Below are positions 1 to 64,000 of a DNA stretch of 64,000 nucleotides, piece by piece. The stretch spans positions 3,539-67,538 of the forward strand of contig JAGVYF010000001.1 in NCBI GenBank assembly GCA_018303425.1. The letters run 5' to 3'. A program made the position numbers and the translations under genes. Within the stretch, counting starts at the first letter, position 1, and each line of letters begins with the position of its first letter. The stretch is from Candidatus Woesearchaeota archaeon (GTDB lineage Archaea > Nanobdellota > Nanobdellia > Woesearchaeales > JAGVYF01). The notes beneath the pieces are model-generated. The model was not told where the DNA came from and searched no databases. It saw nothing but the letters and a program-made list of their open reading frames with translations.

Positions 1-967
1 TGAAGAAGTAATCACAAACCCTCTTAGAAAATTAAATGAAAATCTTGAATCTTTGCCATTTCCTGATACTGAATTATTTGATTATCAAAAATATATTAAT
101 GCCAATAGAGGACTTGCAACTTTTATTTCTACAAGGGGCTGTCCTTATCAATGTACTTATTGTATAAACAAAACTTTAATCGGGAAATATGCAGGCTTAG
201 GCAAATTTATTAGATACAAATCAATTGATTATTTATTTGAAGAGATTAAAGGAGTTATCAAGAAATACAATGTTAAAGAAATTGAATTCTATGATGACAC
301 TTTCACACTGGATATTAAAAGAGTAAGAGAATTTTGCGAACGATATCCTAAAGAAATTAAACTTCCTTTTTACTTAAACGTCAGAGTGAATTCAGTGACT
401 GAAGAGATGTTTAAACTACTAAAAAAAGCTGGATGTACAAGAGTAAACATAGGTGTAGAGGCAGGAGACAAATACATAAGAAACGAAATATTAAAACGCA
501 ATATGACCGATGAACAGATTATTCAAACATTCAAGTGGGCAAGAGTTGCAGGTCTTGAAACTTATGCATTCAACATGATTGGTCTTCCTTATGAAACTAA
601 AGAAAGTATACAAAAAACAATTGAATTAAACATGAAGATTCAACCAGACAGAGTTGGTGCATCAATATTCAATGCTTATAAAGGGACAGAACTTTATAAA
701 ATTTGTAAAGAGAACGGCTGGTTAAAAGAAGAAATAACTAAAGATTCATATTTCCAATCAAGTAATGTTAATCACCCTAACTTTACAATTAAAGAATTAA
801 AATTTATTCGTGACACATTTGGCGCGCAAGTATATAGAAAAGAAAGAAAGTTAAGAGCAACATTGGATATCATAGATAAAACTTTAAGTAAGTATCCCTT
901 TTTTTATCAGATAAGATCATTTTTATTTAGAATTAATGTTGTGAGAAGATTGGTGAAAAGCTTATGA
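1..967 (+). CDS. B12-binding radical SAM protein, C-terminal part (gene begins upstream of window)
   Basis: Reading frame open to window edge (no stop from nt 2). Radical SAM cluster TRGCPYQCTYC. 4-nt ATGA overlap with next gene. Confidence 0.75.
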   Translation, partial: EEVITNPLRKLNENLESLPFPDTELFDYQKYINANRGLATFISTRGCPYQCTYCINKTLIGKYAGLGKFIRYKSIDYLFEEIKGVIKKYNVKEIEFYDDTFTLDIKRVREFCERYPKEIKLPFYLNVRVNSVTEEMFKLLKKAGCTRVNIGVEAGDKYIRNEILKRNMTDEQIIQTFKWARVAGLETYAFNMIGLPYETKESIQKTIELNMKIQPDRVGASIFNAYKGTELYKICKENGWLKEEITKDSYFQSSNVNHPNFTIKELKFIRDTFGAQVYRKERKLRATLDIIDKTLSKYPFFYQIRSFLFRINVVRRLVKSL

Positions 968-1851
968 TTTCGATATTAATAACATCATACAAAGAATCGA
1001 GAACAATTGGGAAAGCAATTGAAGCATTTAACAACCAAAAAATTAAAGAAAATTATGAAATTCTTGTTGCTTCTCCGGATTTTGAAACCGGGACCGTTGT
1101 GATGAAATATGCTTCGATGTTTCCAAATATAAGATGGATTCAAGACAAAAGGAAGGGTAAACCCGCAGCAATTAATTTGCTTTTAAAAGAAGCAAAGGGA
1201 GATATTTTATTTTTAAGCGACGGAGACGTATATGTAAGTGATAATTCAGTAAATGATTTATTAGAACATTTTAAAGATCCAAAGGTTGGAATTGTTTCAG
1301 GCAGGCCGGTATCATTATCTCCTAAAAATACGATGCTGGGATATTGGTCGCATTTATTAACTAATGAAGCAGCACATGCTACTAGAATTGAAAGGACTCA
1401 GAAAGGTGAATTTATAGTTTGTTCAGGATATTTATTTGCAATAAGAAAAAAATTTCAATACATCCCAGAAGATTTGCTCAGTGAAGATGCAATAATGTCT
1501 CATTTGATGTGGCAAAAAGGATATAAAACAAATTATGAACCCAAAGCAGAGGTATATGTAAAATATCCTACAAACTTTAAAGATTGGATAATACAAAAAA
1601 AAAGAAGTGCTGGCGGATATCAACAAATAAGCAAATACTTTAAAAACCCCCCTATAATGAGAAGTTTTAGCAAAGAAATAATTAATGGTTGGTATAAACC
1701 CTTAAAATATGCAAGCAATACTAAAGAATTTATTTGGTCCTTAGCATTATATCCCGCAAGATTATATCTTTGGCTAAAAATATTCATGGATATAAATAAT
1801 AAACATTTTAATTTGCTGGACATATGGAAGCCTGTAGAGAGCACAAAATGA
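964..1851 (+). CDS. glycosyltransferase family 2
   Basis: N-terminal ISILITSYKE...IGKAIE...LSDGDVY. GT-A fold DxD-type pattern. 295 aa. Confidence 0.7.
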   Translation: MISILITSYKESRTIGKAIEAFNNQKIKENYEILVASPDFETGTVVMKYASMFPNIRWIQDKRKGKPAAINLLLKEAKGDILFLSDGDVYVSDNSVNDLLEHFKDPKVGIVSGRPVSLSPKNTMLGYWSHLLTNEAAHATRIERTQKGEFIVCSGYLFAIRKKFQYIPEDLLSEDAIMSHLMWQKGYKTNYEPKAEVYVKYPTNFKDWIIQKKRSAGGYQQISKYFKNPPIMRSFSKEIINGWYKPLKYASNTKEFIWSLALYPARLYLWLKIFMDINNKHFNLLDIWKPVESTK

Positions 1852-3389
1852 TTGATAAAATAAAAAAATGGATTAAGAACCCGTATAATGCAATACTCAT
1901 AGCCTTATTAATAATAACAATATTTTTTAGATTAAGATATTTATTTCAAGAGAGTATTTGGGTAGATGAAACGGCTTATTATTTATTAGCTAAATATATA
2001 AAAGAAACTTTTTCATTTGGGCCATTTAGTCCATTTACAGAATTAAGATTGACTTCTGATATTGTAATTGTGTTTTGGAGTTTCTTTTTTAATTTGTTTA
2101 CTGCGGGCAGAATGATGGCTTTGACATTTGCAGTATTAGGAATTATTTTTTCTTATCTGATAGGGAAAGAAATTAAAAATGAAATTTTAGGTTTACTTGC
2201 GGCAACTTTAGTTGCGTTTAATCCTTATTTATGGTTTCATTCAAGTAGAACATTAATTGATTCGCCATTAACCACGATGTTTATTATATGCGCTTATTTT
2301 TTAATAAAATTAGAAAATAAATTTTCACTTAAAAATTTAGTTTATTTAATAATTGCATTAGTTTTTACAATTCAAACCAAGTATGTAGGAGTATTATTTA
2401 TATTTATAATTTTAATTTATTATTTATTAAAATTTCTTCTTGTTATACAAAATAAAAAACAAACGCTAACAAATTTATTTAAATCTAAAATAAGTTTGCT
2501 GTATTTAATTTTTTTACTGCCATTATATGCTGTAAAAAAGATTATTTTTGAGGGAATTGGTTCATTGCAATATGATCCATTTTTTATAGAACAAATTCCA
2601 ATTATGCTGTCTGAACCTATAATGTGGTTAGCCGTATTTGGTTTAATCATATCATTATTTTACAAAAAAAAATCTTATTTAATTATTGCTTCATGGACGC
2701 TATTAATTTATGCGGCATTTTCATTACATCCCGCAAACCATGATCCCAGATATATTCTTCCGGGAATTCCAGGGATTATATTATTGGCTTTAATAGGATT
2801 ATTTGAAATTGGAGACCTGATTCAAAGATATACTAATTTTGATAAAAAAATCTTCCAAATGATTTTAACAATTTTATTAATATTTATAACAATCCCAATA
2901 CATTATGAAACTGCAAATTCCATGAATTTGAGATCGTTTTATGCATTTACGGGGTATGATGAAGCGGGAAAATGGATTCAAGATAATGTTGAAGATGGTT
3001 CAACAGTGTTTGTAATGTCAACATCCTGGGCAAATTTTTTTTCAAACAATCTTTATAACCGGATTAGTATTGATAACTCTGCTAAATTAAAGGTCCCGGA
3101 GGATCTGATTTCTGAATTAAATAATTATAAAGATAGGCCTTTTTATTTAATCATTGACAATTGGGAAGCAGGAGCACAACCAAAATGGTTAACACCTACA
3201 GAAGAAAATATTAACAATATTATAAGTATGGGATTTGAATTAAAAAATGTGATAACAAAAAAATACCCTCTCGATAATCAACAATTTACAGAGATATATA
3301 ACAAAATTGGGCTATTTACAATAAACATTGATGATAGAAATTTACAAGAAATACCCGCAATTTTCATTTTTAAAAAACTTAGGGGATAA
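1848..3389 (+). CDS. GT-C fold polytopic membrane glycosyltransferase (PMT/ArnT family 39/83-like)
   Basis: About 11 predicted TM helices. First-loop WVDETAYY (DE motif of PMT/ArnT-type enzymes). C-terminal soluble domain. ATG at 1848 preferred over ORF-track start. Confidence 0.55.
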   Translation: MIDKIKKWIKNPYNAILIALLIITIFFRLRYLFQESIWVDETAYYLLAKYIKETFSFGPFSPFTELRLTSDIVIVFWSFFFNLFTAGRMMALTFAVLGIIFSYLIGKEIKNEILGLLAATLVAFNPYLWFHSSRTLIDSPLTTMFIICAYFLIKLENKFSLKNLVYLIIALVFTIQTKYVGVLFIFIILIYYLLKFLLVIQNKKQTLTNLFKSKISLLYLIFLLPLYAVKKIIFEGIGSLQYDPFFIEQIPIMLSEPIMWLAVFGLIISLFYKKKSYLIIASWTLLIYAAFSLHPANHDPRYILPGIPGIILLALIGLFEIGDLIQRYTNFDKKIFQMILTILLIFITIPIHYETANSMNLRSFYAFTGYDEAGKWIQDNVEDGSTVFVMSTSWANFFSNNLYNRISIDNSAKLKVPEDLISELNNYKDRPFYLIIDNWEAGAQPKWLTPTEENINNIISMGFELKNVITKKYPLDNQQFTEIYNKIGLFTINIDDRNLQEIPAIFIFKKLRG

Positions 3390-3393
3390 ATCA

Positions 3394-4269
3394 ATGAAAG
3401 TTATTATTTCAATTCCGGCCTATAATGAAGAAAAAACTATTGATAAAGTAGTCCTAGAAATAAATGAAGTAATGTGTAGTACGAATTATAAATATGAAAT
3501 AATAGTTATTGATGATGGATCCAAAGATAAAACTGTTGAAATTGCAAAAAATGCGGGAGCAAAAGTTTATTCAAACAAAATTAATCTTGGGCTTGCAGAA
3601 ACTTTTAAGCATGAGATTCAACGGTGTAAAGAACATAAAGCAGATATAATTGTGCATACTGATGCAGATGGTCAGTATCCGGCAATATTCATTCCGCAAC
3701 TCATCAAAAAGATAGAAGAAGGTTATGATTTAGTTTTGGGAAGCCGGTTCGGCAGGGGGAAGTATAGCGGTTCTATGACTAAAAGTATGGGCAATATTGC
3801 ATTTGCTAAATTATTTTCCCGATTATTAAACGCTAAATTGACAGATACAACAACTGGATTTAGGGCATTTACAAATAGGGTTGCAGAACTGCCTTTGATT
3901 AATACTTTTACATATACCCAAGAACAGCTTATTCGGGCAGGCAAGGCAAAGATGAGGATTGGAGAAATCTCAATTAAAACAAGAAAAACTCGGCCTAGTC
4001 GATTATTTAGTGGACCTTTAAACTATGCGCTAAAAGCATGGATAAACATATTTCGAATATATAGAGATTTTGAACCGTTAAAATTTTTTGGTATTATAGG
4101 GTTAACTTTATTTACTCCGGGTTTTTTGATTGGGCTCTATTTTATTTTATTGCACTTTACAGTGGGTATAAGCGGCCATACGGGTTTATTATTTCTAATG
4201 TTAATACTTTTGTCAACCGGATTACAGATTATGTTATTTGGATTTTTGGCAGATATGTCTAGAAAATGA
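3394..4269 (+). CDS. polyprenyl-phosphate sugar synthase-type GT2 (DPM1/GtrB/ArnC-like)
   Basis: VIISIPAYNEE...DDGSKDKT...HTDADGQY plus two C-terminal TM helices. AGGGGA RBS 8 nt upstream of ATG 3394. Confidence 0.75.
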   Translation: MKVIISIPAYNEEKTIDKVVLEINEVMCSTNYKYEIIVIDDGSKDKTVEIAKNAGAKVYSNKINLGLAETFKHEIQRCKEHKADIIVHTDADGQYPAIFIPQLIKKIEEGYDLVLGSRFGRGKYSGSMTKSMGNIAFAKLFSRLLNAKLTDTTTGFRAFTNRVAELPLINTFTYTQEQLIRAGKAKMRIGEISIKTRKTRPSRLFSGPLNYALKAWINIFRIYRDFEPLKFFGIIGLTLFTPGFLIGLYFILLHFTVGISGHTGLLFLMLILLSTGLQIMLFGFLADMSRK

Positions 4270-5174
4270 AAATTAAAAAAACATTGCTTAAGATATTAGT
4301 CAGCTTATTATTTTTAGGGATTATTCTTTTAAAAATTGATGTCAATAAAACTATTAACACTTTAACATCTATTAAACCAGAGATAATTATTTTGTTTCCA
4401 CTAATTATAATTATAGGTTTTCTTTTAAATTCATTTAATATTTATATATTATTTAAAGGAATTAACCTCAGAATTAATTATATTTATGTGTTCAAGAGTT
4501 ATATTTCGGCGTGGCTTTTCGGGAAAGTATCAACTGGCAAAAGCGGAGAACTTTCAATATTATACTTTTTATCAAAAAAAGAAAAATATATTCCCTTTAA
4601 TAAATCAGCAGCAGTAATCTTTATTGATAAAATTATCAGTTTTTTAGTGCTTTTATTTATATCTTTTTTTGCAAGTTTAATCTTATTTCGTGAAAGGCTC
4701 TATCTAATTTTAATAATATATTCGGCAATATTTATAATTGTTATTGCTGTTTTATTTTCATATAAGGCAATCTCCAGAATTATAAATTTTTTTTTTAAAA
4801 GACAAAACTATTTAGCGGGATTTACTAAAAATATCAAATATCTATTAAAAAATAGTAAAAAAAATATTTTAGTTAATATAATATTCACGTTCATTAAACA
4901 TATTAATGTTTCTTTTGCAATTTTCATTATTTTTTGGGCATATGGGTTTCAAATTCCATTCATAATGGTTTTTTTAATATCCGGCATTGAAGGGATTATA
5001 AGCCAGGTACCAATTGCCTTCATGGGGCTGGGTGTGACAGAAGGGGCAGCCGTTATTTTATATAGTTTAATTAATACTCCTTTACAAATTACAATATCTG
5101 TATATATCTTCCTAAGAATTTATAGTTATTTTTTTGCTTTTGTATTATATTGTTTAAAACAAATTATATCTTAA
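4266..5174 (+). CDS. flippase-like / LPG-synthase-TM family membrane protein (GT2 partner)
   Basis: Eight hydrophobic segments. Start overlaps stop of the Pren-P GT2 (ATGA). This gene pair is a widely conserved arrangement. Confidence 0.45.
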   Translation: MKIKKTLLKILVSLLFLGIILLKIDVNKTINTLTSIKPEIIILFPLIIIIGFLLNSFNIYILFKGINLRINYIYVFKSYISAWLFGKVSTGKSGELSILYFLSKKEKYIPFNKSAAVIFIDKIISFLVLLFISFFASLILFRERLYLILIIYSAIFIIVIAVLFSYKAISRIINFFFKRQNYLAGFTKNIKYLLKNSKKNILVNIIFTFIKHINVSFAIFIIFWAYGFQIPFIMVFLISGIEGIISQVPIAFMGLGVTEGAAVILYSLINTPLQITISVYIFLRIYSYFFAFVLYCLKQIIS

Positions 5175-6580
5175 TTTCCGAGATAAGATAATCCTTTAAT
5201 TAAATATCTTTTAAACATATTAAAATCACGAATCTTAAAAAATTGCCTTAAAATATAATTTGGCCTGATATAAAATTCTTTGTATGCTTGTTTTTGAATT
5301 GTTTTTAAATATTCTTTCGTTAAACCATGCGGCAAATAAACCGGTTCATTGCTATGGCTTGACATATTTTCATAGGCATTTGGATCAAAAGTCCCATATT
5401 GGGCGCAGATATTATAAAATTCAGTATTTGATAACGGCATAACTAAACTAAATTGCACGCCATCAAGTTTTAAAGACTTTGCAAAATTAATTGTATCATT
5501 AATTGTTTCTTTTGTTTCAGTAGGATTTCCAATCATAAAGTAACCTTTAGTAAATATTCCCGATTTATTTACCTGATTAATAACTTCATTTACTTGTTTG
5601 AAATTAATTCCTTTTCTTAAAAAAGTTAAAATGTCTTTATTTCCGCTTTCTATTCCAAAACTAATGTACCAACAACCTGCTTTTTTTATTAAATTGATTA
5701 ACTCCATATTTTGATAAATCACATCTATTCTTCCATGGCAAGACCAAGTTAAATCAATGTCTTTTTCTAGAATCAGATTACAAAAAGTTTTGATTTTTTG
5801 TGGGTCTAATAAAAAAGTATCATCGACGAATTGAATTTCTTTTATACCATATTCTTTCTGTAAATGTTCTATTTCATTAATAATATATTCGGCAGAATGT
5901 CCCCTATATTTCCTTCCGAACACATGTTCGCAAAAAAGACAAGCGTATGGGCATCCCCTTGTTGTTATCATTGTTGTCATTGGCAATCTCATATATCGAA
6001 AACTAGATTTATATACCGAATTGGTTATGTCTAAAAGATGTCTTGCCGGGAAAGGGAGGTTATCTAATTCATCTAATAACGGCCTATCTTTATTTTCTAT
6101 AATCTTCCCTTCTTTTCTAAAAATAATTCCGGATATTTCGGCATATTTCCCTTCATTTTCCATCTCAAAAATTAATTCTATTATAGTATTTTCACTCTCT
6201 CCTTTTACAATAAAATCAATATTAGAGTTCATCTCCATTAGTTTTGTTTTAAGTAAGGATGCATGCGGTCCGCCTAGAATAATTTTAATATTTTTATTTG
6301 CTTCCTTAATGATATCAATACATTTTAAAATCTGTTTATGCATTAAAGTAATTGTAGTTATTCCCACCACTAGGGGATTTTCATTTTTTATATAATTTTC
6401 AAGTTCTTCTTCAAAAATATTTTGCGCTTGACCATCAAAAATAACTACGTTGTGATTTTTTTGTTCTAAAACTGCCGCAATATACATTAAACCGAGCGGG
6501 GGATAGGTCGCACTTTGTTCGTCCCATCTTAAATTTTTATTAAATAAAGGGGGGTTAATCAATAATATTTTCATAACCAA
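5171..6580 (-). CDS. B12-binding radical SAM enzyme
   Basis: N-terminal Rossmann-like B12-binding region (MKILLINPP...VVIFDGQ). TRGCPYACLFCEH CxxxCxxC. 469 aa. Confidence 0.8.
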   Translation of the reverse strand: MVMKILLINPPLFNKNLRWDEQSATYPPLGLMYIAAVLEQKNHNVVIFDGQAQNIFEEELENYIKNENPLVVGITTITLMHKQILKCIDIIKEANKNIKIILGGPHASLLKTKLMEMNSNIDFIVKGESENTIIELIFEMENEGKYAEISGIIFRKEGKIIENKDRPLLDELDNLPFPARHLLDITNSVYKSSFRYMRLPMTTMITTRGCPYACLFCEHVFGRKYRGHSAEYIINEIEHLQKEYGIKEIQFVDDTFLLDPQKIKTFCNLILEKDIDLTWSCHGRIDVIYQNMELINLIKKAGCWYISFGIESGNKDILTFLRKGINFKQVNEVINQVNKSGIFTKGYFMIGNPTETKETINDTINFAKSLKLDGVQFSLVMPLSNTEFYNICAQYGTFDPNAYENMSSHSNEPVYLPHGLTKEYLKTIQKQAYKEFYIRPNYILRQFFKIRDFNMFKRYLIKGLSYLGN

Positions 6581-6614
6581 AAATAATAAACTCTTACTTA
6601 TAAAGTTTTATATG

Positions 6615-7418
6615 TTATATAAAATATCTTAAGTTTACAGGGTTTGAACCATTTTTAACAATAAGATATGCATAAGAACTAGAAAAACCAAATCGCATAC
6701 ATAATTTTCTTAACTTATTAAAACCAAATCTATAAGAAGATGATAAAGTTAAATTACGGATCTGTATCACCTTAAACCCCTCTTTTTTAAAAAGATCAAT
6801 CCAATATTTTTGACCAAAATTAATAAATTCAGAAAAATGGTTATAATTTTCGCCGTGTATTGGCGGGAAAATTTTATTAACCCATAATTTATTTTTACTT
6901 TTAATATTGTCTCTAGTGCTATTTTCTTTTAATTTAGAAAATGCGACTTTTCGTCTTTCTTTATTTGATAACATATAGGCGATATACGGATAATATAAAA
7001 CAAAATTTAACAATTTCCAATAACGATTTGGCATAGTATGTATCATTATACCATCGGATTTTAAAACGTTATATAGCCCTTTGAGACATTTTTCTTTATT
7101 TTTAATATGTTCTAAAAGATTGGAAGAAAAAATAAAATCAAAAGAGTCTTTTTCAAAATTTAAATCTTCTGCGTCACAAATTATCAATTTTAAATTTTCT
7201 TGATCAGAGAGTTTTATATTCAACCTTTCTGCATTATATTCAGTGCATATTATAGAATGACAATATTTCAATAAAATTTTAGATTGAAATCCATCTCCTG
7301 CTCCGATTTCCAATGCATTTTTAAAAATATTAGAATCCGCTTTTTTAAAAATAATTTCTAAATCTTTTTTGCGGAGGTTATCTCGGGCACTTTTCCAATA
7401 TGTTATATAATCATACAT
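6615..7418 (-). CDS. class I SAM-dependent methyltransferase
   Basis: Motif I LEIGAGDGFQS. Acidic motif II. 267 aa. Confidence 0.7.
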   Translation of the reverse strand: MYDYITYWKSARDNLRKKDLEIIFKKADSNIFKNALEIGAGDGFQSKILLKYCHSIICTEYNAERLNIKLSDQENLKLIICDAEDLNFEKDSFDFIFSSNLLEHIKNKEKCLKGLYNVLKSDGIMIHTMPNRYWKLLNFVLYYPYIAYMLSNKERRKVAFSKLKENSTRDNIKSKNKLWVNKIFPPIHGENYNHFSEFINFGQKYWIDLFKKEGFKVIQIRNLTLSSSYRFGFNKLRKLCMRFGFSSSYAYLIVKNGSNPVNLRYFI

Positions 7419-7456
7419 AACATTAAAAAAAAAGAATAATATTTAAATATTTGGAT

Positions 7457-8641
7457 TTAAGGCAATTTAAATGATTCATAAATTTGGAGGTAAGATTTAG
7501 CCATTAAATTGGCATTAAAATTATTCTGAACGTGCCTTAATCCAGTTTTACCCATTCTTCTTGCAATCTTTGGATTAGAAAATAAATAAACAATTGCTTC
7601 AGCAATCTCTTTTGAACTTTTTGGTTTAACTAATATTCCAGTTTTAGGAGTAATTGTTTCAGGAATTCCTCCGACATCACTTCCGATTACAGGGGTTTGC
7701 GCAGCCATTGCTTCTAATTGCACCTGGCCTAAAGCTTCCATTACAGAAGGAATACAAAACACATTAGCTTTTCTATATATTTCACTAATTTTGTCTGGAT
7801 GTATGTAATCATAAAATTGAACATTTTTTCTTAAACATTTGCTTAATATAAATTTTTTAACTTTTGCTTTAAAAAAAAGGTTAGATTTACCAATAAATAT
7901 AAATTTAGCATCCGGAAATTTGTTTACCACATAAGGCATAGCGTTTACCAAATACCATACGCCTTTTCGTTCCATATTTTTACCTACATAGAGTACTGCA
8001 TGATTCAAATATTTAGAATCAGGGATCTTTAAATTAAAATCTTTGATTTTTATTCCTTTATGTATTACTTTAATCTTGGATTTAGAAATGTTGCAGGTTT
8101 TAGATATGATTTTTGCAGTATGATAACTATTTGCAATAATTAAATTTGCTTTTTTTAAAAAATATTTGTCTAAAATTTTAACTAATTGATAATGAGTGTA
8201 TCTTAATAAAATATCAGTAGAAATATAGGGAAATTTAAAAATATTCCATGACGATTCTAACGCATATGTATCATTCACTGAAACAATTTTGGGAATTTTA
8301 ATTCTGGAGTTTAAAAAAAAACTATCAAATTTATCCATCACATGCAAAATATCAAAATTAGATAAATCGGTCTTTTTAAAAAAAGATCTTAATTTCCAGG
8401 ATAGTAAAAGCCTAATATCCATTGGTAAAAATTTCTCAATAAATTTAGATTTAAAAATGTTTAAACGGTAAATCTCAAGATTGCCTTTTTTTTCATATTT
8501 TGAACCACCCATCATCAGCAAAGTAATAACTGTTACATCATGTCCCCTAGAAACCAGATACTCTACTACGTGTGTTGCAGTTCTACCTGGACCAGAACTA
8601 ATATAAGGGGGGTACTCGTGAGTCACAATGCAAATTTTCAT
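7457..8641 (-). CDS. glycosyltransferase family 4
   Basis: MKICIVTHEYPP start. GT-B C-terminal EALGQVQLEAMAAQTPVIGSDVGGIPE. ORF-track N-terminal extension rejected. TTTATAAATA TATA box about 25 nt upstream of ATG 8641. Confidence 0.75.
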   Translation of the reverse strand: MKICIVTHEYPPYISSGPGRTATHVVEYLVSRGHDVTVITLLMMGGSKYEKKGNLEIYRLNIFKSKFIEKFLPMDIRLLLSWKLRSFFKKTDLSNFDILHVMDKFDSFFLNSRIKIPKIVSVNDTYALESSWNIFKFPYISTDILLRYTHYQLVKILDKYFLKKANLIIANSYHTAKIISKTCNISKSKIKVIHKGIKIKDFNLKIPDSKYLNHAVLYVGKNMERKGVWYLVNAMPYVVNKFPDAKFIFIGKSNLFFKAKVKKFILSKCLRKNVQFYDYIHPDKISEIYRKANVFCIPSVMEALGQVQLEAMAAQTPVIGSDVGGIPETITPKTGILVKPKSSKEIAEAIVYLFSNPKIARRMGKTGLRHVQNNFNANLMAKSYLQIYESFKLP

Positions 8642-8695
8642 AAGGGTATAAAATCTGCAAATATTTATAAACCTAACCTTTTTATCAAATACAAA

Positions 8696-9373
8696 TTGGA
8701 AAAAACAGAAAAATACAGTTTTAAAAAGTATAATAATGTTAATCGTTTTATTAGTTATTATTATCAATTATTGATAGTTATTAATCTTAAACCTAAAAAA
8801 GTTTTAGAGATTGGCGTCGGTCATGGATTTTTCACAAATAATCTTAGATATATGGGATATGACATAACTACATGTGATATTGACAAAGATCTTAGACCAG
8901 ACATAGTTTCAGATATCACAAAATTAAATCTTCCCGATAACTCGTACGATACTGTTGTTGCTTTTGAAGTTTTAGAACATTTACCTTTCAAACTTTTTGA
9001 AAAATCTTTAATTGAAATGAAACGAGTTTCAAAAAAATATGTAGTTTTATCAATCCCTCACCCTACTCTTTATTTGGGATTATTTGCGGGTTTTCAAAAA
9101 CCGTTGATTAAATTAAACTTTCGCATTCCGACGCCTTTTTTAAGAAGAAAATTTAAAAAATTAATTAAATTTAGAAAAGGTAAAGGAATTATTGACAAAA
9201 TCAAAAATATATTTTTAAAACTTTTTTACTCAGAAGAACATTATTGGGAAATGGGGATAAAAAATTATCCAAGCAATAAAATTATTAAAAAGATAGAAAA
9301 ACATTTTAAGATAGTTAAAAGTTTTCAACCCAAATATAGTGTCTATCATCACTTTTTTGTATTAGAAAAATAA
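8696..9373 (+). CDS. class I SAM-dependent methyltransferase (start uncertain)
   Basis: Motif I VLEIGVGHGFF, then DIDKDL. The long ORF overlaps GT4 antisense. In-frame TTG at 8696 sits about 25 nt downstream of ATATTTATAAAC TATA. No in-frame ATG before motif I. Confidence 0.55.
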   Translation: MEKTEKYSFKKYNNVNRFISYYYQLLIVINLKPKKVLEIGVGHGFFTNNLRYMGYDITTCDIDKDLRPDIVSDITKLNLPDNSYDTVVAFEVLEHLPFKLFEKSLIEMKRVSKKYVVLSIPHPTLYLGLFAGFQKPLIKLNFRIPTPFLRRKFKKLIKFRKGKGIIDKIKNIFLKLFYSEEHYWEMGIKNYPSNKIIKKIEKHFKIVKSFQPKYSVYHHFFVLEK

Positions 9374-9396
9374 TATTCCACTCATGAAAAAATAAA

Positions 9397-10830
9397 TTAT
9401 TTCTTATAAAAAACAAATCTCGATAACAACGAATTAAATCCCCTAACCAATCTTCTCACATCTGCAACACTTCTCATGCTTTTTAAATTTTGAATAATTA
9501 CAGGGATAGAAAAATAATATTGTTTATACATTTTTTTCTGTAAACCAACTAACTCATCTTTTGTTAATGATTTAGTTCTTAATATTGGACCATGGCATCC
9601 GTCAAAATCTTCCCATGAGTTATATTCGAGTAATCCTGCATTTTTTACTTGTTCAAATAATTGAGTGCCTGGAAAAGGCGCTGCAATTGTAAATTGCACA
9701 TAATCTGCGTGAAGTTTTATTGCAAAATCAATTGTCTCTTTAATCGTAGATTTATTCTCATTAGGCAATCCAATAACAAAGCTCCCTGTTGCCCTAATTC
9801 CTGCTTTTTGAGTTAATCTAACTGCTTTTAAGACTTGATCTTTTGTAATTGCTTTGTTAGAATCATTTAAAATATCCTGAGAACCTGATTCAAACCCATA
9901 AAATATTTCTTGGCATCCCGCATTTTTCATCAATTTTAATATTTCATAATCAACAGTATTAACTCTCCCCATACATAACCAGGGCAAATTTAGTTTACGA
10001 TTCATTAATTCATTGCAAAAAACTATTATCCACTGTTTTTTAATGATAAAGGTATCATCATCAAAATAAATTTCATCTACTCCATAATTTTTAACTAAAT
10101 GTTCGATTTCATTAATAACATTTTTTGGATTTCTTTGTCTATGTTTGTGTCCGTACAATGTTTCAGGCCATAAACAAAATGTGCAATGATAAGGACATCC
10201 CCTGCTTGAGATTACTAACCCAGTTCTTTTACCGCCAAAAAATGCTTGTTGATAATTTTCAATTTTAAACTGCTTTCTATCGGGATAAGGTAATTCATCA
10301 ACATTTTCAACATGGGTTATTGGATTTATAGCTATACCGCTCATTGAACGATACACGAGCCCACTAACTTCCTTGAATGATTTTTTGCCTTCAATTGCTT
10401 TGCATAAATCTTTTATAGAAAGGTCAAATTCACCTTTTAATATAAAATCTATAAATGAAAAGTCCTGTATTATATCCGCTGCATAATATGTTACATGTGA
10501 ACCGCATAAAACGACTTTACAGCCAACTTCCCGCTTAATTCTTTTAGCAGTTTCAATGTCATGCAAAATTGAAGGAGTGGATGTTTCTAAGAGAATAAGA
10601 CTGGGCTGCTCTCTTTTCACCCTTTTAACAAATTTAGGGATACCTTCTTCCAAATCAACAGCGTCTAATCCTATAACTTCATAACCTTCCTTTTCCAATA
10701 TAGATACTGCATAAGCTAAGTAGATAGGAAATGTAAGCACTTTATCTCCTCTTCTATGCGGCCAACGTATGTTACTTCTCGTACCATAACCCTCTCCGGG
10801 CCATGGCGGATTTGCTATAATAACTTTCAT
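9397..10830 (-). CDS. B12-binding radical SAM enzyme
   Basis: MKVIIANPP... B12-binding-like N-terminus. SRGCPYHCTFCLW. 477 aa. Confidence 0.8.
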   Translation of the reverse strand: MKVIIANPPWPGEGYGTRSNIRWPHRRGDKVLTFPIYLAYAVSILEKEGYEVIGLDAVDLEEGIPKFVKRVKREQPSLILLETSTPSILHDIETAKRIKREVGCKVVLCGSHVTYYAADIIQDFSFIDFILKGEFDLSIKDLCKAIEGKKSFKEVSGLVYRSMSGIAINPITHVENVDELPYPDRKQFKIENYQQAFFGGKRTGLVISSRGCPYHCTFCLWPETLYGHKHRQRNPKNVINEIEHLVKNYGVDEIYFDDDTFIIKKQWIIVFCNELMNRKLNLPWLCMGRVNTVDYEILKLMKNAGCQEIFYGFESGSQDILNDSNKAITKDQVLKAVRLTQKAGIRATGSFVIGLPNENKSTIKETIDFAIKLHADYVQFTIAAPFPGTQLFEQVKNAGLLEYNSWEDFDGCHGPILRTKSLTKDELVGLQKKMYKQYYFSIPVIIQNLKSMRSVADVRRLVRGFNSLLSRFVFYKK

Positions 10831-10916
10831 TTTAAAACTAATCTTAAAACATTATATATAAATATTTTGTAATTACAAACATAAATTTATATAAAGAGGT
10901 AAAAAACAAAATAAGT

Positions 10917-12032
10917 ATGTACCAAAATCAATTTTCAATGTTTGAAAGAATAGGACATACCATACTTGGAAATCTACCTTTTAGAAACATAATAATTGAG
11001 AATCTGAACAAATTTAGAATTAAACAAATTAAAAAATTAAAAACTCCAATTAATGTTGTATTTTATGTTACAGATGGCTGTAATTTAAGATGCAAGCATT
11101 GTTTTTACTGGAAAAATTTGAAAAATAAAAATGATGAACTTAAAATAGATAAAATTAAAAAAATTGCTAAAAGCTTCAAACACCCATTACATATGTTATC
11201 TTTAACAGGCGGAGAACCTTTTATGAGGCAAGATATTGTTGAAATTTGTAATCTTTTTTACAAATATAATAATACAAAAAGAATTAACATTGCAACAAAC
11301 GGAATACTTACAGGAAAAATAGTTGAAGCTACAAAAATAATATTAAGAAATAATCCCACTAAACGTTTTACGATATTTATATCTTTAGATGGTTTACAAA
11401 GTACTCATGATTCGATTAGAAATTATAACGGCTCATTCGAGAAAGCAATTAAAACTATTAAAGAACTTAAAAAGATTAAAAATAAAAATTTATCTATTTT
11501 TGTTGCAACTACTATTACAGAACAAAATTTTGAAGAATTACCCGAATTAATTCAATTTGTTAAAGCATTAAAAGTTATCCACAAGTTTAATTTATTGAGA
11601 AACAATTCTACTGTGCACAATATTGACCCATCATTACTTCATGATTTTGACCCACAACACGCCAAACTTCCAAAAAATAAAGATCTTGAGAAAGTTTTTC
11701 AAATAATAAAAAATAACGGAAAAAGTATTTCAAACAAAGTTGAAACTTTAAAAATTAAATATTCTATAGATCTACTTAAAAATTTTCACAAAATAAAATG
11801 TTTAGCTACTTTTACAGACATGGTCCTTTTTCCAAAAGGAGATATCTCTGTTTGTGAACCTACTAACTCTTTTGGGAATTTAAAAGATTGGGATTACAAC
11901 GTTTACAAAGCATGGGATTCTAAACATGCTAATAAGAGAAAGTCCAAACTTAAATCATGCTCATGTATTCAATCATGTAACTTGCTTAACTCCATGAAGT
12001 ATGACACAAAAACTCTTAAAAAAATTCTCTAA
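10917..12032 (+). CDS. radical SAM protein with C-terminal Cys-rich (SPASM/twitch-like) extension
   Basis: VTDGCNLRCKHCFY. C-terminal cysteines ...KCLATF...SVCEP...CSCIQSC. Confidence 0.65.
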   Translation: MYQNQFSMFERIGHTILGNLPFRNIIIENLNKFRIKQIKKLKTPINVVFYVTDGCNLRCKHCFYWKNLKNKNDELKIDKIKKIAKSFKHPLHMLSLTGGEPFMRQDIVEICNLFYKYNNTKRINIATNGILTGKIVEATKIILRNNPTKRFTIFISLDGLQSTHDSIRNYNGSFEKAIKTIKELKKIKNKNLSIFVATTITEQNFEELPELIQFVKALKVIHKFNLLRNNSTVHNIDPSLLHDFDPQHAKLPKNKDLEKVFQIIKNNGKSISNKVETLKIKYSIDLLKNFHKIKCLATFTDMVLFPKGDISVCEPTNSFGNLKDWDYNVYKAWDSKHANKRKSKLKSCSCIQSCNLLNSMKYDTKTLKKIL

Positions 12033-13176
12033 CACATAGATTCACTATCTTATCGGCAAGTAAATTATCATCAAACTTTTTTGAATCAACAAAACCATTC
12101 TGTTTAATTTTCTCCCGCAAATCTGAATCTTTGTATAAAGTATAAATTTTATCAGCTAAACTTTGAGAATCACCTACTTCATAATACAAGCAATTAAATT
12201 TATCCTCAGTAACTTCACGCATTGAACTTAAATTTGGTGCGATAATTGGCAGGTTACATGCCCAATACTCAAATGTTCTTAAAGTAATCCTAATCCATCC
12301 TGAGAGGCGATTTGGGAGTATAACGAGGCCTACATCAGCATTTGAGATATATTTTCTAACTTCATCCTGAGACACCCACCCAGTATATTTAAAATATTGA
12401 TCCAAATTATTTTCTTGAGCCTTTCTTTTTAGGCTAGGTAAAATTTTCCCATCACCTACAATCCAGAATTCAAAATTAGGGATAGAATTTTTCAGTTTTT
12501 CAATACATGGTATAATTATTTCCAAACCATCTTGAGGATCCATACCTCCTTGTAAAACAGCTACAAATTTATCATCATTCCTGTTTTTATCAGGATAGAA
12601 GGTTTTAAGATTAACACCATCATAAACAATATCAATTTCCCTATTGTAACGCTTTTCCAAATAATTCTTTATAAATAGCGTATTTGAAATAACTTTATCG
12701 GCTTTTTTTATTGTCCATGCTTCAAATTTGCCTACCAAAGCAAAAAATAATTTTTTCAATCTACCTTGTACGCTATCCTTACCAAACTCAGCAATAAAAT
12801 CAGTAGGATCAAACACTACAGGTGTTCCAGTTAGCTTACCTGCAACTATTGAGGGAAAACCACAAACTGCATTATGAACAAAAATCAAATCAGTTTTATA
12901 TTTTTTAATCAACTTTAATATCTTAAGAAACAATATTGGATTGTAAAATGCATATTTAATAATTTTTTTAAAATCATGACGACTAATATTGTACATTGAA
13001 ATAAATTTAATTCCAGTTTTATCAAATGCTTCTTTTTCACTTATCCCTAAAGGACAAAATACTATAGGGTTATAACCTAATCTTTTAAATGCTCTTGCAA
13101 CAGCATAAAGTCTAGGTGCACCCCCCCCCTTATTTGGCAGGACCATGTCGTTAATAACTAAAAGTATATTTTTCAT
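12016..13176 (-). CDS. glycosyltransferase family 4
   Basis: MKNILLVINDMVLPNKGGGAPRL N-terminus. GT-B architecture. 386 aa. Confidence 0.65.
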   Translation of the reverse strand: MKNILLVINDMVLPNKGGGAPRLYAVARAFKRLGYNPIVFCPLGISEKEAFDKTGIKFISMYNISRHDFKKIIKYAFYNPILFLKILKLIKKYKTDLIFVHNAVCGFPSIVAGKLTGTPVVFDPTDFIAEFGKDSVQGRLKKLFFALVGKFEAWTIKKADKVISNTLFIKNYLEKRYNREIDIVYDGVNLKTFYPDKNRNDDKFVAVLQGGMDPQDGLEIIIPCIEKLKNSIPNFEFWIVGDGKILPSLKRKAQENNLDQYFKYTGWVSQDEVRKYISNADVGLVILPNRLSGWIRITLRTFEYWACNLPIIAPNLSSMREVTEDKFNCLYYEVGDSQSLADKIYTLYKDSDLREKIKQNGFVDSKKFDDNLLADKIVNLCVREFF

Positions 13177-13232
13177 TAACCAACATAATACTATACTAAT
13201 TTTAAAGATTTATATTCTAAATCACAATCAAA

Positions 13233-14648
13233 TTAACTTTCGTGTTCATAAATTACAAGATTATTTTCGCTATATATTTTAGTCAGATTTTTTTGAGTAA
13301 TAAAATCTAAAAATCTAGCTTCAATACCTTTTATTTCATTAATGCTAAACTCTTTTTTTAAATTAGAAATAAGCTCTTCATTATGATAATAAACTACATA
13401 ATATTCTTCATTGATATTTAATTCATTAAACATTTTATAACTTACTACACTATAATTTTCACCAAAATAATTGTTTAAATATTGAGAATCTCCAAAAATA
13501 ATAATTAAACTTTTATCGGGTATGACCTCATAAATAATTTTCATAATTTCAAATTTGGAATTTGTATATTCTGACTGTTTGTACATAATGAATGGAGCAG
13601 ATATAATTAATAAGATTAACATAAATGGCACAATTCGTTTAAAATATTTGTTTAAAAACAATGAATACGGAATCAACATTAATGGTATAATCGGGAAAAA
13701 ATACCTATGTCCAATTATAAAATTAACTAACCAATTATATCTAATTATGTCTGATTTTCCAAGAACCAATATAAATAATAGGATTGATAAAACAATTTCA
13801 TTTTTTCGTTTATACTTGATAAAAAATGGAACATATAACATTAATGGGTAAATCAATGACATTACAAGAATAGGTTTCCAATAAATCAGTAATTGTGATA
13901 AAGAAAAATATAAAAAGGTTTCAGATATATTTGAATTTAAACTTTGCCTGGCTGTAAAAAAAGACCCATATGACAGGTAATTAAAAAAGATTATTAAGAT
14001 AAATGAAGGAAATACTCCCGAAAAATACTGAAATATTTTTTTAAATTTTTCACTGCTAAAGGAAGATTTTATCCACTTTAGAATTAGGAGAATGCCCACA
14101 CTAACAACAATTAAAGCATTTGTGGTCCTAATTAAACAGCTAATTCCTAAAAAAAAGCCACTCCAAAAATATTTAATTTTATCCTTTTTTAACAACATAT
14201 AGAATCCCAATAATGTAAAAGTAATAGTTGGTATTTCGCTCATAATGGTCCTTGAATAAAATAAAAGCCCCGGATAAAAAAGATAAAACAAAGAATAGAT
14301 TTTAGGAATATTATATTCGTTAAATATTTTAATTAATATATAAAGATTTAATAGGTGAAACAATAAACCGGCTAAAAAAATAAATTGCCATCCTATTGAT
14401 GCAAAAGGTACCAGTATTGCCGAATTTCCTAAAGGAAATCCCGGGACATAAGCTTGTCTCAAATTAGAATATGCTTGATCATAACTCTGATAAAGATTAT
14501 CAATTATTATTTTACCCCCTGATAAGTGATATGCAGTCATTAAATAAGAGCCTTCATCGGCAATTGAAAAAAAATTTGGATACATGACTACAAATGAAAT
14601 TAAATATAGAAATATACCTATCCAAAATAAGTTATTATTATTTAACAT
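13233..14648 (-). CDS. GT-C fold polytopic membrane glycosyltransferase (family 39/83-like)
   Basis: About 11 TM segments. First loop ...SIADEGSYLMTAYHL (DE motif). C-terminal soluble domain. Confidence 0.5.
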   Translation of the reverse strand: MLNNNNLFWIGIFLYLISFVVMYPNFFSIADEGSYLMTAYHLSGGKIIIDNLYQSYDQAYSNLRQAYVPGFPLGNSAILVPFASIGWQFIFLAGLLFHLLNLYILIKIFNEYNIPKIYSLFYLFYPGLLFYSRTIMSEIPTITFTLLGFYMLLKKDKIKYFWSGFFLGISCLIRTTNALIVVSVGILLILKWIKSSFSSEKFKKIFQYFSGVFPSFILIIFFNYLSYGSFFTARQSLNSNISETFLYFSLSQLLIYWKPILVMSLIYPLMLYVPFFIKYKRKNEIVLSILLFILVLGKSDIIRYNWLVNFIIGHRYFFPIIPLMLIPYSLFLNKYFKRIVPFMLILLIISAPFIMYKQSEYTNSKFEIMKIIYEVIPDKSLIIIFGDSQYLNNYFGENYSVVSYKMFNELNINEEYYVVYYHNEELISNLKKEFSINEIKGIEARFLDFITQKNLTKIYSENNLVIYEHES

Positions 14649-14772
14649 ATAACTCTGAAAAAACTATGTATGTTTAAATATAATATGGGATATATAACGT
14701 ATATTTCAAGGTATACATATATTTAAAAGTAAAATAATTTAAGAACAAATATTTAAAATATAGGGTGAAATT

Positions 14773-15885
14773 ATGACATTTATACCAGTTGCAAGTGCAT
14801 ATATTACAGAAGAAGATGCTAAAGCAGTTTATGATGTTGTTAAATCAACATGGTTAAGCCAAGGTAAAAAAGTTTTAGAATTTGAAGAACAATTTAAAAA
14901 ATATGTTAATGCAAAACATGCAATAGCAGTAAATAATGGCACATCTGCAATACACTTGATTCTTGCAGGATTAGGCATAAAGCAAGGAGATGAAGTAATT
15001 TTGCCTTCTATGACGTTTATCTCAACTGCTAATGCGGTTTTATATCAAAATGCAACACCAATTCTTGCAGAATGCGATCCTAAAACATATAATATTACGC
15101 CCCAAGAAATAGAACGAAGAATAACTGATAAAACTAAAGCAGTAATTGCTGTAGACATGAATGGCATGCCTGTTGATTATGATGAAATTCAAAAAGTTTG
15201 TGACAAACATTCAGTATATTTTATTGCGGACAGTGCTGAAAGTTTAGGCGCAACTTATAAATATCGTAAAATTGGAGAAATAGCGCCAGTACATATGTTT
15301 AGTTTTTTCCCTAATAAAAATGTTACAACTGGTGAAGGGGGCATGATTACTACCGATGACGATGTCTTAGCTGAAAAAATTAGAATGCTGCGTAATCAAG
15401 GACAAAATGGGAGATATAATCATGTTATGTTAGGTTACAATTACCGAATGACTGAAATGCAGGCTGCGCTAGGAATAGTCCAATTAAAAAGATTAGATTG
15501 GATTATCGCCGAAAAAAATAAAATTACAAATGTCTATAATTTAAGATTTAAAAATAATCCGCACATCAATCCCCCATTTATCCCGAATTATGTAACACAA
15601 CATTCATGGTACATGTATGCAATTTCTATAAATGGCACACTTGAAGAAAGAGACAATCTTGTTAAAAAATTGAATGAAGCAGGTATAGGAACAAGATTAA
15701 GCTTCCCGCCAATACATTCTCAACCATTATTTTGTGAACGGTTCGGTTATAACGTTAATTCATTGCCTGTAACGCAGGCAGCATGGACAAAATTAATTGA
15801 TATACCAGTGTGGGTTGGAATGAAAGACGAAGATCAAGAAAAAATAATAACTACGCTTGAAAAATTCTGTTCAGTTAAGTTTTAA
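14773..15885 (+). CDS. DegT/DnrJ/EryC1/StrS-family PLP-dependent sugar aminotransferase
   Basis: ITEEDAKAVYDVVKSTWLSQGKKVLEFEE...NNGTSAIHL. Lys-containing FFPNKNVTTGEGG. 370 aa. Confidence 0.8.
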   Translation: MTFIPVASAYITEEDAKAVYDVVKSTWLSQGKKVLEFEEQFKKYVNAKHAIAVNNGTSAIHLILAGLGIKQGDEVILPSMTFISTANAVLYQNATPILAECDPKTYNITPQEIERRITDKTKAVIAVDMNGMPVDYDEIQKVCDKHSVYFIADSAESLGATYKYRKIGEIAPVHMFSFFPNKNVTTGEGGMITTDDDVLAEKIRMLRNQGQNGRYNHVMLGYNYRMTEMQAALGIVQLKRLDWIIAEKNKITNVYNLRFKNNPHINPPFIPNYVTQHSWYMYAISINGTLEERDNLVKKLNEAGIGTRLSFPPIHSQPLFCERFGYNVNSLPVTQAAWTKLIDIPVWVGMKDEDQEKIITTLEKFCSVKF

Positions 15886-17552
15886 ACCCAAGCAGGAGAA
15901 TCTGATACATAATTTGGTGCACCCACATAATCTGTTAATTTATTAAATGTCCTAGTGTAAAAAGCATCATATTTTGAGATGTCCACATTTTTAAAATTTC
16001 TTGATGTTTTGGTTACATTTTTAGAAAAGACTAAAAAAGTTTTATTATTTTGATATAAAAGTTTATAAGACAAAATAAAACTATTTTTCTCTGCTTTCTG
16101 AATATAATCATTATCATATGGACCAAGGATAATGTAATCAACTTCATTTAAATGTTTTTCAAAAAAATTATTCATGTTTGCGGGTTCAAATACGTTATAA
16201 ATTTGGCGATGTAAATAATATTTTCCATTTATCGGCCCAATACGCGTGGACTCATATTTGGACATGATTTTAGCTTCAGGGGCAGTGTTAGTCCTTACCC
16301 AAAATCCTACTGCTTTAATGCCGCAATCATAAAGATATGCCCCATTTGTAATAAAATTAGTATCATATTCAGGTATTCCATAAATTTTAGGAAATAAATG
16401 TAGAATAGTAACAATAAATAAAATAACTAGAATTATATTTTTAAAATAAGGTTTAAATTTAAGTTTAAAAAGCATTATAAAACTAAACATTATTAAGAAT
16501 ACAATTGAAGTAAAAATATAGACTTTAACATTAACAGTCGACGGGTCTAGAAAAAATGCAAAGGGTAATGAATAAATTAATCCCGCAAAAAGTAAAATTG
16601 ACTCTTTTTTCAATGTAAATAAATGTTTAATTCCGATAGTTACCATTAATAATATAAAAATAAAAAGCACCGGGTTGATAACTCCTAAAAAAGAGTCTGC
16701 CAAACTTAGCAGATGGAAATCAAAATATTTTGGTTTTGCAAATATATGCCCAATCATACCTATATTCGCGCCAACGTCAGAAGTACTGATAAATTTACCC
16801 ATAAAATAAATTAATATTTGAAATATTCCTGCAGTAATTGGCAATAATAACGTTTGCCAATTTAAGATTTTTTTAAGTAGGGCGGTGAATTTTTGGAATG
16901 AATTAAACATATCGTTATTAGACGCTAAAATAGTAAATGCCATTACAAGTATAAATTGCGGGAAAAAATTATCCGTTAATATGAATATTGCAGACAATAC
17001 TGAATTTCTAAATGCATATTTGGTGTTATTAGTTTGAAAATATTTAATACAATAATAAATTGCCCCTAATTGAATAGGTAATGAAAACATCATAATATTT
17101 GCTAGACTTCTAGACCATGCTACATGAATCGGTAAAATAGCAAAAAATGCAGTTATCATTAAAGATTCCTTTTTTTTCAAAAAAAGCAATAAAAAGCGGT
17201 ATATTACAATAAGAGATAATAACCCAATTAAAATAACCGGCAACCTCCATGAAAGTTCAGTAATTGGAATACCGATAATTGTATAAATTCCTAAAATAAA
17301 TATCCAGAAAATGGGATATATTATGCTATACAAAAGCGCAAATACTCTCAATGGATTTCCCATTCCATAATTATCAAATTTAAATAAAGAATTTAAACCT
17401 TCAATTGGGAAAGAATCAATTGAAAATTGTTGAAACATTGCTTTATCATTACCGCAAAATGGATTCTCTGCGCCAATAAATCTGATAATAAAAGCTATTA
17501 TTAATATAATTATTAGAAGAATTGAATACTTATTTAATTTATTAGCATGCAT
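15882..17552 (-). CDS. polytopic membrane protein, putative GT-C-like glycosyltransferase
   Basis: At least 12 hydrophobic helices then an about 150-aa C-terminal soluble domain. No DE or WWDYG motif seen, so family assignment is tentative. Confidence 0.4.
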   Translation of the reverse strand: MHANKLNKYSILLIIILIIAFIIRFIGAENPFCGNDKAMFQQFSIDSFPIEGLNSLFKFDNYGMGNPLRVFALLYSIIYPIFWIFILGIYTIIGIPITELSWRLPVILIGLLSLIVIYRFLLLFLKKKESLMITAFFAILPIHVAWSRSLANIMMFSLPIQLGAIYYCIKYFQTNNTKYAFRNSVLSAIFILTDNFFPQFILVMAFTILASNNDMFNSFQKFTALLKKILNWQTLLLPITAGIFQILIYFMGKFISTSDVGANIGMIGHIFAKPKYFDFHLLSLADSFLGVINPVLFIFILLMVTIGIKHLFTLKKESILLFAGLIYSLPFAFFLDPSTVNVKVYIFTSIVFLIMFSFIMLFKLKFKPYFKNIILVILFIVTILHLFPKIYGIPEYDTNFITNGAYLYDCGIKAVGFWVRTNTAPEAKIMSKYESTRIGPINGKYYLHRQIYNVFEPANMNNFFEKHLNEVDYIILGPYDNDYIQKAEKNSFILSYKLLYQNNKTFLVFSKNVTKTSRNFKNVDISKYDAFYTRTFNKLTDYVGAPNYVSDSPAWV

Positions 17553-17575
17553 AAATGAAACAGGAAAAACTTCCC

Positions 17576-18271
17576 TTATAATGATTTCGCTTGTTTACAT
17601 ACTATATACTGAGTCATCCCTAAATTTCTTAATATTGGAATTTTATAAAAAAAAGAATTAAAAAAGTTTGAAAATAAGGGTATTTTAACCGGTAATAAAA
17701 ATCTATATCCTGAAGTTAATACATGGAAATTATTTTTATATAAAACATATTTCAATTTTTTAATGGAAGTTAAATTATGGGGCCCTTCTGAATCTTTTAA
17801 ACCTAATAACTCAAAAATCTTAAATGGGGTTTCCCAAAATGGGTTAGAAAAACTCATAATAATGATTGTGTTTTGATTAGATAAACGAGCTAATGAATGT
17901 ATAGCTGAATGAATGTCTGCTAAATGTTCAATTACATCAATCAACACAATATAATCAAAATCTAATTTTGAATTAAATTTTAATAAATCGCCAACATAGA
18001 ATTTTAAATTGTTTCCGTCATAATTAAGATTTGCGATTTCAATCATTTTTTTACTGATATCTAAACCAATACCTCTTTTTACCAATAACGAATTTAAAAA
18101 TTCCCCTGTTCCACAACCTATTTCAAGAACATTTTTTTCAGAAACATTATTCATGAAAGATTTTATTAATTTATGAATTCCCGAAAGATAATAGTTTTTT
18201 ATCCTTTTCTTTCCATAATTCCGGGCCAATATATCGAAATGATAACTAATTGCTTCATTTGTAAAATTCAT
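17576..18271 (-). CDS. class I SAM-dependent methyltransferase
   Basis: Motif I VLEIGCGTGEF. 231 aa. Confidence 0.7.
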   Translation of the reverse strand: MNFTNEAISYHFDILARNYGKKRIKNYYLSGIHKLIKSFMNNVSEKNVLEIGCGTGEFLNSLLVKRGIGLDISKKMIEIANLNYDGNNLKFYVGDLLKFNSKLDFDYIVLIDVIEHLADIHSAIHSLARLSNQNTIIIMSFSNPFWETPFKIFELLGLKDSEGPHNLTSIKKLKYVLYKNNFHVLTSGYRFLLPVKIPLFSNFFNSFFYKIPILRNLGMTQYIVCKQAKSL

Positions 18272-18324
18272 TAGGGTTCTAAATTACGAAAATCTTTATA
18301 TAGCTTTCCATTTAAAACAATAAT

Positions 18325-19752
18325 ATGGCTGAAGAAAGATGTGATGCAGTATTAGTCATCCCCAATCCATATACTGCTGAAGGGATTAATGATACAACAC
18401 ATGAACAACTTTTGGGTATACTTTACATAGGCACATTACTTCAGAAAAATGGATTTAAATGCAAGATTATTGATGCAAAAGTATTAGGTTTATCCAATTC
18501 TGAGATTATTCAACAAATATATGATTTCAAACCTAAACTTATTGGAATAACTTTAGTATCTGTTTCTTATAAAGCAACCAAAGATTTATGTGAAAAAATT
18601 AGAAATTTAGAATTTAGTCCCCGTGTGATTTTAGGGGGACCGCATCCAACTTCATTACCAAAAGAGACATTGGCTGAATTTAACGTTGATGCAGTTGTAA
18701 TCGGCGAAGGTGAACAAACATTTTTAGAAATTGTTAATAACTTGAAAAACAATTTACCTTTATTTCAAAATGTTGCTGGTGTTGCATACAAAGAAAACGG
18801 AGAATTGAAATTTAATTCATCAAGACCCATCAACGCAAACATTGATGAATTACCATTTCCGGACCATAGCATGCTGCCTGATCCTTATTTATATAAACGC
18901 AGAACTAACCAATCTCCTGCAGTTCCAATTTTAACTAGCAGAGGCTGTCCATATTTATGCACATTTTGCAGCCGAGACGTATACAAAAATAAAGTTTTAT
19001 TCAGGACTCCCAAGAATGTAGTTAATGAGATAGATTATTTAGTTGAAACTTTTAAATTTAAACAGATTGATATAATAGATGACAATTTTCTTGTTAATAA
19101 AAATCGTGCAAAAGAAATTTTACAAATGATAATTGAACGTCCTTATAAAATCGCGATAAATCTCCAAAGCGGCGTAAGAGTTGATGCAATTGATGAAGAG
19201 TTACTCATATTTATGAAAAAAGCAGGGGTTTATCGTGTTGCATTAGGGGTAGAATCCGGAGATGAAAGAGTGTTGAAAAATTCTAAAAAAGGCATTAAAT
19301 TAGATGAAGTGAGAAAAGCTGTTAAACTTGTTAAACAGGCAAAGTTAAGAGCAGATTGTTTTTTCATGATAGGTTTACCCGGTGACAATGCCGAAAGCAT
19401 GCAAAGAACAATTGATTTTGCAAAAGAGCTCAAACCAAATACGGCTAATTTTTCAATGACAATACCATTTCCAGGCACTGAACTTTATAGAGAAGCAAAG
19501 GAACATGGACAACTTTTTATTGACACAAGATATGGTCTTGATTCAGGTTATAACGCTGCAAATGTTGCGTATTTGTTAGAAGGAATGGACAAGCAAGAAA
19601 TTTTAAAATATTATAAGAAAGCATACAGAGATTTTTATTTACGGCCTATACAAATATTTAGGATGCTATTGGATGTTAAATCAATAGAAGAATTCAAATG
19701 GTTGATTAAAACTGGCACTTCGGTATTTAAAAGCATATTATTAAAAAACTAA
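18325..19752 (+). CDS. B12-binding radical SAM enzyme
   Basis: N-terminal B12-binding-like region. SRGCPYLCTFCS. 475 aa. Confidence 0.8.
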   Translation: MAEERCDAVLVIPNPYTAEGINDTTHEQLLGILYIGTLLQKNGFKCKIIDAKVLGLSNSEIIQQIYDFKPKLIGITLVSVSYKATKDLCEKIRNLEFSPRVILGGPHPTSLPKETLAEFNVDAVVIGEGEQTFLEIVNNLKNNLPLFQNVAGVAYKENGELKFNSSRPINANIDELPFPDHSMLPDPYLYKRRTNQSPAVPILTSRGCPYLCTFCSRDVYKNKVLFRTPKNVVNEIDYLVETFKFKQIDIIDDNFLVNKNRAKEILQMIIERPYKIAINLQSGVRVDAIDEELLIFMKKAGVYRVALGVESGDERVLKNSKKGIKLDEVRKAVKLVKQAKLRADCFFMIGLPGDNAESMQRTIDFAKELKPNTANFSMTIPFPGTELYREAKEHGQLFIDTRYGLDSGYNAANVAYLLEGMDKQEILKYYKKAYRDFYLRPIQIFRMLLDVKSIEEFKWLIKTGTSVFKSILLKN

Positions 19753-19785
19753 ACTTTTATAAATTCGATTTTAATTATAATCACA

Positions 19786-20598
19786 ATGACATTCTTTGAA
19801 AAAATTGAAAAAAATCCTGTACACATTGCACCGGAAGATATTAAGGTAAGTGTGGTAATTCCAACTTTAAATGAAGGGGGTTGTGTTGGAGGGATAATCC
19901 AAAGAGTGCAAAAACTTATGCCTGGATTTGTAAATGAGATTATAGTAGTTGATGGCGGGTCTATTGATAATACTGAAAACGTAGTAAGAGAGCTTGGAGT
20001 TAAATTTCTTAGACAACCCGGAAAAGGTTTAGGAGATGCATATAGACATGGGGCAAACAATATTGATGGAAATGTTATGGTTATACTAGATGCAGACGGT
20101 TCACACGTTCCAGAACATATACCCCGGCTAACTGAAAAAATTAAGGAGGGTTATGATTTGGTTATAGCATCAAGATTGAAAGGAGGTTTGAGAAGTGAAG
20201 ACATGAAGCGGTTCAGTTTCCGCACATTTGCAAATTATTTAGTCGGATTTTCATGCAGACATATCTTTGGCACACCTGTTTCAGACCCTTGGATGGGATT
20301 CAGAGCCATTAAAAAAGAAGTTTTCCAAAGTTTGGGCACGACGTCATTAGGGCAAGAAGTTGACATAGAAATGCTTATTAGGACTGTTAAAAGAGGACAC
20401 AAAGTTACTGATATTGAAACTTATGAACCAAAAAGAATCTATGGCGAAAGCAAATTTAATGTAATTTTTGAAGGAACCAGACTAAGTATTTTGTTTACAA
20501 GAGAATTTCTTCATTTGAGTGTAGTGGACAAAGCTTCATGGTTACTTAGCAATTTATACAATCTGCAGGACAAAGTATTTAACCTTCATAAAAAATAA
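19786..20598 (+). CDS. glycosyltransferase family 2 (polyprenyl-phosphate sugar synthase-like, soluble)
   Basis: VSVVIPTLNEGG...VVDGGSIDNT...ILDADGSH. Confidence 0.7.
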   Translation: MTFFEKIEKNPVHIAPEDIKVSVVIPTLNEGGCVGGIIQRVQKLMPGFVNEIIVVDGGSIDNTENVVRELGVKFLRQPGKGLGDAYRHGANNIDGNVMVILDADGSHVPEHIPRLTEKIKEGYDLVIASRLKGGLRSEDMKRFSFRTFANYLVGFSCRHIFGTPVSDPWMGFRAIKKEVFQSLGTTSLGQEVDIEMLIRTVKRGHKVTDIETYEPKRIYGESKFNVIFEGTRLSILFTREFLHLSVVDKASWLLSNLYNLQDKVFNLHKK

Positions 20599-20599
20599 T

Positions 20600-21685
20600 T
20601 TAATAATTTTTTCTAAATGAGAATTTAATTAAATTTGTAATTGGAAAAATGAATCTCGGTTCCATAACACATAATTGCATTGCTTTTTTGCATTCCCTAC
20701 ATTTTTTTAATCTTTTCTGTTCACATTTATATGATTTAGACTTTAATACTGATTTAATATTATTATTGCCAATAACCGAATAATTTTGCCAATTTGAACC
20801 ATATAAGCACGGAGAAACCTTCCCGTTCTCAAAAAACTCGCAGAAGAAATACTGTAATTCACAATCTTGCATGAAAATTCCCTCTTTATTTTTACCTAAA
20901 AAATAATCCGGCACGGCTTTGAGATATTTAGGATTATTTAATATTGTTTTTTTCGTTAAGATAAACTTAATAAATTTCTTAACTTCAATAATATTTTGAT
21001 TAATTTCTTTGTTTATTTCACTCTTTGTCTCTTGGCCTTTGAATTCAGGATGCGCGCATATTGCCTGAAATTTCTGTTCGACATCCAATTCATCAGCAAG
21101 CTTAACCAGTTGATATAATTCATTAGTGTTTGTCGGAGTTATAATTGAATTAATAGAAACTCTAACATTGGGGGCATATTTCTTCAAAAGCTTAACCGCT
21201 TCAATTGCCCTGTCATAAGAACCTTTCACACCCGTAGTTTTATCATAGGTTTCTTTTATCCCATTAACACTTATGGATATGGCATCAATTCCAGTTTTTG
21301 ATAATTGCACTGCTTTTTCTTTTGTCATCAAAAAACCATTACTAACCATATGAACAAATGGAATTTTTTTTTTACAATAAGATATTCTTTCCATTATATC
21401 CTGCATTAACAAAGGTTCGCCTCCAGTAAAATTAATATAACATGTACCCATCTTACTTAAATCAGAAATTATTTGTTTAAATTTAGTTAGGGAAATTTCA
21501 TTATTTTTTAGGGGATTCCTCCAAAAATTGCACCATTCGCACCTAAAATTACATCTATGGGTAACATAAAACTGCGCAATCATCGGAAAAGATTTTCCAA
21601 ATAAATAATAATTGATATGCCACTTAAATGCATTATAAAATAATGGAAATATATTAGTCAATTTAAAATTAATTGAAGATGCCAT
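20600..21685 (-). CDS. radical SAM / SPASM-domain protein
   Basis: VTHRCNFRCEWCNFW. C-terminal 7-Cys pattern DC..FC..PC....KC..KKCRECKK..LC. Confidence 0.7.
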   Translation of the reverse strand: MASSINFKLTNIFPLFYNAFKWHINYYLFGKSFPMIAQFYVTHRCNFRCEWCNFWRNPLKNNEISLTKFKQIISDLSKMGTCYINFTGGEPLLMQDIMERISYCKKKIPFVHMVSNGFLMTKEKAVQLSKTGIDAISISVNGIKETYDKTTGVKGSYDRAIEAVKLLKKYAPNVRVSINSIITPTNTNELYQLVKLADELDVEQKFQAICAHPEFKGQETKSEINKEINQNIIEVKKFIKFILTKKTILNNPKYLKAVPDYFLGKNKEGIFMQDCELQYFFCEFFENGKVSPCLYGSNWQNYSVIGNNNIKSVLKSKSYKCEQKRLKKCRECKKAMQLCVMEPRFIFPITNLIKFSFRKNY

Positions 21686-21689
21686 TTTA

Positions 21690-22682
21690 TTAGATTACTT
21701 TATTTGATTTTTCAAAATCTTGCATATACCAGTTATAAATCTCTTTTAACCCTTCTTCCAGTGATACTTGCGGTTTAAACCCGGTTAATTGGTATAATAA
21801 AGTTGTATCAGGACAACGTCTTTGAACAGAACCTTGCGGCGCAGGAGATATTTCAAGAACTGGATTTACACCCGCAACTTTAAATAATTTTTTAGCCATG
21901 TCTAACATCGTTGTTTCTTCTTGGCTGTTTCCTATATGGATTACTCTAAAATTGGTATTTCTACTTTCCATAACCATTCTTGTTGCTTTTACACCATCAC
22001 TTATATGACAAAATGCTCTTGTCTCTGAACCCCCTATTATTTTAAAAGGAGTTTCTTTATTTAATATTCTTAAAATGAATTCAGGCATAACATGGTCATA
22101 ACCCATCCTGCTCCCATAAATATTATGATAACGAACAATACTCATATCAAAGTTATATTGGCGGGCATAATTAATAAATAATAATTCACTTAAAATTTTA
22201 CTTCCGGCATATGACCAGCGGGGATTAAATACGTCTTCTATACATAGCGGCACATTTTCAGGGGTAGGAATTGGAATCCCAAATTGAGTCATAGTGCCCG
22301 CATAATTTTCACAAGAGGAAGTTAATAAAATTTTGTTGCATTTTGTTGTTATAAACCAATCTAAAATATTAAAAGAAGATAATGCATTAGCCTTTAATAC
22401 CTGAACCGGAATCTTATAAAAATTTTTTGTCCCATTAATGGCTGCCAGATGATAAACCTGGTTATAATCTGTATCGAGTTTAGATAATTCAGATGGATTA
22501 GTCAAATCACATTTAATAAATGAAACATTATCTTTCTCTAATAATTGTTTTAAATCTTCATCTTCTTTACTTCTTGCAAAATTATCACAAAGCGTAACTT
22601 TATTATCCTTATTTTCCGCCAAGTGTTTACTTAGCGCAAACCCTATAAATCCTGCTCCTCCAGTAACTAATATTTTTGCCAT
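21690..22682 (-). CDS. NAD-dependent nucleotide-sugar epimerase/dehydratase (SDR family)
   Basis: MAKILVTGGAGFIGFAL glycine-rich NAD motif. YxxxK-type SDR. 330 aa. Confidence 0.8.
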   Translation of the reverse strand: MAKILVTGGAGFIGFALSKHLAENKDNKVTLCDNFARSKEDEDLKQLLEKDNVSFIKCDLTNPSELSKLDTDYNQVYHLAAINGTKNFYKIPVQVLKANALSSFNILDWFITTKCNKILLTSSCENYAGTMTQFGIPIPTPENVPLCIEDVFNPRWSYAGSKILSELLFINYARQYNFDMSIVRYHNIYGSRMGYDHVMPEFILRILNKETPFKIIGGSETRAFCHISDGVKATRMVMESRNTNFRVIHIGNSQEETTMLDMAKKLFKVAGVNPVLEISPAPQGSVQRRCPDTTLLYQLTGFKPQVSLEEGLKEIYNWYMQDFEKSNKVI

Positions 22683-22690
22683 TTATATCC

Positions 22691-24013
22691 TCAAATATTT
22701 TGATCTGCTCTGCCAATCCTATAGTATTTAATCCCGCTCCTTGCTTCTATTTGCTGATAATCATGCACATTTCCCCAGCAATCCACTATTAATTGGCCAT
22801 TTTTAAGCTTATCATTCAAAATAACATGCATTAGTCTTGGGTGATTTGTCAAGAATAACACAACATCACAATCAGTAATATTATGATCAATATATTTGTT
22901 AATTTCTAAACCTTGAAATTCTTTTACCAATGGGTCATAACAAACATATTTAACATTTTTACCCATGGAATTTATAGAGTTCATTATTTTTAATGCAGGT
23001 GAACCTCTTAAATCGTCTGTTTCTGGAAAACCTTTGAATGCTAAACCAACTAACGCGATTTTATAACTTTCCTTGTTATTTTTTTCTATGTACTCTTTGA
23101 CAAAATCTGCAACTCTTAATGTAGAAAAATGGCTTTGTGAAATACAACCATCCACCATCGGGGTTTTTACTCCTAATTTTTCTGCAGAATACTTAAATAA
23201 GTATGGGTCTTTTGATAAGCAAGGGCCATCTGCTCCAAGACCGGGTTTAAAAATATGAGTTCGGGAATATGAATTATTTACTGCGTTTACTACATTATCT
23301 GCATCAATACCTATTTTTTCACATAACTGTCCGATTTCATTTGCAAAACCAATATTGATTGCCCTATACATATTATCTATAAGTTTACACATCTCTGCAA
23401 CTGCGGGAGAAGAGACAATTGTTGTTTTACCCCCTAATTTCTTGATTATAGCTTCTGCCTGTCTGCTACTTTCTTCATTTATACCTCCAATAATTTTAGG
23501 CAAAGAATAAAGTTCATGCAATACTTGTCCCTCAATAGTTCGCTCTGGACAAAAAACTAAATAAAAATCTTTTCCAGCTTTTAACCCTGATAATTCTTCT
23601 AGTTTGGGTTTAATTAAATGTTCAGTAGTACCTAAGACTAAAGTTGATTTAAATATTATAACTTGGCCTGTTCTTAAATTTTGTCCTATTTCTTGCACAA
23701 CAGCATTAATTGCGGTATAATTTGGGAGATTATTCTCATCTACGGGAGTACCCACGGTTACAAAAATTCCATCTGCCCGTTTCAGCGCATCTGAAGAGTT
23801 AGTAGTGTATTCAATTTTATCTTTACATTCTTCTAAAGTCCCTGCTAACCCGGGTTCATAAAAAGGCAGTTTCATCTTTTTTAAATTTTCAATTTTGTTT
23901 TTATCAATATCTACACCTATGATATTAAATCCAACGTTTGCTAAAGTTGCGCTTAAAGGTAACCCTATATATCCCAATCCTAAAACTGCTAATATTTTAT
24001 GTTGATATGACAT
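22691..24013 (-). CDS. UDP-N-acetyl-hexosamine 6-dehydrogenase (WecC/WbpA/Cap5O-like nucleotide sugar dehydrogenase)
   Basis: KILAVLGLGYIGLPLSATLA...IGVDID N-terminus typical of the UDP-ManNAc/GlcNAc dehydrogenase subfamily. 440 aa. Confidence 0.75.
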   Translation of the reverse strand: MSYQHKILAVLGLGYIGLPLSATLANVGFNIIGVDIDKNKIENLKKMKLPFYEPGLAGTLEECKDKIEYTTNSSDALKRADGIFVTVGTPVDENNLPNYTAINAVVQEIGQNLRTGQVIIFKSTLVLGTTEHLIKPKLEELSGLKAGKDFYLVFCPERTIEGQVLHELYSLPKIIGGINEESSRQAEAIIKKLGGKTTIVSSPAVAEMCKLIDNMYRAINIGFANEIGQLCEKIGIDADNVVNAVNNSYSRTHIFKPGLGADGPCLSKDPYLFKYSAEKLGVKTPMVDGCISQSHFSTLRVADFVKEYIEKNNKESYKIALVGLAFKGFPETDDLRGSPALKIMNSINSMGKNVKYVCYDPLVKEFQGLEINKYIDHNITDCDVVLFLTNHPRLMHVILNDKLKNGQLIVDCWGNVHDYQQIEARSGIKYYRIGRADQNI

Positions 24014-24157
24014 AATACAACCCTTTTCGTGATACTTTCACAGCTTATTTAAATATTATTATCCTATAGTAATGAATTAATAATAAATAAATCTTATAGT
24101 GGCGAATCAGTAATAAATAAAGTTAATCTTATAAAGTAAGTTTAATAACTTTAATTC

Positions 24158-25582
24158 ATGTCAGTCGCCAGAAGAATAGCCAAAAATACCTTTTCATTGA
24201 CAGTGGGTGAATTAGTTAGTAAAGCTTTGCTTTTCTTTTTAACTGTGTTAATTGCGAGATATTTAGGCAGTGCTGGATTGGGCAATTATTCGTTCGCAAT
24301 ATCATTCACAGTTTTGTTTTATATGTTAGCTGACATGGGATTAAATAAATTAGCATTAAGAGATTTACCACGAGACAAAACTAAGCTTGGTCAATACTTT
24401 TACAATATCCTAACAATTAAATTTTTCTTATCAATCATCACATTCGTTGCAATAGTGCTTAGTATAAACTTAACCAACCAGCCATATGAAATCAAACTAA
24501 TTGTATATCTCGCAGGTATTTATATGATAATTAGTGAGTCTATAGCAACATTATTCAGGAATGTTTTCGTTTCATTTGAACAGGTAGAATATGAAGCGCT
24601 TGTCACCATAATTGAAAAAATCTTAATTTTTGCACTTGGTTACATATCACTAATCAAGTCCCAAAGTTTATTTTGGCTATTTGTAATGTTTTTAATCGCA
24701 GGAATCATAAAAGCAATAATCGGTTTCATTATTATTATTTACAAGTTTAAACCTAAGTTCTCAATTAATTTTAAAGCCTTTTTACCTTTGATTAAAAATG
24801 CATTTCCATTTAGTTTAACTTATTTATTAGCAACAGTTTACATTAAAGTTGATATTACAATGTTAACTCTCATGAGAAATAGTACTGAAGTTGGCTGGTA
24901 CACTGCAGCTGCTAACTTAATATTTGCTCTTGTTATAATTCCTGCTGTATTTATGAGAGCAGTATTTCCTAATATGACAAGATATTATAAAACTGATAAA
25001 ACGGCATTTATAAGAAGCTGTAGATTGTCATTAAAATATCTAATAATAGTAGGCATGCCTATTTGCATTGGCGGCATAATAACCTCAAAACAGTTAATCA
25101 AATTAATATACGGAGAAGGATTTTCAGAATCAACAATTGCTTTCCAAATTTTACTTGTATTTTTATTTTTATATTTCATTAAATGGGCTTTAAACATTGC
25201 ATTATATGCTGCAGATTTAGAGAAAAAAGTAGTGTGGTCATATTTAGTAGGACTTTTAGTTAATGTTGGACTTAATTTTATTTTAATCCCCATTTGGAGT
25301 TATATAGGGGCAGGAATTACAACAATTATTACTGAGATGATTGTAGTTACTGTAATCTATCACTACTTCATTACAAGAATCAGCAGATTAGTTATCCAAG
25401 ACTATTTAATTAAACCATTAATAAGCGTAGCTATTATGGGATTTGTTATATACTTCCTAGATGAAGCCCCAATTTTGTTAACAATTCTGATAGGAGGAAT
25501 TGTTTATACAATTTCAATTTTATTTTTAAAAACATTAGACAATGAAGATAAAAGATTAATCAGGCAAGTATTAAAAGTTTAA
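24158..25582 (+). CDS. Wzx-type oligosaccharide flippase (MOP superfamily)
   Basis: About 12-14 TM helices. N-terminal IAKNTFSLTVGELVSKALLFFLTVLIARYLG typical of polysaccharide biosynthesis/Wzx proteins. Confidence 0.7.
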   Translation: MSVARRIAKNTFSLTVGELVSKALLFFLTVLIARYLGSAGLGNYSFAISFTVLFYMLADMGLNKLALRDLPRDKTKLGQYFYNILTIKFFLSIITFVAIVLSINLTNQPYEIKLIVYLAGIYMIISESIATLFRNVFVSFEQVEYEALVTIIEKILIFALGYISLIKSQSLFWLFVMFLIAGIIKAIIGFIIIIYKFKPKFSINFKAFLPLIKNAFPFSLTYLLATVYIKVDITMLTLMRNSTEVGWYTAAANLIFALVIIPAVFMRAVFPNMTRYYKTDKTAFIRSCRLSLKYLIIVGMPICIGGIITSKQLIKLIYGEGFSESTIAFQILLVFLFLYFIKWALNIALYAADLEKKVVWSYLVGLLVNVGLNFILIPIWSYIGAGITTIITEMIVVTVIYHYFITRISRLVIQDYLIKPLISVAIMGFVIYFLDEAPILLTILIGGIVYTISILFLKTLDNEDKRLIRQVLKV

Positions 25583-28312
25583 AAAAGATAAAATTTGTGA
25601 AACTGCATCTTCTATCTCGATATTGGTTGTATTTATAATTAGGTTGGCATTTTGCGGTGCCTCATAAGGGTTAGACTCGCTAAAACCAATTAAATTTGTA
25701 ATCTCGCCATTCTTTGCTTTCTCATATAAACCTTTAACATCTCTTTTGGCGCATTCTTCTAAAGGGGTGCTAATAAATAATTCTATAAAATTTTCACCAA
25801 TTAAGTTTCTTGCCATTTCCCTATTCTCTTTGTAAGGGGAGATAATCGGCACAAGAATAAAATCAAATTTTGACTCTTTTTGTTTACATAATTCTGCAAT
25901 TAATTTATTATTCATATAGATGTCTTCTCTTGAAAATCCTAAACTTTTATGCAATGTATTTCGTATAACGTCCCCATCAATAATTTCGGTTTTTTTCCTT
26001 TCAGATTCCAATTTCTTTTTTAACTCTAAAGCAATGGTAGTTTTACCTGAACCGCTCAAACCTGTAAACCAAATAACTTTTGCATTCCTTTTAAATGAAA
26101 CGAAAACTTCTTTATCTTCTTTAATAGCTTCAAGTAACATATTGGATATTTCAGGCCTCATAAACCATGAGGGGGGTTGAACATAATTTATTAACATATT
26201 TCTTGCTTGAGTTCCACTAATCTGAAGCTTATCTTCTTCAGTAAATTGCATTTCTTTTTCATGAATATGTGAATCTAATGATTTTGAATAAAACACTTTG
26301 TCATATATTATTGGCTGAATGCCCAGATCTGGAAATTTATCAAATATTTCATGAGATGCACGCGGGTGATAAAAATCTTTTACGCCCGTATGATCTCTCC
26401 CTACTATAAAATGACTACATCCAAAATTTTTTCTGCAAATTGCAGTGAATATTGCTTCTCTCGGACCGGCATACCTCGAAAATGTAGAAAATGTTCCAAA
26501 TACAACTTTACCTTTAGGATAAATATTTGCCATTAGTTCATAACTTTTGATTATGAATTCTGAATTAAAATCCCCTTCTTTCTTTTGACCAATAATTGGA
26601 TGAATAAATAAACCATCGGCATGTACTTTATACATCGCATCCATTTGCAAAAATTCGTGGCTTCTATGGATAGCATTCCTTGTATGAAAACCTACAATCT
26701 TACTCCAACCTTTTTCCTCAAATATTTTTCTTGCTTGAGAAGGAGTTAGTTCATATTCTTTAAATTTAGAAGGTTTTCTTTTAATTAGGGTAATTTTGCC
26801 TCCTACTAAATATTCATCCATTTTATTTAGCATAATTACTCCTGGATGTTCTATCGAAGTAGTTCCAAACCACTTAACTGCAATTTCATTTTTATTATAA
26901 GTATAAATCTCTTCAACATCAAACAATGCCACAACTTCATCTTCAAACATTAACCCCACTTGTTGACCCTGCAAAAGTTCATTCGCAGTTTGAGAATTAA
27001 TATCAAACAAAATAGGTATGGTCCAAACGACCCCTGTTGAAAGTCTCATATTATTTAAAACAGAATCGAGCTCTTTTTGAGTCATGAATCCTTCTATGGG
27101 ACTAAAAGCACCAATTGCAATTTGTTCTGCGTCCATATATTTATTTTCGTCAATTTTAATTTTGTATAAGCTATCAATATAATTTTGAGATAAAGCTTTC
27201 TTTAACATACGATTTACTAATCTGCCTCCGTGCGCTTTAACCAAGTTTCCTGCAATGGTCTCACTAGAAATATAATTTAATTCCTCCAATCTTTTTAAAA
27301 CCGAATCGCCATTATCAATATCAATATTCGTTACTAATTCAGAATGCTCAACTAACTTAGCCAGCATTTTAACACATTCAAGAGGATATTTTCCTACTGC
27401 CGTTTCACCTGCCAGAACTAAACCTTTGGCACCATCCAAAATAGTGTTAATAACATCATTAGCTTCAGCCCTTGTTGGAGTTCTTTTTTCACTCATTGAT
27501 TCTAGAAGGTTAGTTGCAACAAAAACCGGAATTTTAAAATTTGAAGCAGTTTTAATAATAATTTTTTGAGTTAAGGGAATACGTTCAATAGAGATTTCTT
27601 TTGATAAATCTCCTCTATCGATTAAAATAAAATCCGAAAGTTCAATAATTTCATTTAAATTCGCCAAAGCTTTTTTACTTTCCACTTTAGAGATTATTTT
27701 GACTTTATTTCCTAAAACCTTTTTAACTTCTTTAACATCATCACTTGAATTCATAAAAGAAGCAGCAACATACTTAATTCCGTTTTCGATAGAATATCTT
27801 AATATTTCTTTATCTTGTTCAGAAAGCGAGGGCAATTCTCTTTTAACACCATACCTATCAGTTACTACGACACTTTTATTTCTACCCATTACCCCCCCAT
27901 TAACAACTTTTGCTCTAACTTTATCACCGATTATTTCTATTACTGAAAGAAGCAATGCATCAAAATCAATTGAAATCATATCTCCTGGCTCAAGTTGTTT
28001 TACCATTTCACTGGGCCAAAGATTAATCTCTTTATTGTTGCCTCTGATATTACAACCTGTAATTAATACATAATCACCCTCTTCAAAAGCAGCAACAGAT
28101 TTTTCTAAATCCCCTGTTCTAACCTGGGCACCCGCAGTATCAATAATCAATGGAACACCAACTTGTTCGCACAATGGAATTGCTTTTTTGACATAATCTA
28201 ATCCAACATGAGAAGTATTAATTCTTGCAAAAGTCATTCCGCTAGCTTTCATCTCCTGCAATATTTCAACAGTATCACAACTGGGGCCGAGTGTACAAAC
28301 AATGTCAACCAT
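25571..28312 (-). CDS. trifunctional fusion: pyruvate-kinase-like domain + sulfate adenylyltransferase (ATP sulfurylase) + adenylylsulfate kinase
   Basis: N-terminal DIVCTLGP...ARINTSHV...DTAGAQVRTG...IISKVESK...IDRGDLSKEI...TPTRAEANDV...AGETAVGKYP (PK barrel motifs). Middle GFHTRNAIHRSHE...GRDHTGV (ATP sulfurylase). C-terminal VIWFTGLSGSGKTT (CysC P-loop). Confidence 0.8.
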   Translation of the reverse strand: MVDIVCTLGPSCDTVEILQEMKASGMTFARINTSHVGLDYVKKAIPLCEQVGVPLIIDTAGAQVRTGDLEKSVAAFEEGDYVLITGCNIRGNNKEINLWPSEMVKQLEPGDMISIDFDALLLSVIEIIGDKVRAKVVNGGVMGRNKSVVVTDRYGVKRELPSLSEQDKEILRYSIENGIKYVAASFMNSSDDVKEVKKVLGNKVKIISKVESKKALANLNEIIELSDFILIDRGDLSKEISIERIPLTQKIIIKTASNFKIPVFVATNLLESMSEKRTPTRAEANDVINTILDGAKGLVLAGETAVGKYPLECVKMLAKLVEHSELVTNIDIDNGDSVLKRLEELNYISSETIAGNLVKAHGGRLVNRMLKKALSQNYIDSLYKIKIDENKYMDAEQIAIGAFSPIEGFMTQKELDSVLNNMRLSTGVVWTIPILFDINSQTANELLQGQQVGLMFEDEVVALFDVEEIYTYNKNEIAVKWFGTTSIEHPGVIMLNKMDEYLVGGKITLIKRKPSKFKEYELTPSQARKIFEEKGWSKIVGFHTRNAIHRSHEFLQMDAMYKVHADGLFIHPIIGQKKEGDFNSEFIIKSYELMANIYPKGKVVFGTFSTFSRYAGPREAIFTAICRKNFGCSHFIVGRDHTGVKDFYHPRASHEIFDKFPDLGIQPIIYDKVFYSKSLDSHIHEKEMQFTEEDKLQISGTQARNMLINYVQPPSWFMRPEISNMLLEAIKEDKEVFVSFKRNAKVIWFTGLSGSGKTTIALELKKKLESERKKTEIIDGDVIRNTLHKSLGFSREDIYMNNKLIAELCKQKESKFDFILVPIISPYKENREMARNLIGENFIELFISTPLEECAKRDVKGLYEKAKNGEITNLIGFSESNPYEAPQNANLIINTTNIEIEDAVSQILSFLNF

Positions 28313-29708
28313 TATTAATTATCCTTCCCCGAAAATCTTCAGATTTATTTATCCCAAATATTGATAAAATTGTCGGGGTTACATCGTATATGCTAATTTG
28401 GCCAATATCGCCCAAATTAGGAGTCGCTGGTCCTGCCATTACAAAAGTTCCCAATGGGGCATGTCCTGCATCATCACTTCCTGTTGTAGTCGCCCATGAA
28501 TATAACCCTTCATTACCAACATCATTATTAACACCGCATTTGAGATTATCAAAATATATCATAATATCCGGTGATTCTTCTGCAAACTCACCATGATATA
28601 TTTCCTGGGGCAAGTAAATTTTATTGTCCATTTTATTCCCATTATCATCCTTGATTAGTTTTAATTTGTCTGAAATTTCTTTCTGCAACAAATCATATTC
28701 TTCAAGTGTAACTATTCCTTCTGGCTCACGGCCTTCTAAATTGAAATATAATCTTGCAAAATATGCCCCCACTGAAAATACTCTAGTTTTTGACCAATCG
28801 ATATTAGACATTTTTAGTTTGACTGGTTCAGTTAATTTTTGTTTTAAAACTAAATAGCCTTCTTTTATTAACCAGTCATTCATATTAAACCTGCAATTCA
28901 TTTTATCCATCCCGTGGTCAGAAGAAACAATTATATTTACATCATCCGGCAATATTTCTAAAATCTTACCAAGTTGCGTATCTATATATTTAAAATAATC
29001 AATTAAAACCGTTTTGTATTTTGTATCTCCTTTATAATACCGGTGACTTTTATCTATATAACTCCAAAAATAATGTTCCAACCTATCTGAACCAATTAAA
29101 ACACAGGTAATAAAATTCCATTGCTTATTTTTTATAGCATCAAAAACTAAATCAAAATTTTGCTTAGTCATCTTATAAACTTTTTCAATCAATTCATCTT
29201 TTCCTTCAGTTTTATAAGAAGCCAGACCTACATTAACATCAAACATATAATTCGGAATTTTTTGCTTAATTTCTTCAAGGTAAGATATGGGGTAAATACT
29301 TTTTTCATCTAAATCCGGAGCTAAAAAACCAGATACCAGATGACAATTAGGAAATTGTTTTTCAATGGGATATATTAAAGGCACATTTAATACAATGCTT
29401 TTTAAGTTATTTTTTGATAAAATTTCCCATATCATTTCTGTTCTTACATCTTTTGAGCTCACAAGTCTTGAAGCAGAATATGCAAAACCATCCCTAATTG
29501 TATAACTATAAACACCATGTTGACTTGGGTCCTTCCCTGAAAAAAGACTAGTCCAAGCAACGCAAGTTGAGGGGGGCACTGTAGTCTCAATTTTTGCGTA
29601 TAAACCCCTTTGCATTAATTTTTTAAGATTAGGCAAATCTTTTAGCCACTCACCAAAAACATATTGCGGCGGGGCTCCATCAATCCCTAAAAGAAATAAT
29701 TTAGTCAT
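28305..29708 (-). CDS. alkaline-phosphatase-superfamily protein (type I phosphodiesterase/nucleotide pyrophosphatase family)
   Basis: LLGIDGAPPQY...TTVPPSTCVAWTSLFSGKDPSQHGV (Thr-nucleophile NPP-like motif). DHG region. No TM helix. Confidence 0.6.
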   Translation of the reverse strand: MTKLFLLGIDGAPPQYVFGEWLKDLPNLKKLMQRGLYAKIETTVPPSTCVAWTSLFSGKDPSQHGVYSYTIRDGFAYSASRLVSSKDVRTEMIWEILSKNNLKSIVLNVPLIYPIEKQFPNCHLVSGFLAPDLDEKSIYPISYLEEIKQKIPNYMFDVNVGLASYKTEGKDELIEKVYKMTKQNFDLVFDAIKNKQWNFITCVLIGSDRLEHYFWSYIDKSHRYYKGDTKYKTVLIDYFKYIDTQLGKILEILPDDVNIIVSSDHGMDKMNCRFNMNDWLIKEGYLVLKQKLTEPVKLKMSNIDWSKTRVFSVGAYFARLYFNLEGREPEGIVTLEEYDLLQKEISDKLKLIKDDNGNKMDNKIYLPQEIYHGEFAEESPDIMIYFDNLKCGVNNDVGNEGLYSWATTTGSDDAGHAPLGTFVMAGPATPNLGDIGQISIYDVTPTILSIFGINKSEDFRGRIINNG

Positions 29709-29711
29709 TTT

Positions 29712-29963
29712 TTAATCCAAATAGCCCAAACTTCTTAATCTCTCTTTAACTTTTTTTTCGTCTTCTTCTGAAAATGCTTCCTTCATTTCAGTTTTTTTTT
29801 CAACGGATTCGGCATTAGAAAGAACTTGTCTTAAAACATAAGTAACATAACTTGAAACTGAATTAAAGCCTGTTCCTTCCATCCTTTTTTTAATTTTATC
29901 TGCTAATACTTTTGGTACTGAGATAGTAGTTATATTTGATTCACTCATAATAATCCCCCCCAT
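29712..29963 (-). CDS. ribbon-helix-helix (CopG-like) DNA-binding protein
   Basis: TISVPKVLADKIKKRM...SVSSYVTYVLRQVL fits a beta-strand/helix/helix RHH pattern. 83 aa. Tandem repeats in its upstream region. Confidence 0.5.
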   Translation of the reverse strand: MGGIIMSESNITTISVPKVLADKIKKRMEGTGFNSVSSYVTYVLRQVLSNAESVEKKTEMKEAFSEEDEKKVKERLRSLGYLD

Positions 29964-29972
29964 ACTAATTAC

Positions 29973-30006
29973 ATTTAATTGTATTTAATTGATTTATATG
30001 ATTTAT
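29973..30006. promoter_or_regulatory. tandem 10-bp-phased repeats ATTTAATTG x2 and GATTTAT x2 in divergent RHH/AlkP intergenic region
   Basis: ATTTAATTG at 29973-81 and 29983-91. GATTTAT at 29991-97 and 30000-06. Located 10-45 nt upstream of the RHH start on the minus strand. Confidence 0.4.
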
Positions 30007-30067
30007 TATTCTGCAAAATCTATTATCTTGTCCTATAATCTTTAAAAAAGCTTTAGAGAATAGGGGT

Positions 30068-31615
30068 ATGATGAAAAAAAGACTAGCAGTATTTGGGATG
30101 GATGGATCTCGTTTGGATGTAGTAAAAAAATGGGTAGACATTGGGTATCTTCCAACAATTAAAAAAATTATTGAAAAGGGAGTGTCTGGAGAAATAAAAA
30201 GTTTACTGCCCGGACCGCATTCATTTTCGGCATGGACCTCCTTTGCAACAGGCACCAATCCGGGCAAACATGGTTTGTGTTACCCTGTTGTGCCTGATTT
30301 TAAAAACCAAAAGTTGCAATTCATTAACTCCACACATATAAAAAACAAAAAAATTTGGAACTATTTGTCAGAGGATGGTAAAGTTGTTGGAATAATGGAT
30401 TTACCTATTCTCTATCCCGTAGAACCTTTAAACGGTATAATGGTTTCATCATGGGGTACGCCTGCACTTGAAAGTGAATATACTTATCCCGGTGATATTA
30501 AACATATAATGGACAATTTTGAAGCCGGAACAATTGCAAACTGCTATGAAAGATCAAATCAGGCTTTGAATAATTTATATCGGGCCACCAATCAAAAATT
30601 TAACTCAATTAAATGGTTTTTTAATAATTATGATTGGGATTTTTTTGCTAATGATTTTATTGAACCGGAACTATTGCATCATCTTTATTCACCTTATCTA
30701 GATATAACACATGAACAGTATAATCCCAATTATGAAACTATTATTCGGGATTACTATATAAAAATGGATAAATTCTTCGCAGAAATTCTTCAAATGTATC
30801 CCGAATTAAATATAATCATAATGTCAGATCACGGACATTGCGCAAATAAGGAATATGTTTATGTAAATAATATCTTAGCAAAATATGATTTTTTTTATAA
30901 AAGTAAAATCAATGTTTCTCAAAAAAATAAAGTTTATCATGGCATAATTAAACAGTTAACAAATTTATATCTCCAAATTCCCATTTCAGTCAAAAAAGAA
31001 TTTAATAAATTAATTCCTAAATTTTTCGCGGATAAAGTAAAACACAAAAAAACATTAGACATTAATTGGGATAAAAGTATTGCATTTTGCTTACAATTAG
31101 GAATGGTATATATAAATCGGTCATATGGTGATATTCAAAATGGAAAAATAAGTGTAGAAGATACGACGCATAAAGTTTTTGAAGCATTAAAAAATGATGA
31201 AATTATGAAAACAAAAGTAAGAGGGCTCTATTTAAAAAAAGACCTGTTTAATGGGCAAAATCAAGATACGTTGCCGGATATAGTTATTGATTTTTATGAT
31301 GATTACAAGATTAATACAGGAACGCCGGAAAATATTTTTAGTGAAAAGATTAAAAGTAATCAACCAACAAGCCACACAATGGATGCTATGTTTTTAGCTT
31401 ATGGTCCAGAATTTAAAGAAGGCTTAAAAATTAAAGGCCGGAGTATAATGGACATAATGCCCACAATTATGCATTTTTTTAATTTACACATTCCTAAAGA
31501 AGTAGACGGGGTAATTATGAAAGAGATTTTTAAAAAATTTGAAGACAATAAAATAAAAGTCAAAGGGAGAGAAGAGTTAATACTGAATCAAGCAATAAAA
31601 GGAGTTAGGATATGA
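30068..31615 (+). CDS. alkaline-phosphatase-superfamily protein (type I phosphodiesterase/nucleotide pyrophosphatase family)
   Basis: LAVFGMDGSRLD...LLPGPHSFSAWTSFATGTNPGKHGL. MSDHGH metal motif. Paralogous to 28305..29708. Confidence 0.6.
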   Translation: MMKKRLAVFGMDGSRLDVVKKWVDIGYLPTIKKIIEKGVSGEIKSLLPGPHSFSAWTSFATGTNPGKHGLCYPVVPDFKNQKLQFINSTHIKNKKIWNYLSEDGKVVGIMDLPILYPVEPLNGIMVSSWGTPALESEYTYPGDIKHIMDNFEAGTIANCYERSNQALNNLYRATNQKFNSIKWFFNNYDWDFFANDFIEPELLHHLYSPYLDITHEQYNPNYETIIRDYYIKMDKFFAEILQMYPELNIIIMSDHGHCANKEYVYVNNILAKYDFFYKSKINVSQKNKVYHGIIKQLTNLYLQIPISVKKEFNKLIPKFFADKVKHKKTLDINWDKSIAFCLQLGMVYINRSYGDIQNGKISVEDTTHKVFEALKNDEIMKTKVRGLYLKKDLFNGQNQDTLPDIVIDFYDDYKINTGTPENIFSEKIKSNQPTSHTMDAMFLAYGPEFKEGLKIKGRSIMDIMPTIMHFFNLHIPKEVDGVIMKEIFKKFEDNKIKVKGREELILNQAIKGVRI

Positions 31616-32337
31616 CTTATTTAAAAAAAGAAATTAAATATCTTAAACAAATTTTAACACGAGAAGAAATAAAATACTATAATTTCCACAAAAAGAGATA
31701 TTTAGACATATTACAATCCATTCATATTAATAAAAATGTTAAAATATTGGATTTGGGGTGCAGTAATGGGCATTTATTACTTATATTAAAAAAATTAGGA
31801 GCTGATGTGTGCGGGGTTGATTATACGGATAAGTGGAAAGAAAGATTCAAAAAATATGGAATTATGTTTAAAAAATGCAATATAGAGTCAGATCCCCTCC
31901 CGTATTTAGACGATACTTTTGATTATGTAATGATGAATGAGGTTATTGAACATCTGGTAAAAGAGATAAATTTACCAATTAAAGAATGTAAAAGGATATT
32001 AAAAAAAAATGGAAAATTGATTATATCTACGCCCAATGCATGTGAATTAGGCAAAAGGTTATTATTCTTATTGGGCAAGAATATTTATTGGGATATAAAT
32101 ACATTTTATGAGAGGGGAATTTATGAAAGGCATAATAGAGAATTCAGCATGGATGAATTAAAATTTATACTTAAAATAAATGGATTTTCAAAATTTAAAA
32201 GCAAATATCTTTCTTCATGGGAAGGGTTGAGACAAATTGAGAAAAATAATCCTTTAGCAACAATTATTTCAATGATTCAAAAAATATTTCCTAAATTTAG
32301 ATCAAATCTTCTTATAATTGCGAATAAGTCAAATTAA
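31612..32337 (+). CDS. class I SAM-dependent methyltransferase
   Basis: Motif I ILDLGCSNGH. 4-nt overlap with the upstream AlkP-family gene. Confidence 0.7.
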   Translation: MTYLKKEIKYLKQILTREEIKYYNFHKKRYLDILQSIHINKNVKILDLGCSNGHLLLILKKLGADVCGVDYTDKWKERFKKYGIMFKKCNIESDPLPYLDDTFDYVMMNEVIEHLVKEINLPIKECKRILKKNGKLIISTPNACELGKRLLFLLGKNIYWDINTFYERGIYERHNREFSMDELKFILKINGFSKFKSKYLSSWEGLRQIEKNNPLATIISMIQKIFPKFRSNLLIIANKSN

Positions 32338-33816
32338 TTTTTCATATTCCCTTAATATTAAAACTAAAACCTTTCTTAAAAAAACCTTTGGTTGAGTTAA
32401 ATAAGTTTTCCAATTGCTCTTGAAATTCCGAATCATATATTTATATGGCATTGGCTTTTTGATTAAATTAAAATTATAATCTATGTAGTAATAATTTTTA
32501 CAATGTATTTTTTTAGGTTTAAACTGGTTTGTTAATGGAACTATTAAAATATCTGAAAAATCAGGTTTATCTGATAATTTAATCTCCGCCGCAGGGAATA
32601 GTAATTTAAATCCATTTAATACTACTGAATTAAACAAATTATTAGAACTTCTCAAAATAGATAAATGTTTAAATTTATTTTTTAAAAAAATAAATTTCAA
32701 TTTTTCAGCCATAAATTCTGCATGAAAATTAAGTAAATCCTCTTCCTGATTAAAAAATTCATTTTTAAATTTAAAAATTAAGTTTTTATATATAATATTT
32801 GAAATTTGGTTAATTTTTTCATATGGATCTTTAACCATGTCGTAAAATTCAAAATTATTGTGTCCATTAGATTGTATGACCAATTTGTATTTTCCATTGT
32901 GCAGCGCCGTTTTTTTATTTTTTTGAAAATAATTCCTCGTATCAACACGGAAAAATCTTTTTGGGGACTTTACATTTTTCAAAGGCAATGGTTTTGAAAA
33001 ATAAGGACACCCAAATGATGCATTAATCTCTAGATGATTTAATAAAGTGGGCGCAATGTCTAAAGTTGATACTGGAGTTGTAACTTTTAATCCTTTTTCG
33101 CACCCCGGATAAATTAGTATTAACGGCACTTTAATATTATCATTTGTTATAAATAAATCATGACCTTCTAAAGTTTTTTGTAGCCTTGTCCGGTTATTTT
33201 GCTTATCTTTTGAAGGCCAACCATGATCCGCCCATACAATTACAATTGAATTGTCCATATAACCCCTATTTTTTAAAAAATCAAACATCTTTTTTGCATC
33301 CGCTAAAGAATCATCACCTTTAATTGGAGTAAAAGAATATTGAAGATAAAGTAAAAAAGGATTACTTAATTTATTTTTAGCTAAAAGAGATTTAGTTAAT
33401 CTATTGATTTCTTTGCTATTCCACATGTACTTATAATCTTTAACATTTTTAGGAAAATATTTTTTTTTAATTGGAAACATCATCTTTTTCAAATTTTTCC
33501 TGACCGGCAGATAGAACAAACTTGAATAAATCTTATATTTGCTAGACTTTAATAACTGAAAAAAGGGTTTAAATTTGGAATAATCAATTTGTAAATCTTC
33601 AAAAGATCTGGCAAAATACGAGGAAGGATAACCCACCATTACACTACTGATTGATAATACCGTGCTGGGAAAAGCGGTATAAGCATTAGTATATTCTATA
33701 CCTTCCTTAGCCCATTCATCCAAATAATCCGGCCTATCTTTATAGTCCCCATATTCTTTTGTAGGTCTAATTCCATCCAGATGGAACCATATAATATTTT
33801 TATATTTCTTTTTCAT
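32329..33816 (-). CDS. sulfatase-like hydrolase/transferase (AlkP superfamily, PF00884-like)
   Basis: NIIWFHLDGIR N-terminus. WADHGWP metal-binding motif. No canonical C/S-x-P-x-R formylglycine motif seen (TAFPSTV instead), so possibly a Thr-nucleophile transferase. Confidence 0.5.
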   Translation of the reverse strand: MKKKYKNIIWFHLDGIRPTKEYGDYKDRPDYLDEWAKEGIEYTNAYTAFPSTVLSISSVMVGYPSSYFARSFEDLQIDYSKFKPFFQLLKSSKYKIYSSLFYLPVRKNLKKMMFPIKKKYFPKNVKDYKYMWNSKEINRLTKSLLAKNKLSNPFLLYLQYSFTPIKGDDSLADAKKMFDFLKNRGYMDNSIVIVWADHGWPSKDKQNNRTRLQKTLEGHDLFITNDNIKVPLILIYPGCEKGLKVTTPVSTLDIAPTLLNHLEINASFGCPYFSKPLPLKNVKSPKRFFRVDTRNYFQKNKKTALHNGKYKLVIQSNGHNNFEFYDMVKDPYEKINQISNIIYKNLIFKFKNEFFNQEEDLLNFHAEFMAEKLKFIFLKNKFKHLSILRSSNNLFNSVVLNGFKLLFPAAEIKLSDKPDFSDILIVPLTNQFKPKKIHCKNYYYIDYNFNLIKKPMPYKYMIRNFKSNWKTYLTQPKVFLRKVLVLILREYEKLI

Positions 33817-34948
33817 TATAAATCCTTAATATGCTTTCGACATAAGCTCCGATATTCAATTCTCTTCTAACTTTTAATGGTTTACGCCTCTTAAAAATTT
33901 CTTTAGTCAATTCATTTTCGTCAAAAAAATTGCACACATTTTCTTTACCGGCAGTTTCAATAATACCCCCTTTATTATTTGCTATTAAGGGTTTCTTCAT
34001 TGCCATTGCTTCTAATTGAACTCTACCCTGAGCTTCCAACCAAATAGACGGAAATGCAACTATATCGCATTCTGCATATTTTTTCATAACTTCTTCCTGA
34101 GATAGTTTACCGAAAAAGATAACTGAATCCCGAATATTTAATTTTTCACTCAATTTTTTTAAGTAGTTTTCATAACTACCTGTACCCACAATCCAAAGCT
34201 TTGCATTTTTTTTCTTTTGTAAAATTTTAGGCATTATCTTAATTAATAACTGAAATCCTTTATAGGGTTCTAATCTGCCAGGTCCTGCAAGAATAATAAA
34301 GCCTTTATTTTTGAGTTTAGGTTTTGGCTTCCAGTCAGGCATTGGATTATGTACAACTTCAATGTTAGTTCTTATTCTTGAATTATAAAGAACTTCTTTA
34401 ACAAAATTTGTTAATGCAATTATTTTATCCGTAGAATTTAAAGCATTCCTTAAAACTTTTGCTCTCCCTTTAATAAACGGATAAATTAAATATGCTAAAC
34501 TTGGATAACCAAATTGGTAATTTGCTTCTCTTTTCAAACAATTTAAATAACGTGTATTCAAACAGTTATGATAAAGCTTTCCCTGATTTTGGCATATAGG
34601 CAAATTACAAACAAATCTTAAATCTCTAACTGTGGCAATAACTTTCAATTTTAATTTTTTTGCAGCAAGAACCGTTGCGGGAAGTATCATTAAATCCTGG
34701 ACATGCACAATATCAAACCCTTTTCCGCACAGTTGATTGTAAATATATCTGCTGATATAAACATCTAATAGATTAGTGTTTAATAAAAACGCTCTTAAAT
34801 ATGTAGGTATGCTCTGTAAAAGGGAGTTTAGAGTTATTACTTTAACTTGATTTTTAGTCTTGTTTAAACCTTCAACAAGCAAATTAGTACTTACTTCTGC
34901 ACCGCCGATATTCTCTCCGAAGTATGTTGAAACAATAGCAATTTTCAT
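33800..34948 (-). CDS. glycosyltransferase family 4
   Basis: MKIAIVSTYFGENIGGAE. C-terminal GT-B EAQGRVQLEAMAMKKPLIANNKGGIIE. Start at 34948 fits leaderless spacing to the TTTATAAATA box. Confidence 0.7.
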   Translation of the reverse strand: MKIAIVSTYFGENIGGAEVSTNLLVEGLNKTKNQVKVITLNSLLQSIPTYLRAFLLNTNLLDVYISRYIYNQLCGKGFDIVHVQDLMILPATVLAAKKLKLKVIATVRDLRFVCNLPICQNQGKLYHNCLNTRYLNCLKREANYQFGYPSLAYLIYPFIKGRAKVLRNALNSTDKIIALTNFVKEVLYNSRIRTNIEVVHNPMPDWKPKPKLKNKGFIILAGPGRLEPYKGFQLLIKIMPKILQKKKNAKLWIVGTGSYENYLKKLSEKLNIRDSVIFFGKLSQEEVMKKYAECDIVAFPSIWLEAQGRVQLEAMAMKKPLIANNKGGIIETAGKENVCNFFDENELTKEIFKRRKPLKVRRELNIGAYVESILRIYNEKEI

Positions 34949-34966
34949 TATGCAGAGAATCTCCAT

Positions 34967-34984
34967 TATCTTTATAAATATAGC
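34967..34984. promoter_or_regulatory. shared AT-rich TATA-box region for divergent leaderless GT4 genes
   Basis: TTTATAAATA lies about 25 nt from ATG 34948 (minus strand) and about 27 nt from ATG 35003 (plus strand). Confidence 0.4.
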
Positions 34985-35002
34985 GTCAATCCATGCAATA
35001 AG

Positions 35003-36106
35003 ATGAAAATTCTAGAAACACCGGCATATTTTCTGCCGCACATTGGGGGTATTGAATCAGTCGTATATAGTTTAAGTAAGGAGTGGATTAAACTTAAGCA
35101 TAAAGTTAAAATTATTACATCATCAATAGGTTCAGATAAAACCAAAGAAATTATGGAAGATATAAAAGTAGGAAGAATCAAATCATTTACATTTATTCAG
35201 GACGCAATTGCACCTCTTTTACCATTTTCATTGCATTCCGCAGATATTGCCCATATTCATCATCCGCATCCTTATTGGATGTTTGTATGCGCATCATACT
35301 TCAGAATTAAAAAAGTCCCTTATGTTGTGCACATGCACGGCAAAGAGATTGTTTACACCGGTTGGAAAAAATGGATTGCTATATTTTATAATTACTTTTT
35401 TCTTGATTTTATTCTTAGAAGATCTGAAAAAATTATTAGCCATACAATCAAAGTAATACCGCAATCTCAATATCTTCGGAAATATAAAAATAAAATTGTC
35501 TGCATACCTCATGGAACTGATTTAATGCATTTTAAAAAAATTAAAAGAAGCAATTTCATATTTAGTGTAGGAATTCGTGATTATAAAAGGCTCGATATTT
35601 TAATTAGATCTATGCCGTTAATTCTTAAAAAGGTAAAAACTCGGCTTGTAATAGCGGGGAAAGGGAAAGAAAAGGATAAACTTGAAAAGCTTATTGAAAA
35701 ATTAGGTTTACAGGAAGAAGTAATATTTTTAGGTTATATAACTGAAGGACAGAAATATGGATTATATCAAAAAGCGGGAGTGTTTATTCTTCCTTCACCC
35801 ACAATAATGGAAAGTTTTGGCACTGTTGCATTTGAAGCATTATCAATGAAATGTCCAACAATTGTAACTTCTGGCGCAGGAATTTCAGAGATATTTGAAA
35901 AAGAAAAAATCGGAATTATTGTGCAGCCATACAAAATTACTGAACTTGCAGAACAAATTGTTAAATTACTTAAAAATAAAAAACTCGCAAATGAAATCGG
36001 AGAAAAAGGTTACAAGGTTATAGAAAAAAAATATCAATGGAAACATATTGCTAAAAAATATATTGAAATTTTTGAAGAGGTAATTAAAAATGCACGCGCC
36101 AATTAG
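35003..36106 (+). CDS. glycosyltransferase family 4
   Basis: MKILETPAYFLPHIGGIE...ESFGTVAFEALSMKCPTIVTSGAGISE. Confidence 0.7.
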   Translation: MKILETPAYFLPHIGGIESVVYSLSKEWIKLKHKVKIITSSIGSDKTKEIMEDIKVGRIKSFTFIQDAIAPLLPFSLHSADIAHIHHPHPYWMFVCASYFRIKKVPYVVHMHGKEIVYTGWKKWIAIFYNYFFLDFILRRSEKIISHTIKVIPQSQYLRKYKNKIVCIPHGTDLMHFKKIKRSNFIFSVGIRDYKRLDILIRSMPLILKKVKTRLVIAGKGKEKDKLEKLIEKLGLQEEVIFLGYITEGQKYGLYQKAGVFILPSPTIMESFGTVAFEALSMKCPTIVTSGAGISEIFEKEKIGIIVQPYKITELAEQIVKLLKNKKLANEIGEKGYKVIEKKYQWKHIAKKYIEIFEEVIKNARAN

Positions 36107-36554
36107 GAGATATCATCAAAATATTTTGAAAGTTTTAAGAAACAAACTGTTGCATTTGATTGCAAGAAATACAATAAGTAATAGATTAAGGATATTTTTA
36201 TTTAGATTATCGGGAGCAAAAATCGCAAAGAGTTCATTTATAGGGATAGAAACATTTCTTGATGATCAATTTCCGCAATATATTAAAATTGGGAAAGGAT
36301 GTGTGCTCTCATTCAGAGTAAACTTAGTTGTGCATGATATGTCAGGTTACTTGAAACCGATAACATTTAAAAGAAACAGTTATGCCGGTTGCGCATCTAC
36401 AATTTTACCGGGCGTAATTGTCGGAGAAAACTCGTTTATTGCGGCAGGTTCAGTAGTAACAAAAGATGTGCCACCGAATACAATAGTTGCAGGCGTGCCT
36501 GCTAGAGTGATTAAACAAACTGAACCGAGGCATAATGTTAAAGTATTTAAATAA
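36090..36554 (+). CDS. hexapeptide-repeat (LbH) sugar acetyltransferase
   Basis: [38 protein letters not shown] hexapeptide repeats. 154 aa. Confidence 0.7.
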
Positions 36555-37665
36555 GACTAAAATGTTAATCCCTCATCAAAAATTGAATATACGGACAAAA
36601 GATATTCTCAAGGGCAGTGTTAACTATCTTAACAATTCAAAACTCAATCTATCATCTTTAAAAAAGTATGTGCATCATAAACATTTACATTGGGCGGGCT
36701 CAGCAAGATTTGCAATAACCCAAACACTACAAAGTATATCGCCCAAGGGAGGGTTAAGAGTTGGGTTACCTGCATTTACGTGCAAGGTTATAGCTGATTC
36801 AATTAAAAATGCCAACTGTAGTCCTGCATTTTATGATTCAAGTATAATCTCCGGTTACAAGCATATCAAAGAAATAATCTCTGATATTGATGCGCTTTTA
36901 TTGCCCCATAATATGGGCTTTGTTTCAGAGCTTGATAAAATACAAAAATTATGCCGAAAGAATAATGTTGAATTTATTGAAGATTGCGCGCAGGCATTAG
37001 GAGCAACATATAACAATCAGTTAGCTGGAAGTTTTGCTGATAGGTCTGTGTATAGCTTTAACATGAGCAAAGGTTTTTTTTTAGGGGGACTTATCGCCAG
37101 TAATTACAAACTAATAAATATAAGTTCTCATGGCAGGTTGAACGGGAAATGCTATCCTATTAAAGAAATAGCGAAAGCAACAGCGCAAGGAATAATTAGT
37201 GGACCTTTTTTTAATAAAAATATTTTTTCAGTGACAAATAAATTTCTTAAAACGGAATTACATAAAAAACATTTGGCTTTACCCTATAAAATGCCAAAAT
37301 ATGCGCAATATATAATTGCAGAACAATTAAAGAGCTATCATGAAATCTTAAAATTACGTAAGCGGAATGCCGAAATTTGTATGAGCGAGCTTGAAGGAAT
37401 TGCTGACTTTGTTAAACCTTTAAAAAATTCTTCCCCCTCATGGTTATACTTTGTACTGCTTGATAAAAATAGAGCCAAATTAAGAAAAGCATTGTTAAAA
37501 GAAAATGTAGATATAGTACCTTCATACACGTTTTATGATTTAACAAGAAAGTCTGAAATTGCAACAATGACTTCTGAGAGACAAGCTATATTTTCTTTGC
37601 ATAGGCCGACTTCAGAAATAGAATATATTGTGAAAAAAATTAAAAAGGTGAAGAGATGGATTTAA
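36535..37665 (+). CDS. divergent DegT/EryC1-like PLP-dependent enzyme (aminotransferase/dehydratase fold)
   Basis: [37 protein letters not shown] resembles the DxAxAxG...SFxxxK region of DegT family. N-terminal half is divergent. Confidence 0.45.
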
Positions 37666-38714
37666 TCGAACTTCAAACAGATGATCCGCATTGGGCCGAA
37701 TTTTTAGAAGGACATGAACACCAAGTCTTTCATAGACCTGAATATAAACAATTTATCGAAGAGACATTTCAGAATACAAAAGCGCATTATTTTGCAATCG
37801 CTGATAAAAAGATTAAAATAATTTTCCCTCTATTCTATGTAGATCAGCCATGGTTAAGAAAAATATTCTTCTCACCTTTTTTTGACATCTTCAAACCAAA
37901 ACTAACATCTGCAGCATTTCATGACTTCGGTGGACCGATTGGAGAATTAAAACCTGAATACATGATTAAATTATTTAACCATATTAAAGAAACATATTCT
38001 ATTGATAATGTAGAAATAAAAGATAATAATCCTCTTTTCAATAAATTAGTTAAAAGAAAAGATTACCGCAAATTTGTAATCTCACTAGAGAATAAAGAAC
38101 AAGTTTGGAGAAATATTCAAAAGTCTAAAAGAAAAGCTGTTAAAAAAGCACAAAGGGAAGGAATCACTACACGAGAAGTTCAAAAAAAAGAAATAAACAA
38201 ACTTTACAAAACATACTTGGAAAATATGCGGGCATTTGGCGAACTCCCATATCCAAAAAGATACTTCATTAATTTTTATGAAAACTTTATTGAGAAAGGA
38301 CTAGGTAAATGTTTTGGTGCATATTACGGAAACAAACTAGTCTCAGTTTTATTAGGATATACAGTTAAGGACAATGTACACATAGTTATAGCAGTCTCTG
38401 AAAAAAAGTACCTCGAGCTTAGGCCAAACGATGCAGTGCACTGGCAATTCATTGAATGGGCTTGCGACAATGGTTACAAATATTTTGATTTCGGTAGAAC
38501 TCGCCCCGAATCAGGACAATATGACTATAAACGTAAATGGGGTGGGAAAATAGAAGAATTAACAACAAATTATTTACCTATCAAAACAAAGAATATACCT
38601 ACTATTGATCCAACTAACCCTAAATATCAACTATTTATTAAAATAGAACAACATCTGCCTCTTTGGTTTACTAAATACATTAGTTCATGGTTCAGAGAAG
38701 GGTTAGGTATGTAA
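37656..38714 (+). CDS. FemAB-like GNAT acyltransferase (Acetyltransf_6-type)
   Basis: About 350 aa. C-terminal ...[21 protein letters not shown] typical of BioF2/FemAB-like GNATs found in polysaccharide clusters. Confidence 0.5.
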
Positions 38715-38715
38715 C

Positions 38716-39453
38716 TTAAATAATCCACTTCTTAATAAACTCATCACAACTAATCCAGTTTGCATTAGAATTCTCAACCATTGAAGTAAACATTTTCCAT
38801 GCTTTCTTACCTTGATTACGTGAATAAAGCTTTTTTACAAGCCAATTTATCTGATTATGAGGCCGCTTGGATAAAAACTCACAAGGATGCAGATAAAACA
38901 TGTATGGTAATTTAAATAATTTAGATGCCGGATAAAATAATCTATAATAAGGCAACCCAGATGATAAAAACTTACCTACAAAATTTGACATAGGCAACTC
39001 AATGATCCCATTTCTCCAATGGGGCTTAATGTTAACTAAAAGATTATTATAACGCCCCGGAAAAAATGAGCTAATAGAAGAATCATACTTATACCCATTT
39101 TCTTTGAGTGATTTATATAAAGTGTTTGGATACATAAAATAAGGCGCGCGAAATCCTTTACATTTAATTCCTAACTTCTCAATAGCTAACTTAGACTTTC
39201 GTAACTGATAATCTAAACTATTTTCATTAATGTATGAATGATCATAACCATGAGACGCAACCTCATGAGACTTAGAAATTTTCTTAACTAGTTTAGGATA
39301 CTTCTCAGCAATTTCACCAATAACAAAAAATGTTGCAGTTATATTGTTTTCCGAGAAATAATCTAACAATTTTGGAACTATAACTTTCAAACTTTTATCT
39401 TCTTTACTTTCAAAATCATACTCTAAATCAATTGTCAGAATTTTATCTATCAT
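38716..39453 (-). CDS. polysaccharide deacetylase (NodB homology domain)
   Basis: TFFVIGEIAEKYPKLVKKI...HEVASHGYDHS (NodB motifs 1 and 2). Confidence 0.75.
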   Translation of the reverse strand: MIDKILTIDLEYDFESKEDKSLKVIVPKLLDYFSENNITATFFVIGEIAEKYPKLVKKISKSHEVASHGYDHSYINENSLDYQLRKSKLAIEKLGIKCKGFRAPYFMYPNTLYKSLKENGYKYDSSISSFFPGRYNNLLVNIKPHWRNGIIELPMSNFVGKFLSSGLPYYRLFYPASKLFKLPYMFYLHPCEFLSKRPHNQINWLVKKLYSRNQGKKAWKMFTSMVENSNANWISCDEFIKKWII

Positions 39454-39779
39454 TTTAATTGTTTCAATGCAACAGATTTAACTATTTTTTTAAGTTTACA
39501 TTGCTGGACTCTTAATAATTTAAACAAATAAAAAACAATTGCAATCATAAACATAAATCCCGCGATTGTAAATAATTCAACTGCGCTTCTAACACTAAAA
39601 GCCTGAACAAAAATGTCGAGAGTTCTTGGGAATACAACTCCCAGTAAAAAGAATAGCCAAACGGGGATCCAAATTAATAGATCCGCAAATTGTATTTCTT
39701 TCCTGCGATAAAATAATAAAGTTACATATATCATCACAAGCCCAAAAATTATTCCCAAACTCTGCAGCCATATTAGCAT
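39450..39779 (-). CDS. DUF2304-like small membrane protein (GT2 partner)
   Basis: 109 aa with 3 TM helices. Overlaps and follows a GT2 gene, the arrangement typical of GT2 plus DUF2304 pairs. Confidence 0.45.
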   Translation of the reverse strand: MLIWLQSLGIIFGLVMIYVTLLFYRRKEIQFADLLIWIPVWLFFLLGVVFPRTLDIFVQAFSVRSAVELFTIAGFMFMIAIVFYLFKLLRVQQCKLKKIVKSVALKQLK

Positions 39780-39784
39780 TTAAT

Positions 39785-40444
39785 TCACCCAAAAATTCTC
39801 CAATAAACCATCATGGAAAATATTTTTATTCCGTCAAAAACAGTAGTTCCCTTAACTTTATTTAAATATATTGTTTCAATTGGAATTTGACCAACTTTAA
39901 GTTTATGTTTTCTTGCTTTAGCCAGCATTTCAGTTTCAACTGAATAACCTTCTGAATTCCATTTAATTTTATTATAAATCTCGGTTTTAATCGCTCTTAA
40001 TCCATTTGAAAAATCTGCGATATTTGAATTATAAAGGAAATTAAAGCTTGAACGTAAAAACTTGTTTCCAAATCTCAATATAAATGGCATACTCTTATTA
40101 AATTTACGGACACCTGTAACCAATTGGTAATTTCCTTGATTAATTTTGTTTAATAAAGGGACAATATCTTTAGGGTCATGCTGTAAATCTGCGTCTATAA
40201 ATACAACAATGGTTGCGCCTTTTTTCAGTGCAGCTTCAAAACCTGTTGACATTGCCAATCCTTTGCCCATGTTAACGATATGTTTTAGCCTAAAATCGGC
40301 AGTTGAAGAATTTTTAAAAGTTTCATCAATACTGCCATCGTCAACAACAATTACTTCATCAACATATTTTTTTGTTTCCTTTATCACTTCTTTAATATGA
40401 AGTTCTTCATTATATGCAGGTATTACTGCAATTATTTTTTTCAT
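39785..40444 (-). CDS. glycosyltransferase family 2 (Pren-P sugar synthase-like, soluble)
   Basis: KIIAVIPAYNEE...VVDDGSIDET...FIDADLQHDP. Confidence 0.7.
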   Translation of the reverse strand: MKKIIAVIPAYNEELHIKEVIKETKKYVDEVIVVDDGSIDETFKNSSTADFRLKHIVNMGKGLAMSTGFEAALKKGATIVVFIDADLQHDPKDIVPLLNKINQGNYQLVTGVRKFNKSMPFILRFGNKFLRSSFNFLYNSNIADFSNGLRAIKTEIYNKIKWNSEGYSVETEMLAKARKHKLKVGQIPIETIYLNKVKGTTVFDGIKIFSMMVYWRIFG

Positions 40445-40446
40445 GT

Positions 40447-41463
40447 TTAAAAAATTCCGATTTTATAAGTAACACTATAAATTACAATCGCTGATAAACC
40501 AATTTCAAACAAAAATAAAACCCTGACTAGATCCTTTTCAAATATTTCAATGTTTAGTTTATTAAATGTGTAAATAATCAAATGTTCCAAAGCATATATT
40601 TTTTTATAAGGTTGTAATAATGAACCATTAGGCAAAAGTTTTGCAAAACTTTCTTTTTGCATCAGTCCTCTTAATTTTAAAGGAAATTGAATAAAATAGG
40701 GAATAAATAAAAATAATGCAATTTTTTCCATGTTACCTGCAATTGCAACACTTGCAATTAATGCGCCCACTGAATAGGTTAAAGTATCACCTGGAAAAAT
40801 TCTTGCGGGGTGACGATTAAACAAATAAAGCGCAATTAAACTCGAAAACATACAAAGCGCAACCACTGCAACCCATCCGGTTCTTGTAAACCACGCAATG
40901 TAACCCATTGTAAATAAAATTATTGCGCCCATTCCTGTTTCTAATCCGTTATAGCCTGCTAACATATTAAAGCCATTAGATGCGCCCACAATGCCTATAG
41001 GGATAAATAAAAAAGGGTATATATATGTTAAATCTACAATACCTAACAAAGGCAGGGAAACTTTTGAATATCCGGCATTAACAACAACCATAGGTAACGC
41101 TGCAAAAAACGTAAGCAGTGGTTTTTGCCATTGCCTTAATCCTATTTTCCAACCTAATATATCATCTATAATACCAATTATAGAAATTGTTAAAATTGTT
41201 GATAATAATGCCAATATCTGCAAATTTGTTTGGGGTGCATCAAGATAATAAGTATTAATTGCTATAAATAATAATACGCCCGCCATAAATCCAATTAAAA
41301 CTGGAACTCCTCCCATTTCAGCAACATTTTTAGGATTTAGTTTGTGCATATCAATTCCAACTAAACCTGCTTTTCTTGCTCTCCTAATCCATCCAGGGGT
41401 AACTAATAAAGTAATCAAGAAACTTACAACAAAACATAAGATTAAAAAAGATTGGACCATCAA
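40447..41463 (-). CDS. polyprenyl-phosphate N-acetylhexosamine-1-phosphate transferase (MraY/WecA/AglH family)
   Basis: About 10 TM helices. VGIDMHKLNPKNVAEMGGV matches the D-x-H/NK...PE.GG motif of the GPT family. Confidence 0.7.
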   Translation of the reverse strand: MMVQSFLILCFVVSFLITLLVTPGWIRRARKAGLVGIDMHKLNPKNVAEMGGVPVLIGFMAGVLLFIAINTYYLDAPQTNLQILALLSTILTISIIGIIDDILGWKIGLRQWQKPLLTFFAALPMVVVNAGYSKVSLPLLGIVDLTYIYPFLFIPIGIVGASNGFNMLAGYNGLETGMGAIILFTMGYIAWFTRTGWVAVVALCMFSSLIALYLFNRHPARIFPGDTLTYSVGALIASVAIAGNMEKIALFLFIPYFIQFPLKLRGLMQKESFAKLLPNGSLLQPYKKIYALEHLIIYTFNKLNIEIFEKDLVRVLFLFEIGLSAIVIYSVTYKIGIF

Positions 41464-41534
41464 ATATAGATTTATAATTGACTTTATAAATATTATAGAG
41501 TCCGAAAAACAATGTTTATCGAATATGTTCTATT

Positions 41535-42887
41535 TTATTGGATTACGCCAATACCATACCATTTAATACCTATTTGTTTGAGAGATTCCTTATACTTGTC
41601 ATAAAGATTTCTAAAATCAAAAATAACTGGTTCTGTTAATGGTTCCAATATACATTTTAATGTATCAAAATCAGAAATTCTATAATCTGACCATTCTGTA
41701 AGTATAATAAACCCGTCGCATTTGTTTAATACTTCGTATTTATTCTCATAATAACTGATTTTATCACCGAAAATTGATTTAGCATTTTCCATTGCTTCGG
41801 GGTCATGAACTTTTATCTTTGCGCCTGCATTCAATAGTTTATTTATGACTGTAATTGATGATGAATCCCTCATGTCATCAGTATTAGCTTTGAAAGCCAA
41901 ACCCCATATACCTAAAGTTTTACCTGCAACATTTCCCCTGTAATGATTAAATATTTTTTGTGCACACCATTCTTTTTGTTCTTCATTAGACTTAATCGTT
42001 CGTTCAATCTGGAGCATAGGAGAATTAAATTCTCTACCAGTTACTGCTAAAGCTTTTGTGTCTTTAGGAAAACAACTCCCGCCGTATCCAGGTCCGGGAT
42101 ACATAAATTTTGGACTTATCCTTGAATCAGTGCCCATGCCATGAGTTACTTCCCTAATATCTGCGCCAACTGCTTCAGCAAGTCTTGCAAGTTCATTTAC
42201 AAAAGCAATTTTATTTGCGAGAAACGCATTTGCCCCATACTTTATCAATTCAGCGCTCTCAATTTTCTTTGTTATAATAATTGGATTACCATTTCGCGTC
42301 ATAGGTTCATATAACTGCTGCATAATTTCTGCAGCTTTATTTCCTTCTGCGCCTATAACAACTCGGTCTGGATAAAGGAAATCTTTTACAGATGAACCTT
42401 CTCTTAAAAATTCAGGATTAGAAACAACATCGAATTCAATATTTATGCTTCTTTTTTGCAATTGTTGTTCTATGATTGCTTGAACTTTTTTACCAGTACC
42501 GACCGGCACAGTACTTTTATCTACGATTATTGAATATTCACAAATATATTTTCCAATTATTTCAGCAACTTTAAAAACATATTTTAAATCTGCTGAATCA
42601 TTGATTTCATTTGTCGGAGTGCCCACGCAAATAAAATGTATCTTTGAATTTTTAATTGCATATTCACTATCTTGTGTAAATTCAATCATTCCATTGGCAA
42701 GGGTTTCATCTAACATTTCTTTTAAACCCGGTTCATAAATTGGAGGTACCCCTTGTTTTAATTTTTCAATGCGAATTGGATCAATATCAACACATATTAC
42801 TTTATTGTTATGTTTAGCAAAACAAACACCTGCGATCAAGCCAACATAACCTGTCCCAAATATAGAAATTTTTGCCATAATAATCAC
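41535..42887 (-). CDS. UDP-glucose 6-dehydrogenase
   Basis: MAKISIFGTGYVGLIAGVCFA...VICVDID. Catalytic GGSCFPKD. 450 aa. Confidence 0.85.
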   Translation of the reverse strand: MIIMAKISIFGTGYVGLIAGVCFAKHNNKVICVDIDPIRIEKLKQGVPPIYEPGLKEMLDETLANGMIEFTQDSEYAIKNSKIHFICVGTPTNEINDSADLKYVFKVAEIIGKYICEYSIIVDKSTVPVGTGKKVQAIIEQQLQKRSINIEFDVVSNPEFLREGSSVKDFLYPDRVVIGAEGNKAAEIMQQLYEPMTRNGNPIIITKKIESAELIKYGANAFLANKIAFVNELARLAEAVGADIREVTHGMGTDSRISPKFMYPGPGYGGSCFPKDTKALAVTGREFNSPMLQIERTIKSNEEQKEWCAQKIFNHYRGNVAGKTLGIWGLAFKANTDDMRDSSSITVINKLLNAGAKIKVHDPEAMENAKSIFGDKISYYENKYEVLNKCDGFIILTEWSDYRISDFDTLKCILEPLTEPVIFDFRNLYDKYKESLKQIGIKWYGIGVIQ

Positions 42888-42975
42888 ATTAGTATAATAA
42901 AAATTTTAATTTGAAAATGACTTTAAAAATATTTATAGTCTTGAATATATTTTAAAAATATTAATTAAAAAAAGA

Positions 42976-43090
42976 GTGGACAGCTTTCCGGGCTTCCCGT
43001 ACATGAGTACAGTACAACCAAGAACGGAGGCATGCTTAACTTCCGTGTTCGAAATGGGAACGGGTGAACCAGGCCCCTATGACCGTCCAA
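42976..43090 (-). rRNA. 5S ribosomal RNA (orphan copy, not linked to 16S/23S in this window)
   Basis: Minus-strand sequence GGACGGUCAUAGGGGCCUGGUUCACCCGUUCCCAUUUCGAACACGGAAGUUAAGC...GGGAAGCCCGGAAAGCUGUCC. Universal loop-C motif. Helix I pairing of ends GGACGG/CUGUCC. GC-rich island in an AT-rich region. Confidence 0.85.
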
Positions 43091-43316
43091 AATTAAGGTT
43101 TTATTGGCCGTTTATAAATGTTTCTATAATTAGGCGCTGTCCAGAGTCGTTTCATTGTTAATTAGTATCTTCAGATTTAAACATCGGAATTCCTGTTCTA
43201 TTCTCCCGAATACTTGGAGGGATTGATTTTTAGTGCAACGATGCCAAAGACAAAAAATCAAAGTTCAGAAGTTTTGGATTAGCAATATTAATAAAATAGG
43301 GTGAATTAATAAGAAT

Positions 43317-44126
43317 ATGAAAGTTACTATTATGACCTATAATGTTGAAAGAGGATTTCATACCAGAGATCATAATATTGAGAAAAAAAGATTAATGGCT
43401 GCTCAACAAGCCGTTCAAAAAGTGAATCCAGACATTCTTGCAATTACCGAAGCTTGTTATGGTGCAGAAAACTCACAAGGTATCTTAATGGATTATCAAA
43501 AATTATTTGATTTTCCTTACGGTAAATATGGAGGGTATCCTACTTTTGGACCTAGAAAAGGAGATGAAGGAGGAAATTGCATTTTGTCAAAATATCCCCT
43601 GGATGCAGAAAACGTAAAACTTTTGTTTAAAGGTGCAATTCGTGCCAGAATTGGGCTTGAAGGTATTGTTTTGACAATTGATGTTGTGCATCCATCTTAC
43701 TCTGTTGATGATTATGAAAAAATAAAAACTCTGAATCCTTTAATTTCAAATAGGCCATCTCATTACATTCTTACAGGAGATTTTAACACAGTCCATCCGG
43801 ATGATAAATATAATTGGGATTTGTTAACTGAAGAATTAACGAGTTTTAATCCGAAAAAGGCAAATCAAGTTATTGCAAATTGGAAACAAGCTGGTTTTAT
43901 CTCCTGGCTGCAAAAAATAGGTTTAGATGATTCATTTCCAAAAAGCAGAAGAGAATCCACTGTACCAACAAATTATGCTTACGGCGAAACCAGAACGGGG
44001 GTGAGGATGGATTTCTTTTTTCATTCTCAAGATATTGAAGCAATCGATTCTTATGTTCTAAAAGACAGCAATACTGAAATCGCTTCAGATCATTATCCTA
44101 TTGTTGGCATATTTAAAACAAAATAA
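43317..44126 (+). CDS. endonuclease/exonuclease/phosphatase (EEP) family protein
   Basis: MTYNVERG...DILAITEA N-terminus and C-terminal SDHYPIV, typical of EEP fold. Confidence 0.6.
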   Translation: MKVTIMTYNVERGFHTRDHNIEKKRLMAAQQAVQKVNPDILAITEACYGAENSQGILMDYQKLFDFPYGKYGGYPTFGPRKGDEGGNCILSKYPLDAENVKLLFKGAIRARIGLEGIVLTIDVVHPSYSVDDYEKIKTLNPLISNRPSHYILTGDFNTVHPDDKYNWDLLTEELTSFNPKKANQVIANWKQAGFISWLQKIGLDDSFPKSRRESTVPTNYAYGETRTGVRMDFFFHSQDIEAIDSYVLKDSNTEIASDHYPIVGIFKTK

Positions 44127-44303
44127 GCCAAGATTTCTGAATTGAGTTTACCATAGTGCAGTTAGCGTTAGCGAACGGAACAGAGATTGGAAACTGCATT
44201 TGGGTGAAGTGAAGCTTTCTCAATTGAAACTAACATCGGATTCTGTTAGGCGTCCCGAGCGTTAGAGAGAGCCTGCAAGGCGTGGCAAAATCTAAAAGAT
44301 TTT

Positions 44304-45048
44304 GAGTTCAGAATTCGGCGGTGGCGGGACGGCGCACTATTTGTTAGGGTTATAATCTGATTCGTATCCTGGATTTGTTTTTGGTCTATATTTGTTTGGA
44401 TATTGAATATCAGTTTTGACCGCGTGTGAAACTTTTTTGAAAAATTTGAACACCTCATAAGGATTCTCAATATGGCTAATAGTGTAGGGTTTTTGTACTG
44501 CCCCACTTCTTGTATAAGTAAAACTACCAGCGGTTGAAATAAGTATGTTACCGGATTTCCTACCAAAAAGGATATCCAAAAATCCAACATTCACTTCAGC
44601 ATTTGTTATCTGGTCAAAATCAACCATTTCAAAATCTCTGCCAATCAACCCTTTTTGAAGAAGAACTCTTTTGTTTGTAATTGTATAATAGGTATGTTTG
44701 TAAACCAAAGCTTTGTATATTGGAACTCCAAAAACAAATCCTACACCAATCTAAAAATGTGGGAGAAGAATAAAGAAATAATTTCCACTAGCTATTCCCT
44801 GAAGTACGAAAAAACCACCTATGGCCAGAAAGAATATTCCGAATATCGCACCTGCAAATCCACCTATAAAAAATGGCCCGAATTTTGGTTTTCCTTCCCA
44901 GAAAACTTTTTCATTTTGGTCTAATACTTTATCTAATTCTCTCATATTACTTAGTTTAATTATAACATATTTATAAATCAATCGTTTTTGTGCGCCGTCC
45001 GTTTGGGGTGGGTGGTCGAGGGACTGCCGAATTCTGAATTACGCCTAA
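44304..45048. repeat. imperfect 34-50 nt inverted repeats (GAGTTCAGAATTCGGC..GGACGGCGCAC / GTGCGCCGTCC..GCCGAATTCTGAAT) bracketing the bPH pseudogene
   Basis: 44304-44337 is the reverse complement of 44990-45039 apart from a 25-nt insert in the right copy. Additional pairing TTAGGCGT (44245-52) with ACGCCTAA (45040-48). The flanks are about 50% GC against about 28% background. Confidence 0.6.
44337..44981 (-). pseudogene. bacterial-PH-domain (bPH_2/YdbS-like) membrane protein interrupted by in-frame TAG
   Basis: ORFs 44751..44981 (EKVFWEGKPKF plus TM1) and 44337..44708 (YTITNKRVLLQKG...GNILISTAG PH domain) are in the SAME frame. A single amber codon at 44751-44753 inside predicted TM2 separates them. 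Confidence 0.55.
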
Positions 45049-45147
45049 CATCGCGATCGCTGTTAAACTCTCCCGATAGGGAAGCAAAAAATCGGCGTAT
45101 CAAGGTGCGAAGCACCATTAGTTAAAAGAGTTAAGAGGTCGGTGAGC

Positions 45148-45545
45148 TTATTTCTTCTTACGGAATAAGATATATGCTAAAAGGACTATGATTATAACAA
45201 TAGCAATTCCGAAAGCAATTAATAGCGTTCGGTTGTTTTGTGTGGATTCAACTGGTTTTTGTGATTTTTCTATTGTGTATGAATCAAATTTTTTGGCGAA
45301 CAATGGTTTTGAAACTTCTCCTTCAATTTTTAATCCTGTTTTAAAAACATCATCTTCATTTGCGACTTATTTTGGGAGAGATATTTTTTGTTGTAAGCCA
45401 ATAGCATAAGCTTCTTCACAAGAACTATAGTCATATTCTCTCTGCTTCACTAAGGTAACTTCTTCAATATCGATTGTTAACAAATATTCATCAGGATGAC
45501 AGATTTGTTGTATTGTGTTTTGTCATACATTATTATCGCCAGTAT
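45148..45545 (-). pseudogene. degenerate remnant of a C-terminally TM-anchored (…LLAYILFRKKK) protein with in-frame TAA and TGA
   Basis: Minus-strand translation gives ...EYLLTIDIEEVTLVKQREYDYSSCEEAYAIGLQQKISLPK*VANEDDVFKTGLKIEGEVSKPLFAKKFDSYTIEKSQKPVESTQNNRTLLIAFGIAIVIIIVLLAYILFRKKK*. A single reading frame is broken by internal stops. Confidence 0.3.
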
Positions 45546-45664
45546 ACATATTTATTACTTTCTGGACAGCGCCTATAATTACGGCTTGATTACATTGATT
45601 CTTTTACACTAGTGTCGGATTTAGACTAAATCGGGAAAACATAATCAGAAATAATTAAACGACT

Positions 45665-46477
45665 TTAAATTTTTTTATTTGTTTCAATAAAGTTCTGCAT
45701 TGTTTTAACAAATTGATTAGCTTCTTTATAAAAATCATCATACTGTTTACCTGATAATTTAATAATTTCTCTATTGGATATTTTTTTAGCAAGAATATAA
45801 AACTTATTCATCGTTGTAGCATATTCTTTAGAGATTAATTTTGGTTTTACCATTTTTTCGATCATCATGTCATCAACATGCTTGGGGCTAGGGGGTACTT
45901 CTCCAAGGGACATTAAAGCTGCATGGGCTGCATCAATCACTGCCCAATACAGGTCCATTACACCCTGCAATATATGCCATTTTGAATTTTGTAAAGTTCT
46001 TGGCGCTCTTGAGAAATATGTCCACACACTTTCAGGCGTAGGTCTAATCCTTCCTCTAATTAGTAATGCTTGCAATGGATCAAAAAAGCCCGAATCCAAT
46101 AAAGCATATCCATCCCTTAAAATATTTATCCCTATCGGATCAGAATTTCGAATATAATCCCAAAAAGAAGTTATTTTTAAAGTGGTTACATGAAGTCTTT
46201 CAGAAGTTTCAGCGATCAATTGTTCCATAATTATTCTATATGTTTCAACAAGTTCGGGACTCAACTCTAAAGAGATGTCATCTATTATGATCAAAATATC
46301 AATATCTCCTCCCGGCATAACTTCCTTTCTTGCTGCGCTTCCAAAAATTATCAAAGATTTAATAAAATTACCAAACTCCGTGTAAGCTTTTTTCGAAAAA
46401 TTATAAGCAATTTGAAGCTCTTCAGAACTATATCTATGGACATTTGGGTTATCTACTTCTTTTAATGCAAACTTCAT
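45665..46477 (-). CDS. nucleotidyltransferase-domain protein (Pol-beta superfamily NTase with C-terminal helical, HEPN-like region)
   Basis: FGSAARKEVMPGGDIDILIIID (GS...D.D NTase signature). 270 aa. Confidence 0.6.
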   Translation of the reverse strand: MKFALKEVDNPNVHRYSSEELQIAYNFSKKAYTEFGNFIKSLIIFGSAARKEVMPGGDIDILIIIDDISLELSPELVETYRIIMEQLIAETSERLHVTTLKITSFWDYIRNSDPIGINILRDGYALLDSGFFDPLQALLIRGRIRPTPESVWTYFSRAPRTLQNSKWHILQGVMDLYWAVIDAAHAALMSLGEVPPSPKHVDDMMIEKMVKPKLISKEYATTMNKFYILAKKISNREIIKLSGKQYDDFYKEANQFVKTMQNFIETNKKI

Positions 46478-46611
46478 TCATTGTTTTAAAGAAGTAAAAC
46501 TTTATTAAACTTTTGATTTATTGGACAATTGTAAGATTTGGAAATTATTTATACTTATTGAACAATAGTAACATTGGGAAAATATATAATCTTAATATTA
46601 ATATTATATAT

Positions 46612-46839
46612 ATGACTATGTTTATTGCAAATTTAAGTAGTGGAAAAGGTACTTTGGGACATGTGGGCAGACTTATGAAAGAGGAAGATTGGGATAAAGT
46701 AGTATTAGTAACTAATCCGTTTGGTAAAGAAAATTTTAAATCTGACAAGCCTTTTGAGATGATAGTTATAGATGAAAGAAAACCAATTAAAGAATTCACT
46801 GAAGATATAATTAAGAATTTAAAAGATACAATTAATTAA
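46612..46839 (+). CDS. hypothetical protein (possibly continues in +1 frame to about 46969)
   Basis: MTMFIANLSSGKGTLGHV... Immediately after the stop, the +1 frame encodes EVALSLIPGTGKEHMALLSAVMQLSVAFRMVALTKSGIHQV, which reads like coding sequence. Confidence 0.3.
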   Translation: MTMFIANLSSGKGTLGHVGRLMKEEDWDKVVLVTNPFGKENFKSDKPFEMIVIDERKPIKEFTEDIIKNLKDTIN

Positions 46840-47045
46840 TAGTGAAGTTGCTTTAAGTTTAATACCCGGCACAGGTAAAGAACACATGGCTCTTTTATCT
46901 GCAGTTATGCAATTAAGTGTTGCATTTAGAATGGTTGCGCTTACTAAATCCGGAATTCACCAAGTTTAATTATAACATTTAAATATAAAGCAAAAATAGA
47001 AAGCTTTATAAACTGACCATTATACCGAAGAATCAGTGATATCTT

Positions 47046-47240
47046 ATGGGAAGAATAAAAAATAAATTAATTAAAAGAACTGCAAAAGAATTATTACAGA
47101 AGTATGGAGTAAATTTTAAGAAAACTTTTGAAGAAAATAAACAAATTATTCCTAAATATGCTAAGATTAATTCAAAAAAATTAAGAAATGTCATTGTAGG
47201 GTATATTACTCATTTAAAGAAGACAAGAGAAGATTATTAA
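47046..47240 (+). CDS. rps17e: 30S ribosomal protein S17e
   Basis: MGRIKNKLIKRTAKELLQKY...IIPKYAKINSKKLRNVIVGYITHLKK matches the eS17 N-terminal domain (MGRVRTKTVKK...PSKKLRNKIAGYVTHL). Confidence 0.85.
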   Translation: MGRIKNKLIKRTAKELLQKYGVNFKKTFEENKQIIPKYAKINSKKLRNVIVGYITHLKKTREDY

Positions 47241-47328
47241 TAAGGTATTAATAAGAAGAGTTGATTGATATGATAGATAAAAAAACTGATCAAAAAGATA
47301 ACTCTATCTTTATAGGGGTAAGCCACTT

Positions 47329-47526
47329 ATGAATCATGCAGCAGATGTTGTAATGCATTTTACAGCGAAAGGTGCAGATGAAGTTTTTTTTAAAGCTTGG
47401 GGTAAGTTTATCAATAGGGTTGTTGGTGTTTTTGAAGTTGGCGCGAAAAGAGTTCTTAAGAACAGACTTACCACAAAAAATATTGATATTAATTCAGAAG
47501 AATTTATTAATTTATATGGTAAATAA
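47329..47526 (+). CDS. hypothetical small protein
   Basis: 65-aa ORF with no recognisable motif. The antisense ORF is equally long, so the strand call is weak. Confidence 0.2.
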   Translation: MNHAADVVMHFTAKGADEVFFKAWGKFINRVVGVFEVGAKRVLKNRLTTKNIDINSEEFINLYGK

Positions 47527-47622
47527 GTGTGTGTATTAAGCATAGAACATTTGCTTTGCAGAAAGTAAATATTATTATTAATAATTATTATTTATATACT
47601 TATTAAGTATTGAAACGTTTAT

Positions 47623-47824
47623 GGGCCCATAGCATAGCCTGGATATGCTGTATGCAACAGAAAGTGCGGCCGGCTTCGGACTAGCTTTTTAGAAAACGTT
47701 TGGGAAAATAAGTGTTTTTTGTTATATTCCAAAGCACACTAAAAAAAAGCAAGGAAGCTACCGGCATACCGGGGTTCGAATAAATTAAGCAAATTGCTTT
47801 ATATCGGAAATCCTCGTGGGCTCA
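47623..47824 (+). tRNA. tRNA with three introns (tentatively tRNA-Arg, anticodon UCG); mature length 73 nt
   Basis: Exon 47623-47649 (GGGCCCA acceptor, U8, D-arm GCAU/AGCCUGGAU/AUGC) | intron 47650-47668. Exon 47669-47679 (GCCGG CUUCGG: U33, anticodon UCG, G37) | intron 47680-47759. Exon 47760-47780 (A38, CCGGC, var AUAC, CGGGG, UUCGAA) | intron 47781-47810. Exon 47811-47824 (U60, CCUCG, UGGGCUC, A73). All seven acceptor pairs, G53-C61 and the T-loop UUCGAAU are satisfied. Confidence 0.6.
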
Positions 47825-47867
47825 TATTTTAATTTTGATATAAGGGACTAATATGCCGGTTATTTAT

Positions 47868-48266
47868 TTAATGTCTAATTTCTACCCACTTAACTTTTTT
47901 ATCTTCAACCAGATTTTTAATTTCACGCTGTTTTATATTTAATCCTGCACTACCTGTCTTAATTTCAATAAATGAGATATTATCCGAACCGAATACAATG
48001 CCATCTATTGGTTGACCTATAAATTTAAAATCATTTTTCGAAAATGGAAAATCTTTAGCAAATGGAACAAATTGCTCCCATGTTTGTCCATGTTTAACAT
48101 TCTCAGAACGTTTCACTTTAAGCAGTTGATCATATTTATTCAATAGGGTTTTGTATCTATGATAAAAAACCAAATAAGAAATAATTAAACTAAATACTAT
48201 TATAATAAATACAATTAAACTAAATATGAATATAATGTTTTTATTTAATATAACATCTGCAGGCAT
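47868..48266 (-). CDS. membrane-anchored PD-(D/E)xK nuclease-fold protein (NERD-like)
   Basis: N-terminal TM helix then ...QPIDGIVFGSDNISFIEIKTGSAGLN (D...E-x-K arrangement). 132 aa. Confidence 0.4.
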   Translation of the reverse strand: MPADVILNKNIIFIFSLIVFIIIVFSLIISYLVFYHRYKTLLNKYDQLLKVKRSENVKHGQTWEQFVPFAKDFPFSKNDFKFIGQPIDGIVFGSDNISFIEIKTGSAGLNIKQREIKNLVEDKKVKWVEIRH

Positions 48267-48576
48267 ACCTGAATTAATTTAAATAAGTATATAAATTGTG
48301 TTGACCAGGCGTAATGTTTTATCATTACTTTGTTTTTTTAATATTATTTTTTCTCATTTTTTATAAATTTTCAAAATAAAGTATACACATTTTAATTTTG
48401 TTATGAACATCATATTCGGTGTTTCATAAGGCTTTTATGAAGAAAAAAGCAGAAAACTCAGTCCTTTAGGGCTGAGATGAATGCACTGCTTTTTTTGCAG
48501 CCTAAAAATCGAACTTAAGAGAAAGTTAAATGTCAAACCTCGACCTTTAGGTCGTAGGTATTGGTTTTCGTTCGAT

Positions 48577-48615
48577 TTTTATGATATCATAAGTAGTTAT
48601 TATGATATCATTGGT
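48577..48615. promoter_or_regulatory. two copies of palindrome TATGATATCAT spaced 21 bp apart, about 270-300 bp upstream of surface-protein gene
   Basis: TATGATATCAT at 48580-48590 and 48601-48611. Each is a perfect 10/11-nt palindrome. Phasing is two helical turns. Confidence 0.4.
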
Positions 48616-48883
48616 TAATTAATTTTTTTAAATTATATGGAGTTTTTATTCCAGCGGACATTTAGTTGAATAATTGGATTATAACACTTCTAATACAACA
48701 ATATTTATATATAGAACCCAAACTATATGTTCTGCGCGAATATGGTACCACTGTATAATAAGAACATTTCCGCAAACCTTATAAATGAAACGGCTTTTTA
48801 TAGGTTTAGATTGGTGGTAATAGAGTATCTAAATTGGTGATAGCTGATTAAAATCATAATAAACATTTTTGGAGGGAAATACC

Positions 48884-50167
48884 ATGAAAAGTATCGTTAA
48901 AGGATTCAGTGCACTGGTTCTACTTTTAGTGCTTATGATTAGTATGGCCGTTCCAGCTTTAGCTTGGACTGCTGAACCTAATGTAGCTATAAAAGCGAAC
49001 GATGATTTCTGGTTAACACCTGGTTCATCTGATATTGATGTTGAACGCGGTGAAACACTAGACTTTGAATTTTACATAGAAAGTGCAGAAGATTTAGAAA
49101 ACGTTGAATTAACTGTAAAGTTAGTTTACGAATACGGCGATGAAACAACTATGGACTCAACAGGTCTATTTGATTTAACCGCTGACAGAGAAAGAAAGAA
49201 AACAGCTTCATTAACTATCCCTAATGATTATAAGGAAGGGGATGCAAGATTGTTTGTAGTATTACAAGATGAAGAAAACATTTCAACTAATACCTTTGAT
49301 GTACATGTATCTGGGGCAAGACACGATTTAACATTAGAACGTGTTTTAATGACACCAAATAATGTAGTTAAAGCTGGTTCATACCTTACTGTTAAAGCAA
49401 GAGTAGAAAACCTTGGTTCAAGAGAGGAATCTGATATCTTATTTAGCGCTGAAGTTGAAGGCTTAGAAGGAGCTTACGATTCAGAACTATTAGATGATGA
49501 GTTCCAAGCAAATGATGCTGAAAATACTCAAGAACTTTACTTAGCAATTCCACTTTGTGCTAAAGCTGGTGAATACAAAGTAAAGACCGCTCTATCATAC
49601 AACAAGAATGATGAAGTTGTAGAATACAACACAATTAGAGTTGTTGAAAGTGAAAGCTCAGTGTGCGCAGTTAAAACCGATGTAACACCAAACGCTGTAA
49701 CACAAGTAGTTGTACCTGAAGCTGTTCAAACAGTTAAAGCTGGTGAATCATTAGTGCTTCCAGTAACTATCACAAACGCAGGCAGTGAAGCTAAAAATTA
49801 TGTAGTTTCATTAACAGCCGGTGATTTAGGAAGTGTAAGATTTGTTCCTAGCAATACAGTAACTGTAGCTGGCGGATCAACTGAAACAGTATATGTTTAT
49901 GTTGATACAAACGCTAATGTAGCTGGTCAAAAAGTATTAGGCTTAACCGTTAAAGCAGGCAACGAATATGTTAAAGAATCTACTTTAACTGTTAATGTTG
50001 AAGGCGAAAAAAGTGTTAACTTTAACAAATTTGGTCTAAGAAAGGCACTTGAAATTGGTCTTGTAGTTTTAATCGTTTTAATCGTTTTAGTTGGTCTAAT
50101 CGTAGGTTTTAACAAGTTAAAAGATGATGATGACGACTTTGAAGAAGAAGACAAAAGTTACTACTAG
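48884..50167 (+). CDS. secreted surface (S-layer-like) protein with CARDB/Ig-like repeats and C-terminal TM anchor plus acidic tail
   Basis: GGAGGG RBS 8 nt before ATG 48884. Signal peptide MKSIVKGFSALVLLLVLMISMAVPALA. Repeated ...T(V/I)xNxGS(E/R)E... beta-rich segments. C-terminal LEIGLVVLIVLIVLVGLIVGF then DDDDDFEEED. Confidence 0.65.
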   Translation: MKSIVKGFSALVLLLVLMISMAVPALAWTAEPNVAIKANDDFWLTPGSSDIDVERGETLDFEFYIESAEDLENVELTVKLVYEYGDETTMDSTGLFDLTADRERKKTASLTIPNDYKEGDARLFVVLQDEENISTNTFDVHVSGARHDLTLERVLMTPNNVVKAGSYLTVKARVENLGSREESDILFSAEVEGLEGAYDSELLDDEFQANDAENTQELYLAIPLCAKAGEYKVKTALSYNKNDEVVEYNTIRVVESESSVCAVKTDVTPNAVTQVVVPEAVQTVKAGESLVLPVTITNAGSEAKNYVVSLTAGDLGSVRFVPSNTVTVAGGSTETVYVYVDTNANVAGQKVLGLTVKAGNEYVKESTLTVNVEGEKSVNFNKFGLRKALEIGLVVLIVLIVLVGLIVGFNKLKDDDDDFEEEDKSYY

Positions 50168-50226
50168 GTAAATTTCATAATTTTTTTATTTTTTTTATTT
50201 TTATTTGATTAAATTTTGCGGAGTTT

Positions 50227-51903
50227 ATGTGGCGAATGAAACTATTAAAATTAACATTAACTTTAATCCTGGCGTTAGCGCTGATTAGTTCTGTATATGC
50301 TTATTCAAGTGATGATTTACAATTTATATCTCCCCGGTACGTTAATTCATTACCATGCAGAGAAATTAAATTTCAATTTCAAATTATGAATTCCGAAAAT
50401 ATAATTAATCAATACCATTTATCGGTTCCTAAGTATGAAAAATATGTGGATTTTAGTGAAAATGATTTAGTAATAGCGCCTGGAAAATCTAAAAGAGTCG
50501 TTGCATATGCAATTTTGCCATGTTCATTATCAGGGGAGGTTAATTTAGATTTATATGTTGAAATTAAAGATAGAGAAGGTGCTATTAAAGTTCCGTTAAA
50601 AATAGATATTAAATCTGATTATTCAAGGGAAGTATCGATTGCTCCAGTAACTGTATGCAAAGGAAAATTTGGAAAAGGTTCAGTTCACGTGTATAATCCA
50701 ACAGCAACACCTAATTTAATCCTCTTATCCGCAGATTTACCTCATTGGATTGAATTGCAGGGCAATAAGGTCGTATTACCTGAAAATGCCCAAGCTGATT
50801 TTAATTTTACAGTATATCCTGATTCGGAAGTTGGTGAATATTTAATCGGATTTAGTATTAAAGATTTTAGCGGTACAGAAGAAATCCCGTTCACTGTGAA
50901 TATTAAAGATTGTGAGAATGATTTTAAATTACTTAATACTAAATTGTTGGTTGTATCGGGTCTTGAAGAAGAATTTTATGTTCCTTTTTCAGGTTTAAGA
51001 GAGTCAATGTCATTAGCATTACAAGCACCTGAATGGATTACAATGGAAAGAAACATATCTGGTAATTATTTAACATTAAAAGTCAAGGCTTTAGATGTCG
51101 AAGCAGGAGATTATGATGTAATTGTGCTTGCGCAGAATGGTGAAACAGTTACTCAGAAATTAAAAGTATCTGTAACTCAAAATGCGGTTGTTAAATTTTT
51201 AAGAAGTTATATTTATTTAATCTTAATATTGTTATCTGCAATTGTTTTATTGATTTATGCCGGTTCTAAATATAATATTTCAAAATACAATATATTAAAC
51301 CGTTTAAAACCATTGTTTAATGGTTTGAAAGTAAAGAAAATAAAAAATACCGGGTTAGAAAAGTTAACTGAAAAAATTCAGATTGGTGCTAAATTTCCTA
51401 AATTCAACCCGGTTATCAGTTTTGAAAATTTTGATTTTGCTAATTTTGAGTTTAAGGATAAAGTCAAAATATTGAAAGAGTTTAAAGTTGATTTTGAGCC
51501 TATGTCAAAAGTTTGGTTATGGGTTTTATTGGGGTTTGCACTATTGTCTGTCATTGTTTATGCAATTTGGAATTATTTTTCACAGGTTTGGAGTTTGGGG
51601 TTAGGAAAAATTAATTTTTTAATTTTGTCCGGACAAGAATTAGTGAATTTTTGGATTAAAAAAAGCGGGTTTTTGTTGTTTGTAAAGAAATGGCTGGTTT
51701 ATTTTGCATTACAGGCATTTGCATATTGGCAATATATTTTTGGCGCTTTAATTGTAATTGTTATAGTAATTGGCTTTGACAAATTAAAATCAAAAGGGTA
51801 TGTTAAAAAAGTTTATGATTATTTTTTTGAAGAGCCAGATTCTGATGTTGAAGAGAAAGTTTATGAGATACATGAGAAAAAAAGTTCTGTTAAAAAAAAT
51901 TAA
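50227..51903 (+). CDS. signal-peptide-bearing surface/membrane protein with C-terminal multi-TM region
   Basis: MWRMKLLKLTLTLILALALISSVYA signal peptide. Beta-rich extracellular part. Then 3-4 TM helices and an acidic C-terminus. Confidence 0.55.
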   Translation: MWRMKLLKLTLTLILALALISSVYAYSSDDLQFISPRYVNSLPCREIKFQFQIMNSENIINQYHLSVPKYEKYVDFSENDLVIAPGKSKRVVAYAILPCSLSGEVNLDLYVEIKDREGAIKVPLKIDIKSDYSREVSIAPVTVCKGKFGKGSVHVYNPTATPNLILLSADLPHWIELQGNKVVLPENAQADFNFTVYPDSEVGEYLIGFSIKDFSGTEEIPFTVNIKDCENDFKLLNTKLLVVSGLEEEFYVPFSGLRESMSLALQAPEWITMERNISGNYLTLKVKALDVEAGDYDVIVLAQNGETVTQKLKVSVTQNAVVKFLRSYIYLILILLSAIVLLIYAGSKYNISKYNILNRLKPLFNGLKVKKIKNTGLEKLTEKIQIGAKFPKFNPVISFENFDFANFEFKDKVKILKEFKVDFEPMSKVWLWVLLGFALLSVIVYAIWNYFSQVWSLGLGKINFLILSGQELVNFWIKKSGFLLFVKKWLVYFALQAFAYWQYIFGALIVIVIVIGFDKLKSKGYVKKVYDYFFEEPDSDVEEKVYEIHEKKSSVKKN

Positions 51904-52033
51904 AAATAATGCCAATCTAAACTAAACATCGCCAGCCATCGCTCCGTTCTGAGTTTTCAGATTCATTTTTCTCATTGTTAAATAATTAAATGTAAACTCT
52001 TTATAAAATACACCGGTGGAAAATGAGATTTTA

Positions 52034-52708
52034 TCATTTATACATATTAGGTTTTAATATTGCAATATGTCCTAAGTCCCTGTATCTTGAATTAAAATCA
52101 AGGCCATAACCAACAACAAACTTATCCGGTATTATGAACCCCGTGAATTGAGATTCTATTGGTTTAATCCTTCTTGAAGGTTTGTCGAGCAAACAGCAAA
52201 TCTTGATTTCAAGCGGATTAAACGTTTTTAACATTTCAACTATTTCTGATAATGTGCGGCCTGTATCTATAATATCATCAACAAGTAAAATTCTCTTGTC
52301 TTTTAACCGTTCTAATTCCTGCTGGTTGTACCCTCTTATTGATAATTTGCCTGTTGATTCTGTGCTTTCATAGCTTGAAGTTTTGCCTAAAATTTGGGGA
52401 AACCAAATTTTATCAAATTCTCCAGATACCAGGGCAGTATAAAAATACATTGCTCCGCCTAGCAATGGGAAACCTACAACTTCAAGGTCTTTTTCACCAT
52501 TTTTTAGAAATTGTGTGTAATAGTCAGAGATTTCATTTCTTAGCGCTTTTAACCGGCTTTTAATTTCGCCGCCAGAAATTAGGATACCTTCTAATTCGTC
52601 TTTATATTTACCTTTTATTTCTAAAGATCTAACTGGGATTAATTCTCTAGTTTGATAATCTATTGGGAAGCTTTCTTCTCTTTTCATAAAATCACTTTTT
52701 ATTTGCAA
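52034..52708 (-). CDS. hpt: hypoxanthine/guanine phosphoribosyltransferase
   Basis: PRPP-binding motif KRILLVDDIIDTGRTLSEI. ...LISGGEIKSRLKALRNEIS N-terminal region typical of HPRT. Start may be the downstream Met (52687). Confidence 0.75.
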   Translation of the reverse strand: MQIKSDFMKREESFPIDYQTRELIPVRSLEIKGKYKDELEGILISGGEIKSRLKALRNEISDYYTQFLKNGEKDLEVVGFPLLGGAMYFYTALVSGEFDKIWFPQILGKTSSYESTESTGKLSIRGYNQQELERLKDKRILLVDDIIDTGRTLSEIVEMLKTFNPLEIKICCLLDKPSRRIKPIESQFTGFIIPDKFVVGYGLDFNSRYRDLGHIAILKPNMYK

Positions 52709-52902
52709 TATTTTAAATCATTGAGCTTTTATTTTTAAATTAACATTATTTTACAGAGGTATAACTTTTATTATACCCCAGACCGGTCTGTTTTAGGTGT
52801 TGTTTGCACATTGCACGAAACGGCCGTAATGCTCTTCACAAAGCTTGGTTTTTGTAAAGTATTATTCTTTTTTTAAAATCAGGGGTTTTTAGTTAAAAAG
52901 GT

Positions 52903-54558
52903 TTATTGTAATAAAGAAAATAGGTCAGTTAAGTTTAGCTCGAAACCGGCAGCAGGAGTAAGAAGTTCCCAATTACTAAGAACTTGCGGGGAGAATTCCC
53001 CTATGTGTCCAATGTTTTTGCCTTTATACGAGATTTTTGCAATTCTCCCTTCAATAAATGAACTGTGTTCAATTTCATGCATTTCATAGTTTTCTGCGCC
53101 AAGGTTTTTCATTAGGCTGTCAAAGATTTGTTTACTTTCTGTAAAATCGGCGTTATTATGCGCAGTAATTACTGCAATTTTTTCATAATCTTTTGCTTCG
53201 GTTTTATCATTGATGCTGACCAGCCCGTGTTCGAATATTTTTTGTGGGTATTCGTTATGCTTGTTTTTTGATAAAGTTTCAAGCAATATAGGGGATAACC
53301 AGTTTCTTACCACTGAAAATGATTCAGACATATACTCTTTTATCTCTAACAGTGAAAAAGGTTCAATGTTCATTTTAGTAAATAATGTATTTTTATTTGA
53401 TAGCATTGCATTTAGGACCTCTTGATATCCGAAACCAATGAGTATTTCCCTGGCGCTGTCGCAAAAATTTATCAGTGGGGAAGTTTCCCCTATCGTGTTA
53501 CTTTTAAGTTTTTGCACAGGAATATTCTTATAACCGTAGGTAATTCCGATGTCTTCAATAATGTCTACCATGTGCAATAAATCTTGCCTATAAATTGGGG
53601 CGGTTACAGTTCCATTGTGATAACCATATCTTGCTTTTTCAAGTAATTTTTGCAGTTCGTTTTCTTTTAATTCCAAACCTAATAAATGTTTAACATCATC
53701 AGGTTTAATTTTAAATTTTTCATTGAATTTGTATGGGCATTTTACAGTCCTATCAGTATATTCGATGCTTGTTTCATAAATTTCAAAACCTCTATCATAA
53801 AATGCTTGGGCCATAATGTTTATCGCGAGATTTACTGAATTAAAATCTGTACCGGTTGCTTCTATGAACAGATTAGAATCACCTACCTCAACTTTTCCAG
53901 AATAGTTTGAATTAATAATTGGAGGGAAACTTAATATTTCATGTTCATTATCAACTAATATCGGGTATTCTTTAAAATCTTTTAATAAGGGTGAATATTT
54001 TTGGCCTGCAGGGTGCATTTCGAGGATCTCACCCGGGGTCATTTTTCTATTAAAATTTAATGGTTCAAATTCCATGTCTTCAGGGCCAGTAGTCTTATAA
54101 AATAGGGGGAATTTAATTTTCTCAAGCGAATATATGCCTATTGCAACTTTTTGCCTTTTTCTTCCATATGATTCACAAAATTTTTCCTGCAATTGGATAA
54201 TTTGTTTAAGTAAATAATCCGAAATACCTTTTCCTTTAACAGCAATTGCCCCAATGTAAGGTCTAACCTGCTTAACTGAATTATTTACTCCAATTTTCAT
54301 GCCTGATTTTTTAATTTCGAGTATTGGTAAACCTTTTTCTTTTCCTATAATTCCCTTTATAAGTCTAGCTAATCCTTCAACTGACCACAGGTATGGGAGG
54401 TTTGTGTCATCATAGTTTACATGCACTTCATCTGAATCTTTATCATAATCTTTTAATTCGCCTTTTCCATATTCTACTAATTCATCCAGCTCGGAGATTG
54501 TGAGCTCTTTTCCGACTAAGCTGTTCAAGTCCTGCAATGAAAATTTTATTGTTGGCAT
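52903..54558 (-). CDS. pheT: phenylalanine--tRNA ligase beta subunit (archaeal type)
   Basis: 551 aa with B3/B4 and B5 domains. Immediately downstream of and overlapping pheS. Archaeal-length beta subunit. Confidence 0.85.
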   Translation of the reverse strand: MPTIKFSLQDLNSLVGKELTISELDELVEYGKGELKDYDKDSDEVHVNYDDTNLPYLWSVEGLARLIKGIIGKEKGLPILEIKKSGMKIGVNNSVKQVRPYIGAIAVKGKGISDYLLKQIIQLQEKFCESYGRKRQKVAIGIYSLEKIKFPLFYKTTGPEDMEFEPLNFNRKMTPGEILEMHPAGQKYSPLLKDFKEYPILVDNEHEILSFPPIINSNYSGKVEVGDSNLFIEATGTDFNSVNLAINIMAQAFYDRGFEIYETSIEYTDRTVKCPYKFNEKFKIKPDDVKHLLGLELKENELQKLLEKARYGYHNGTVTAPIYRQDLLHMVDIIEDIGITYGYKNIPVQKLKSNTIGETSPLINFCDSAREILIGFGYQEVLNAMLSNKNTLFTKMNIEPFSLLEIKEYMSESFSVVRNWLSPILLETLSKNKHNEYPQKIFEHGLVSINDKTEAKDYEKIAVITAHNNADFTESKQIFDSLMKNLGAENYEMHEIEHSSFIEGRIAKISYKGKNIGHIGEFSPQVLSNWELLTPAAGFELNLTDLFSLLQ

Positions 54559-56078
54559 TTTTTGTTCCTCAGCAGATTTAAATCTTGTGTATATAATTCT
54601 CTGATATCGTCAATTTTCATGTTGAACATTCCCACTCTGTCAATACCAATACCCCACGCAATTACAGGTACATCTATGCCTAATGGGCGTATTACTTCAG
54701 GTCTAAAGATTCCTGAACCCCCTAATTCAATCCATCCCATTTCGGGGTGTTTTGCAAATAACTCTGCGCTGGGTTCAGTAAATGGAAAGTATGCAGGTTT
54801 AATTTTAATTTGTTCAGTTTGCGCAAATTCTTCAGCAAACATTTTTAATAATCCTTTCAAACTTTGGAAATTTAAGCCTTCATCAGCTACAATCCCTTCT
54901 GTTTGGTAAAAATCAGGTAAATGGGTAGCATCAATTACATCGTACCTGAAACATTTTGCAATTGCAAAATATTTACCCGGAACTTTGAAATCTTTTGAAG
55001 CCAGCATTCTTGCAGATGCTGCCGTACCTTGTGTTCTTAACAGTGTTCTTTTTGTTCTTTCTGCATCAAATTTGTACTGCCAACCTTTTGAGCTTGTATT
55101 GAAACCGTCTTCATGCGCAGATTTAACATTTTTAATGAGTTGCGTGTCAATCTGTTGTATTGCCGGTTCTTTTATATAGTAAGCTTCGTGAATATCTCTG
55201 GCGCTATGAAATTGCGGCATAAAGAGGGCGTCCATATCCCAAAAATCTGATTCCACAATAGGCCCAAACATTTCAGTGAAGCCCATTGCAAGGAATTTTT
55301 GTCTTACATTATCAAGGAATCTGCGGTAATGTTGTCTTTTTCCAGGATAAATTTTAGGTACATTCAATGATATGTCATATCTTCTGAATTTTTTATTTTT
55401 CCATTCATCAGTTTTTAGCATATTTGGTGTAAGCTTATCAAGAAAATTATCTGTTAATTTTATATATTGCAGTTCATGACCTAACTGCGTAAGTTCAACA
55501 ACTCTATCTTTGATAAGATTAATTTTAATAATTTCTTTTCTTTGAGATAAAGCATGCATTAAGACTCTGTCTTCGTGTTTAATAATTTCTTGATTTTCTT
55601 TTCCTTCAACTCCAATAAAATTTAAGAATTTGTGTTCCGGAAATATTTTTGGTTCTGTTGTTGTTGCGCTTAGTAAAATCTTATCTTTGCCTTGTTTGTT
55701 TAAATTTATCAGGCTTTGTTTTTTTAATGTGCCAATTGCAATTTGGATTTCTTGAGATGATAGACCTGTATATTCTTGGAGTTTATGCATTTCAACTTCT
55801 TTGCCTGCTTTTTGCAATGTTTCAAGCAGTTGTTGTTCAGGCAATCCTTTTAGGGCGTATTCTTTTCCGTTTTTATCAAGTTCTATGCGTTTTTTAAGGT
55901 CTTCATGCATTATAATTAATCCTTTGTTTTGGAGCCATTGTAATGCTCTCATAGCGCCAGCTTCCGGTAATTCTGATTTTTTTACTAATTCGGAAAGTCG
56001 GTTACATATTTTTAGCAACGGAAATATTTTTCTTTCTAATGGGTGCAAAGATTCTGCTAATTTTCTTATATCATCCAT
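54546..56078 (-). CDS. pheS: phenylalanine--tRNA ligase alpha subunit (archaeal type)
   Basis: Class II motifs ...FRYDVIDATHLPDFYQTEG...GSGIFRPEV...AWGIGIDR. 510 aa with N-terminal DNA-binding-like extension typical of archaeal and eukaryotic PheS. Confidence 0.85.
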   Translation of the reverse strand: MDDIRKLAESLHPLERKIFPLLKICNRLSELVKKSELPEAGAMRALQWLQNKGLIIMHEDLKKRIELDKNGKEYALKGLPEQQLLETLQKAGKEVEMHKLQEYTGLSSQEIQIAIGTLKKQSLINLNKQGKDKILLSATTTEPKIFPEHKFLNFIGVEGKENQEIIKHEDRVLMHALSQRKEIIKINLIKDRVVELTQLGHELQYIKLTDNFLDKLTPNMLKTDEWKNKKFRRYDISLNVPKIYPGKRQHYRRFLDNVRQKFLAMGFTEMFGPIVESDFWDMDALFMPQFHSARDIHEAYYIKEPAIQQIDTQLIKNVKSAHEDGFNTSSKGWQYKFDAERTKRTLLRTQGTAASARMLASKDFKVPGKYFAIAKCFRYDVIDATHLPDFYQTEGIVADEGLNFQSLKGLLKMFAEEFAQTEQIKIKPAYFPFTEPSAELFAKHPEMGWIELGGSGIFRPEVIRPLGIDVPVIAWGIGIDRVGMFNMKIDDIRELYTQDLNLLRNKKCQQ

Positions 56079-56171
56079 AGGTTAAGTGATTCTTTATATA
56101 TTTATAAGGGTTATGGTTAGGGGGTTTTGTTTAGCACAACATTTAAATAAAACATAAACTTTTTAATTTCT

Positions 56172-56372
56172 ATGGCAATCATACCGGCAGCTGCATCAGA
56201 GCGTATTCTTAAAAAAGCAGGAGCTAGAAGAGTGTCTGATGAAGCAAAAAAGGCATTTTCTGAAGTACTTGAACAGTTAGCAGAAGAAATCTCAAAAAAA
56301 GCAGTTGACATTGCAAATAATTGTGGAAGGAAGACAATTAATGGTACAGATATTAAGATGGTGAAAGTTTAG
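56172..56372 (+). CDS. archaeal histone (HMf family)
   Basis: MAIIPAAASERILKKAGARRVSDEAKKAFSEVLEQLAEEISKKAVDIANNCGRKTINGTDIKMV matches the histone fold of HMfA/B (…AGRKTI…). Confidence 0.85.
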   Translation: MAIIPAAASERILKKAGARRVSDEAKKAFSEVLEQLAEEISKKAVDIANNCGRKTINGTDIKMVKV

Positions 56373-56632
56373 TGAAGATTACGATTGATACTAAAGAAGA
56401 TTCTCCTGATGAAATTAGAAAAATAATACATTTACTTTCTAATCTTGCAAATCTTAATTCAACACAGAAAGATCTTTTTGGAGCTGGTGGACATTCATCC
56501 AATTTACAAGATTCGCAATCTGCGCAGGTGGGTTTTATGAAGATGTTTGAAGATATGCCTGTTAGTAAAGAAGATAAAAAGGATGAGGATCCCTGGTCAG
56601 ATAAAAATAATCCTGGGTTAATCACTTATTAG
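56372..56632 (+). CDS. hypothetical acidic protein
   Basis: GTG start overlapping histone stop. No recognisable domain. Confidence 0.3.
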   Translation: MKITIDTKEDSPDEIRKIIHLLSNLANLNSTQKDLFGAGGHSSNLQDSQSAQVGFMKMFEDMPVSKEDKKDEDPWSDKNNPGLITY

Positions 56633-56673
56633 TCAGTAATTTATATAAACCACTGCTTTTATTTAAATATATA

Positions 56674-57087
56674 ATGAAATACAAATATATAGAAGGAGAA
56701 ATAACTTCTGATGTCATGTTTGAAGCTTATGGAAAAACACCTCAAGAGGTATTTGAAAATGCCGCTGAAGCAATGTTTGAGACTATTTGTATTAAAATTA
56801 AAGTAAAACCGAAGAGATCTGTTAAAGTTCATGTTGAAGGTAAAAATTTAAAAGATTTATTTTATAATTGGTTGCAGGAATTAATTGGTCTGATTGATAT
56901 TGAAGAAATGTTTTTTTCCAAGTTTAATATTACTAAAATTTCTGAAACTTCACTAGACGCAGAAATTTATGGTGAAGATATAACTCCCAATAAAGGAGAA
57001 ACGGTTGTTAAGGCTGTTACATACTTCGGGTTTGATTTAAGGAAGGAGAAAGGTAAGTATATTGGAACTGCTACACTGGATATTTAG
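56674..57087 (+). CDS. archease (RtcB tRNA-ligase cofactor)
   Basis: YKYIEGEITSDVMFEAYGKTPQEVFENAAEAMFE matches the archease N-terminal signature (…HTADIKFRAYG.TLEELFENAA.AM…). 137 aa. Confidence 0.8.
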   Translation: MKYKYIEGEITSDVMFEAYGKTPQEVFENAAEAMFETICIKIKVKPKRSVKVHVEGKNLKDLFYNWLQELIGLIDIEEMFFSKFNITKISETSLDAEIYGEDITPNKGETVVKAVTYFGFDLRKEKGKYIGTATLDI

Positions 57088-57140
57088 TATAATTATTTTT
57101 TAAGGTTTAAAAATAAGAAAAAGAACGGCTAATGCCGTTT

Positions 57141-57809
57141 TTAATTAATAGTTGTTATGGTTGTAATTGCTTTTAAAAGTTTATCAGAACCTTGGTCAAG
57201 TAATTGCAATGTTATTGTTTTTGCTAAAGATAAATCATCAAAACTGCCATCAGACAAAACTATAACTCCTTTAATTGTTTCTCCAGCAGCAATTGAAAAA
57301 ATTGATTCTTTTTCGCCTTTAACTAACTTTTTAACATCTTCGCCGTCACTTTCATCATAAGCAAACACTCTGACTAATGGATAAAAATCGGTTTTTTCAT
57401 TTACTATTTCGTATTCAACTGATACAATTTTACCCCAATTATCACTTTTTTTAACAGTATTTACTTTTAGAATTTTAAAATCTATTAAACCTGATAAAAT
57501 TTTAGGTTTTTCTTTAACTATTGGTTCTTCAACCTTTTCAACTACCGGTTTTTCAATTACAGGTTCACTTACTGTTTTAACTGGTTCATTTACATTTACT
57601 ACTGCCCCGGCAGTTTCACTGCTTCCAAACCAGTTAGCAGTCACTAAATCGGCGTTACAGGATACAGAGCTCGATATTGGCTGATAAAAAGCAACTATTC
57701 CAAGAGCAATAGTGACAAAAACCCACATTAACCTTTCAAGGTGTTGCGGTTTTGGTATTTTAATAACTAAAAATTGCGGTTTTGGTGTTTGTTGTGCATC
57801 TCCTTCCAT
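57141..57809 (-). CDS. membrane-anchored hypothetical protein with Pro/Glu/Lys/Val-rich linker
   Basis: One N-terminal TM helix. PVxEKPVVEKVEEP repeats. C-terminal beta-rich domain. Confidence 0.4.
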   Translation of the reverse strand: MEGDAQQTPKPQFLVIKIPKPQHLERLMWVFVTIALGIVAFYQPISSSVSCNADLVTANWFGSSETAGAVVNVNEPVKTVSEPVIEKPVVEKVEEPIVKEKPKILSGLIDFKILKVNTVKKSDNWGKIVSVEYEIVNEKTDFYPLVRVFAYDESDGEDVKKLVKGEKESIFSIAAGETIKGVIVLSDGSFDDLSLAKTITLQLLDQGSDKLLKAITTITTIN

Positions 57810-57970
57810 TTTGATCTTTCCTCATTATATTTTTAAAATTAAATGATACTATTAATTTATCTTAAAATTATAGATTTACTAATATTTATACTTTTCGTTG
57901 CATTAATAAATAAAAATTATCTTCTAGACTATCGTAACATTTAAATAGAATTAAACTTAATATATTTATC

Positions 57971-58723
57971 GTGATAGAACAAATTGATGAAGGAACAGGG
58001 GGAGCCAGCAGATTGAAAATAACATCTTTATTAATATTATGTGCAACAATATTTATTCTTGTAATGTTTGCATTTTTTGGCACTAGTGGCGGGTTATTTA
58101 GTTATACTGGTTCAGTTACTGGTACGACTGCTAATTCAGATCTTTCATTAGAAAAAGAAGAGATTGTTGTTCAAGACCCCCTAATTTCGGGATTAAGTGA
58201 AGAGGGTAAATACAAATTGATTCTTAATATAATTAAATTAAAAAATTTAGATAAAAAAGTTACAAAATTACAATTTGCAGAAAGAGTTTCAAATATTGCG
58301 GGTTATATTGATACTTTAAAAAATACAAACGTGCAAAATGTGTGGCTTTCAATTCATTCATGTTTAGAAGAGGGTTGCAATGAAAAGTATTATGAATTGC
58401 TCGAATCAGTTTTAGATAATGCATTTGCGTATGCAGAAAAGGATATAGGATTTATTGAAAAAATATTTTCTAATGAGCCACCCCATGTTTTTATGCCTGA
58501 ATTATTAAATAATATTGTTGGATTACAAAAAGCTGTTGAAATTGGGGATGTTGTTGAAACATCAAAAAGCATGACTGCTGTTAATTCTTTAATGTCAAAG
58601 GTTGATTCTACAGAAATTAATGATTTATGGAATGAGCTAGTAAATTGTGATTTAAAATGCCCTATTTATGACGAGTTAATTCTAAAATTGACCGAATTTA
58701 AGATAAATTCTTTGGATGTATAA
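57971..58723 (+). CDS. membrane-anchored hypothetical protein
   Basis: N-terminal TM (ITSLLILCATIFILVMFAFFG) followed by a helical soluble domain. Confidence 0.4.
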   Translation: MIEQIDEGTGGASRLKITSLLILCATIFILVMFAFFGTSGGLFSYTGSVTGTTANSDLSLEKEEIVVQDPLISGLSEEGKYKLILNIIKLKNLDKKVTKLQFAERVSNIAGYIDTLKNTNVQNVWLSIHSCLEEGCNEKYYELLESVLDNAFAYAEKDIGFIEKIFSNEPPHVFMPELLNNIVGLQKAVEIGDVVETSKSMTAVNSLMSKVDSTEINDLWNELVNCDLKCPIYDELILKLTEFKINSLDV

Positions 58724-58725
58724 TT

Positions 58726-59073
58726 CTAAATATTAATTAAGTGCAATAAATTGGCGCTTCCGCAATAAAAAAAGAAATTATTAATTGGCTTGTCAAGATA
58801 TTTTTTAATTTTTCTTAATTGTTGTCTTGCTTTGTATATCCGGTAAGAACATTTAACTTCGAATACATCAATTTTTCCATTTTTTTCTGCAACGATGTCT
58901 ATTTCCCCGATGACTCTTTTGTTGTTAGATAAAAATATGTGTGTTGATATAGAATCATAGTTAGGCCTAATTAAAGAAACAAGTTCTTTAACATATCTGT
59001 CATGCTTGATTAATTTTGCTTTAATCACCTTTCTTATGCAATGTTTTACGCATATATAAATTTTTATTAGCAC
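58726..59073 (-). CDS. PD-(D/E)xK nuclease-fold protein (Hjc/YraN-like)
   Basis: GEIDIVAEKNGKIDVFEVKCS contains the D...E-V-K core of restriction-endonuclease-like fold. 115 aa. Confidence 0.35.
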   Translation of the reverse strand: MLIKIYICVKHCIRKVIKAKLIKHDRYVKELVSLIRPNYDSISTHIFLSNNKRVIGEIDIVAEKNGKIDVFEVKCSYRIYKARQQLRKIKKYLDKPINNFFFYCGSANLLHLINI

Positions 59074-59103
59074 TATTAAATGAACCTAACATATATGATA
59101 CAC

Positions 59104-60582
59104 TTATGCTATTTTATTCCCTAATTTAATTTGTAAAATAAAATACATTGGCGTTACTAAAACTAATAAAGATAAACTTAAAACTAAAAATAATAATCTT
59201 AATCCAAATGCCTGAGCAAAATATGCGCCCAGCGGCACAAAAAATAAATATGGCAATGTTAATATTAACGAAAAAGTATTATAATATTTAGTCCTATTTT
59301 CGCTTTCTAAAGCATGGGTAATAAGCAATCCAATTGCAAGTCCGGTTATTGAGGCGCCAATAATGCCTATTATAGTAGCCATTGAAATCGCTAATAAATT
59401 AGGACTTAGGTAGTATGTCAATGGTTGTGTTGCTACCATTAAAGTGCCAAATGTTAATAACGGGAGGTTTCCATATTTTTTAGACAATAATCTAGCTATA
59501 GTTGTTGACATCAATGAAGAAAAAATTGAAATTATGAATATCATCGCAATATTAATAAAACCGCCGAATGCCATGTATTTAAAAATCTTATAAATGTATA
59601 AACCGTAATATATATTTCCTATTGTCTGCACTAGTCCGGTTGTTATGCTTGCGATTAAAGCGATCAATACAATTTTATTTTTGATTAGAAATGGAATATT
59701 AATAAAAACTTCTTTTAGGTAGTCTTTAACTATTTGTCCAATTGAAGTTTTAATCTCAAATCTTTCAGGTTTAATCAATACTTTCATAAATTGTGACGAA
59801 ATAGTAAAACAAATTGCAGCCAGACTTAACAATAAAACATAACCGGGTACTTTAAATATATCTCCAAATTTAAACAAGTTTTCGGATATAGGGTAATTGT
59901 CCAGGATGTAACTCCCGATTAATAATGAAATTCCAATAATGATTACGCCGTATTGTGGGAATTTGCCCAGCCGGGGTTTTTCTTTAATGTCTTTTAAAAA
60001 AGTGTTTGAATATGTTTGACCAAGATAAGCAGTCAAGATGCCAATTCCAACCAATAAAAAACCAATAGTGTATATCGAATTCCAAAATATTGCAAAGGCA
60101 ACAGATAAATAACTTAATCCCAACAAAATGCCTGCTAGATTAATTTCCCATGGTTTAAAATTTCTAACTTTTAAATATTCTTGGACTAATAAACCCATAA
60201 ATATGCTAAACAAGTCCTTTAAACCGTTCATTATGCCAATTATAAAATATGATGCGCCAATCTGTGATAAAATCACGTTAATAAATTGTTGGTTAACTAA
60301 ACCAGAACCTAGTTTTTCAAAAATTTCTTTGCCTAAATGTTTTTGATAATTGGTCTGTTCAATGTCACGTTTTTTTAGTTTTTCTAAAATCTTTGTTTCT
60401 TCGGCGCTTTTTGTGAATAAGATATTTTTTATTGTAGGAATATTATTTTCTTTTATTTTTTTTTCTTTTTTAGAAATAACATTTTCTACTTTAGAAGGTA
60501 ACATTTTTTCTGTATTAAAAGTCGGTTTTATTTCTTTTTTCTTAATCTGATTTCCAATTCCTATTTCAATGATACTCATCAA
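59104..60582 (-). CDS. polytopic membrane transporter-like protein (MFS-like) with about 80-aa Lys-rich cytoplasmic N-terminus
   Basis: About 12 hydrophobic helices after a KKEKKIKEN-rich leader. Confidence 0.35.
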   Translation of the reverse strand: MMSIIEIGIGNQIKKKEIKPTFNTEKMLPSKVENVISKKEKKIKENNIPTIKNILFTKSAEETKILEKLKKRDIEQTNYQKHLGKEIFEKLGSGLVNQQFINVILSQIGASYFIIGIMNGLKDLFSIFMGLLVQEYLKVRNFKPWEINLAGILLGLSYLSVAFAIFWNSIYTIGFLLVGIGILTAYLGQTYSNTFLKDIKEKPRLGKFPQYGVIIIGISLLIGSYILDNYPISENLFKFGDIFKVPGYVLLLSLAAICFTISSQFMKVLIKPERFEIKTSIGQIVKDYLKEVFINIPFLIKNKIVLIALIASITTGLVQTIGNIYYGLYIYKIFKYMAFGGFINIAMIFIISIFSSLMSTTIARLLSKKYGNLPLLTFGTLMVATQPLTYYLSPNLLAISMATIIGIIGASITGLAIGLLITHALESENRTKYYNTFSLILTLPYLFFVPLGAYFAQAFGLRLLFLVLSLSLLVLVTPMYFILQIKLGNKIA

Positions 60583-60808
60583 AGATAAATATTAAAAAGA
60601 ATGTATTTAAATCTTATGGAAATAAAATCTCCTGTTAAACAGAGCATTAGGTACCCTGTTTGTGAAGAAATAAAAAACTTTAAAATTTTTAATTTGATAA
60701 TTATATTGATTTTTAAAATAATTTGTTAAAATAGTTAAGTTTTATGAGATTAATTTTATTAAAATTGATTCAAAACATTTATAAAGTATATATATTATAA
60801 AATATAAG

Positions 60809-62095
60809 GTGGTAGATATGGGAATATTATCCCGATTATGGTCTAGACTAGTTATACTTTTTATTGGTAAACCTCCCGGGAAAATAATAAAAAAATGGGA
60901 ATTTAAAGCAGGGGGAGCTATTCTTAATTCTGCAACTATTTCGGATATTGATAATGACGGCCACATGGAAATAATTATTGGCACAAGCAAGGGTAAAATA
61001 TTTGTTTTATCAGCGAAAGGAAAAGTTAAGTGGGAAGGTTCTTTAAAAAAAGAAATTAGCGGAGTGAATTTAATGTTTTTAGATGAAAAAACGGTTAACA
61101 GTATAATTGCGTCACCAGTAATTCTCAAATCGAAAGGTAAGATAATTATTGTGGCTTGCAGCGCTTCCGGCATAGTTAAGGCATTTCATGGCGATGGAAG
61201 GTCATTTTGGGAGTTTAAAATCCAAGGAATTATTTTTGGAACGCCCCTGTGCGCAGATGTCAATAACGATGGAGAGAAAGAAATAATTTTTGGCACAAGC
61301 GATCATTATTTGTATGCAATTACAAATTGCGGCAAACTTTTATGGAAATATTGCGCAAAATCTCCTATTACTTCATCACCCGGATTTTATGAGGACAAAC
61401 CCAAGTTAATTTTATTTGGTACAGATAATGGTTTTCTTAAAGCAGTTAGTATAAATGGAAAGTTTAGGTGGAAATTCAAGACCAAAGGGAAAATTACTGC
61501 CAGACCAGTTATATCTGATATTTTTAATGATAAACATAAACGAATTATCGTGGGTTCAACTGATAAATCTTTATATGTTTTAAACAAGTTAGGCAAATTA
61601 GACTGGGAATATAAAACTCATGGGGAAATTTTTTCCCATGTAACTATTGGAGATGTTGATAAAGATAAAGATAAAGAAATATTTTTCGGGGCGGGTGATG
61701 ATAAGATTTATGCATTAGCCCCAAATAGTCAAAAGATTTGGAGTTATGAAACGGATTTTTGGGTAGTAACTTCTCCAATAATAACAGACATTAATGGCGA
61801 CGGGACAAATGAAATTGTAGTGGGATCATATGATAAATCCGTTTACGTTCTTGAGGGTAAAGGAACATTTGCGCTTAATTATATGCCTGGGTTATCAATA
61901 ATTGCCAGCCTGCCTGGGCATTTTACCCCATTTATCACTTCACAACCCGGCGAATTAGTTGGCAAGAGATTATGGAAAATCCGGTTAGGCAGTATGGTAA
62001 CTGGTTTAAATGTTATTGGTTCAAAGAATTTGCCAACTCAAGTAATTGTGAGCACTAAAGGAGGCAAACTTTATTGTTTAGGACATGAAAAATAA
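60809..62095 (+). CDS. beta-propeller repeat protein (FG-GAP/PQQ-like repeats)
   Basis: At least six repeats of (I/V)xDIDNDG..EIIxGTxDxxxY(A/V)L, e.g. SDIDNDGHMEIIIGT, ADVNNDGEKEIIFGT, TDINGDGTNEIVVGS. AGGTGG RBS. Confidence 0.6.
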   Translation: MVDMGILSRLWSRLVILFIGKPPGKIIKKWEFKAGGAILNSATISDIDNDGHMEIIIGTSKGKIFVLSAKGKVKWEGSLKKEISGVNLMFLDEKTVNSIIASPVILKSKGKIIIVACSASGIVKAFHGDGRSFWEFKIQGIIFGTPLCADVNNDGEKEIIFGTSDHYLYAITNCGKLLWKYCAKSPITSSPGFYEDKPKLILFGTDNGFLKAVSINGKFRWKFKTKGKITARPVISDIFNDKHKRIIVGSTDKSLYVLNKLGKLDWEYKTHGEIFSHVTIGDVDKDKDKEIFFGAGDDKIYALAPNSQKIWSYETDFWVVTSPIITDINGDGTNEIVVGSYDKSVYVLEGKGTFALNYMPGLSIIASLPGHFTPFITSQPGELVGKRLWKIRLGSMVTGLNVIGSKNLPTQVIVSTKGGKLYCLGHEK

Positions 62096-62954
62096 ACAAA
62101 AAAACATAATCGGAGCTTTGATTTTGTTATTGATTATTGGAGTTGTAAGCGCAGAGGATGTTGCAGAAACTGCAATTTGTATTCCAGATTGGACCTGCAC
62201 TGCCTGGTCATTATGTATAACGGATTATCAAAATAGAACTTGTACTGATACAAAATTTTGCGGGAATGAACCAGAATACTTTAAATCTAAACCTGCTGAA
62301 TTTAAAGAATGTGATGTTTCAACAGAAACATCGGATATAGTCCCGGATAGAGAAATAATTAGGTTTGGTATCAATACTTGCAGTGAAATATGGAAATGCG
62401 CCCCATGGTCTGTATGTACAGGAGGTAAGCAAACTCGAAAATGTTTTGACGAAAATGCTTGTGAAACTGAATTAAAAAAACCAATTATTGAACAATCTTG
62501 CGCAGGGGCATTAACCGTAGCTGAACAATCAACTCCACCCATACCTGAAAATCCAGATTCAACGTTAATGTATATTTACATATTAGGCAGTTTGATTATT
62601 ATAGGGGGGTTAGGGTTTGCAGGATATGTCTACTTAAATAAAAGAACAATATCTGTTTTAATACCTAAAACTGATTCTGTTTTAGATAATTATATAACTA
62701 AAATGAAAATTGCGGGGTTTACATCTGCGCAAATAAAAAATGAGCTTATTAAATCCGGTTACGATCCTGGAACAATAAATAAATATTTTCCGATGCATAA
62801 TCCCGAACTTAAAAAATTTACATTACAAATGTTAAGTGAAGGATATAATCCATTGCAAATCGGGGATCATTTGATTGTTTATGGGTATAGTCCGGAACAA
62901 ATCAAGGAGCATTTTGAACATATAAATATGGGTGAGATCAATGAAAATAATTGA
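62085..62954 (+). CDS. Cys-rich repeat membrane protein with cytoplasmic GY-repeat tail
   Basis: Signal peptide. Two about 35-aa modules CxPxWxCxxWSxCxxxxQxRxCxDxxxCxxE. One TM. Then three repeats ...(A)GF/GY.P.QI...LI..GY.P..I...F. Confidence 0.45.
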   Translation: MKNKQKNIIGALILLLIIGVVSAEDVAETAICIPDWTCTAWSLCITDYQNRTCTDTKFCGNEPEYFKSKPAEFKECDVSTETSDIVPDREIIRFGINTCSEIWKCAPWSVCTGGKQTRKCFDENACETELKKPIIEQSCAGALTVAEQSTPPIPENPDSTLMYIYILGSLIIIGGLGFAGYVYLNKRTISVLIPKTDSVLDNYITKMKIAGFTSAQIKNELIKSGYDPGTINKYFPMHNPELKKFTLQMLSEGYNPLQIGDHLIVYGYSPEQIKEHFEHINMGEINENN

Positions 62955-63735
62955 AAAAAAGAGTGATATTAGGCGCATCCCTTTACATATTGAAGGGTTT
63001 GATGAACAATTGGGCGGGGGCGTACCTGAAGGCCACGTTTGTTTAATGGCCGGTAAATCCGGTACAATGAAATCATCTGTTTCATTTAATTGTCTTTATC
63101 ATGAAGTAGCAGGAGGTAAAAATGCTCTATACTTATCGCTTGAACAATCTTCTGCATCTTTACTGAATCATATGATAGGCATGGATTTTGATTTATCAGA
63201 GATAAATGTTGTAATTTTGTCTGATATAGGCAAACTTGAAAAATGCATTGAAGCTGTAAATTCAACTAAAGGCAGTTTAATTCTTACGGATGTTGCAGCC
63301 ATAAGAAAACAAATGGGGGATATTAAGAGCATAGGGCCGCAGGCGGATTGGTTAAACGCAATCAAGAACATTGTAACTAAATTATCGAATGGCAATGCAT
63401 GCAACCTTTTTGTTCTTGATTCGCTATCTGCAATGTATGCTTTATCATCCATTAAAAATCCCAGAGCGGAACTTTTTTATGTGTTTGAATTTTTAAGAGA
63501 CCTTGGCTTAACTTCATTTCTTATAACTGAAATGTTTGGTGAACAGTTTGGAGAATTTGGGGTTGAGGATTACCTTTCAGATGGCATCATAAAGTTCGCA
63601 ATGGTACGGGACGGAAGAAAAGTTAGAAGAGAAGTAAACGTTGTAAAAATGAGGGCATCTGATACAAATAATGACGTGTTTATACTTGACTATAAAAATA
63701 AGACATTTAGAGCTTTAACAAAGTTACCTTATTAA
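62932..63735 (+). CDS. KaiC-like (RecA-superfamily) ATPase
   Basis: IEGFDEQLGGGVPEGHVCLMAGKSGTMKS (Walker A). KaiC/RadA-paralog architecture. 267 aa. Overlaps upstream gene. Confidence 0.65.
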   Translation: MRSMKIIEKKSDIRRIPLHIEGFDEQLGGGVPEGHVCLMAGKSGTMKSSVSFNCLYHEVAGGKNALYLSLEQSSASLLNHMIGMDFDLSEINVVILSDIGKLEKCIEAVNSTKGSLILTDVAAIRKQMGDIKSIGPQADWLNAIKNIVTKLSNGNACNLFVLDSLSAMYALSSIKNPRAELFYVFEFLRDLGLTSFLITEMFGEQFGEFGVEDYLSDGIIKFAMVRDGRKVRREVNVVKMRASDTNNDVFILDYKNKTFRALTKLPY

Positions 63736-63736
63736 G

Positions 63737-64000
63737 ATGAGAAGGCAAGATTTAAGAAAATTTGATATACATTTAATGATTTCAATACTTGGAACGTTCT
63801 GCGCCGCGTCTTTTTTTTTTATCTTGTTTTGGTCATTTAATTTTTTTATAATTAAAATAAAAGATTTAACTTTTTATCTTTGGGTGTCATACGGCGTCTT
63901 TTTTTTAATTGCTTTAATTGTGTATCTTACCACTAAACGACCTACAATCATATGGACCAAATCTGTTGAAGGTTCATTATCAACAAAATGCAAATATAAC
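63737..64000 (+). CDS. membrane protein, N-terminal part (runs off window)
   Basis: ATG 63737 two nt after KaiC-like stop. Hydrophobic segments. No stop before window end. Confidence 0.3.
   Translation, partial: MRRQDLRKFDIHLMISILGTFCAASFFFILFWSFNFFIIKIKDLTFYLWVSYGVFFLIALIVYLTTKRPTIIWTKSVEGSLSTKCKYN

Follow-up and report, generated by a model that had tools for sequence, protein, structure and literature searches.

Radical SAM genes are crowded among glycosyltransferase genes in a 64,000-nucleotide stretch of DNA (the window), and the question is what this locus assembles and what its radical SAM enzymes do to the product. The archaeal origin claimed in the first-pass annotation is borne out by exact matches to proteins of Candidatus Woesearchaeota archaeon (NCBI MBS3112467, MBS3112480, MBS3112508 and MBS3112509), the source organism, an uncultivated member of the DPANN archaea. 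Within positions 1-42887 there are 37 closely packed genes whose starts and stops overlap, all of which were annotated by Pfam and NCBIfam profile searches. The whole island spans about 47 kb: its left end lies about 4.4 kb to the left of window position 1, and its right-hand end is a dehydrogenase gene (41535..42887, -), beyond which there is an isolated 5S rRNA gene (42975-43090). Six of the 37 island genes encode radical SAM proteins; none was detected among the 17 ORFs Pfam-scanned in the flank of about 21 kb. The best explanation, to which we assign a probability of about 0.7, is that this region contains most of a cell-surface glycan island of about 47 kb, its sugars being tailored by six radical SAM enzymes and five methyltransferases, with the class B-type enzymes acting on lipid-carrier-linked sugars.

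The first reading of the locus as a glycan island is supported by its profile-matched gene content (initiating phosphotransferase, Wzx, glycosyltransferases, GT-C and PAPS synthase), and profile searches also confirmed the GT2, GT4 and GT-C(-like) genes that it had placed around the radical SAM units. Nucleotide sugars would be supplied by two enzymes of the UDP-glucose/GDP-mannose dehydrogenase family (22691..24013, -, the likely uronic acid supplier, and the one at the right-hand end; both PF03721, PF00984 and PF03720), an NAD-dependent sugar epimerase/dehydratase (21690..22682, -; PF01370, PF16363), two aminotransferases, one of DegT/DnrJ/EryC1 type (14773..15885, +; PF01041, 419 bits) and a second DegT-family member (36535..37665, +; PF01041, 86 bits), and acyltransferases. 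The latter include a hexapeptide-repeat protein (36090..36554, +; PF00132) and a FemAB/GNAT-like acyl or aminoacyl transferase (37656..38714, +; PF13480, PF02388), which is followed by a polysaccharide deacetylase gene (38716..39453, -; PF01522).

A lipid-linked oligosaccharide would then be built by an initiating sugar-1-phosphate transferase of the AglH/WecA/MraY family (40447..41463, -; PF00953, 117 bits), four GT4 enzymes, a GT2 and a Wzx-type oligosaccharide flippase (24158..25582, +; PF01943, PF13440). The GT4 genes are GT4a (7457..8641, -; 394 aa; PF00534, 116 bits, and PF13439), GT4b (12016..13176, -; PF13692, PF00534, PF13439), GT4c (33800..34966, -; PF00534) and GT4d (35003..36106, +; PF00534, 134 bits). 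Among the GT2 genes, GT2a (964..1851, +; PF00535, PF13641, PF13506) is of the PgaC/Glyco_transf_21 type, with weak matches to the PgaC and HpnI models, and GT2d (39785..40444, -; PF00535) is paired with a gene for a small DUF2304 membrane protein (39450..39779, -; PF10066). Both GT2b (3328..4269, +; PF00535, 95 bits) and GT2c (19786..20598, +; PF00535) resemble AglJ and dolichyl-phosphate hexose transferases, with scores under the cut-offs (TIGR04182 AglJ, 130 and 121 bits, respectively; NF041391, 102 bits for GT2b). Together with a flippase-like membrane protein (4266..5174, +; PF03706, 94 bits; TIGR00374, 48.4 bits, cut-off 43.2) and the GT-C proteins, the GT2s resembling Dol-P-hexose synthases could attach sugars on the membrane's outer face in the manner of AglD/AglR/AglS. 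The GT-C set comprises the multi-pass, PMT_2-type GT-C1 (1824..3389, +; PF13231, 27.6 bits against a cut-off of 26.1), the GT-C-like membrane glycosyltransferase GT-C2 (15882..17552, -; PF13231, 22.5 bits, under the cut-off), whose counterpart in a related locus (L092) matches PMT_2, and a putative GT-C-like glycopolymer transferase (13233..14648, -), a membrane protein with no Pfam match and an NCBIfam LA_3751/LA_3752 score of 61.5 bits, under the cut-off.

A PAPS synthase fusion (25571..28312, -) consisting of a pyruvate-kinase barrel, PUA_2, ATP sulfurylase and APS kinase (PF00224, PF14306, PF01747, PF01583, besides NCBIfam matches) lies beside three sulfatase/alkaline-phosphatase-fold proteins that are candidate sulfotransferases. 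Two are alkaline-phosphatase-superfamily members 24% identical to each other (28305..29708, -; PF01663, 144 bits; and 30068..31615, +; PF01663, 87 bits), the former a candidate glycan sulfo-/phospho-transferase, and the third (32329..33816, -; PF00884, PF16347) has S1 sulfatases and LtaS as PDB sequence matches. The N-glycan sulfotransferases of Hbt. salinarum belong to the alkaline-phosphatase superfamily (PMC11980604).

Archaeal precedents exist for several of these functions (AglD/AglR/AglS, AglP and AglM; PMC3871713). The Agl N-glycosylation systems of Haloferax volcanii and Halobacterium salinarum share with the island GT2s resembling Dol-P-sugar synthases (AglJ/AglD-like), a flippase, a dedicated enzyme that transfers a sugar on the outer face (AglS-like logic), an AglM-like UDP-glucose dehydrogenase and an AglP-like SAM methyltransferase (PMC3871713), and the sulfatase-fold sulfotransferases of Agl (PMC11980604) have candidate counterparts here. 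In contrast to Agl clusters, no oligosaccharyltransferase AglB is found in the window, so the final acceptor could be protein, polymer or lipid. Characterised Agl pathways also lack a radical SAM enzyme, against six in the island; the archaeal N-glycosylation papers retrieved make no mention of radical SAM. To this extent the claim that such decoration is not described for archaeal agl clusters stands. However, glycan loci rich in radical SAM genes are common in DPANN archaea, and similar ones occur in cultured bacteria.

The first-pass annotation listed four radical SAM genes, all of B12 type; these four are genuine, but two further genes without a B12 domain had been overlooked. Pfam detects both the B12-binding (PF02310) and the radical SAM (PF04055) domain in B12_2 (5171..6580, -; 82 and 86 bits), in B12_3 (9397..10830, -), whose PF02310 match is weak (37.8 bits; cut-off 32.1), and in B12_4 (18325..19752, +; 80 and 88 bits). 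The N-terminus of B12_1 (1..967, +) lies outside the window, which holds the C-terminal 321 aa of a 477-aa protein with only the radical SAM domain visible (PF04055, 90.8 bits). The B12_1 stop overlaps the start of GT2a. An identical full-length copy of B12_1 (477 aa) on two metagenome contigs (L001 and L010) contains PF02310 (58.3 bits). All full-length B12-type copies have the motif CxxxCxxC, and cobalamin binding is predicted from the Pfam domain alone. The top family model for the four proteins is HpnJ or BchE, both non-methylating, and none of the four passes any family cut-off. For instance, B12_2 scores 241 bits with HpnJ and 216 with BchE, and B12_4 scores 205 bits with BchE and 196 with HpnJ. 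The AF2 model of B12_3 (pLDDT 86.9) matches the folds of MgmA, AprD4, TsrM and OxsB, so that the predicted structure fits the class B radical SAM fold. Pairwise identity among the four paralogues is 28-33%, whereas orthologues in other DPANN genomes have 44-81% identity to them. Each being closer to its orthologues than to its in-genome paralogues, they are old, and the initial description of divergent paralogues rather than recent duplicates was correct.

Class I methyltransferases had been proposed at four positions, which Pfam confirmed. MT1 (6615..7418, -; PF08241, 66.9 bits) has the same direction as B12_2 and lies 34 bp from it, MT2 (8696..9373, +; PF08241, with a weak MftM-like match) is convergent with B12_3, MT3 (17576..18271, -; PF13489, 59 bits) is divergent from B12_4 and forms an operon with GT-C2, and MT4 (31612..32337, +; PF08241, 62 bits) is the remaining one. 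A fifth, of 243 aa, is located directly upstream of B12_1, outside the window. Therefore, the pairing first noticed for three B12 genes extends to all four, with two pairs co-directional, one convergent and one divergent. When the order of 40 island genes was shuffled, adjacency in all four cases arose in only 0.2% of trials (P about 0.002). Among related loci, the block of GT-C, methyltransferase and B12_4 is seen again in L092 and L018, and methyltransferase adjacency is enriched near loose relatives of B12_4 (17 of 83, against 7.4±2.1 expected), namely class B radical SAM genes sampled broadly from metagenomes, with 27-40% identity to it. The enrichment is limited to these relatives: around B12_3 orthologues methyltransferase adjacency is not enriched either in DPANN loci (8 of 38, against 6.0±1.9 expected) or in bacteria (3 of 65). 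This result, together with the reshuffled module order in an 81%-identical relative, does not support the suggestion that the modular layout looks ancient; the layout is a mosaic.

The neighbours that are conserved around B12_3 were identified from the loci of its 80 genome relatives, in which most of the longer loci have recognisable glycosyltransferases. Among bacterial loci of at least 12 kb (n=39), 33 contain GT4, 31 GT2, 29 GT-C-like and 17 LPG_synthase_TM-like genes, and among DPANN loci (n=11) GT2 is present in 10, GT-C in nine, and GT4 and LPG-like genes in eight each. A GT4 gene directly adjoins the B12-type radical SAM gene in 42 of 65 bacterial cases, against 17.8±3.1 expected, a value reached in none of 2000 shuffles. 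The conserved bacterial neighbour of the B12_3 family is therefore a GT4 glycosyltransferase, represented here by GT4b, and not a methyltransferase. An orthologue next to a glycosyltransferase, as in the island, is found on plasmid 1 of Lawsonia intracellularis, on pDCAR1 of Solidesulfovibrio carbinolicus and in metagenome-derived genomes of Anaerolineae, PVC and Omnitrophota. In Lawsonia the orthologue and a class I methyltransferase gene overlap, stop on start, and are followed by a second radical SAM gene and four more methyltransferase genes, and the plasmid also has the pairing of GT2 with DUF2304 seen at 39450..40444. These Lawsonia, Solidesulfovibrio and metagenome polysaccharide loci are uncharacterised. 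In bacterial loci there is usually a single B12-type gene or a pair, and SPASM-type genes are almost absent, whereas 14 DPANN loci have 38 B12-type and 21 other radical SAM genes among 205 ORFs, and as many as eight can be packed into about 20 kb of a DPANN locus.

Different reactions could be ascribed to the B12-type enzymes. Methylases make up the majority of characterised cobalamin radical SAM enzymes (PMC13598231), and sugar C-methylases of this class are known (GenK, GenD1, Fms7 and MoeK5; PMC9204698), those of gentamicin biosynthesis being paired with class I N-methyltransferases (PMC9204698; PMC5819394). It is tentatively possible, at odds somewhat worse than even, that the four enzymes are likewise cobalamin-dependent C-methyltransferases and the class I enzymes add O- or N-methyl groups, giving several C-methyl sugars. 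The adjacency of all four genes to methyltransferases and the enrichment near B12_4 relatives favour this reading, and the likeness to HpnJ is compatible with it, since published similarity networks place HpnJ next to Fom3 and MoeK5 (PMC9204698). However, a class B methylase does not need a separate methyltransferase, the B12_3 family shows no adjacency enrichment, and the methylase models (PhpK, HpnR, TsrM, KedN5 and MgmA-type) score lower than HpnJ and BchE. GenK and GenD1 with GenN and GenL, and MoeK5 of moenomycin, do combine class B-type radical SAM enzymes and class I methyltransferases on sugars, as proposed for the island, although their clusters belong to actinomycete secondary metabolism. 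MoeK5 reportedly acts on a lipid-linked saccharide. No family model of antibiotic sugar C-methylases is significant for island proteins, and methylation here is a candidate activity; of the C-methyl-decorated surface glycan first proposed, the glycan island is supported and sugar C-methylation by the B12-type enzymes is not established.

Known non-methylating cobalamin radical SAM enzymes all carry out ring formation or rearrangement (PMC13598231), and calditol synthase offers an archaeal precedent, the ring contraction of a lipid-linked sugar (PMC13459092). B12_3, possibly with its paralogues, might similarly rearrange a lipid-linked hexose or hexosamine, e.g., from a pyranose ring to a carbocyclic cyclitol, yielding an acid-stable head group or glycan unit, a proposal that we regard as rather unlikely. 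The alignment of B12_3 with HpnJ, its top-scoring model (304 bits), spans the entire protein. B12_3 also matches bona fide hpnJ over 97% of its length and is the only paralogue to share with it the motifs FCLWPxT, FDDDTF and AAPxPGTxLY as well as an N-terminal insertion. The hopanoid clusters of Burkholderia and Mycetohabitans run hpnI, hpnJ, hpnK and then a PF03706 (LPG_synthase_TM) gene (66.6 bits), the family of the flippase-like protein 4266..5174, so that a glycosyltransferase, a Rossmann and radical SAM protein and a PF03706 protein are clustered with the same logic. However, identity to HpnJ is about 30% and the score is half of the equivalog cut-off (578 bits), HpnI- and HpnK-like genes were found neither in the window nor in the 80 related loci, and the reaction of HpnJ itself has never been reconstituted in vitro (PMC13459092). 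The island also differs in its partner glycosyltransferase (GT4 instead of HpnI-type GT2), in lacking the HpnK deacetylase and hopanoid genes, and in its archaeal host, where the cassette lies within a large Wzx/GT-C glycan island. It is improbable that some of the proteins are cobalamin-free, AprD4-like radical diol dehydratases that deoxygenate sugars. AprD4, which acts on a sugar and does not use cobalamin (PMC12931638), is the top PDB sequence match (6fd2) for two paralogues and gives the B12_3 model its highest TM-score (0.75-0.79), and the weak PF02310 of B12_3 would agree, but with the AprD4 family model the proteins reach about 80-100 bits (cut-off 500), less than with HpnJ or BchE, PF02310 is strong in B12_2 and B12_4, and no AprD3-like partner reductase stands out. 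Least probable is that the cluster serves, instead of making a surface glycan, to modify the core of membrane lipids or to produce a cofactor or a soluble natural product, for example an aminoglycoside. Pathways for lipids, cofactors and antibiotics do employ class B radical SAM enzymes (PMC12931638, PMC13459092), and the HpnJ-like cassette has its hopanoid counterpart, but the window has no lipid-core, cofactor or aminocyclitol genes, and the Wzx, initiating phosphotransferase, three GT-C-like transferases and GT2s resembling Dol-P-hexose synthases point to lipid-carrier-linked extracytoplasmic assembly, in keeping with the glycosyltransferases of the related loci.

The two overlooked genes are of the SPASM/twitch type. 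The first, rS_a (10917..12032, +; PF04055, PF13353), has a C-terminal Cys cluster and no B12 domain, and the gene order GT4b, rS_a, B12_3 is also found in four related loci (L012, L013, L014 and L016). The second, rS_b (20600..21685, -; PF04055, 97.5 bits), also without a B12 domain, is the last gene of an operon that opens with the UDP-glucose dehydrogenase and epimerase genes, with gaps of 4-8 bp. Its PDB sequence matches include SkfB, PqqE, the cytosylglucuronate decarboxylase BlsE (2.4e-11) and viperin. From this operon and the likeness to BlsE, its substrate is most likely a UDP-uronic-acid-derived sugar.

In the surface-glycan reading that we favour, sugars would be tailored by four enzymes of class B architecture, two of SPASM/twitch type and five class I methyltransferases. 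The most likely substrates of the class B-type enzymes would be sugars on a membrane lipid carrier before flipping, because the core of glycosyltransferase and HpnJ-like radical SAM genes, often with an LPG_synthase_TM protein gene, mirrors the hopanoid arrangement; candidate outcomes are C-methylation, deoxygenation, and contraction or rearrangement of the ring. Several points were counted against this explanation. AglB is missing from the window, the matches to specific families (HpnJ, BchE and AglJ) are all under curated cut-offs, and cobalamin binding is predicted from a Pfam domain that is weak in B12_3, whose structural match of highest TM-score is the cobalamin-independent AprD4. In addition, DPANN archaea are generally regarded as making neither cobalamin nor their own lipids, which raises the questions of cofactor supply and of the identity of the lipid carrier. 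The layout is found again in related archaea, and parts of it in many bacteria. This indicates that the island is a real, under-studied variant and not a one-off.

The island encodes lipid-carrier-based glycan assembly together with outer-face decoration modules and a supply of PAPS, as profile matches and gene order show. It is about 47 kb long in all. In the window (about 30% G+C), 37 genes are packed within 1-42887, of which about 0.98 is coding, and stop/start overlaps are frequent; the upstream contig sequence adds about 4.4 kb to the left of the window start, occupied by methyltransferase, GT4 and GT2 glycosyltransferase (GT) genes. The right-hand end is a UDP-sugar dehydrogenase gene (41535-42887), directly followed by an isolated 5S rRNA gene on the reverse strand (42975-43090, 64.9 bits). 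Searches of the window for tRNA genes and Rfam families found nothing else, and no 16S or 23S gene was detected there. Beyond it lie housekeeping genes for the alpha and beta subunits of PheRS, an archease and a phosphoribosyltransferase.

Other features of the surroundings can be mentioned. In contrast to the ~98% coding island, a stretch of about 2 kb (46840-48868) contains a single ORF longer than 100 aa (47868-48266, 132 aa) and shows no Rfam match at gathering thresholds. Putative surface proteins are encoded outside the island at 48869-51903 (an Ig-like/FixG_C protein with an NPCBM_assoc-type domain, followed by a 558-aa protein devoid of Pfam matches) and at 60809-62095 (an FG-GAP/beta-propeller protein). 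On the left side of the island, two comparison contigs (L010, 1-5276; L011, 1-5547) carry a VTC/DUF4956 pair and two beta-helix proteins of ~930 aa, which may be located on the surface and be targets of glycosylation. Two features stand out in an 81%-identical relative (L092, 1-546 and 11411-12778): at the border of its island, a protein of 962 aa combines CTP_transf_like, PPDK_N and PEP-utilising domains, and a nitroreductase fusion is taken up below with the methyltransferases. Exact-sequence look-up retrieved the proteins as MBS3112467, MBS3112480, MBS3112508 and MBS3112509, all of a Candidatus Woesearchaeota archaeon and from an 80.7-kb contig; the genes are public, yet they are named only generically, for instance as "radical SAM protein". 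More than 20 metagenome contigs encode proteins identical to those of 9397-10830 and 964-1851, among them an ANAN16 scaffold, presumably of Rifle aquifer origin.

According to Pfam and NCBIfam, the nucleotide-sugar supply genes code for two UDP-glucose/GDP-mannose dehydrogenases, an SDR epimerase/dehydratase, two DegT aminotransferases, a hexapeptide acyltransferase, a FemAB/GNAT-like transferase and a deacetylase. Lipid-linked oligosaccharide assembly is represented by an initiating phosphotransferase of the AglH/WecA type (PF00953, 117 bits), four GT4 enzymes, a GT2 and DUF2304 pair, and a Wzx flippase (PF01943); the phosphotransferase and flippase matches are both clear. The outer-face decoration set is composed of two GT2 enzymes similar to AglJ and Dol-P-hexose transferases (121-130 bits against an AglJ cut-off of 325), a flippase-like protein of the PF03706/TIGR00374 family and three GT-C-like membrane proteins.

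Part of this set forms an operon of overlapping genes (1-5174) that consists of a radical SAM gene (1-967), a GT2 gene (964-1851), a GT-C gene (1824-3389), a second GT2 gene (3328-4269) and the flippase-like gene (4266-5174). The three components of extracytoplasmic glycosylation, GT2, flippase-like protein and GT-C, are encoded together in 964-5174, their substrates being putative. The GT-C protein exceeds the PMT_2 cut-off, the flippase-like protein exceeds that of TIGR00374, and the second GT2 is AglJ/ArnC-like. The same combination of polyprenol-P-sugar synthase, flippase and GT-C characterizes the AglD/AglR/AglS, GtrB/GtrA/GtrX and ArnC/ArnEF/ArnT systems. A parallel to the gene set of 1-5174 is the AglD/AglR/AglS route of archaea: the sugar is charged onto dolichol phosphate, flipped and transferred outside (PMC3871713). 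The oligosaccharyltransferase AglB was not found in the window; the sole STT3 signal is a weak match in the GT-C protein of 1824-3389 (E 0.0017), which matches PMT_2 better, and a PDB sequence search with this protein gave nothing useful.

The sulfation genes comprise a fusion gene adjoining three genes for proteins of the alkaline-phosphatase/sulfatase fold, the superfamily to which the N-glycan sulfotransferases of Halobacterium salinarum also belong (PMC11980604). A PDB sequence search with the alkaline-phosphatase-fold protein returned marginal ENPP3 matches only. The fusion protein (25571-28312, reverse strand, 913 aa) is a PAPS synthase composed of a pyruvate-kinase barrel, PUA_2, ATP sulfurylase and APS kinase. 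When 1.84 billion representatives were searched exhaustively, many proteins of ~720-750 aa were found to span query residues 3-738, that is, the kinase barrel and the sulfurylase, and only three representatives (904-930 aa) to unite all three parts. Speculatively, PAPS synthesis could draw on ATP that the kinase domain regenerates from PEP.

The island also contains genes for six radical SAM enzymes. The first-pass annotation had listed four with a B12-binding domain, and these stand: PF02310 and PF04055 are found in 5171-6580(-), 9397-10830(-) and 18325-19752(+), with PF02310 scores of 82, 37.8 and 80 bits (cut-off, 32.1 bits). The gene at 1-967(+), cut by the window edge, shows in the window the radical SAM domain only; its full 477-aa protein, present on identical metagenome contigs, reaches 58.3 bits for PF02310. 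All four match PF04055 at 77-91 bits. The CxxxCxxC motif was located by pattern search in the three complete genes and is also visible in the full-length version of the first. Two further radical SAM genes lacking the B12 domain, 10917-12032(+) and 20600-21685(-), had been overlooked; they code for CxxxCxxC proteins with C-terminal cysteine clusters of the SPASM/twitch kind. The four B12-type enzymes probably need scavenged cobalamin. AprD4 and ArsL possess a similar domain and bind no cobalamin (PMC12931638).

The best NCBIfam matches of the two SPASM-type proteins are the PTO1314 and NirJ/AhbD families. A role of these two as anaerobic sulfatase-maturating enzymes (anSME) for the sulfatase-fold gene was considered, but no anSME family is among the best 25 NCBIfam matches listed. 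The gene at 20600-21685 is the last of an operon, after the UDP-glucose dehydrogenase and epimerase genes, and the PDB matches of its product include BlsE, a radical SAM cytosylglucuronate decarboxylase. Because of this operon and this resemblance, the enzyme probably acts on a uronic-acid nucleotide sugar, such as a UDP-uronic acid derivative.

Among the B12-type enzymes, the product of 9397-10830 is the one most similar to HpnJ. Bona fide hpnJ products of Burkholderiaceae megaplasmids align over 97% of its length with ~30% identity, and they share with it an N-terminal insertion and the motifs FCLWPxT, FDDDTF and AAPxPGTxLY, all of which are absent from the other three paralogues. Scores with the HpnJ equivalog model TIGR03471 are 304 bits for 9397-10830, 241 for 5171-6580, 196 for 18325-19752 and 143 for the partial 1-967, all below the cut-off of 577.6 bits. 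The BchE model TIGR02026 (cut-off, 481 bits) gives 188-216 bits for the three full-length genes, and the window contains no pigment genes that could provide a bacteriochlorophyll context. In hpn clusters, the glycosyltransferase gene hpnI, hpnJ and hpnK are followed by a gene of the PF03706 family, the same family as 4266-5174. This PF03706 neighbour is the sole element in common with the hopanoid context, squalene-hopene cyclase being missing as well as hpnI and hpnK. No HpnI-like or HpnK-like protein is encoded in the window, and 80 related loci yielded no HpnK-like protein and one marginal HpnI match (2.8e-05, L026). A strict hopanoid-like pathway was therefore rejected.

The family of 9397-10830 is widespread. 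A genome scan found it in 80 loci, 14 from DPANN, 3 from Bathyarchaeia and 63 from bacteria, the latter mainly Anaerolineae, the PVC group, Omnitrophota and Acidobacteria; this species itself was not recovered, and the closest match is 59% identical. Most of the longer loci contain recognisable glycosyltransferases. In bacteria, 42 of 65 cases show a GT4 gene right next to a B12-type radical SAM gene, which nearly always is the 9397-10830 orthologue; the shuffled expectation is 17.8±3.1, and none of 2000 shuffles reached the observed count. Within the island, the GT4 gene at 12016-13176 lies one gene away from 9397-10830. In the 39 bacterial loci of at least 12 kb, GT2 genes are present in 31, GT-C-like genes in 29 and PF03706-like genes in 17. 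Comparable loci exist in cultured bacteria. Plasmid 1 of the pig pathogen Lawsonia intracellularis (27 kb, NC_008012.1, locus L093) carries a glycan locus at 4621-19223 in which the stop of the orthologue LI_RS06575 and the start of a class I methyltransferase gene overlap, followed by a second radical SAM gene and four more methyltransferase genes. This locus also contains heptose-type genes (SIS, GHMP kinase, HAD-IIIA), GT2 and DUF2304 pairs, and a DUF2142 protein gene, all annotated only generically. In Solidesulfovibrio carbinolicus, whose orthologue is C3Y92_RS20575, plasmid pDCAR1 harbours four radical SAM genes near pseudaminic-acid-type genes.

In DPANN loci, radical SAM genes are much more numerous: 38 B12-type and 21 others per 205 ORFs, with up to eight in ~20 kb. 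The B12-type paralogues of the window are 28-33% identical to one another, and their DPANN orthologues (44, 52, 81 and 69% identity) are closer to them than they are among themselves, which bears out the earlier view that they are divergent paralogues and not recent duplicates. The accompanying idea of an ancient modular layout holds for the age of the paralogues but not for gene order, which is a mosaic. In five Woesearchaeota and Aenigmatarchaeota loci (L014, L020, L021, L024 and L089), 4-8 radical SAM genes cluster with glycan genes over ~20 kb. Their B12-type genes are in many cases only ~30-35% identical to any window paralogue, which points to a large unexplored radiation.

Methyltransferase genes are further neighbours of the B12-type genes. 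Pfam confirmed the four class I methyltransferases assigned in the first-pass annotation (6615-7418, 8696-9373, 17576-18271 and 31612-32337), and a fifth lies in the upstream contig sequence directly before 1-967, so that each of the four B12-type genes adjoins a methyltransferase gene. Such four-out-of-four adjacency was reproduced in only 0.2% of island gene-order shuffles. For the family of 9397-10830, methyltransferase adjacency is not enriched (8/38 in DPANN loci, with 6.0±1.9 expected, and 3/65 in bacteria), and a conserved unit of this gene with a methyltransferase was discarded on these counts. Relatives of 18325-19752, class B radical SAM genes that a metagenome scan sampled at 27-40% identity to it, do show enrichment (17/83, with 7.4±2.1 expected; 0/2000 shuffles reached this number). 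The block GT-C, methyltransferase and 18325-19752 orthologue is repeated in L092, the 81%-identical relative, as well as in a further Woesearchaeota genome. At the place of the window methyltransferase 8696-9373, L092 possesses a gene convergent to the 9397-10830 orthologue whose product fuses two nitroreductase domains and shows a faint methyltransferase-like match.

The reaction catalysed by the B12-type enzymes can be approached from family models, fold and gene context. C-methylation is a candidate to which we give about one chance in three. The AlphaFold model of 9397-10830 (pLDDT 86.9) matches the class B fold of MgmA/QCMT, TsrM, OxsB, TokK and CysS; the methylase models PhpK, HpnR, TsrM, KedN5 and MgmA/QCMT all fall short of their cut-offs and rank behind HpnJ or BchE, and dedicated GenK, Fom3 or MoeK5 models are not among the best 25 family matches listed per gene. 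A ring contraction or rearrangement similar to that of HpnJ, a tentative option with about a one-in-four chance, is most likely for 9397-10830, whose motifs and insertion agree with it; the lack of HpnI and HpnK partners speaks against it. HpnJ is one of the few non-methylating cobalamin radical SAM enzymes, and its proposed reaction is contraction of the pyranose ring in a lipid-linked glucosamine (PMC13598231, PMC13459092). Similarity networks group it with the methylases Fom3 and MoeK5 (PMC9204698); therefore, the resemblance to HpnJ leaves the choice between methylation and rearrangement undecided. Deoxygenation of the AprD4 type is unlikely. The best TM-score of the 9397-10830 model is to AprD4, a cobalamin-independent sugar dehydratase; the fold search confirms the class B fold and does not separate methylases, rearrangement enzymes and AprD4-type dehydratases. 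Other reaction types share the rest of the probability.

Whichever the reaction, the B12-type Rossmann/radical SAM enzymes would tailor sugars already attached to a lipid carrier in the membrane and still awaiting transport by the flippase-like protein; this proposal draws on the analogy with hpnI-hpnJ-hpnK and the gene that follows, and on the conserved adjacency of glycosyltransferase and radical SAM genes. The class I methyltransferases would, like AglP, introduce conventional methyl groups on O, N or carboxyl positions. In the broadest reading, to which we assign a probability of about 0.3, GT4 and the HpnJ-like Rossmann/radical SAM enzyme constitute a widespread, uncharacterised route to radical-derived sugars (carbocyclic, C-branched or C-methylated) on lipid-linked glycans of Bacteria and Archaea. 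This cassette often includes a flippase-like membrane protein, a Dol-P/Und-P-sugar GT2 and a GT-C transferase. Under the same reading, DPANN possess many paralogues per locus, and their surface glycans would be a host interface carrying chemistries new to archaeal glycans.

Glycan islands as such are ordinary. The new element is the conserved, uncharacterised pair of HpnJ-like radical SAM and GT4 genes, often accompanied by a flippase-like gene, in both domains of life, and the radiation of the HpnJ-like family in DPANN genomes. The archaeal N-glycosylation papers retrieved contain no mention of a radical SAM enzyme, nor did we find a description of DPANN or Woesearchaeota glycan loci rich in these enzymes. 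The HpnJ-like/GT4 family is present in the cultivable bacteria L. intracellularis and S. carbinolicus, so its reaction is open to experimental test, and the outcome would also help to understand HpnJ, an enzyme with an unsolved mechanism. Attachment to host cells is the way of life of DPANN archaea, and the contact is probably made through the surface glycans. For a reduced genome, a single glycan island of about 47 kb with six radical SAM enzymes represents a heavy investment in unusual sugar tailoring.

What the first reader, a model, noticed from the sequence alone, without database searches (positions are those of the whole stretch)
25571..28312. Pyruvate-kinase-like domain fused to ATP sulfurylase and APS kinase (913 aa) inside the glycan island
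Seen in sequence: one uninterrupted ORF whose first ~330 aa carry the pyruvate kinase A-domain motif series (DIVCTLGP, ARINTSHV, DTAGAQVRTG, ISKVES, DRGDLSKEI, TPTRAEANDV, AGETAVGKYP). These are followed by ATP sulfurylase (HRSH, GRDHTGV) and then CysC (GLSGSGKTT). Established: Sat-CysC fusions are known. APS kinase consumes ATP and releases ADP. PK regenerates ATP from PEP plus ADP. Inference: a PEP-driven, self-recycling PAPS synthase that pulls the unfavourable sulfurylase reaction. Its position beside a Wzx flippase and AlkP/sulfatase-family genes suggests the glycan is sulfated via PAPS. I am not aware of this tripartite architecture being described.
Basis: partly seen in the sequence, partly recalled or inferred. 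Interest (0 to 1): 0.85.

Follow-up and report, generated by a model that had tools for sequence, protein, structure and literature searches.

The report
Pyruvate-kinase-fused PAPS synthase module
A DPANN archaeon encodes one protein joining a pyruvate kinase to the two enzymes that make the sulfate donor PAPS; this undescribed but widespread design probably recharges ATP from PEP on the spot for glycan sulfation.

Summary
Window 25571-28312 (-) is one intact 913-aa ORF carrying a complete pyruvate kinase A+B barrel without the C-terminal regulatory domain, then a PUA-like domain, ATP sulfurylase and APS kinase.

It is not an assembly artefact. The identical protein lies on 21 contigs from independent samples. 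At least 85 protein clusters share the architecture.

The invariant core is PK-Sat. It occurs in many bacterial and archaeal phyla, including cultured Ensifer, Sinorhizobium, Mesorhizobium, Lacipirellula and Salsipaludibacter. APS kinase is fused, adjacent, fused to CysQ, or absent nearby.

All PK catalytic residues are invariant across the family. The family also carries its own second-shell signature.

This PK clade is also found fused to APS kinase alone, and to the AlkP-type enzyme encoded just upstream here (NPP-PK, NPP-PK-Sat). One 1680-aa protein reads NPP-PK-Sat-APSK-PHP.

In relatives, PAPS-dependent sulfotransferases lie within 3 kb in 34 of 50 loci. This window has none; it has a pair of NPP-like genes instead.

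Best reading: a PEP-driven, ADP-scavenging PAPS factory for glycan sulfation. The biochemistry is untested. I found no paper describing it.

The parts
25571..28312 (-). Whole ORF, 913 aa: PK barrel, PUA-like, ATP sulfurylase and APS kinase
   Evidence: An identical protein is on 21 independent contigs. AF2 model: mean pLDDT 88.6, pTM 0.71.
27371..28306 (-). Pyruvate kinase A+B barrel (aa 3-314), with no C-terminal regulatory domain
   Evidence: PF00224 E 3e-72, full profile. Aligns with E. coli PykF residues 5-348, E 1e-55. R30, N32, S34, H35, D58, T59, R65, K146, K209, E211, D235, T267 and E303 are invariant or nearly so in the family.
27239..27370 (-). PK-Sat linker (aa 315-358), including the 'LKRLEELNYIS' motif
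   Evidence: This is the lowest-confidence stretch of the model, pLDDT 66-76. A similar motif, L..L(G/N)Y(I/L), ends free-standing short PKs, NPP-PK proteins and the small upstream ORF.
26777..27238 (-). PUA-like N-terminal domain of ATP sulfurylase (aa 359-512)
   Evidence: PF14306 E 2e-44.
26129..26758 (-). ATP sulfurylase catalytic domain (aa 519-728)
   Evidence: PF01747 E 2e-72. TIGR00339 scores 363 bits against a cutoff of 323, and NF003166 scores 424 against 387. Aligns with 8a8d and 2gks. HTRNxIHRSHE and GRDHTG are invariant.
25634..26080 (-). APS kinase domain (aa 745-893)
   Evidence: PF01583 E 5e-49. TIGR00455 scores 177.7 bits against a cutoff of 138.7. The P-loop GLSGSGKT, DGD, ISP and RDxKGLY are conserved.
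28305..29708 (-). NPP-1: cytoplasmic AlkP-superfamily (PF01663) enzyme. Its stop overlaps the fusion's ATG by 8 nt (ATGGTTGA).
29712..29948 (-). Conserved 78-aa ORF. It looks ribbon-helix-helix-like on my reading, which is untested.
   Evidence: Homologues occupy the same position in L005, L098, L100 and L101. No Pfam or PDB match.
30068..31615 (+). NPP-2: second PF01663 paralogue, divergently transcribed
   Evidence: A second NPP paralogue was detected in every NPP-type locus.
32329..33816 (-). Third AlkP-like gene, matching the Pfam 'Sulfatase' C-terminal part. Its membership of the module is uncertain.
   Evidence: The sequence has FPSTV at the nucleophile position and no C/S-x-P-x-R motif.
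24158..25582 (+). Wzx-type flippase, convergent, overlapping the fusion's 3' end by 12 nt (context)
   Evidence: Wzx lies within 10 kb in 21 of 50 related loci.

Best explanation
The gene encodes a real three-enzyme PAPS factory. ATP sulfurylase makes APS and PPi from ATP and sulfate. The C-terminal APS kinase phosphorylates APS to PAPS and releases ADP. The N-terminal pyruvate kinase module has lost the allosteric C domain but keeps every catalytic residue. I infer that it converts this ADP, and ambient ADP, back to ATP at the expense of PEP. That would keep local ATP high and ADP low; ADP binds the sulfurylase in the same mode as APS and forms part of the dead-end E-ADP-APS complex of APS kinase. 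Net reaction: ATP + PEP + sulfate -> PAPS + PPi + pyruvate. The gene is translationally coupled to an AlkP-type enzyme (NPP-1) that belongs to the same machine. NPP-1 most likely removes a by-product: PPi, or alternatively pAp. The PAPS probably feeds sulfation of the cell-surface glycan made by the surrounding island. Shown: the architecture, its conservation, intact active-site residues and the gene-fusion and neighbourhood network. Inferred: PK activity, its substrates, the role of NPP-1 and the acceptor.
For: Domains and thresholds. End-to-end alignment with Aquifex Sat-APSK 2gks and with PykF. PK catalytic residues are invariant across about 200 fused members. The same PK clade is fused to each pathway enzyme in turn: PK-Sat (117 clusters), PK-Sat-APSK (85), PK-APSK (P0244, P0308), NPP-PK (P0152, P0155, P0390), NPP-PK-Sat (P0334, P0388) and NPP-PK-Sat-APSK-PHP (P0391). 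Context in 50 loci with at least 5 kb of flank: sulfotransferase within 3 kb in 34, APS kinase fused or within 1 kb in 25, and CysQ directly downstream in CPR loci. In L009 and L102 APS kinase is fused to CysQ. No second PK lies nearby. Published kinetics on ADP and APS inhibition, and on APS channelling in Sat-to-APSK-ordered fusions: PMC3734648. Precedent for fusing a 'pull' enzyme (PPase) to Sat: PMC2275785.
Against: There is no biochemical evidence for any member. The PK clade carries invariant second-shell changes near the K+ and phosphate sites: rabbit A293->D, E118->Q, K115->E, G298->S, I299->K/R and Q329->N. These could mean altered cation dependence or altered substrates. In 20 of 50 loci no APS kinase lies within 10 kb, so ADP recycling from APS kinase cannot be the only rationale. 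PK cannot shift the sulfurylase equilibrium directly. This window contains no recognisable sulfotransferase or CysQ, so the fate of the PAPS here is unknown. TIGR01064 and the bifunctional Sat/APSK equivalog NF004040 both score below their cutoffs.
Confidence: 0.6

Rival explanations
1. The PK-like module is catalytic but re-tasked. It would use PEP, or another phosphoryl donor, with an acceptor other than ADP (for example AMP, pAp or GDP). Alternatively it works with NPP-1 in a PPDK-like salvage: AMP + PPi -> ADP + Pi on NPP-1, then ADP + PEP -> ATP on PK. That would close the whole adenylate cycle of sulfation.
For: Clade-specific invariant substitutions lie around the active site. PK is fused directly to NPP-1 in several lineages, and NPP-1 is fused to PPi-releasing enzymes: Sat, a PF01507 domain and an NTP_transferase. 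AlkP-superfamily enzymes work through a phospho-Thr/Ser intermediate that can in principle be transferred (established knowledge).
Against: All residues that bind PEP, Mg2+, K+ and the nucleotide phosphates in canonical PK are retained. No precedent is known for a PK acting on AMP or pAp, nor for an AlkP-type PPi:AMP phosphotransferase.
Confidence: 0.2
2. The PK domain is a non-catalytic sensor or scaffold. It would be a PEP- or ADP-binding regulatory domain gating sulfate activation by energy state, like the APS-kinase-like allosteric domain of fungal ATP sulfurylase.
For: There is precedent for a degenerate kinase domain acting as an allosteric module on Sat (P. chrysogenum 1i2d, top structural hit). 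The PK C domain is lost.
Against: The metal ligands E211 and D235, the catalytic K209 and T267, and R30, R65 and K146 are invariant over about 200 divergent sequences. That is more than ligand binding alone would be expected to require. Degenerate regulatory domains usually lose such residues.
Confidence: 0.08
3. It is simply the organism's housekeeping glycolytic pyruvate kinase that happened to fuse to Sat, with no functional coupling.
For: DPANN and CPR genomes are reduced and rich in fusions. Whether a second PK exists in this genome could not be checked.
Against: The same clade occurs in large-genome cultured bacteria (Ensifer, Mesorhizobium, Lacipirellula), which from general knowledge have ordinary pyk genes. 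It always sits in sulfation or glycan clusters. It is fused independently to APSK, Sat and NPP-1. It lacks the regulatory domain and forms a signature-defined clade apart from canonical roughly 470-aa PKs.
Confidence: 0.07
4. The ORF is an assembly chimera or read-through artefact.
For: Raw reads were not inspected. The closest relative (P0012, 65% identical) has APS kinase as a separate gene.
Against: The identical 913-aa ORF is present in 21 contigs from different runs and assemblers. At least 85 clusters have the same architecture. A rough NJ tree suggests that the Sat|APSK junction has been fused or split at least 8 times.
Confidence: 0.01

Closest known systems
Bacterial bifunctional ATP sulfurylase-APS kinase (Aquifex aeolicus, PDB 2gks)
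   Same: The domain order is the same: PUA-like, Sat, then APSK. Window residues 381-911 align end to end with it (E 6e-99). This order is the one for which APS channelling is reported (PMC3734648).
   Different: It has no PK module. NF004040 scores 434 bits against a cutoff of 669, so the window protein is not an equivalog.
Metazoan PAPS synthases PAPSS1/2
   Same: One polypeptide makes PAPS from sulfate and 2 ATP. APS and ADP inhibition are central to its kinetics.
   Different: The domain order is opposite (APSK N-terminal). There is no ATP-regenerating domain and no channelling.
Sat-pyrophosphatase and APSK-Sat-PPase fusions of diatoms, haptophytes and oomycetes (PMC2275785, PMC3734648)
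   Same: The same design principle applies: an enzyme that removes a by-product is welded to the thermodynamically unfavourable sulfurylase.
   Different: The helper there is a soluble inorganic PPase acting on PPi. Here it is a pyruvate kinase acting on ADP/ATP, with an AlkP-type enzyme (NPP-1) as the candidate PPi remover.
CysD-CysN(-CysC) GTP-coupled sulfate-activating complex
   Same: It is another way of spending an extra high-energy phosphate to drive APS formation. It co-occurs with the PK fusion in L004.
   Different: The sulfurylase fold is unrelated (PF01507 plus a GTPase). The energy comes from GTP hydrolysis, not from PEP.
Canonical pyruvate kinase (E. coli PykF 1pky; rabbit PKM1)
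   Same: It has the A+B barrel, 35-39% identity, and all catalytic, Mg2+, K+ and nucleotide-phosphate ligands.
   Different: The window protein has no C (allosteric, tetramer-interface) domain. Clade-specific changes are A293D, E118Q, K115E, G298S, I299K/R and Q329N. TIGR01064 scores 300.9 against a cutoff of 306.4.
Penicillium chrysogenum ATP sulfurylase with APS-kinase-like allosteric domain (1i2d)
   Same: It is the best overall structural match for the Sat-APSK part.
   Different: There the C-terminal domain is a non-catalytic PAPS sensor (established knowledge, not tested here). Here the P-loop and the DGD and ISP motifs are intact.

Membership tests
Pyruvate kinase (EC 2.7.1.40; PF00224, TIGR01064) | A-domain TIM barrel with inserted B domain | tested here: met
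   PF00224 covers profile 5-328 of 328, E 3e-72. The AF2 model matches PykF and PKM chains over about 336 columns.
Pyruvate kinase (EC 2.7.1.40; PF00224, TIGR01064) | Catalytic and ligand residues (rabbit R73, N75, S77, D113, T114, R120, K207, K270, E272, D296, T328, E364) | tested here: met
   R30, N32, S34, D58, T59, R65, K146, K209, E211, D235, T267 and E303 are present, and invariant or nearly so in the family.
Pyruvate kinase (EC 2.7.1.40; PF00224, TIGR01064) | C-terminal alpha/beta regulatory domain (PF02887) and full-length equivalog score | tested here: not met
   There is no PK_C hit. TIGR01064 scores 300.9 bits, below the cutoff of 306.4, matching profile positions 4-341 of 476 only.
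Pyruvate kinase (EC 2.7.1.40; PF00224, TIGR01064) | PEP + ADP -> pyruvate + ATP activity | not testable with these tools
   Requires an enzyme assay.
ATP sulfurylase, Sat type (PF14306 + PF01747; TIGR00339) | Domain pair above curated cutoffs | tested here: met
   TIGR00339 scores 363.1 against 322.95, and NF003166 scores 423.8 against 387.
ATP sulfurylase, Sat type (PF14306 + PF01747; TIGR00339) | RNxxHxxH and GRDHxG active-site motifs | tested here: met
   HTRNAIHRSHE 543-553 and GRDHTG 638-643 are invariant in 120 relatives.
APS kinase (PF01583; TIGR00455) | Score above cutoff, with intact P-loop and DGD and ISP motifs (catalytic, not an allosteric remnant) | tested here: met
   TIGR00455 scores 177.7 against 138.7. 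GLSGSGKT, DGD, ISP and RDxKGLY are conserved.
Bifunctional Sat/APSK equivalog (NF004040, PRK05537) | Whole-protein score at or above the curated cutoff | tested here: not met
   It scores 434.3 bits against a cutoff of 669. The architecture is the same but the sequence is divergent and carries an extra N-terminal PK.
Metazoan-type PAPS synthase | APSK N-terminal, Sat C-terminal | tested here: not met
   The order here is Sat then APSK.
Sat-inorganic pyrophosphatase fusions | A soluble PPase domain in the polypeptide | tested here: not met
   No PPase family appears among the Pfam hits. The resemblance is one of logic only.
NPP / AlkP superfamily (for neighbour NPP-1) | Bimetallo site plus Thr/Ser nucleophile, and the NPP fold | tested here: met
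   PPSTCVAW in NPP-1 and FPSTVLS in the protein encoded at 32329-33816 show no CxPxR motif.

The most novel reading that the evidence does not exclude
The window encodes part of a previously unrecognised, self-contained 'sulfation metabolon' that runs on PEP. A dedicated C-domain-less PK clade, Sat, APS kinase, a pAp phosphatase (CysQ or PHP) and a new AlkP-superfamily enzyme (NPP-1) would form one machine. In some genomes they are literally one 1680-aa protein. In this reading NPP-1 has a new activity. One possibility is a PPi-consuming step, either an AlkP-type pyrophosphatase or a PPi:AMP phosphotransferase feeding PK, which would close the adenylate cycle. The other is that NPP-1 and NPP-2 replace the missing PAPS-dependent sulfotransferase in DPANN loci, which would make them a new class of sulfotransferase.
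Probability: 0.25. Interest if true: 0.85.

Novelty: new variant of a known kind. Interest (0 to 1): 0.68.

Why it matters
Sulfate activation is a textbook uphill reaction. Known solutions are PPi hydrolysis, APS phosphorylation and GTP coupling through CysN.

A pyruvate kinase built into the sulfate-activating enzyme would be a fourth, PEP-coupled solution. It would also be an unusual case of an ATP-regenerating enzyme hard-wired to a biosynthetic one.

The family is large and phylogenetically broad. It is carried by cultivable, genetically tractable bacteria (Ensifer adhaerens, Sinorhizobium chiapasense, Mesorhizobium amorphae, Lacipirellula limnantheis), so the idea is directly testable.

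It also points to sulfated surface glycans as a common trait of CPR bacteria and DPANN archaea. These organisms live attached to hosts.

It gives the first functional context for a large uncharacterised AlkP-superfamily clade, which JGI labels 'predicted AlkP superfamily phosphohydrolase/phosphomutase'.

Practically, a one-protein, PEP-driven PAPS generator would be useful for enzymatic sulfation.

Tried and rejected
- **Sulfotransferase and CysQ in the window.** I scanned every ORF of at least 100-120 aa with Pfam. I also searched all stop-to-stop frames with HMMs built from 60 neighbouring sulfotransferases and 9 CysQ proteins, at E<=10. Nothing was found.
- **NPP-1 and solved structures.** Sequence search of NPP-1 against the PDB gave no hit. 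NCBIfam gave only sub-threshold noise. Only the fold search was informative.
- **The small ORF.** It has no Pfam hit, and PDB hits were insignificant. The ribbon-helix-helix reading is therefore unverified.
- **Annotated record for a cultured carrier.** The PLSDB record of Ensifer adhaerens has no features under the match. I located PK-Sat and APS kinase there with my own HMMs instead.
- **Literature.** Seven full-text searches found no paper on a PK-sulfurylase fusion or on sulfation in CPR. Co-occurrences of the terms were coupled-assay uses of PK. The library is open-access only, so absence is not proof.
- **Model coordinates.** AF2 coordinates are not exposed to scripts. Distances between active sites and the position of K238 relative to the K+ site could not be measured.
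- **Second PK in the genome.** Whether this genome has another PK could not be checked from a 64-kb window.
- **Correction of my own mapping.** I first mapped the catalytic Thr to T280 in PTRAE. The alignment to PykF shows it is T267 in ATNLLE.
- **Rejected readings.** I rejected the chimera reading. I also rejected the sulfatase reading of the neighbouring genes.

Full report
**1. The observation**

Window 25571-28312 (minus strand) is a single ATG-initiated ORF of 913 aa with no interruption. Pfam places four domains on it:

| Domain | Residues | E-value |
|---|---|---|
| Pyruvate kinase barrel (profile 5-328 of 328, so A and B domains) | 3-314 | 3e-72 |
| PUA_2 | 359-512 | 2e-44 |
| ATP-sulfurylase | 519-728 | 2e-72 |
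| APS_kinase | 745-893 | 5e-49 |

The PK C-terminal regulatory domain is absent. NCBIfam agrees:

- The Sat models pass their curated cutoffs: TIGR00339 scores 363 against 323, and NF003166 scores 424 against 387.
- The APS kinase model passes: TIGR00455 scores 178 against 139.
- The full-length PK model misses narrowly (TIGR01064, 300.9 against 306.4), because only positions 4-341 of 476 are matched.
- The bifunctional Sat/APSK equivalog is not reached (434 against 669).

**2. Not an artefact**

The identical protein (P0001) is named by NCBI 'sulfate adenylyltransferase [Candidatus Woesearchaeota archaeon]'. It is encoded on 21 contigs from different sequencing runs and assemblers, always with the same neighbours.

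The homologue search returned more than 100 clusters at 46-57% identity with the same four Pfam domains. Most of those with a source name come from CPR bacteria (Paceibacterota, Yanofsky-, Sung-, Falkowbacteria, Minisyncoccia) and DPANN archaea. By my own HMM typing of the fetched proteins there are 85 PK-Sat-APSK and 117 PK-Sat clusters.

The AF2 model is confident: mean pLDDT 88.6, pTM 0.71. Only the PK-Sat linker (aa ~320-360) is weaker. Foldseek finds PK chains and Sat(-APSK) chains separately, and no solved structure covers both (TMq at most 0.43).

**3. Anatomy of the three enzymes**

*Pyruvate kinase part.* It aligns with E. coli PykF residues 5-348 (E 1e-55). Mapped through that alignment, the ligands and catalytic residues of canonical PK are all present, and are invariant or nearly so across about 200 fused relatives. 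The mapping, with rabbit numbering first and the window residue second:

| Rabbit PK | Window protein |
|---|---|
| R73, N75, S77, H78 | R30, N32, S34, H35 |
| D113, T114 | D58, T59 |
| R120 | R65 |
| K207 | K146 |
| K270, E272 | K209, E211 |
| D296 | D235 |
| T328 | T267 |
| E364 | E303 |

The clade also has its own invariant second-shell signature, which canonical long PKs in the same search mostly lack:

- A293 becomes D (DRGDL).
- E118 becomes Q and K115 becomes E (DTEGSQIRTG).
- G298-I299 becomes S-K/R.
- Q329 becomes N (ATNLLE).

I read this as a distinct PK subfamily. Its chemistry is probably conventional, but its cation dependence or fine specificity may differ.

*Sat-APSK part.* It aligns end to end with the Aquifex bifunctional enzyme 2gks (E 6e-99) and with the M. 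thermolithotrophicus Sat 8a8d. It keeps the HxxH and GRDHxG motifs, and the P-loop, DGD and ISP motifs of a catalytic APS kinase.

**4. Distribution and variable architecture**

With my own ORF calling and HMMs, true tripartite ORFs are essentially confined to CPR- and DPANN-type loci.

A roughly 720-790-aa PK-Sat protein is far more widespread. It occurs in Chloroflexota, Acidobacteriota, Planctomycetota, Actinomycetota, Alphaproteobacteria, Elusimicrobia, Omnitrophota, Nitrospinota, Bdellovibrionota and Verrucomicrobiota.

Cultured carriers include:

- Lacipirellula limnantheis I41, Salsipaludibacter albus AS10 and Mesorhizobium amorphae.
- Megaplasmids of Ensifer adhaerens and Sinorhizobium chiapasense.

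APS kinase takes several forms:

- Fused, as in the window.
- A separate gene immediately downstream, as in the closest relative L005 (65% identity) and in Mesorhizobium and Ensifer.
- Fused to CysQ, as in L009 and L102.
- Not within 10 kb, in 20 of 50 loci.

A rough NJ tree needs at least 8 fusion or fission events at the Sat|APSK junction. PK-Sat is therefore the constant core.

**5. Genomic context**

Among 50 non-redundant loci with at least 5 kb on both sides, the counts are as follows:

| Neighbour | Loci out of 50 |
|---|---|
| PAPS-type sulfotransferase within 3 kb | 34 |
| APS kinase fused or within 1 kb | 25 |
| Wzx within 10 kb | 21 |
| NeuB within 10 kb | 15 |

In CPR loci the gene is directly followed by an Inositol_P/CysQ-type pAp phosphatase.

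The association is with sulfation of glycans, not with cysteine synthesis. The window itself is a glycan island containing:

- GT1, GT2 and GT4 glycosyltransferases.
- A Wzx flippase.
- Two UDP-sugar dehydrogenases.
- Epimerases and aminotransferases.
- Several B12/radical-SAM enzymes and methyltransferases.

**6. What is different in this window**

No sulfotransferase or CysQ is detectable anywhere in the 64 kb, even at E<=10 with custom HMMs. Instead the fusion is preceded by four other genes:

- A cytoplasmic AlkP-superfamily gene (NPP-1, 28305-29708) whose stop overlaps the fusion's ATG by 8 nt.
- A conserved 78-aa ORF (29712-29948).
- A divergent paralogue (NPP-2, 30068-31615).
- A third AlkP-like gene (32329-33816).

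These are not sulfatases. They carry a Thr/Ser nucleophile and no CxPxR motif.

The same NPP pair plus the small ORF flanks PK-Sat in L005, L090 and L103. It also flanks a free-standing Sat in L098-L101. All six distinct NPP-type loci lack sulfotransferase and CysQ, against 35 of 48 other loci that have a sulfotransferase. A hypergeometric test gives p of about 0.001, not corrected for phylogeny.

**7. Fusion network**

The C-domain-less PK clade and NPP-1 are recombined with every enzyme of the pathway (Pfam-verified):

| Architecture | Examples |
|---|---|
| PK-APSK, without Sat | P0244, P0308 |
| NPP-PK | P0152, P0155, P0390 |
| NPP-PK-Sat | P0334, P0388 |
| NPP-PK-PUA-Sat-APSK-PHP in one 1680-aa protein | P0391 |
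| Sat-NPP | P0392, P0393 |
| NPP-PAPS_reduct domain | P0398 |
| NTP_transferase-NPP | P0394 (Pfam-verified); P0395 from the precomputed domain list |

Free-standing 324-376-aa PK barrels of the same clade also exist. PHP-family enzymes are known pAp phosphatases (Cv1693, cited in PMC8268124).

This network is strong Rosetta-stone evidence that PK, Sat, APS kinase, a pAp phosphatase and NPP-1 act together.

**8. Mechanism**

*Established chemistry.*

- Sat: ATP + sulfate gives APS + PPi, which is very unfavourable.
- APS kinase: APS + ATP gives PAPS + ADP.
- PK: PEP + ADP gives pyruvate + ATP.

*Published kinetics (PMC3734648).*

- APS kinase is trapped in a dead-end E-ADP-APS complex.
- ADP binds Sat in the same mode as APS.
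- APS channelling has been shown for fusions in the Sat-to-APSK order.

*Inference.* The fused PK scavenges ADP and returns ATP at the site of use. This makes the kinase step PEP-driven and relieves ADP inhibition. It pulls the sulfurylase only indirectly, through APS kinase. PK-APSK fusions support the ADP-recycling link. The PK-Sat core and the loci without APS kinase suggest that ATP supply or ADP removal at Sat matters as well.

*NPP-1.* The simplest common denominator of its fusion partners is PPi release: Sat, a PF01507 domain that could be CysD-like, and a sugar nucleotidyltransferase. I therefore favour a PPi-removing role. This would be analogous to the Sat-PPase and APSK-Sat-PPase fusions of diatoms and haptophytes (PMC2275785). 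Alternatives are a pAp phosphatase, a PPi:AMP phosphotransferase feeding PK, or a replacement for the missing sulfotransferase. None of these is tested.

**9. Comparison and novelty**

The Sat-APSK half works like, and is homologous to, the Aquifex-type bifunctional enzyme. The added PK is, as far as seven full-text searches show, undescribed. Reviews of Sat fusions list APSK, PPase, APR and the CysN GTPase, but not PK.

The sequences themselves are abundant in public databases under generic names. This is not a new sequence family. It is an unrecognised variant of sulfate-activating enzymes with a built-in ATP-regenerating module, embedded in a larger conserved module.

I rate it 'new variant of a known kind', with interest 0.68. 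The enzymology is readily testable in cultured carriers.

**10. Caveats**

- No biochemistry exists for any member.
- The library of papers is open-access only.
- Context statistics use my own ORF calls and HMMs, and the loci are not phylogenetically independent.
- MAG taxonomic labels may be unreliable.
- The NJ tree has no support values.
- Whether this genome has another PK, a PPase or a sulfotransferase elsewhere is unknown.

Noticed in passing
window 28305-29708 (-) and 30068-31615 (+); loci L005, L090, L098-L101, L103: A pair of uncharacterised cytoplasmic AlkP-superfamily (PF01663) paralogues accompanies PK-Sat or Sat in a subset of DPANN loci; those loci have no sulfotransferase or CysQ. 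NPP-1 is found covalently fused to PK, PK-Sat, PK-Sat-APSK-PHP, Sat, a PAPS_reduct domain and an NTP_transferase. Its function is unknown; candidates are PPi removal, pAp hydrolysis or sulfotransfer.
   Followed up: partly
window 29712-29948 (-): A conserved 78-aa ORF lies between the two NPP genes. Homologues occupy the same position in L005, L098, L100 and L101. The pattern TISVP..LADKIKK..SVSSYVTYVLRQVL looks ribbon-helix-helix-like, but there is no Pfam or PDB support. A 119-bp divergent intergenic region separates it from NPP-2.
   Followed up: partly
window protein aa ~338-348 (nt ~27270-27300); C-termini of P0152, P0155 and P0262; small ORF C-terminus: A short motif, (K/R)L..L(G/N)Y(I/L), recurs at the C-terminus of free-standing and NPP-fused PK barrels, in the PK-Sat linker, and at the C-terminus of the 78-aa ORF. 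It may be a docking tail.
   Followed up: no
window 32329-33816 (-): This gene hits Pfam 'Sulfatase/SGSH_C' only over its C-terminal part. It has FPSTV at the nucleophile position and no CxPxR motif, so it is probably not a formylglycine sulfatase.
   Followed up: partly
window 53-967, 5171-6580, 9397-10830, 10917-12032, 18325-19752, 20600-21685: The glycan island has an unusual density of radical-SAM genes: six in total, three with B12-binding domains, interleaved with SAM methyltransferases. This suggests extensive C-methylation or other radical tailoring of the glycan.
   Followed up: no
L004 (1.03-Mb CPR contig) 3048-9972: The same cluster carries two PAPS_reduct (PF01507) genes plus an EF-Tu-type GTPase gene, which I read as a possible CysD/CysN set. 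It also has a separate APS kinase and a sulfotransferase directly upstream of the PK-Sat-APSK fusion. That could amount to two sulfate-activating systems side by side.
   Followed up: no
P0310 (1051 aa, representative library): This protein has two tandem PK barrels. Its C-terminal region looks like an adenylate kinase by eye (not scanned). If so, it is another case of PK fused to an adenylate-handling enzyme.
   Followed up: no
L102 4599-7448: A 949-aa protein combining a cytidylyltransferase-like domain with PPDK_N and PEP-utilizer domains lies 2.5 kb upstream of a PK-Sat gene. It is a second PEP-dependent enzyme in a glycan cluster.
   Followed up: no
P0005 (1341 aa) and P0092 (1019 aa): Two further architectures were seen. 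P0005 reads Sat-APSK-PK-Sat, with two sulfurylases in one ORF, which may be read-through of two genes. P0092 is a nucleotidyltransferase fused N-terminally to PK-Sat.
   Followed up: partly
window 52903-56078 (-): Archaeal-type PheRS alpha and beta subunits and about 30% GC are consistent with the Woesearchaeota label attached to the identical protein P0001.
   Followed up: no

What the first reader, a model, noticed from the sequence alone, without database searches (positions are those of the whole stretch)
28305..33816. Trio of alkaline-phosphatase-superfamily enzymes plus RHH regulator next to the PAPS synthase, with no recognisable sulfotransferase
Seen in sequence: two paralogous PF01663-like phosphodiesterase/NPP-type proteins (28305..29708 minus strand, 30068..31615 plus strand). 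They are arranged divergently around an 83-aa RHH protein gene and followed by a methyltransferase and a PF00884 sulfatase-like protein (32329..33816). All lack signal peptides and TM helices. The sulfatase-like protein lacks the C/S-x-P-x-R formylglycine motif (TAFPSTV instead). Inference: Thr-nucleophile group-transferases rather than sulfatases. I cannot find a P-loop PAPS-sulfotransferase motif in any ORF of the window by eye. So either sulfotransfer is carried out by a non-canonical enzyme, possibly one of these, or these act on phospho-ester decorations or PAP by-product.
Basis: partly seen in the sequence, partly recalled or inferred. Interest (0 to 1): 0.65.

Follow-up and report, generated by a model that had tools for sequence, protein, structure and literature searches.

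The report
Phosphatase-family enzymes replacing sulfotransferase in archaeal cluster
In this tiny archaeon's sugar-coat gene cluster, the machinery that activates sulfate sits next to three alkaline-phosphatase-family enzymes where related microbes have an ordinary sulfotransferase, so these enzymes may be an unrecognised way of attaching sulfate to sugars.

Summary
A (28305-29708) and B (30068-31615) are PF01663 paralogs. C (32329-33816) has a sulfatase fold but Thr52 where sulfatases have formylglycine. An 83-aa RHH-family gene and a methyltransferase lie between them. None has a TM helix or signal peptide, and no sulfotransferase is detectable in the 64 kb.

New context. The "PAPS synthase" also carries a pyruvate-kinase (PK) barrel. 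The order A, PK, ATP sulfurylase recurs across DPANN archaea. A is fused to PK in one relative and to PK plus ATP sulfurylase (1153 aa) in another.

Among 82 metagenomic loci centred on this PK-sulfurylase, 36 carry a canonical sulfotransferase and no AP-superfamily protein. Two carry an AP-superfamily protein and no sulfotransferase. None carries both. Of about ten AP-type loci, one has a sulfotransferase. AP-type operons carry their own pAp phosphatase.

Best reading (confidence about 0.4): at least one AP enzyme does the sulfotransfer, with conserved A on the donor side and variable B and C on the acceptor side. Rivals are A as a pyrophosphatase, or a sulfotransferase encoded elsewhere. No biochemistry exists.

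The RHH protein's C-terminal ...ERLRSLGYLD tail also ends long-form family enzymes.

The parts
25571..28312 (-). Four-domain sulfate-activation enzyme: pyruvate-kinase barrel (aa 3-314), PUA_2, ATP sulfurylase and APS kinase. Its start overlaps the end of A by 8 nt, which suggests translational coupling.
   Evidence: Pfam: PK 3.3e-72, PUA_2 2.4e-44, ATP-sulfurylase 2.1e-72, APS_kinase 5e-49. The PK catalytic motifs are intact against solved pyruvate kinases. The fusion is widespread in DPANN and CPR.
28305..29708 (-). A: cytosolic NPP-like AP-superfamily enzyme and conserved core of the module. Predicted site: D10, T48 (nucleophile), D208, H212, D264, H265, H416, plus near-invariant R209.
   Evidence: PF01663 7.7e-42. 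Invariant residues in 29 homologs and across 110 family members. AF2 model pLDDT 95. Best folds are NPP1/3/5/6 and Xac NPP, TM about 0.6, 12-16% identity. Orthologs at 41-54% identity sit directly upstream of PK-ATPS in DPANN. Fused to PK (P0032) and to PK plus ATPS (L175).
29712..29963 (-). Small RHH-family protein, directly upstream of A and in the same direction. It has an N-terminal ribbon-helix-helix, an acidic linker and a C-terminal tail ...VKERLRSLGYLD.
   Evidence: The family (28 members in 25 loci) lies adjacent to A homologs. RHH_1 is hit in 8 of 18 members. The tail motif also ends 58 of about 120 PF01663-family proteins in related loci. Only the tail, not the RHH part, aligns to them.
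29964..30067 (.). Divergent intergenic spacer between the RHH-A-synthase operon and the B-methyltransferase operon. It contains the tandem repeat ATTTAATTG twice at 10-bp spacing (29973-29991), a candidate RHH operator.
   Evidence: This is weak evidence because the sequence is AT-rich and the repeat has only two copies.
30068..31615 (+). B: second PF01663 paralog, lineage-variable. Ser52 takes the nucleophile position and Glu201 replaces the Asp208-equivalent ligand. It lacks the GY tail and ends ...AIKGVRI.
   Evidence: PF01663 1.9e-24. Alignment to A. Site string DHSWELHDHH. A second AP paralog is present in all Pfam-labelled PK-ATPS/A loci. The closest B ortholog is 60% identical (L175); elsewhere only 24-30%.
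31612..32337 (+). SAM-dependent methyltransferase, overlapping the end of B by 4 nt. It is syntenic in L175.
   Evidence: Methyltransf_11 6e-17 and related families. 58% identity in L175.
32329..33816 (-). C: cytosolic protein with the fold of an S1 carbohydrate sulfatase, but Thr52 in place of formylglycine and no Pro or Arg of CxPxR. It has a roughly 150-aa C-terminal extension and is co-oriented with the upstream GT1 gene (33800-34966).
   Evidence: PF00884 and SGSH_C. Alignments. S51-T52 and D197-H198-G199 are invariant in its 7 homologs. AF2 pLDDT 80. Best folds are S1 carbohydrate sulfatases and YejM, TM about 0.5-0.56. PF00884-type Thr-nucleophile proteins recur next to PK-ATPS in L088, L091, L134, L140 and L175.

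Best explanation
The three AP-superfamily proteins and the RHH-tail protein belong to a conserved cassette of DPANN archaea, built around a pyruvate-kinase / ATP-sulfurylase / APS-kinase enzyme inside a surface-glycan cluster.

In this cassette the AP enzymes occupy the slot that a canonical PAPS sulfotransferase fills in sister lineages. I propose that at least one of them is the sulfotransferase.

**Proposed mechanism (inferred, not shown)**
1. The fused synthase makes APS or PAPS, and the PK domain regenerates ATP from PEP.
2. A is translationally coupled here and covalently fused in relatives. It binds the adenine-nucleotide donor in the way NPP enzymes do.
3. Its bimetal-activated Thr48 takes the sulfuryl group, with AMP or PAP as the leaving group.
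4. The sulfuryl group passes to a conserved acceptor hydroxyl, for example a nucleotide-sugar or a lipid-linked precursor.
5. The divergent paralogs B (Ser52) and C (sulfatase fold, Thr52) act on lineage-specific acceptor positions.

The RHH protein probably represses the divergent promoters. Through a C-terminal amphipathic LGY tail that long-form family enzymes carry in cis, it probably also contacts the enzyme complex.

**Shown**: gene content, fusions, synteny, intact catalytic sites, folds, absence of a sulfotransferase in the window, and the distribution pattern.

**Inferred**: the donor, the sulfuryl chemistry, the acceptor, and the roles of B, C and the tail.
For: 1. Coupling. The order A then PK then ATPS (then APSK) is conserved at 41-54% A identity in independent DPANN loci. 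A's stop overlaps the synthase start in the window. A::PK fusions exist (P0032 and P0035). In L175 a single 1153-aa ORF encodes A::PK::PUA_2::ATPS. There the cassette is more diverged (34-45% identity) than its flanks (53-77%), so it moves as a unit.

2. Displacement. Of 82 loci centred on this PK subfamily, 36 have a sulfotransferase and no AP protein, 2 have an AP protein and no sulfotransferase, and none has both. Ten of ten sampled sulfotransferase calls were confirmed by Pfam. The CPR loci L093 and L094 carry a sulfotransferase (L094 also CysQ) and no AP protein. Among about ten AP-type loci only one has a sulfotransferase. A rough Fisher test gives p about 5e-4, but the samples are not independent.

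3. AP-type operons carry their own pAp phosphatase: PHP of the Cv1693 family or a DHH-type enzyme. This implies that PAPS is consumed locally, and it leaves the AP proteins as the only unassigned enzymes.

4. The window encodes no other small-group donor pathway. No nucleotidyltransferase or CDP-alcohol genes were found.

5. The bimetal and Thr/Ser sites are intact in about 110 family members. A has an NPP fold. C has a carbohydrate-sulfatase fold.

6. From established knowledge: AP-superfamily members catalyse both phosphoryl and sulfuryl transfer through covalent intermediates.
Against: - No AP-superfamily sulfotransferase is known. A sulfo-Thr or sulfo-Ser ester is chemically hard to turn over, which is why sulfatases use formylglycine.
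- The AP-versus-sulfotransferase pattern follows phylogeny. AP-linked PK domains cluster basally, with only L134 nested among the sulfotransferase clades. It may therefore reflect few evolutionary events.
- Sulfotransferases co-occur with A in the P0008 locus, and sulfotransferase-like ORFs co-occur with A in L015 and L042.
- Most A homologs in genome contigs have no sulfurylase within 10 kb.
- Only 8-10 kb flanks were examined, so a sulfotransferase could lie elsewhere in these genomes.
- High conservation of A would also fit a housekeeping hydrolase of the module.
- Ten long PK-centred loci have neither a sulfotransferase nor an AP protein.
Confidence: 0.4

Rival explanations
1. A is an accessory hydrolase of sulfate activation, most plausibly an inorganic pyrophosphatase that pulls the unfavourable ATP-sulfurylase reaction. 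The operon A, PK, ATPS, APSK would then be the natural equivalent of the classical four-enzyme PAPS-generating mix. Sulfotransfer would be done by B or C, or by an enzyme encoded elsewhere.
For: - ATP sulfurylase is naturally fused to inorganic pyrophosphatase in stramenopiles and haptophytes, for exactly this reason (PMC2275785).
- A is far more conserved than B, as expected for a fixed small substrate.
- A also heads operons with other putative nucleotidyltransferases, which would release PPi (module 2 with the NTase-like c10).
- From own knowledge: AP-superfamily phosphatases can hydrolyse PPi.
Against: - The many sulfotransferase-type PK-ATPS loci have no dedicated pyrophosphatase and no A, so the module does not need one.
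- A's nearest folds are nucleotide-binding NPPs, which make PPi rather than cleave it.
- A has many invariant aromatic residues, suggesting a larger ligand.
- This reading still leaves the sulfotransferase unaccounted for in 9 of about 10 AP-type loci.
Confidence: 0.25
2. A, B and C are phospho-group transferases or phosphodiesterases that decorate or trim the glycan with phosphodiester substituents, as EptA, LtaS and PIG-N do. They would have no direct role in sulfation. The sulfotransferase would be encoded outside the window, or be too divergent to recognise.
For: - Thr/Ser-nucleophile AP enzymes that modify glycans are all phospho-group transferases (own knowledge).
- Weak NCBIfam similarity of related PF00884 proteins to EptA, LtaS and YejM.
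- A homologs also sit beside kinase-nucleotidyltransferase genes (c30) and nonulosonic-acid genes, without a sulfurylase nearby.
- Pfam-negative sulfotransferase-like proteins do exist (L042:6601).
Against: - The window has no phospho-alcohol donor pathway and the proteins have no membrane domain to reach lipid donors.
- This reading does not explain the A::PK::ATPS fusion or the mutual exclusion with sulfotransferases.
- A sensitive sulfotransferase HMM finds nothing in the window.
Confidence: 0.2
3. A is the 3'-phosphoadenosine-5'-phosphate (pAp) phosphatase of the pathway, a CysQ analogue that removes the inhibitory by-product.
For: - A is an NPP-like nucleotide-binding phosphoesterase placed next to the PAPS synthase.
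- The window itself has no CysQ, PHP or DHH gene.
Against: - Sister operons contain A together with a dedicated pAp phosphatase: PHP of the Cv1693 family, PDB 2yb1 E 1e-44, NF041577 6e-48; or a DHH-type enzyme.
- A is fused or adjacent to ATP sulfurylase in loci where no APS kinase was found, so no pAp is expected there.
Confidence: 0.07
4. C, and perhaps A and B, are hydrolytic sulfatases or editing enzymes that remove sulfate from precursors, or that scavenge sulfate for the sulfurylase.
For: C's best structural matches are carbohydrate sulfatases, with Pfam PF00884 and SGSH_C.
Against: - The defining C/S-x-P-x-R formylglycine motif is absent in C and in all its homologs.
- The window holds six radical SAM genes. 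None was tested for a SPASM domain or for similarity to anaerobic sulfatase-maturating enzymes, so no maturase was identified and none was excluded.
- The proteins are cytosolic and sit in a biosynthetic cluster.
Confidence: 0.05

Closest known systems
Nucleotide pyrophosphatase/phosphodiesterases (NPP1/3/5/6, Xanthomonas NPP; PF01663)
   Same: A and B share the fold, the bimetal ligand set (D, D/H, D/H, H) and the Thr/Ser nucleophile position. NPPs bind adenine nucleotides with a phospho-anhydride at the metal site.
   Different: Identity is only 12-16%. A and B are cytosolic, with no signal peptide. They carry an extra cap region of roughly 120 aa. The aromatic residue after the nucleophile is not conserved. 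Their context is biosynthetic, and A is fused in relatives to PK and ATP sulfurylase. No NCBIfam family matches.
Canonical bacterial and archaeal sulfation cassettes: ATP sulfurylase and APS kinase, a PF00685/PF13469/PF03567 sulfotransferase, and a CysQ pAp phosphatase. Examples are the CPR loci L093 and L094, and rhizobial NodPQ/NodH.
   Same: The same PK::ATPS(::APSK) enzyme sits in the same kind of glycan cluster with flippase, glycosyltransferases and methyltransferases, and a pAp phosphatase is often adjacent.
   Different: Here the sulfotransferase is missing and two PF01663 proteins, one PF00884 protein and an RHH protein are present instead. In AP-type relatives, CysQ is replaced by a PHP or DHH enzyme.
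Thr-nucleophile group transferases of the AP superfamily that decorate glycans: phosphoethanolamine transferases EptA/MCR-1, LtaS, and GPI EtNP transferases PIG-N/O (PF01663)
   Same: They have a Thr/Ser nucleophile, a covalent-intermediate transferase logic, and a role in adding charged groups to surface glycans.
   Different: Those enzymes have an N-terminal multi-TM domain, act on the outer face of the membrane and use lipid donors. A, B and C are soluble. The only donor pathway encoded nearby is PAPS.
Formylglycine-dependent S1 carbohydrate sulfatases
   Same: C has the overall fold, including the C-terminal subdomain, and the conserved D...DHG metal ligands.
   Different: There is no CxPxR motif: Thr52 sits at the formylglycine position. 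C is cytosolic, biosynthetic in context and has a roughly 150-aa C-terminal extension.
ATP sulfurylase fused to inorganic pyrophosphatase, or to APS reductase, in algae (Patron et al. 2008, PMC2275785)
   Same: These are precedents for fusing to the sulfurylase either a by-product remover or the enzyme that consumes APS. The A::PK::ATPS fusion in L175 is analogous.
   Different: The fused partner here is an NPP-like AP-superfamily enzyme of unknown activity together with a pyruvate kinase. The system is archaeal and glycan-related, not assimilatory.
RHH type II antitoxin-like regulators (CopG, FitA, ParD)
   Same: The small protein has an N-terminal RHH domain and a flexible C-terminal peptide that could bind a partner enzyme. 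It is encoded directly upstream of that enzyme.
   Different: The partner is a metabolic enzyme rather than a toxin. The tail is a motif that long-form family enzymes carry in cis. Binding has not been tested.

Membership tests
Alkaline-phosphatase superfamily, PF01663 branch (A and B) | Significant profile match and the alpha/beta core fold | tested here: met
   PF01663 E 7.7e-42 for A and 1.9e-24 for B. The A model has pLDDT 95 and its best folds are NPPs.
Alkaline-phosphatase superfamily, PF01663 branch (A and B) | Bimetal ligand set plus a Thr/Ser nucleophile | tested here: met
   A has D10, T48, D208, H212, D264, H265 and H416, invariant in 29 homologs. Across about 110 family members the pattern is D, S/T, D, H, D, H, H. 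B has S52 and Glu in place of the third ligand.
Characterised NPP nucleotide pyrophosphatases (EC 3.6.1.9 / 3.1.4.1) | Close sequence relationship, secretion, and a nucleotide-sandwiching aromatic pair | tested here: not met
   Identity is 12-16% and the PDB profile E-value is only 3e-6. There is no signal peptide. Residue 49, after the nucleophile, is not aromatic. Hydrolytic activity cannot be tested here.
Housekeeping PF01663 or metalloenzyme relatives (phosphonoacetate hydrolase PhnA, cofactor-independent phosphoglycerate mutase) | Orthology to the curated family model | tested here: not met
   NCBIfam gives no PhnA or iPGM hit for A or B. PhnA structures match only residues 9-106, at E 5.5e-4.
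Type I (formylglycine) sulfatases, for C | C/S-x-P-x-R motif at the nucleophile position | tested here: not met
   TAFPST52VLSIS aligns with Thr at the formylglycine position and lacks the Pro and Arg. The same holds in all 7 homologs and in related PF00884 proteins.
Type I (formylglycine) sulfatases, for C | Sulfatase fold with the C-terminal subdomain | tested here: met
   PF00884 and SGSH_C. Foldseek top hits are S1 carbohydrate sulfatases, TM 0.5-0.56.
Canonical PAPS-dependent sulfotransferases (PF00685, PF13469, PF03567, PF09037 and others) | Profile match or a 5'-PSB P-loop-like motif in any window ORF | tested here: not met
   Pfam scans of all ORFs of 100 aa or more. A sulfotransferase HMM and 42 single queries against six-frame segments gave a best E of 0.0066, on a glycosyltransferase.
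Phosphoethanolamine / phosphoglycerol transferases (EptA, LtaS) | N-terminal multi-TM domain plus a periplasmic Thr-nucleophile sulfatase-like domain | tested here: not met
   A Thr nucleophile is present, but A, B and C have no hydrophobic segment. Use of a lipid donor cannot be tested here.
Ribbon-helix-helix (CopG/MetJ/Arc) regulators, for the 83-aa protein | RHH_1 profile match, a beta-alpha-alpha N-terminal domain, and DNA binding | tested here: inconclusive
   The window protein has no significant Pfam hit. Eight of 18 orthologous family members match PF01402, best E 3.6e-5. The best PDB profile hit has E 0.32. DNA binding cannot be tested here.
Bifunctional PAPS synthase (ATP sulfurylase and APS kinase) | Both catalytic domains present | tested here: met
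   PF01747 2e-72 and PF01583 5e-49; NF004040 6e-130. An additional PK barrel with intact catalytic motifs is present.

The most novel reading that the evidence does not exclude
A family of cytosolic NPP-like and sulfatase-like alkaline-phosphatase-superfamily enzymes constitutes a previously unrecognised class of sulfotransferases. They would use APS or PAPS through a covalent sulfo-Thr/Ser enzyme intermediate. They would be physically channelled from a pyruvate-kinase / ATP-sulfurylase fusion, and organised by a shared C-terminal LGY tail that the RHH protein supplies in trans. In part of the DPANN archaea, this class would have displaced canonical sulfotransferases.
Probability: 0.3. Interest if true: 0.88.

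Novelty: new variant of a known kind. Interest (0 to 1): 0.68.

Why it matters
If an AP-superfamily enzyme transfers sulfate from APS or PAPS, that would be a third mechanistic class of sulfotransferase. The two known classes are the PAPS-dependent P-loop-like enzymes and the aryl-sulfate sulfotransferases. It would also invert the usual role of a superfamily known for removing sulfate and phosphate.

Such enzymes would explain how many ultra-small archaea, whose surface coats mediate host attachment, sulfate their glycans without a recognisable sulfotransferase. They would also give glycan engineers soluble enzymes that come with a built-in ATP-regenerating PAPS supply.

Even if A proves to be a pyrophosphatase, two things appear undescribed in the literature searched. 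One is the natural four-enzyme PAPS generator (pyrophosphatase, PK, ATPS, APSK). The other is the widespread PK-sulfurylase fusion of DPANN and CPR organisms.

The hypothesis is directly testable with three recombinant proteins.

Tried and rejected
**Searches and checks that gave no result**
- A canonical or divergent sulfotransferase in the window: none found.
- Orthology of A or B to PhnA, iPGM or PafA: rejected.
- The RHH N-terminal domain inside long-form enzymes: only the 25-aa tail aligns. The small protein is therefore not simply a detached C-terminal domain.
- Pfam scan of 113 unlabelled ORFs near archaeal A homologs: no sulfotransferase family among the 25 most frequent families. The tool lists only 25 families, so this test is weak.
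- Identity of the 'module 2' proteins c10 and c16, by Pfam, NCBIfam and PDB profiles: no hits.
- Literature searches for an AP-superfamily sulfotransferase, COG3379, or PK-sulfurylase fusions: nothing relevant.

**Ideas considered and not adopted**
- A as pAp phosphatase: disfavoured, because PHP or DHH pAp phosphatases co-occur with A.
- The conserved tail Tyr as a sulfate carrier or acceptor: not supported, because DPANN B-type tails lack the Gly-Tyr. This was not tested further.

**Tools unavailable**
- Model coordinates are not exposed, so pocket and contact analysis could not be done.

Full report
**1. What is in the window**

The window has about 30% GC and is archaeal. It carries archaeal PheRS alpha and beta, archease, Hjc-like and KaiC genes. 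A source names the synthase as coming from a Candidatus Woesearchaeota archaeon.

Positions 1-42,900 form one large surface-glycan cluster. It contains GT2, GT4 and GT1 glycosyltransferases, PMT_2-like GT-C enzymes, a flippase, two UDP-sugar dehydrogenases, DegT aminotransferases, acetyltransferases, a deacetylase, methyltransferases and six radical-SAM genes.

The finding's ORFs are exactly as described:
- A, 28305-29708(-), PF01663.
- A small ORF, 29712-29963(-).
- B, 30068-31615(+), PF01663.
- A methyltransferase, 31612-32337(+).
- C, 32329-33816(-), PF00884 and SGSH_C.

A and B are paralogs: 24% identity, E 6e-37. None of the three has a TM or signal-like segment.

C has Thr52 at the formylglycine position and lacks the Pro and Arg of the motif.

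The small protein's family matches Pfam RHH_1 in 8 of 18 members. It is co-oriented with A. Only B is divergent.

The adjacent 913-aa 'PAPS synthase' (25571-28312) has four domains: PK barrel, PUA_2, ATP sulfurylase and APS kinase. The PK catalytic motifs are intact. Its start overlaps A's stop by 8 nt.

**2. No sulfotransferase**

Pfam scans of every ORF of 100 aa or more found no sulfotransferase family.

I then built an HMM from 40 sulfotransferases that sit next to homologous PK-sulfurylases elsewhere. Ten of ten sampled were confirmed as PF00685/PF13469. I searched all six-frame segments of the window of 50 aa or more. Nothing was significant.

**3. A is part of a conserved sulfate-activation cassette**

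A's homologs are almost all from DPANN archaea, with some Patescibacteria. They are unnamed or called 'AlkP superfamily phosphohydrolase/phosphomutase'. NCBIfam has no model for A or B.

The following loci carry Pfam-labelled genes and show the same core:

| Locus | Gene order |
|---|---|
| P0008 locus | A, PK::ATPS, APSK |
| L088 | A, PK::ATPS, APSK |
| L089 | A, PK, ATPS, APSK |
| L090 | A, PK::ATPS, P-loop kinase, PHP, then B on the opposite strand |
| L091 | A, PK, ATPS, APSK, AP, then a sulfatase-like gene on the opposite strand |
| L005 | ATPS, rhh, A::PK, then AP on the opposite strand |
| L140 | sulfatase-like, rhh, A, PK::ATPS, PHP |

In L175 the flanking genes are 53-77% identical to the window. 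There, a single uninterrupted 1153-aa ORF encodes A::PK::PUA_2::ATPS. No APS kinase lies in that 21-kb locus.

A orthologs are 41-54% identical across these lineages. B has no close ortholog outside L175: 24-30% elsewhere. So A is the conserved core and B and C are variable.

**4. Displacement pattern**

The PK::ATPS(::APSK) fusion is widespread in DPANN and CPR.

In two CPR genomes it sits next to a canonical sulfotransferase, in one of them also next to CysQ, and there is no AP-family gene.

A metagenome scan with a PK-subfamily-specific alignment returned 80 loci. Together with the two CPR loci, this gave 82 PK-centred loci:

| Content of locus | All 82 loci | Loci of 12 kb or more |
|---|---|---|
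| Sulfotransferase and AP protein | 0 | 0 |
| AP protein only | 2 | 2 |
| Sulfotransferase only | 36 | 24 |
| Neither | 44 | 10 |

Combined with the A-centred loci, about ten AP-type loci contain a canonical sulfotransferase once, in the P0008 locus. A rough Fisher test gives p about 5e-4.

There are caveats. AP-linked PK domains cluster together basally in a neighbour-joining tree, so few evolutionary events may underlie the pattern. Sulfotransferase-like ORFs accompany A in L015 and L042.

**5. What A is not**

AP-type operons contain their own pAp phosphatase:
- A PHP protein of the Cv1693/TrpH family: PDB 2yb1 E 1e-44, NF041577 E 6e-48.
- A DHH-like protein in a Jordarchaeia locus.

A role for A as a CysQ analogue is therefore unlikely. 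The presence of a pAp phosphatase also implies that PAPS is consumed by something encoded locally.

**6. Structure**

A models at pLDDT 95. Its best matches are NPP1/3/5/6 and Xanthomonas NPP, with TM about 0.6 and 12-16% identity. The seven NPP-type catalytic positions are conserved across about 110 family members.

C models at pLDDT 80. It best matches S1 carbohydrate sulfatases and YejM.

**7. The RHH tail**

The small protein's family always ends in an acidic stretch followed by [VI]xERL[RK]xLGY[LIV][DG].

The same tail ends 58 of about 120 PF01663-family proteins in the fetched loci:
- nearly all long-form bacterial homologs (Chloroflexota, Acidobacteriota, Planctomycetota);
- some archaeal homologs;
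- the A::PK fusion;
- two PF00884 proteins.

Only the tail aligns, not the RHH part. Short DPANN A proteins lack the tail and have the RHH-tail gene immediately upstream.

I read the tail as an amphipathic docking or targeting helix supplied in trans. Its function is unknown.

**8. Interpretation**

Mapping the two cassette types onto each other gives:
- PK-ATPS-APSK matches PK-ATPS-APSK.
- CysQ matches PHP or DHH.
- The sulfotransferase matches the AP-family proteins.

The AP proteins are the only unassigned enzymes in the AP-type cassette, and sulfotransfer is the only unassigned function. The window also encodes no other small-group donor pathway.

The best-supported reading is therefore that at least one AP-superfamily protein performs the sulfotransfer (confidence about 0.4). 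A would act on the nucleotide donor.

The main rival is that A is a pyrophosphatase. The precedent is the ATPS-pyrophosphatase fusions described in PMC2275785.

A second rival is that these are phospho-group transferases and the sulfotransferase lies elsewhere in the genome.

The chemistry of a sulfo-Thr intermediate has no precedent. That is both the main reason for caution and the reason for interest.

No relevant description was found in the literature searched.

Noticed in passing
window 25571-28312 (-): The PAPS synthase carries an N-terminal pyruvate-kinase barrel that lacks the regulatory C-domain and keeps intact catalytic motifs. PK::ATPS(::APSK) fusions fill all 120 listed protein clusters, from DPANN archaea and CPR/Patescibacteria. 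They were not mentioned in the literature searched.
   Followed up: yes
window 29712-29963 (-); related loci L005-L092: The RHH protein ends in ...EEDEKKVKERLRSLGYLD. This tail motif also ends most long-form PF01663-family enzymes in bacteria and some PF00884 proteins. It looks like a mobile C-terminal docking or targeting peptide.
   Followed up: partly
window 29973-29991: A tandem direct repeat, ATTTAATTG twice at 10-bp spacing, lies in the 104-bp divergent spacer between the RHH gene and B. It is a possible RHH operator, but the region is AT-rich and chance is not excluded.
   Followed up: no
window 53-967, 5171-6580, 9397-10830, 10917-12032, 18325-19752, 20600-21685: One glycan cluster holds six radical-SAM genes, three of them with B12-binding domains. 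This is an unusual density and suggests C-methylation or other radical chemistry on sugars.
   Followed up: no
L013, L015, L022, L025, L027, L029, L032, L034, L042 (archaea); L176 (Patescibacteria): A second operon type has the order rhh, A, c10, c10, c16, PHP, then B on the opposite strand, with no ATP sulfurylase. The c10 protein (about 360 aa, NTase-like G..SDID motif) and c16 (about 205 aa, HIT-like HLHIKIFP) have no Pfam, NCBIfam or PDB match. The c10 protein is fused to A in L022 and L025. In L176 an HD_4 phosphohydrolase replaces PHP. This may be an alternative route to a nucleotide-activated donor.
   Followed up: partly
L088, L094, L096, L103, L105, L106, L139, L150, L156, L176: A small PQ-loop/MtN3 (semiSWEET-like, about 90-105 aa) membrane-protein gene recurs within or next to the PK::ATPS and APSK genes. 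Its role is unknown.
   Followed up: no
L175 14190-17651: In a syntenic relative, the A::PK::ATPS gene is much more diverged from the window (34-45% identity) than its flanking genes (53-77%). It also lacks APS kinase. This suggests cassette replacement in situ and possibly use of APS rather than PAPS.
   Followed up: partly
L096, L114, L116, L121, L143, L147, L155, L160: One subfamily of the canonical sulfotransferases next to PK::ATPS ends in ...[FL]GY(x0-2). This resembles the LGY tail of the AP enzymes and the RHH protein. It is either coincidence or a shared docking motif.
   Followed up: no
window 32329-33816 (-): C has only seven detectable homologs among 5.8 billion proteins. It also carries a roughly 150-aa C-terminal helical and alpha/beta extension with no family assignment.
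   Followed up: partly
window 13233-14648 (-): A 471-aa ORF with no Pfam hit gives only a weak NCBIfam match (E 6e-17, below cutoff) to the LA_3751/LA_3752 putative glycosyltransferase family. It may be a polymerase-like membrane protein of the cluster.
   Followed up: no
L049-L051, L055, L057, L060, L062: In Chloroflexota (Ardenticatenaceae and relatives), a long-form tail-bearing homolog of A and B lies 2-4 kb upstream of a fused ATP-sulfurylase/APS-kinase gene. The link between this AP family and sulfate activation therefore extends to free-living bacteria.
   Followed up: partly
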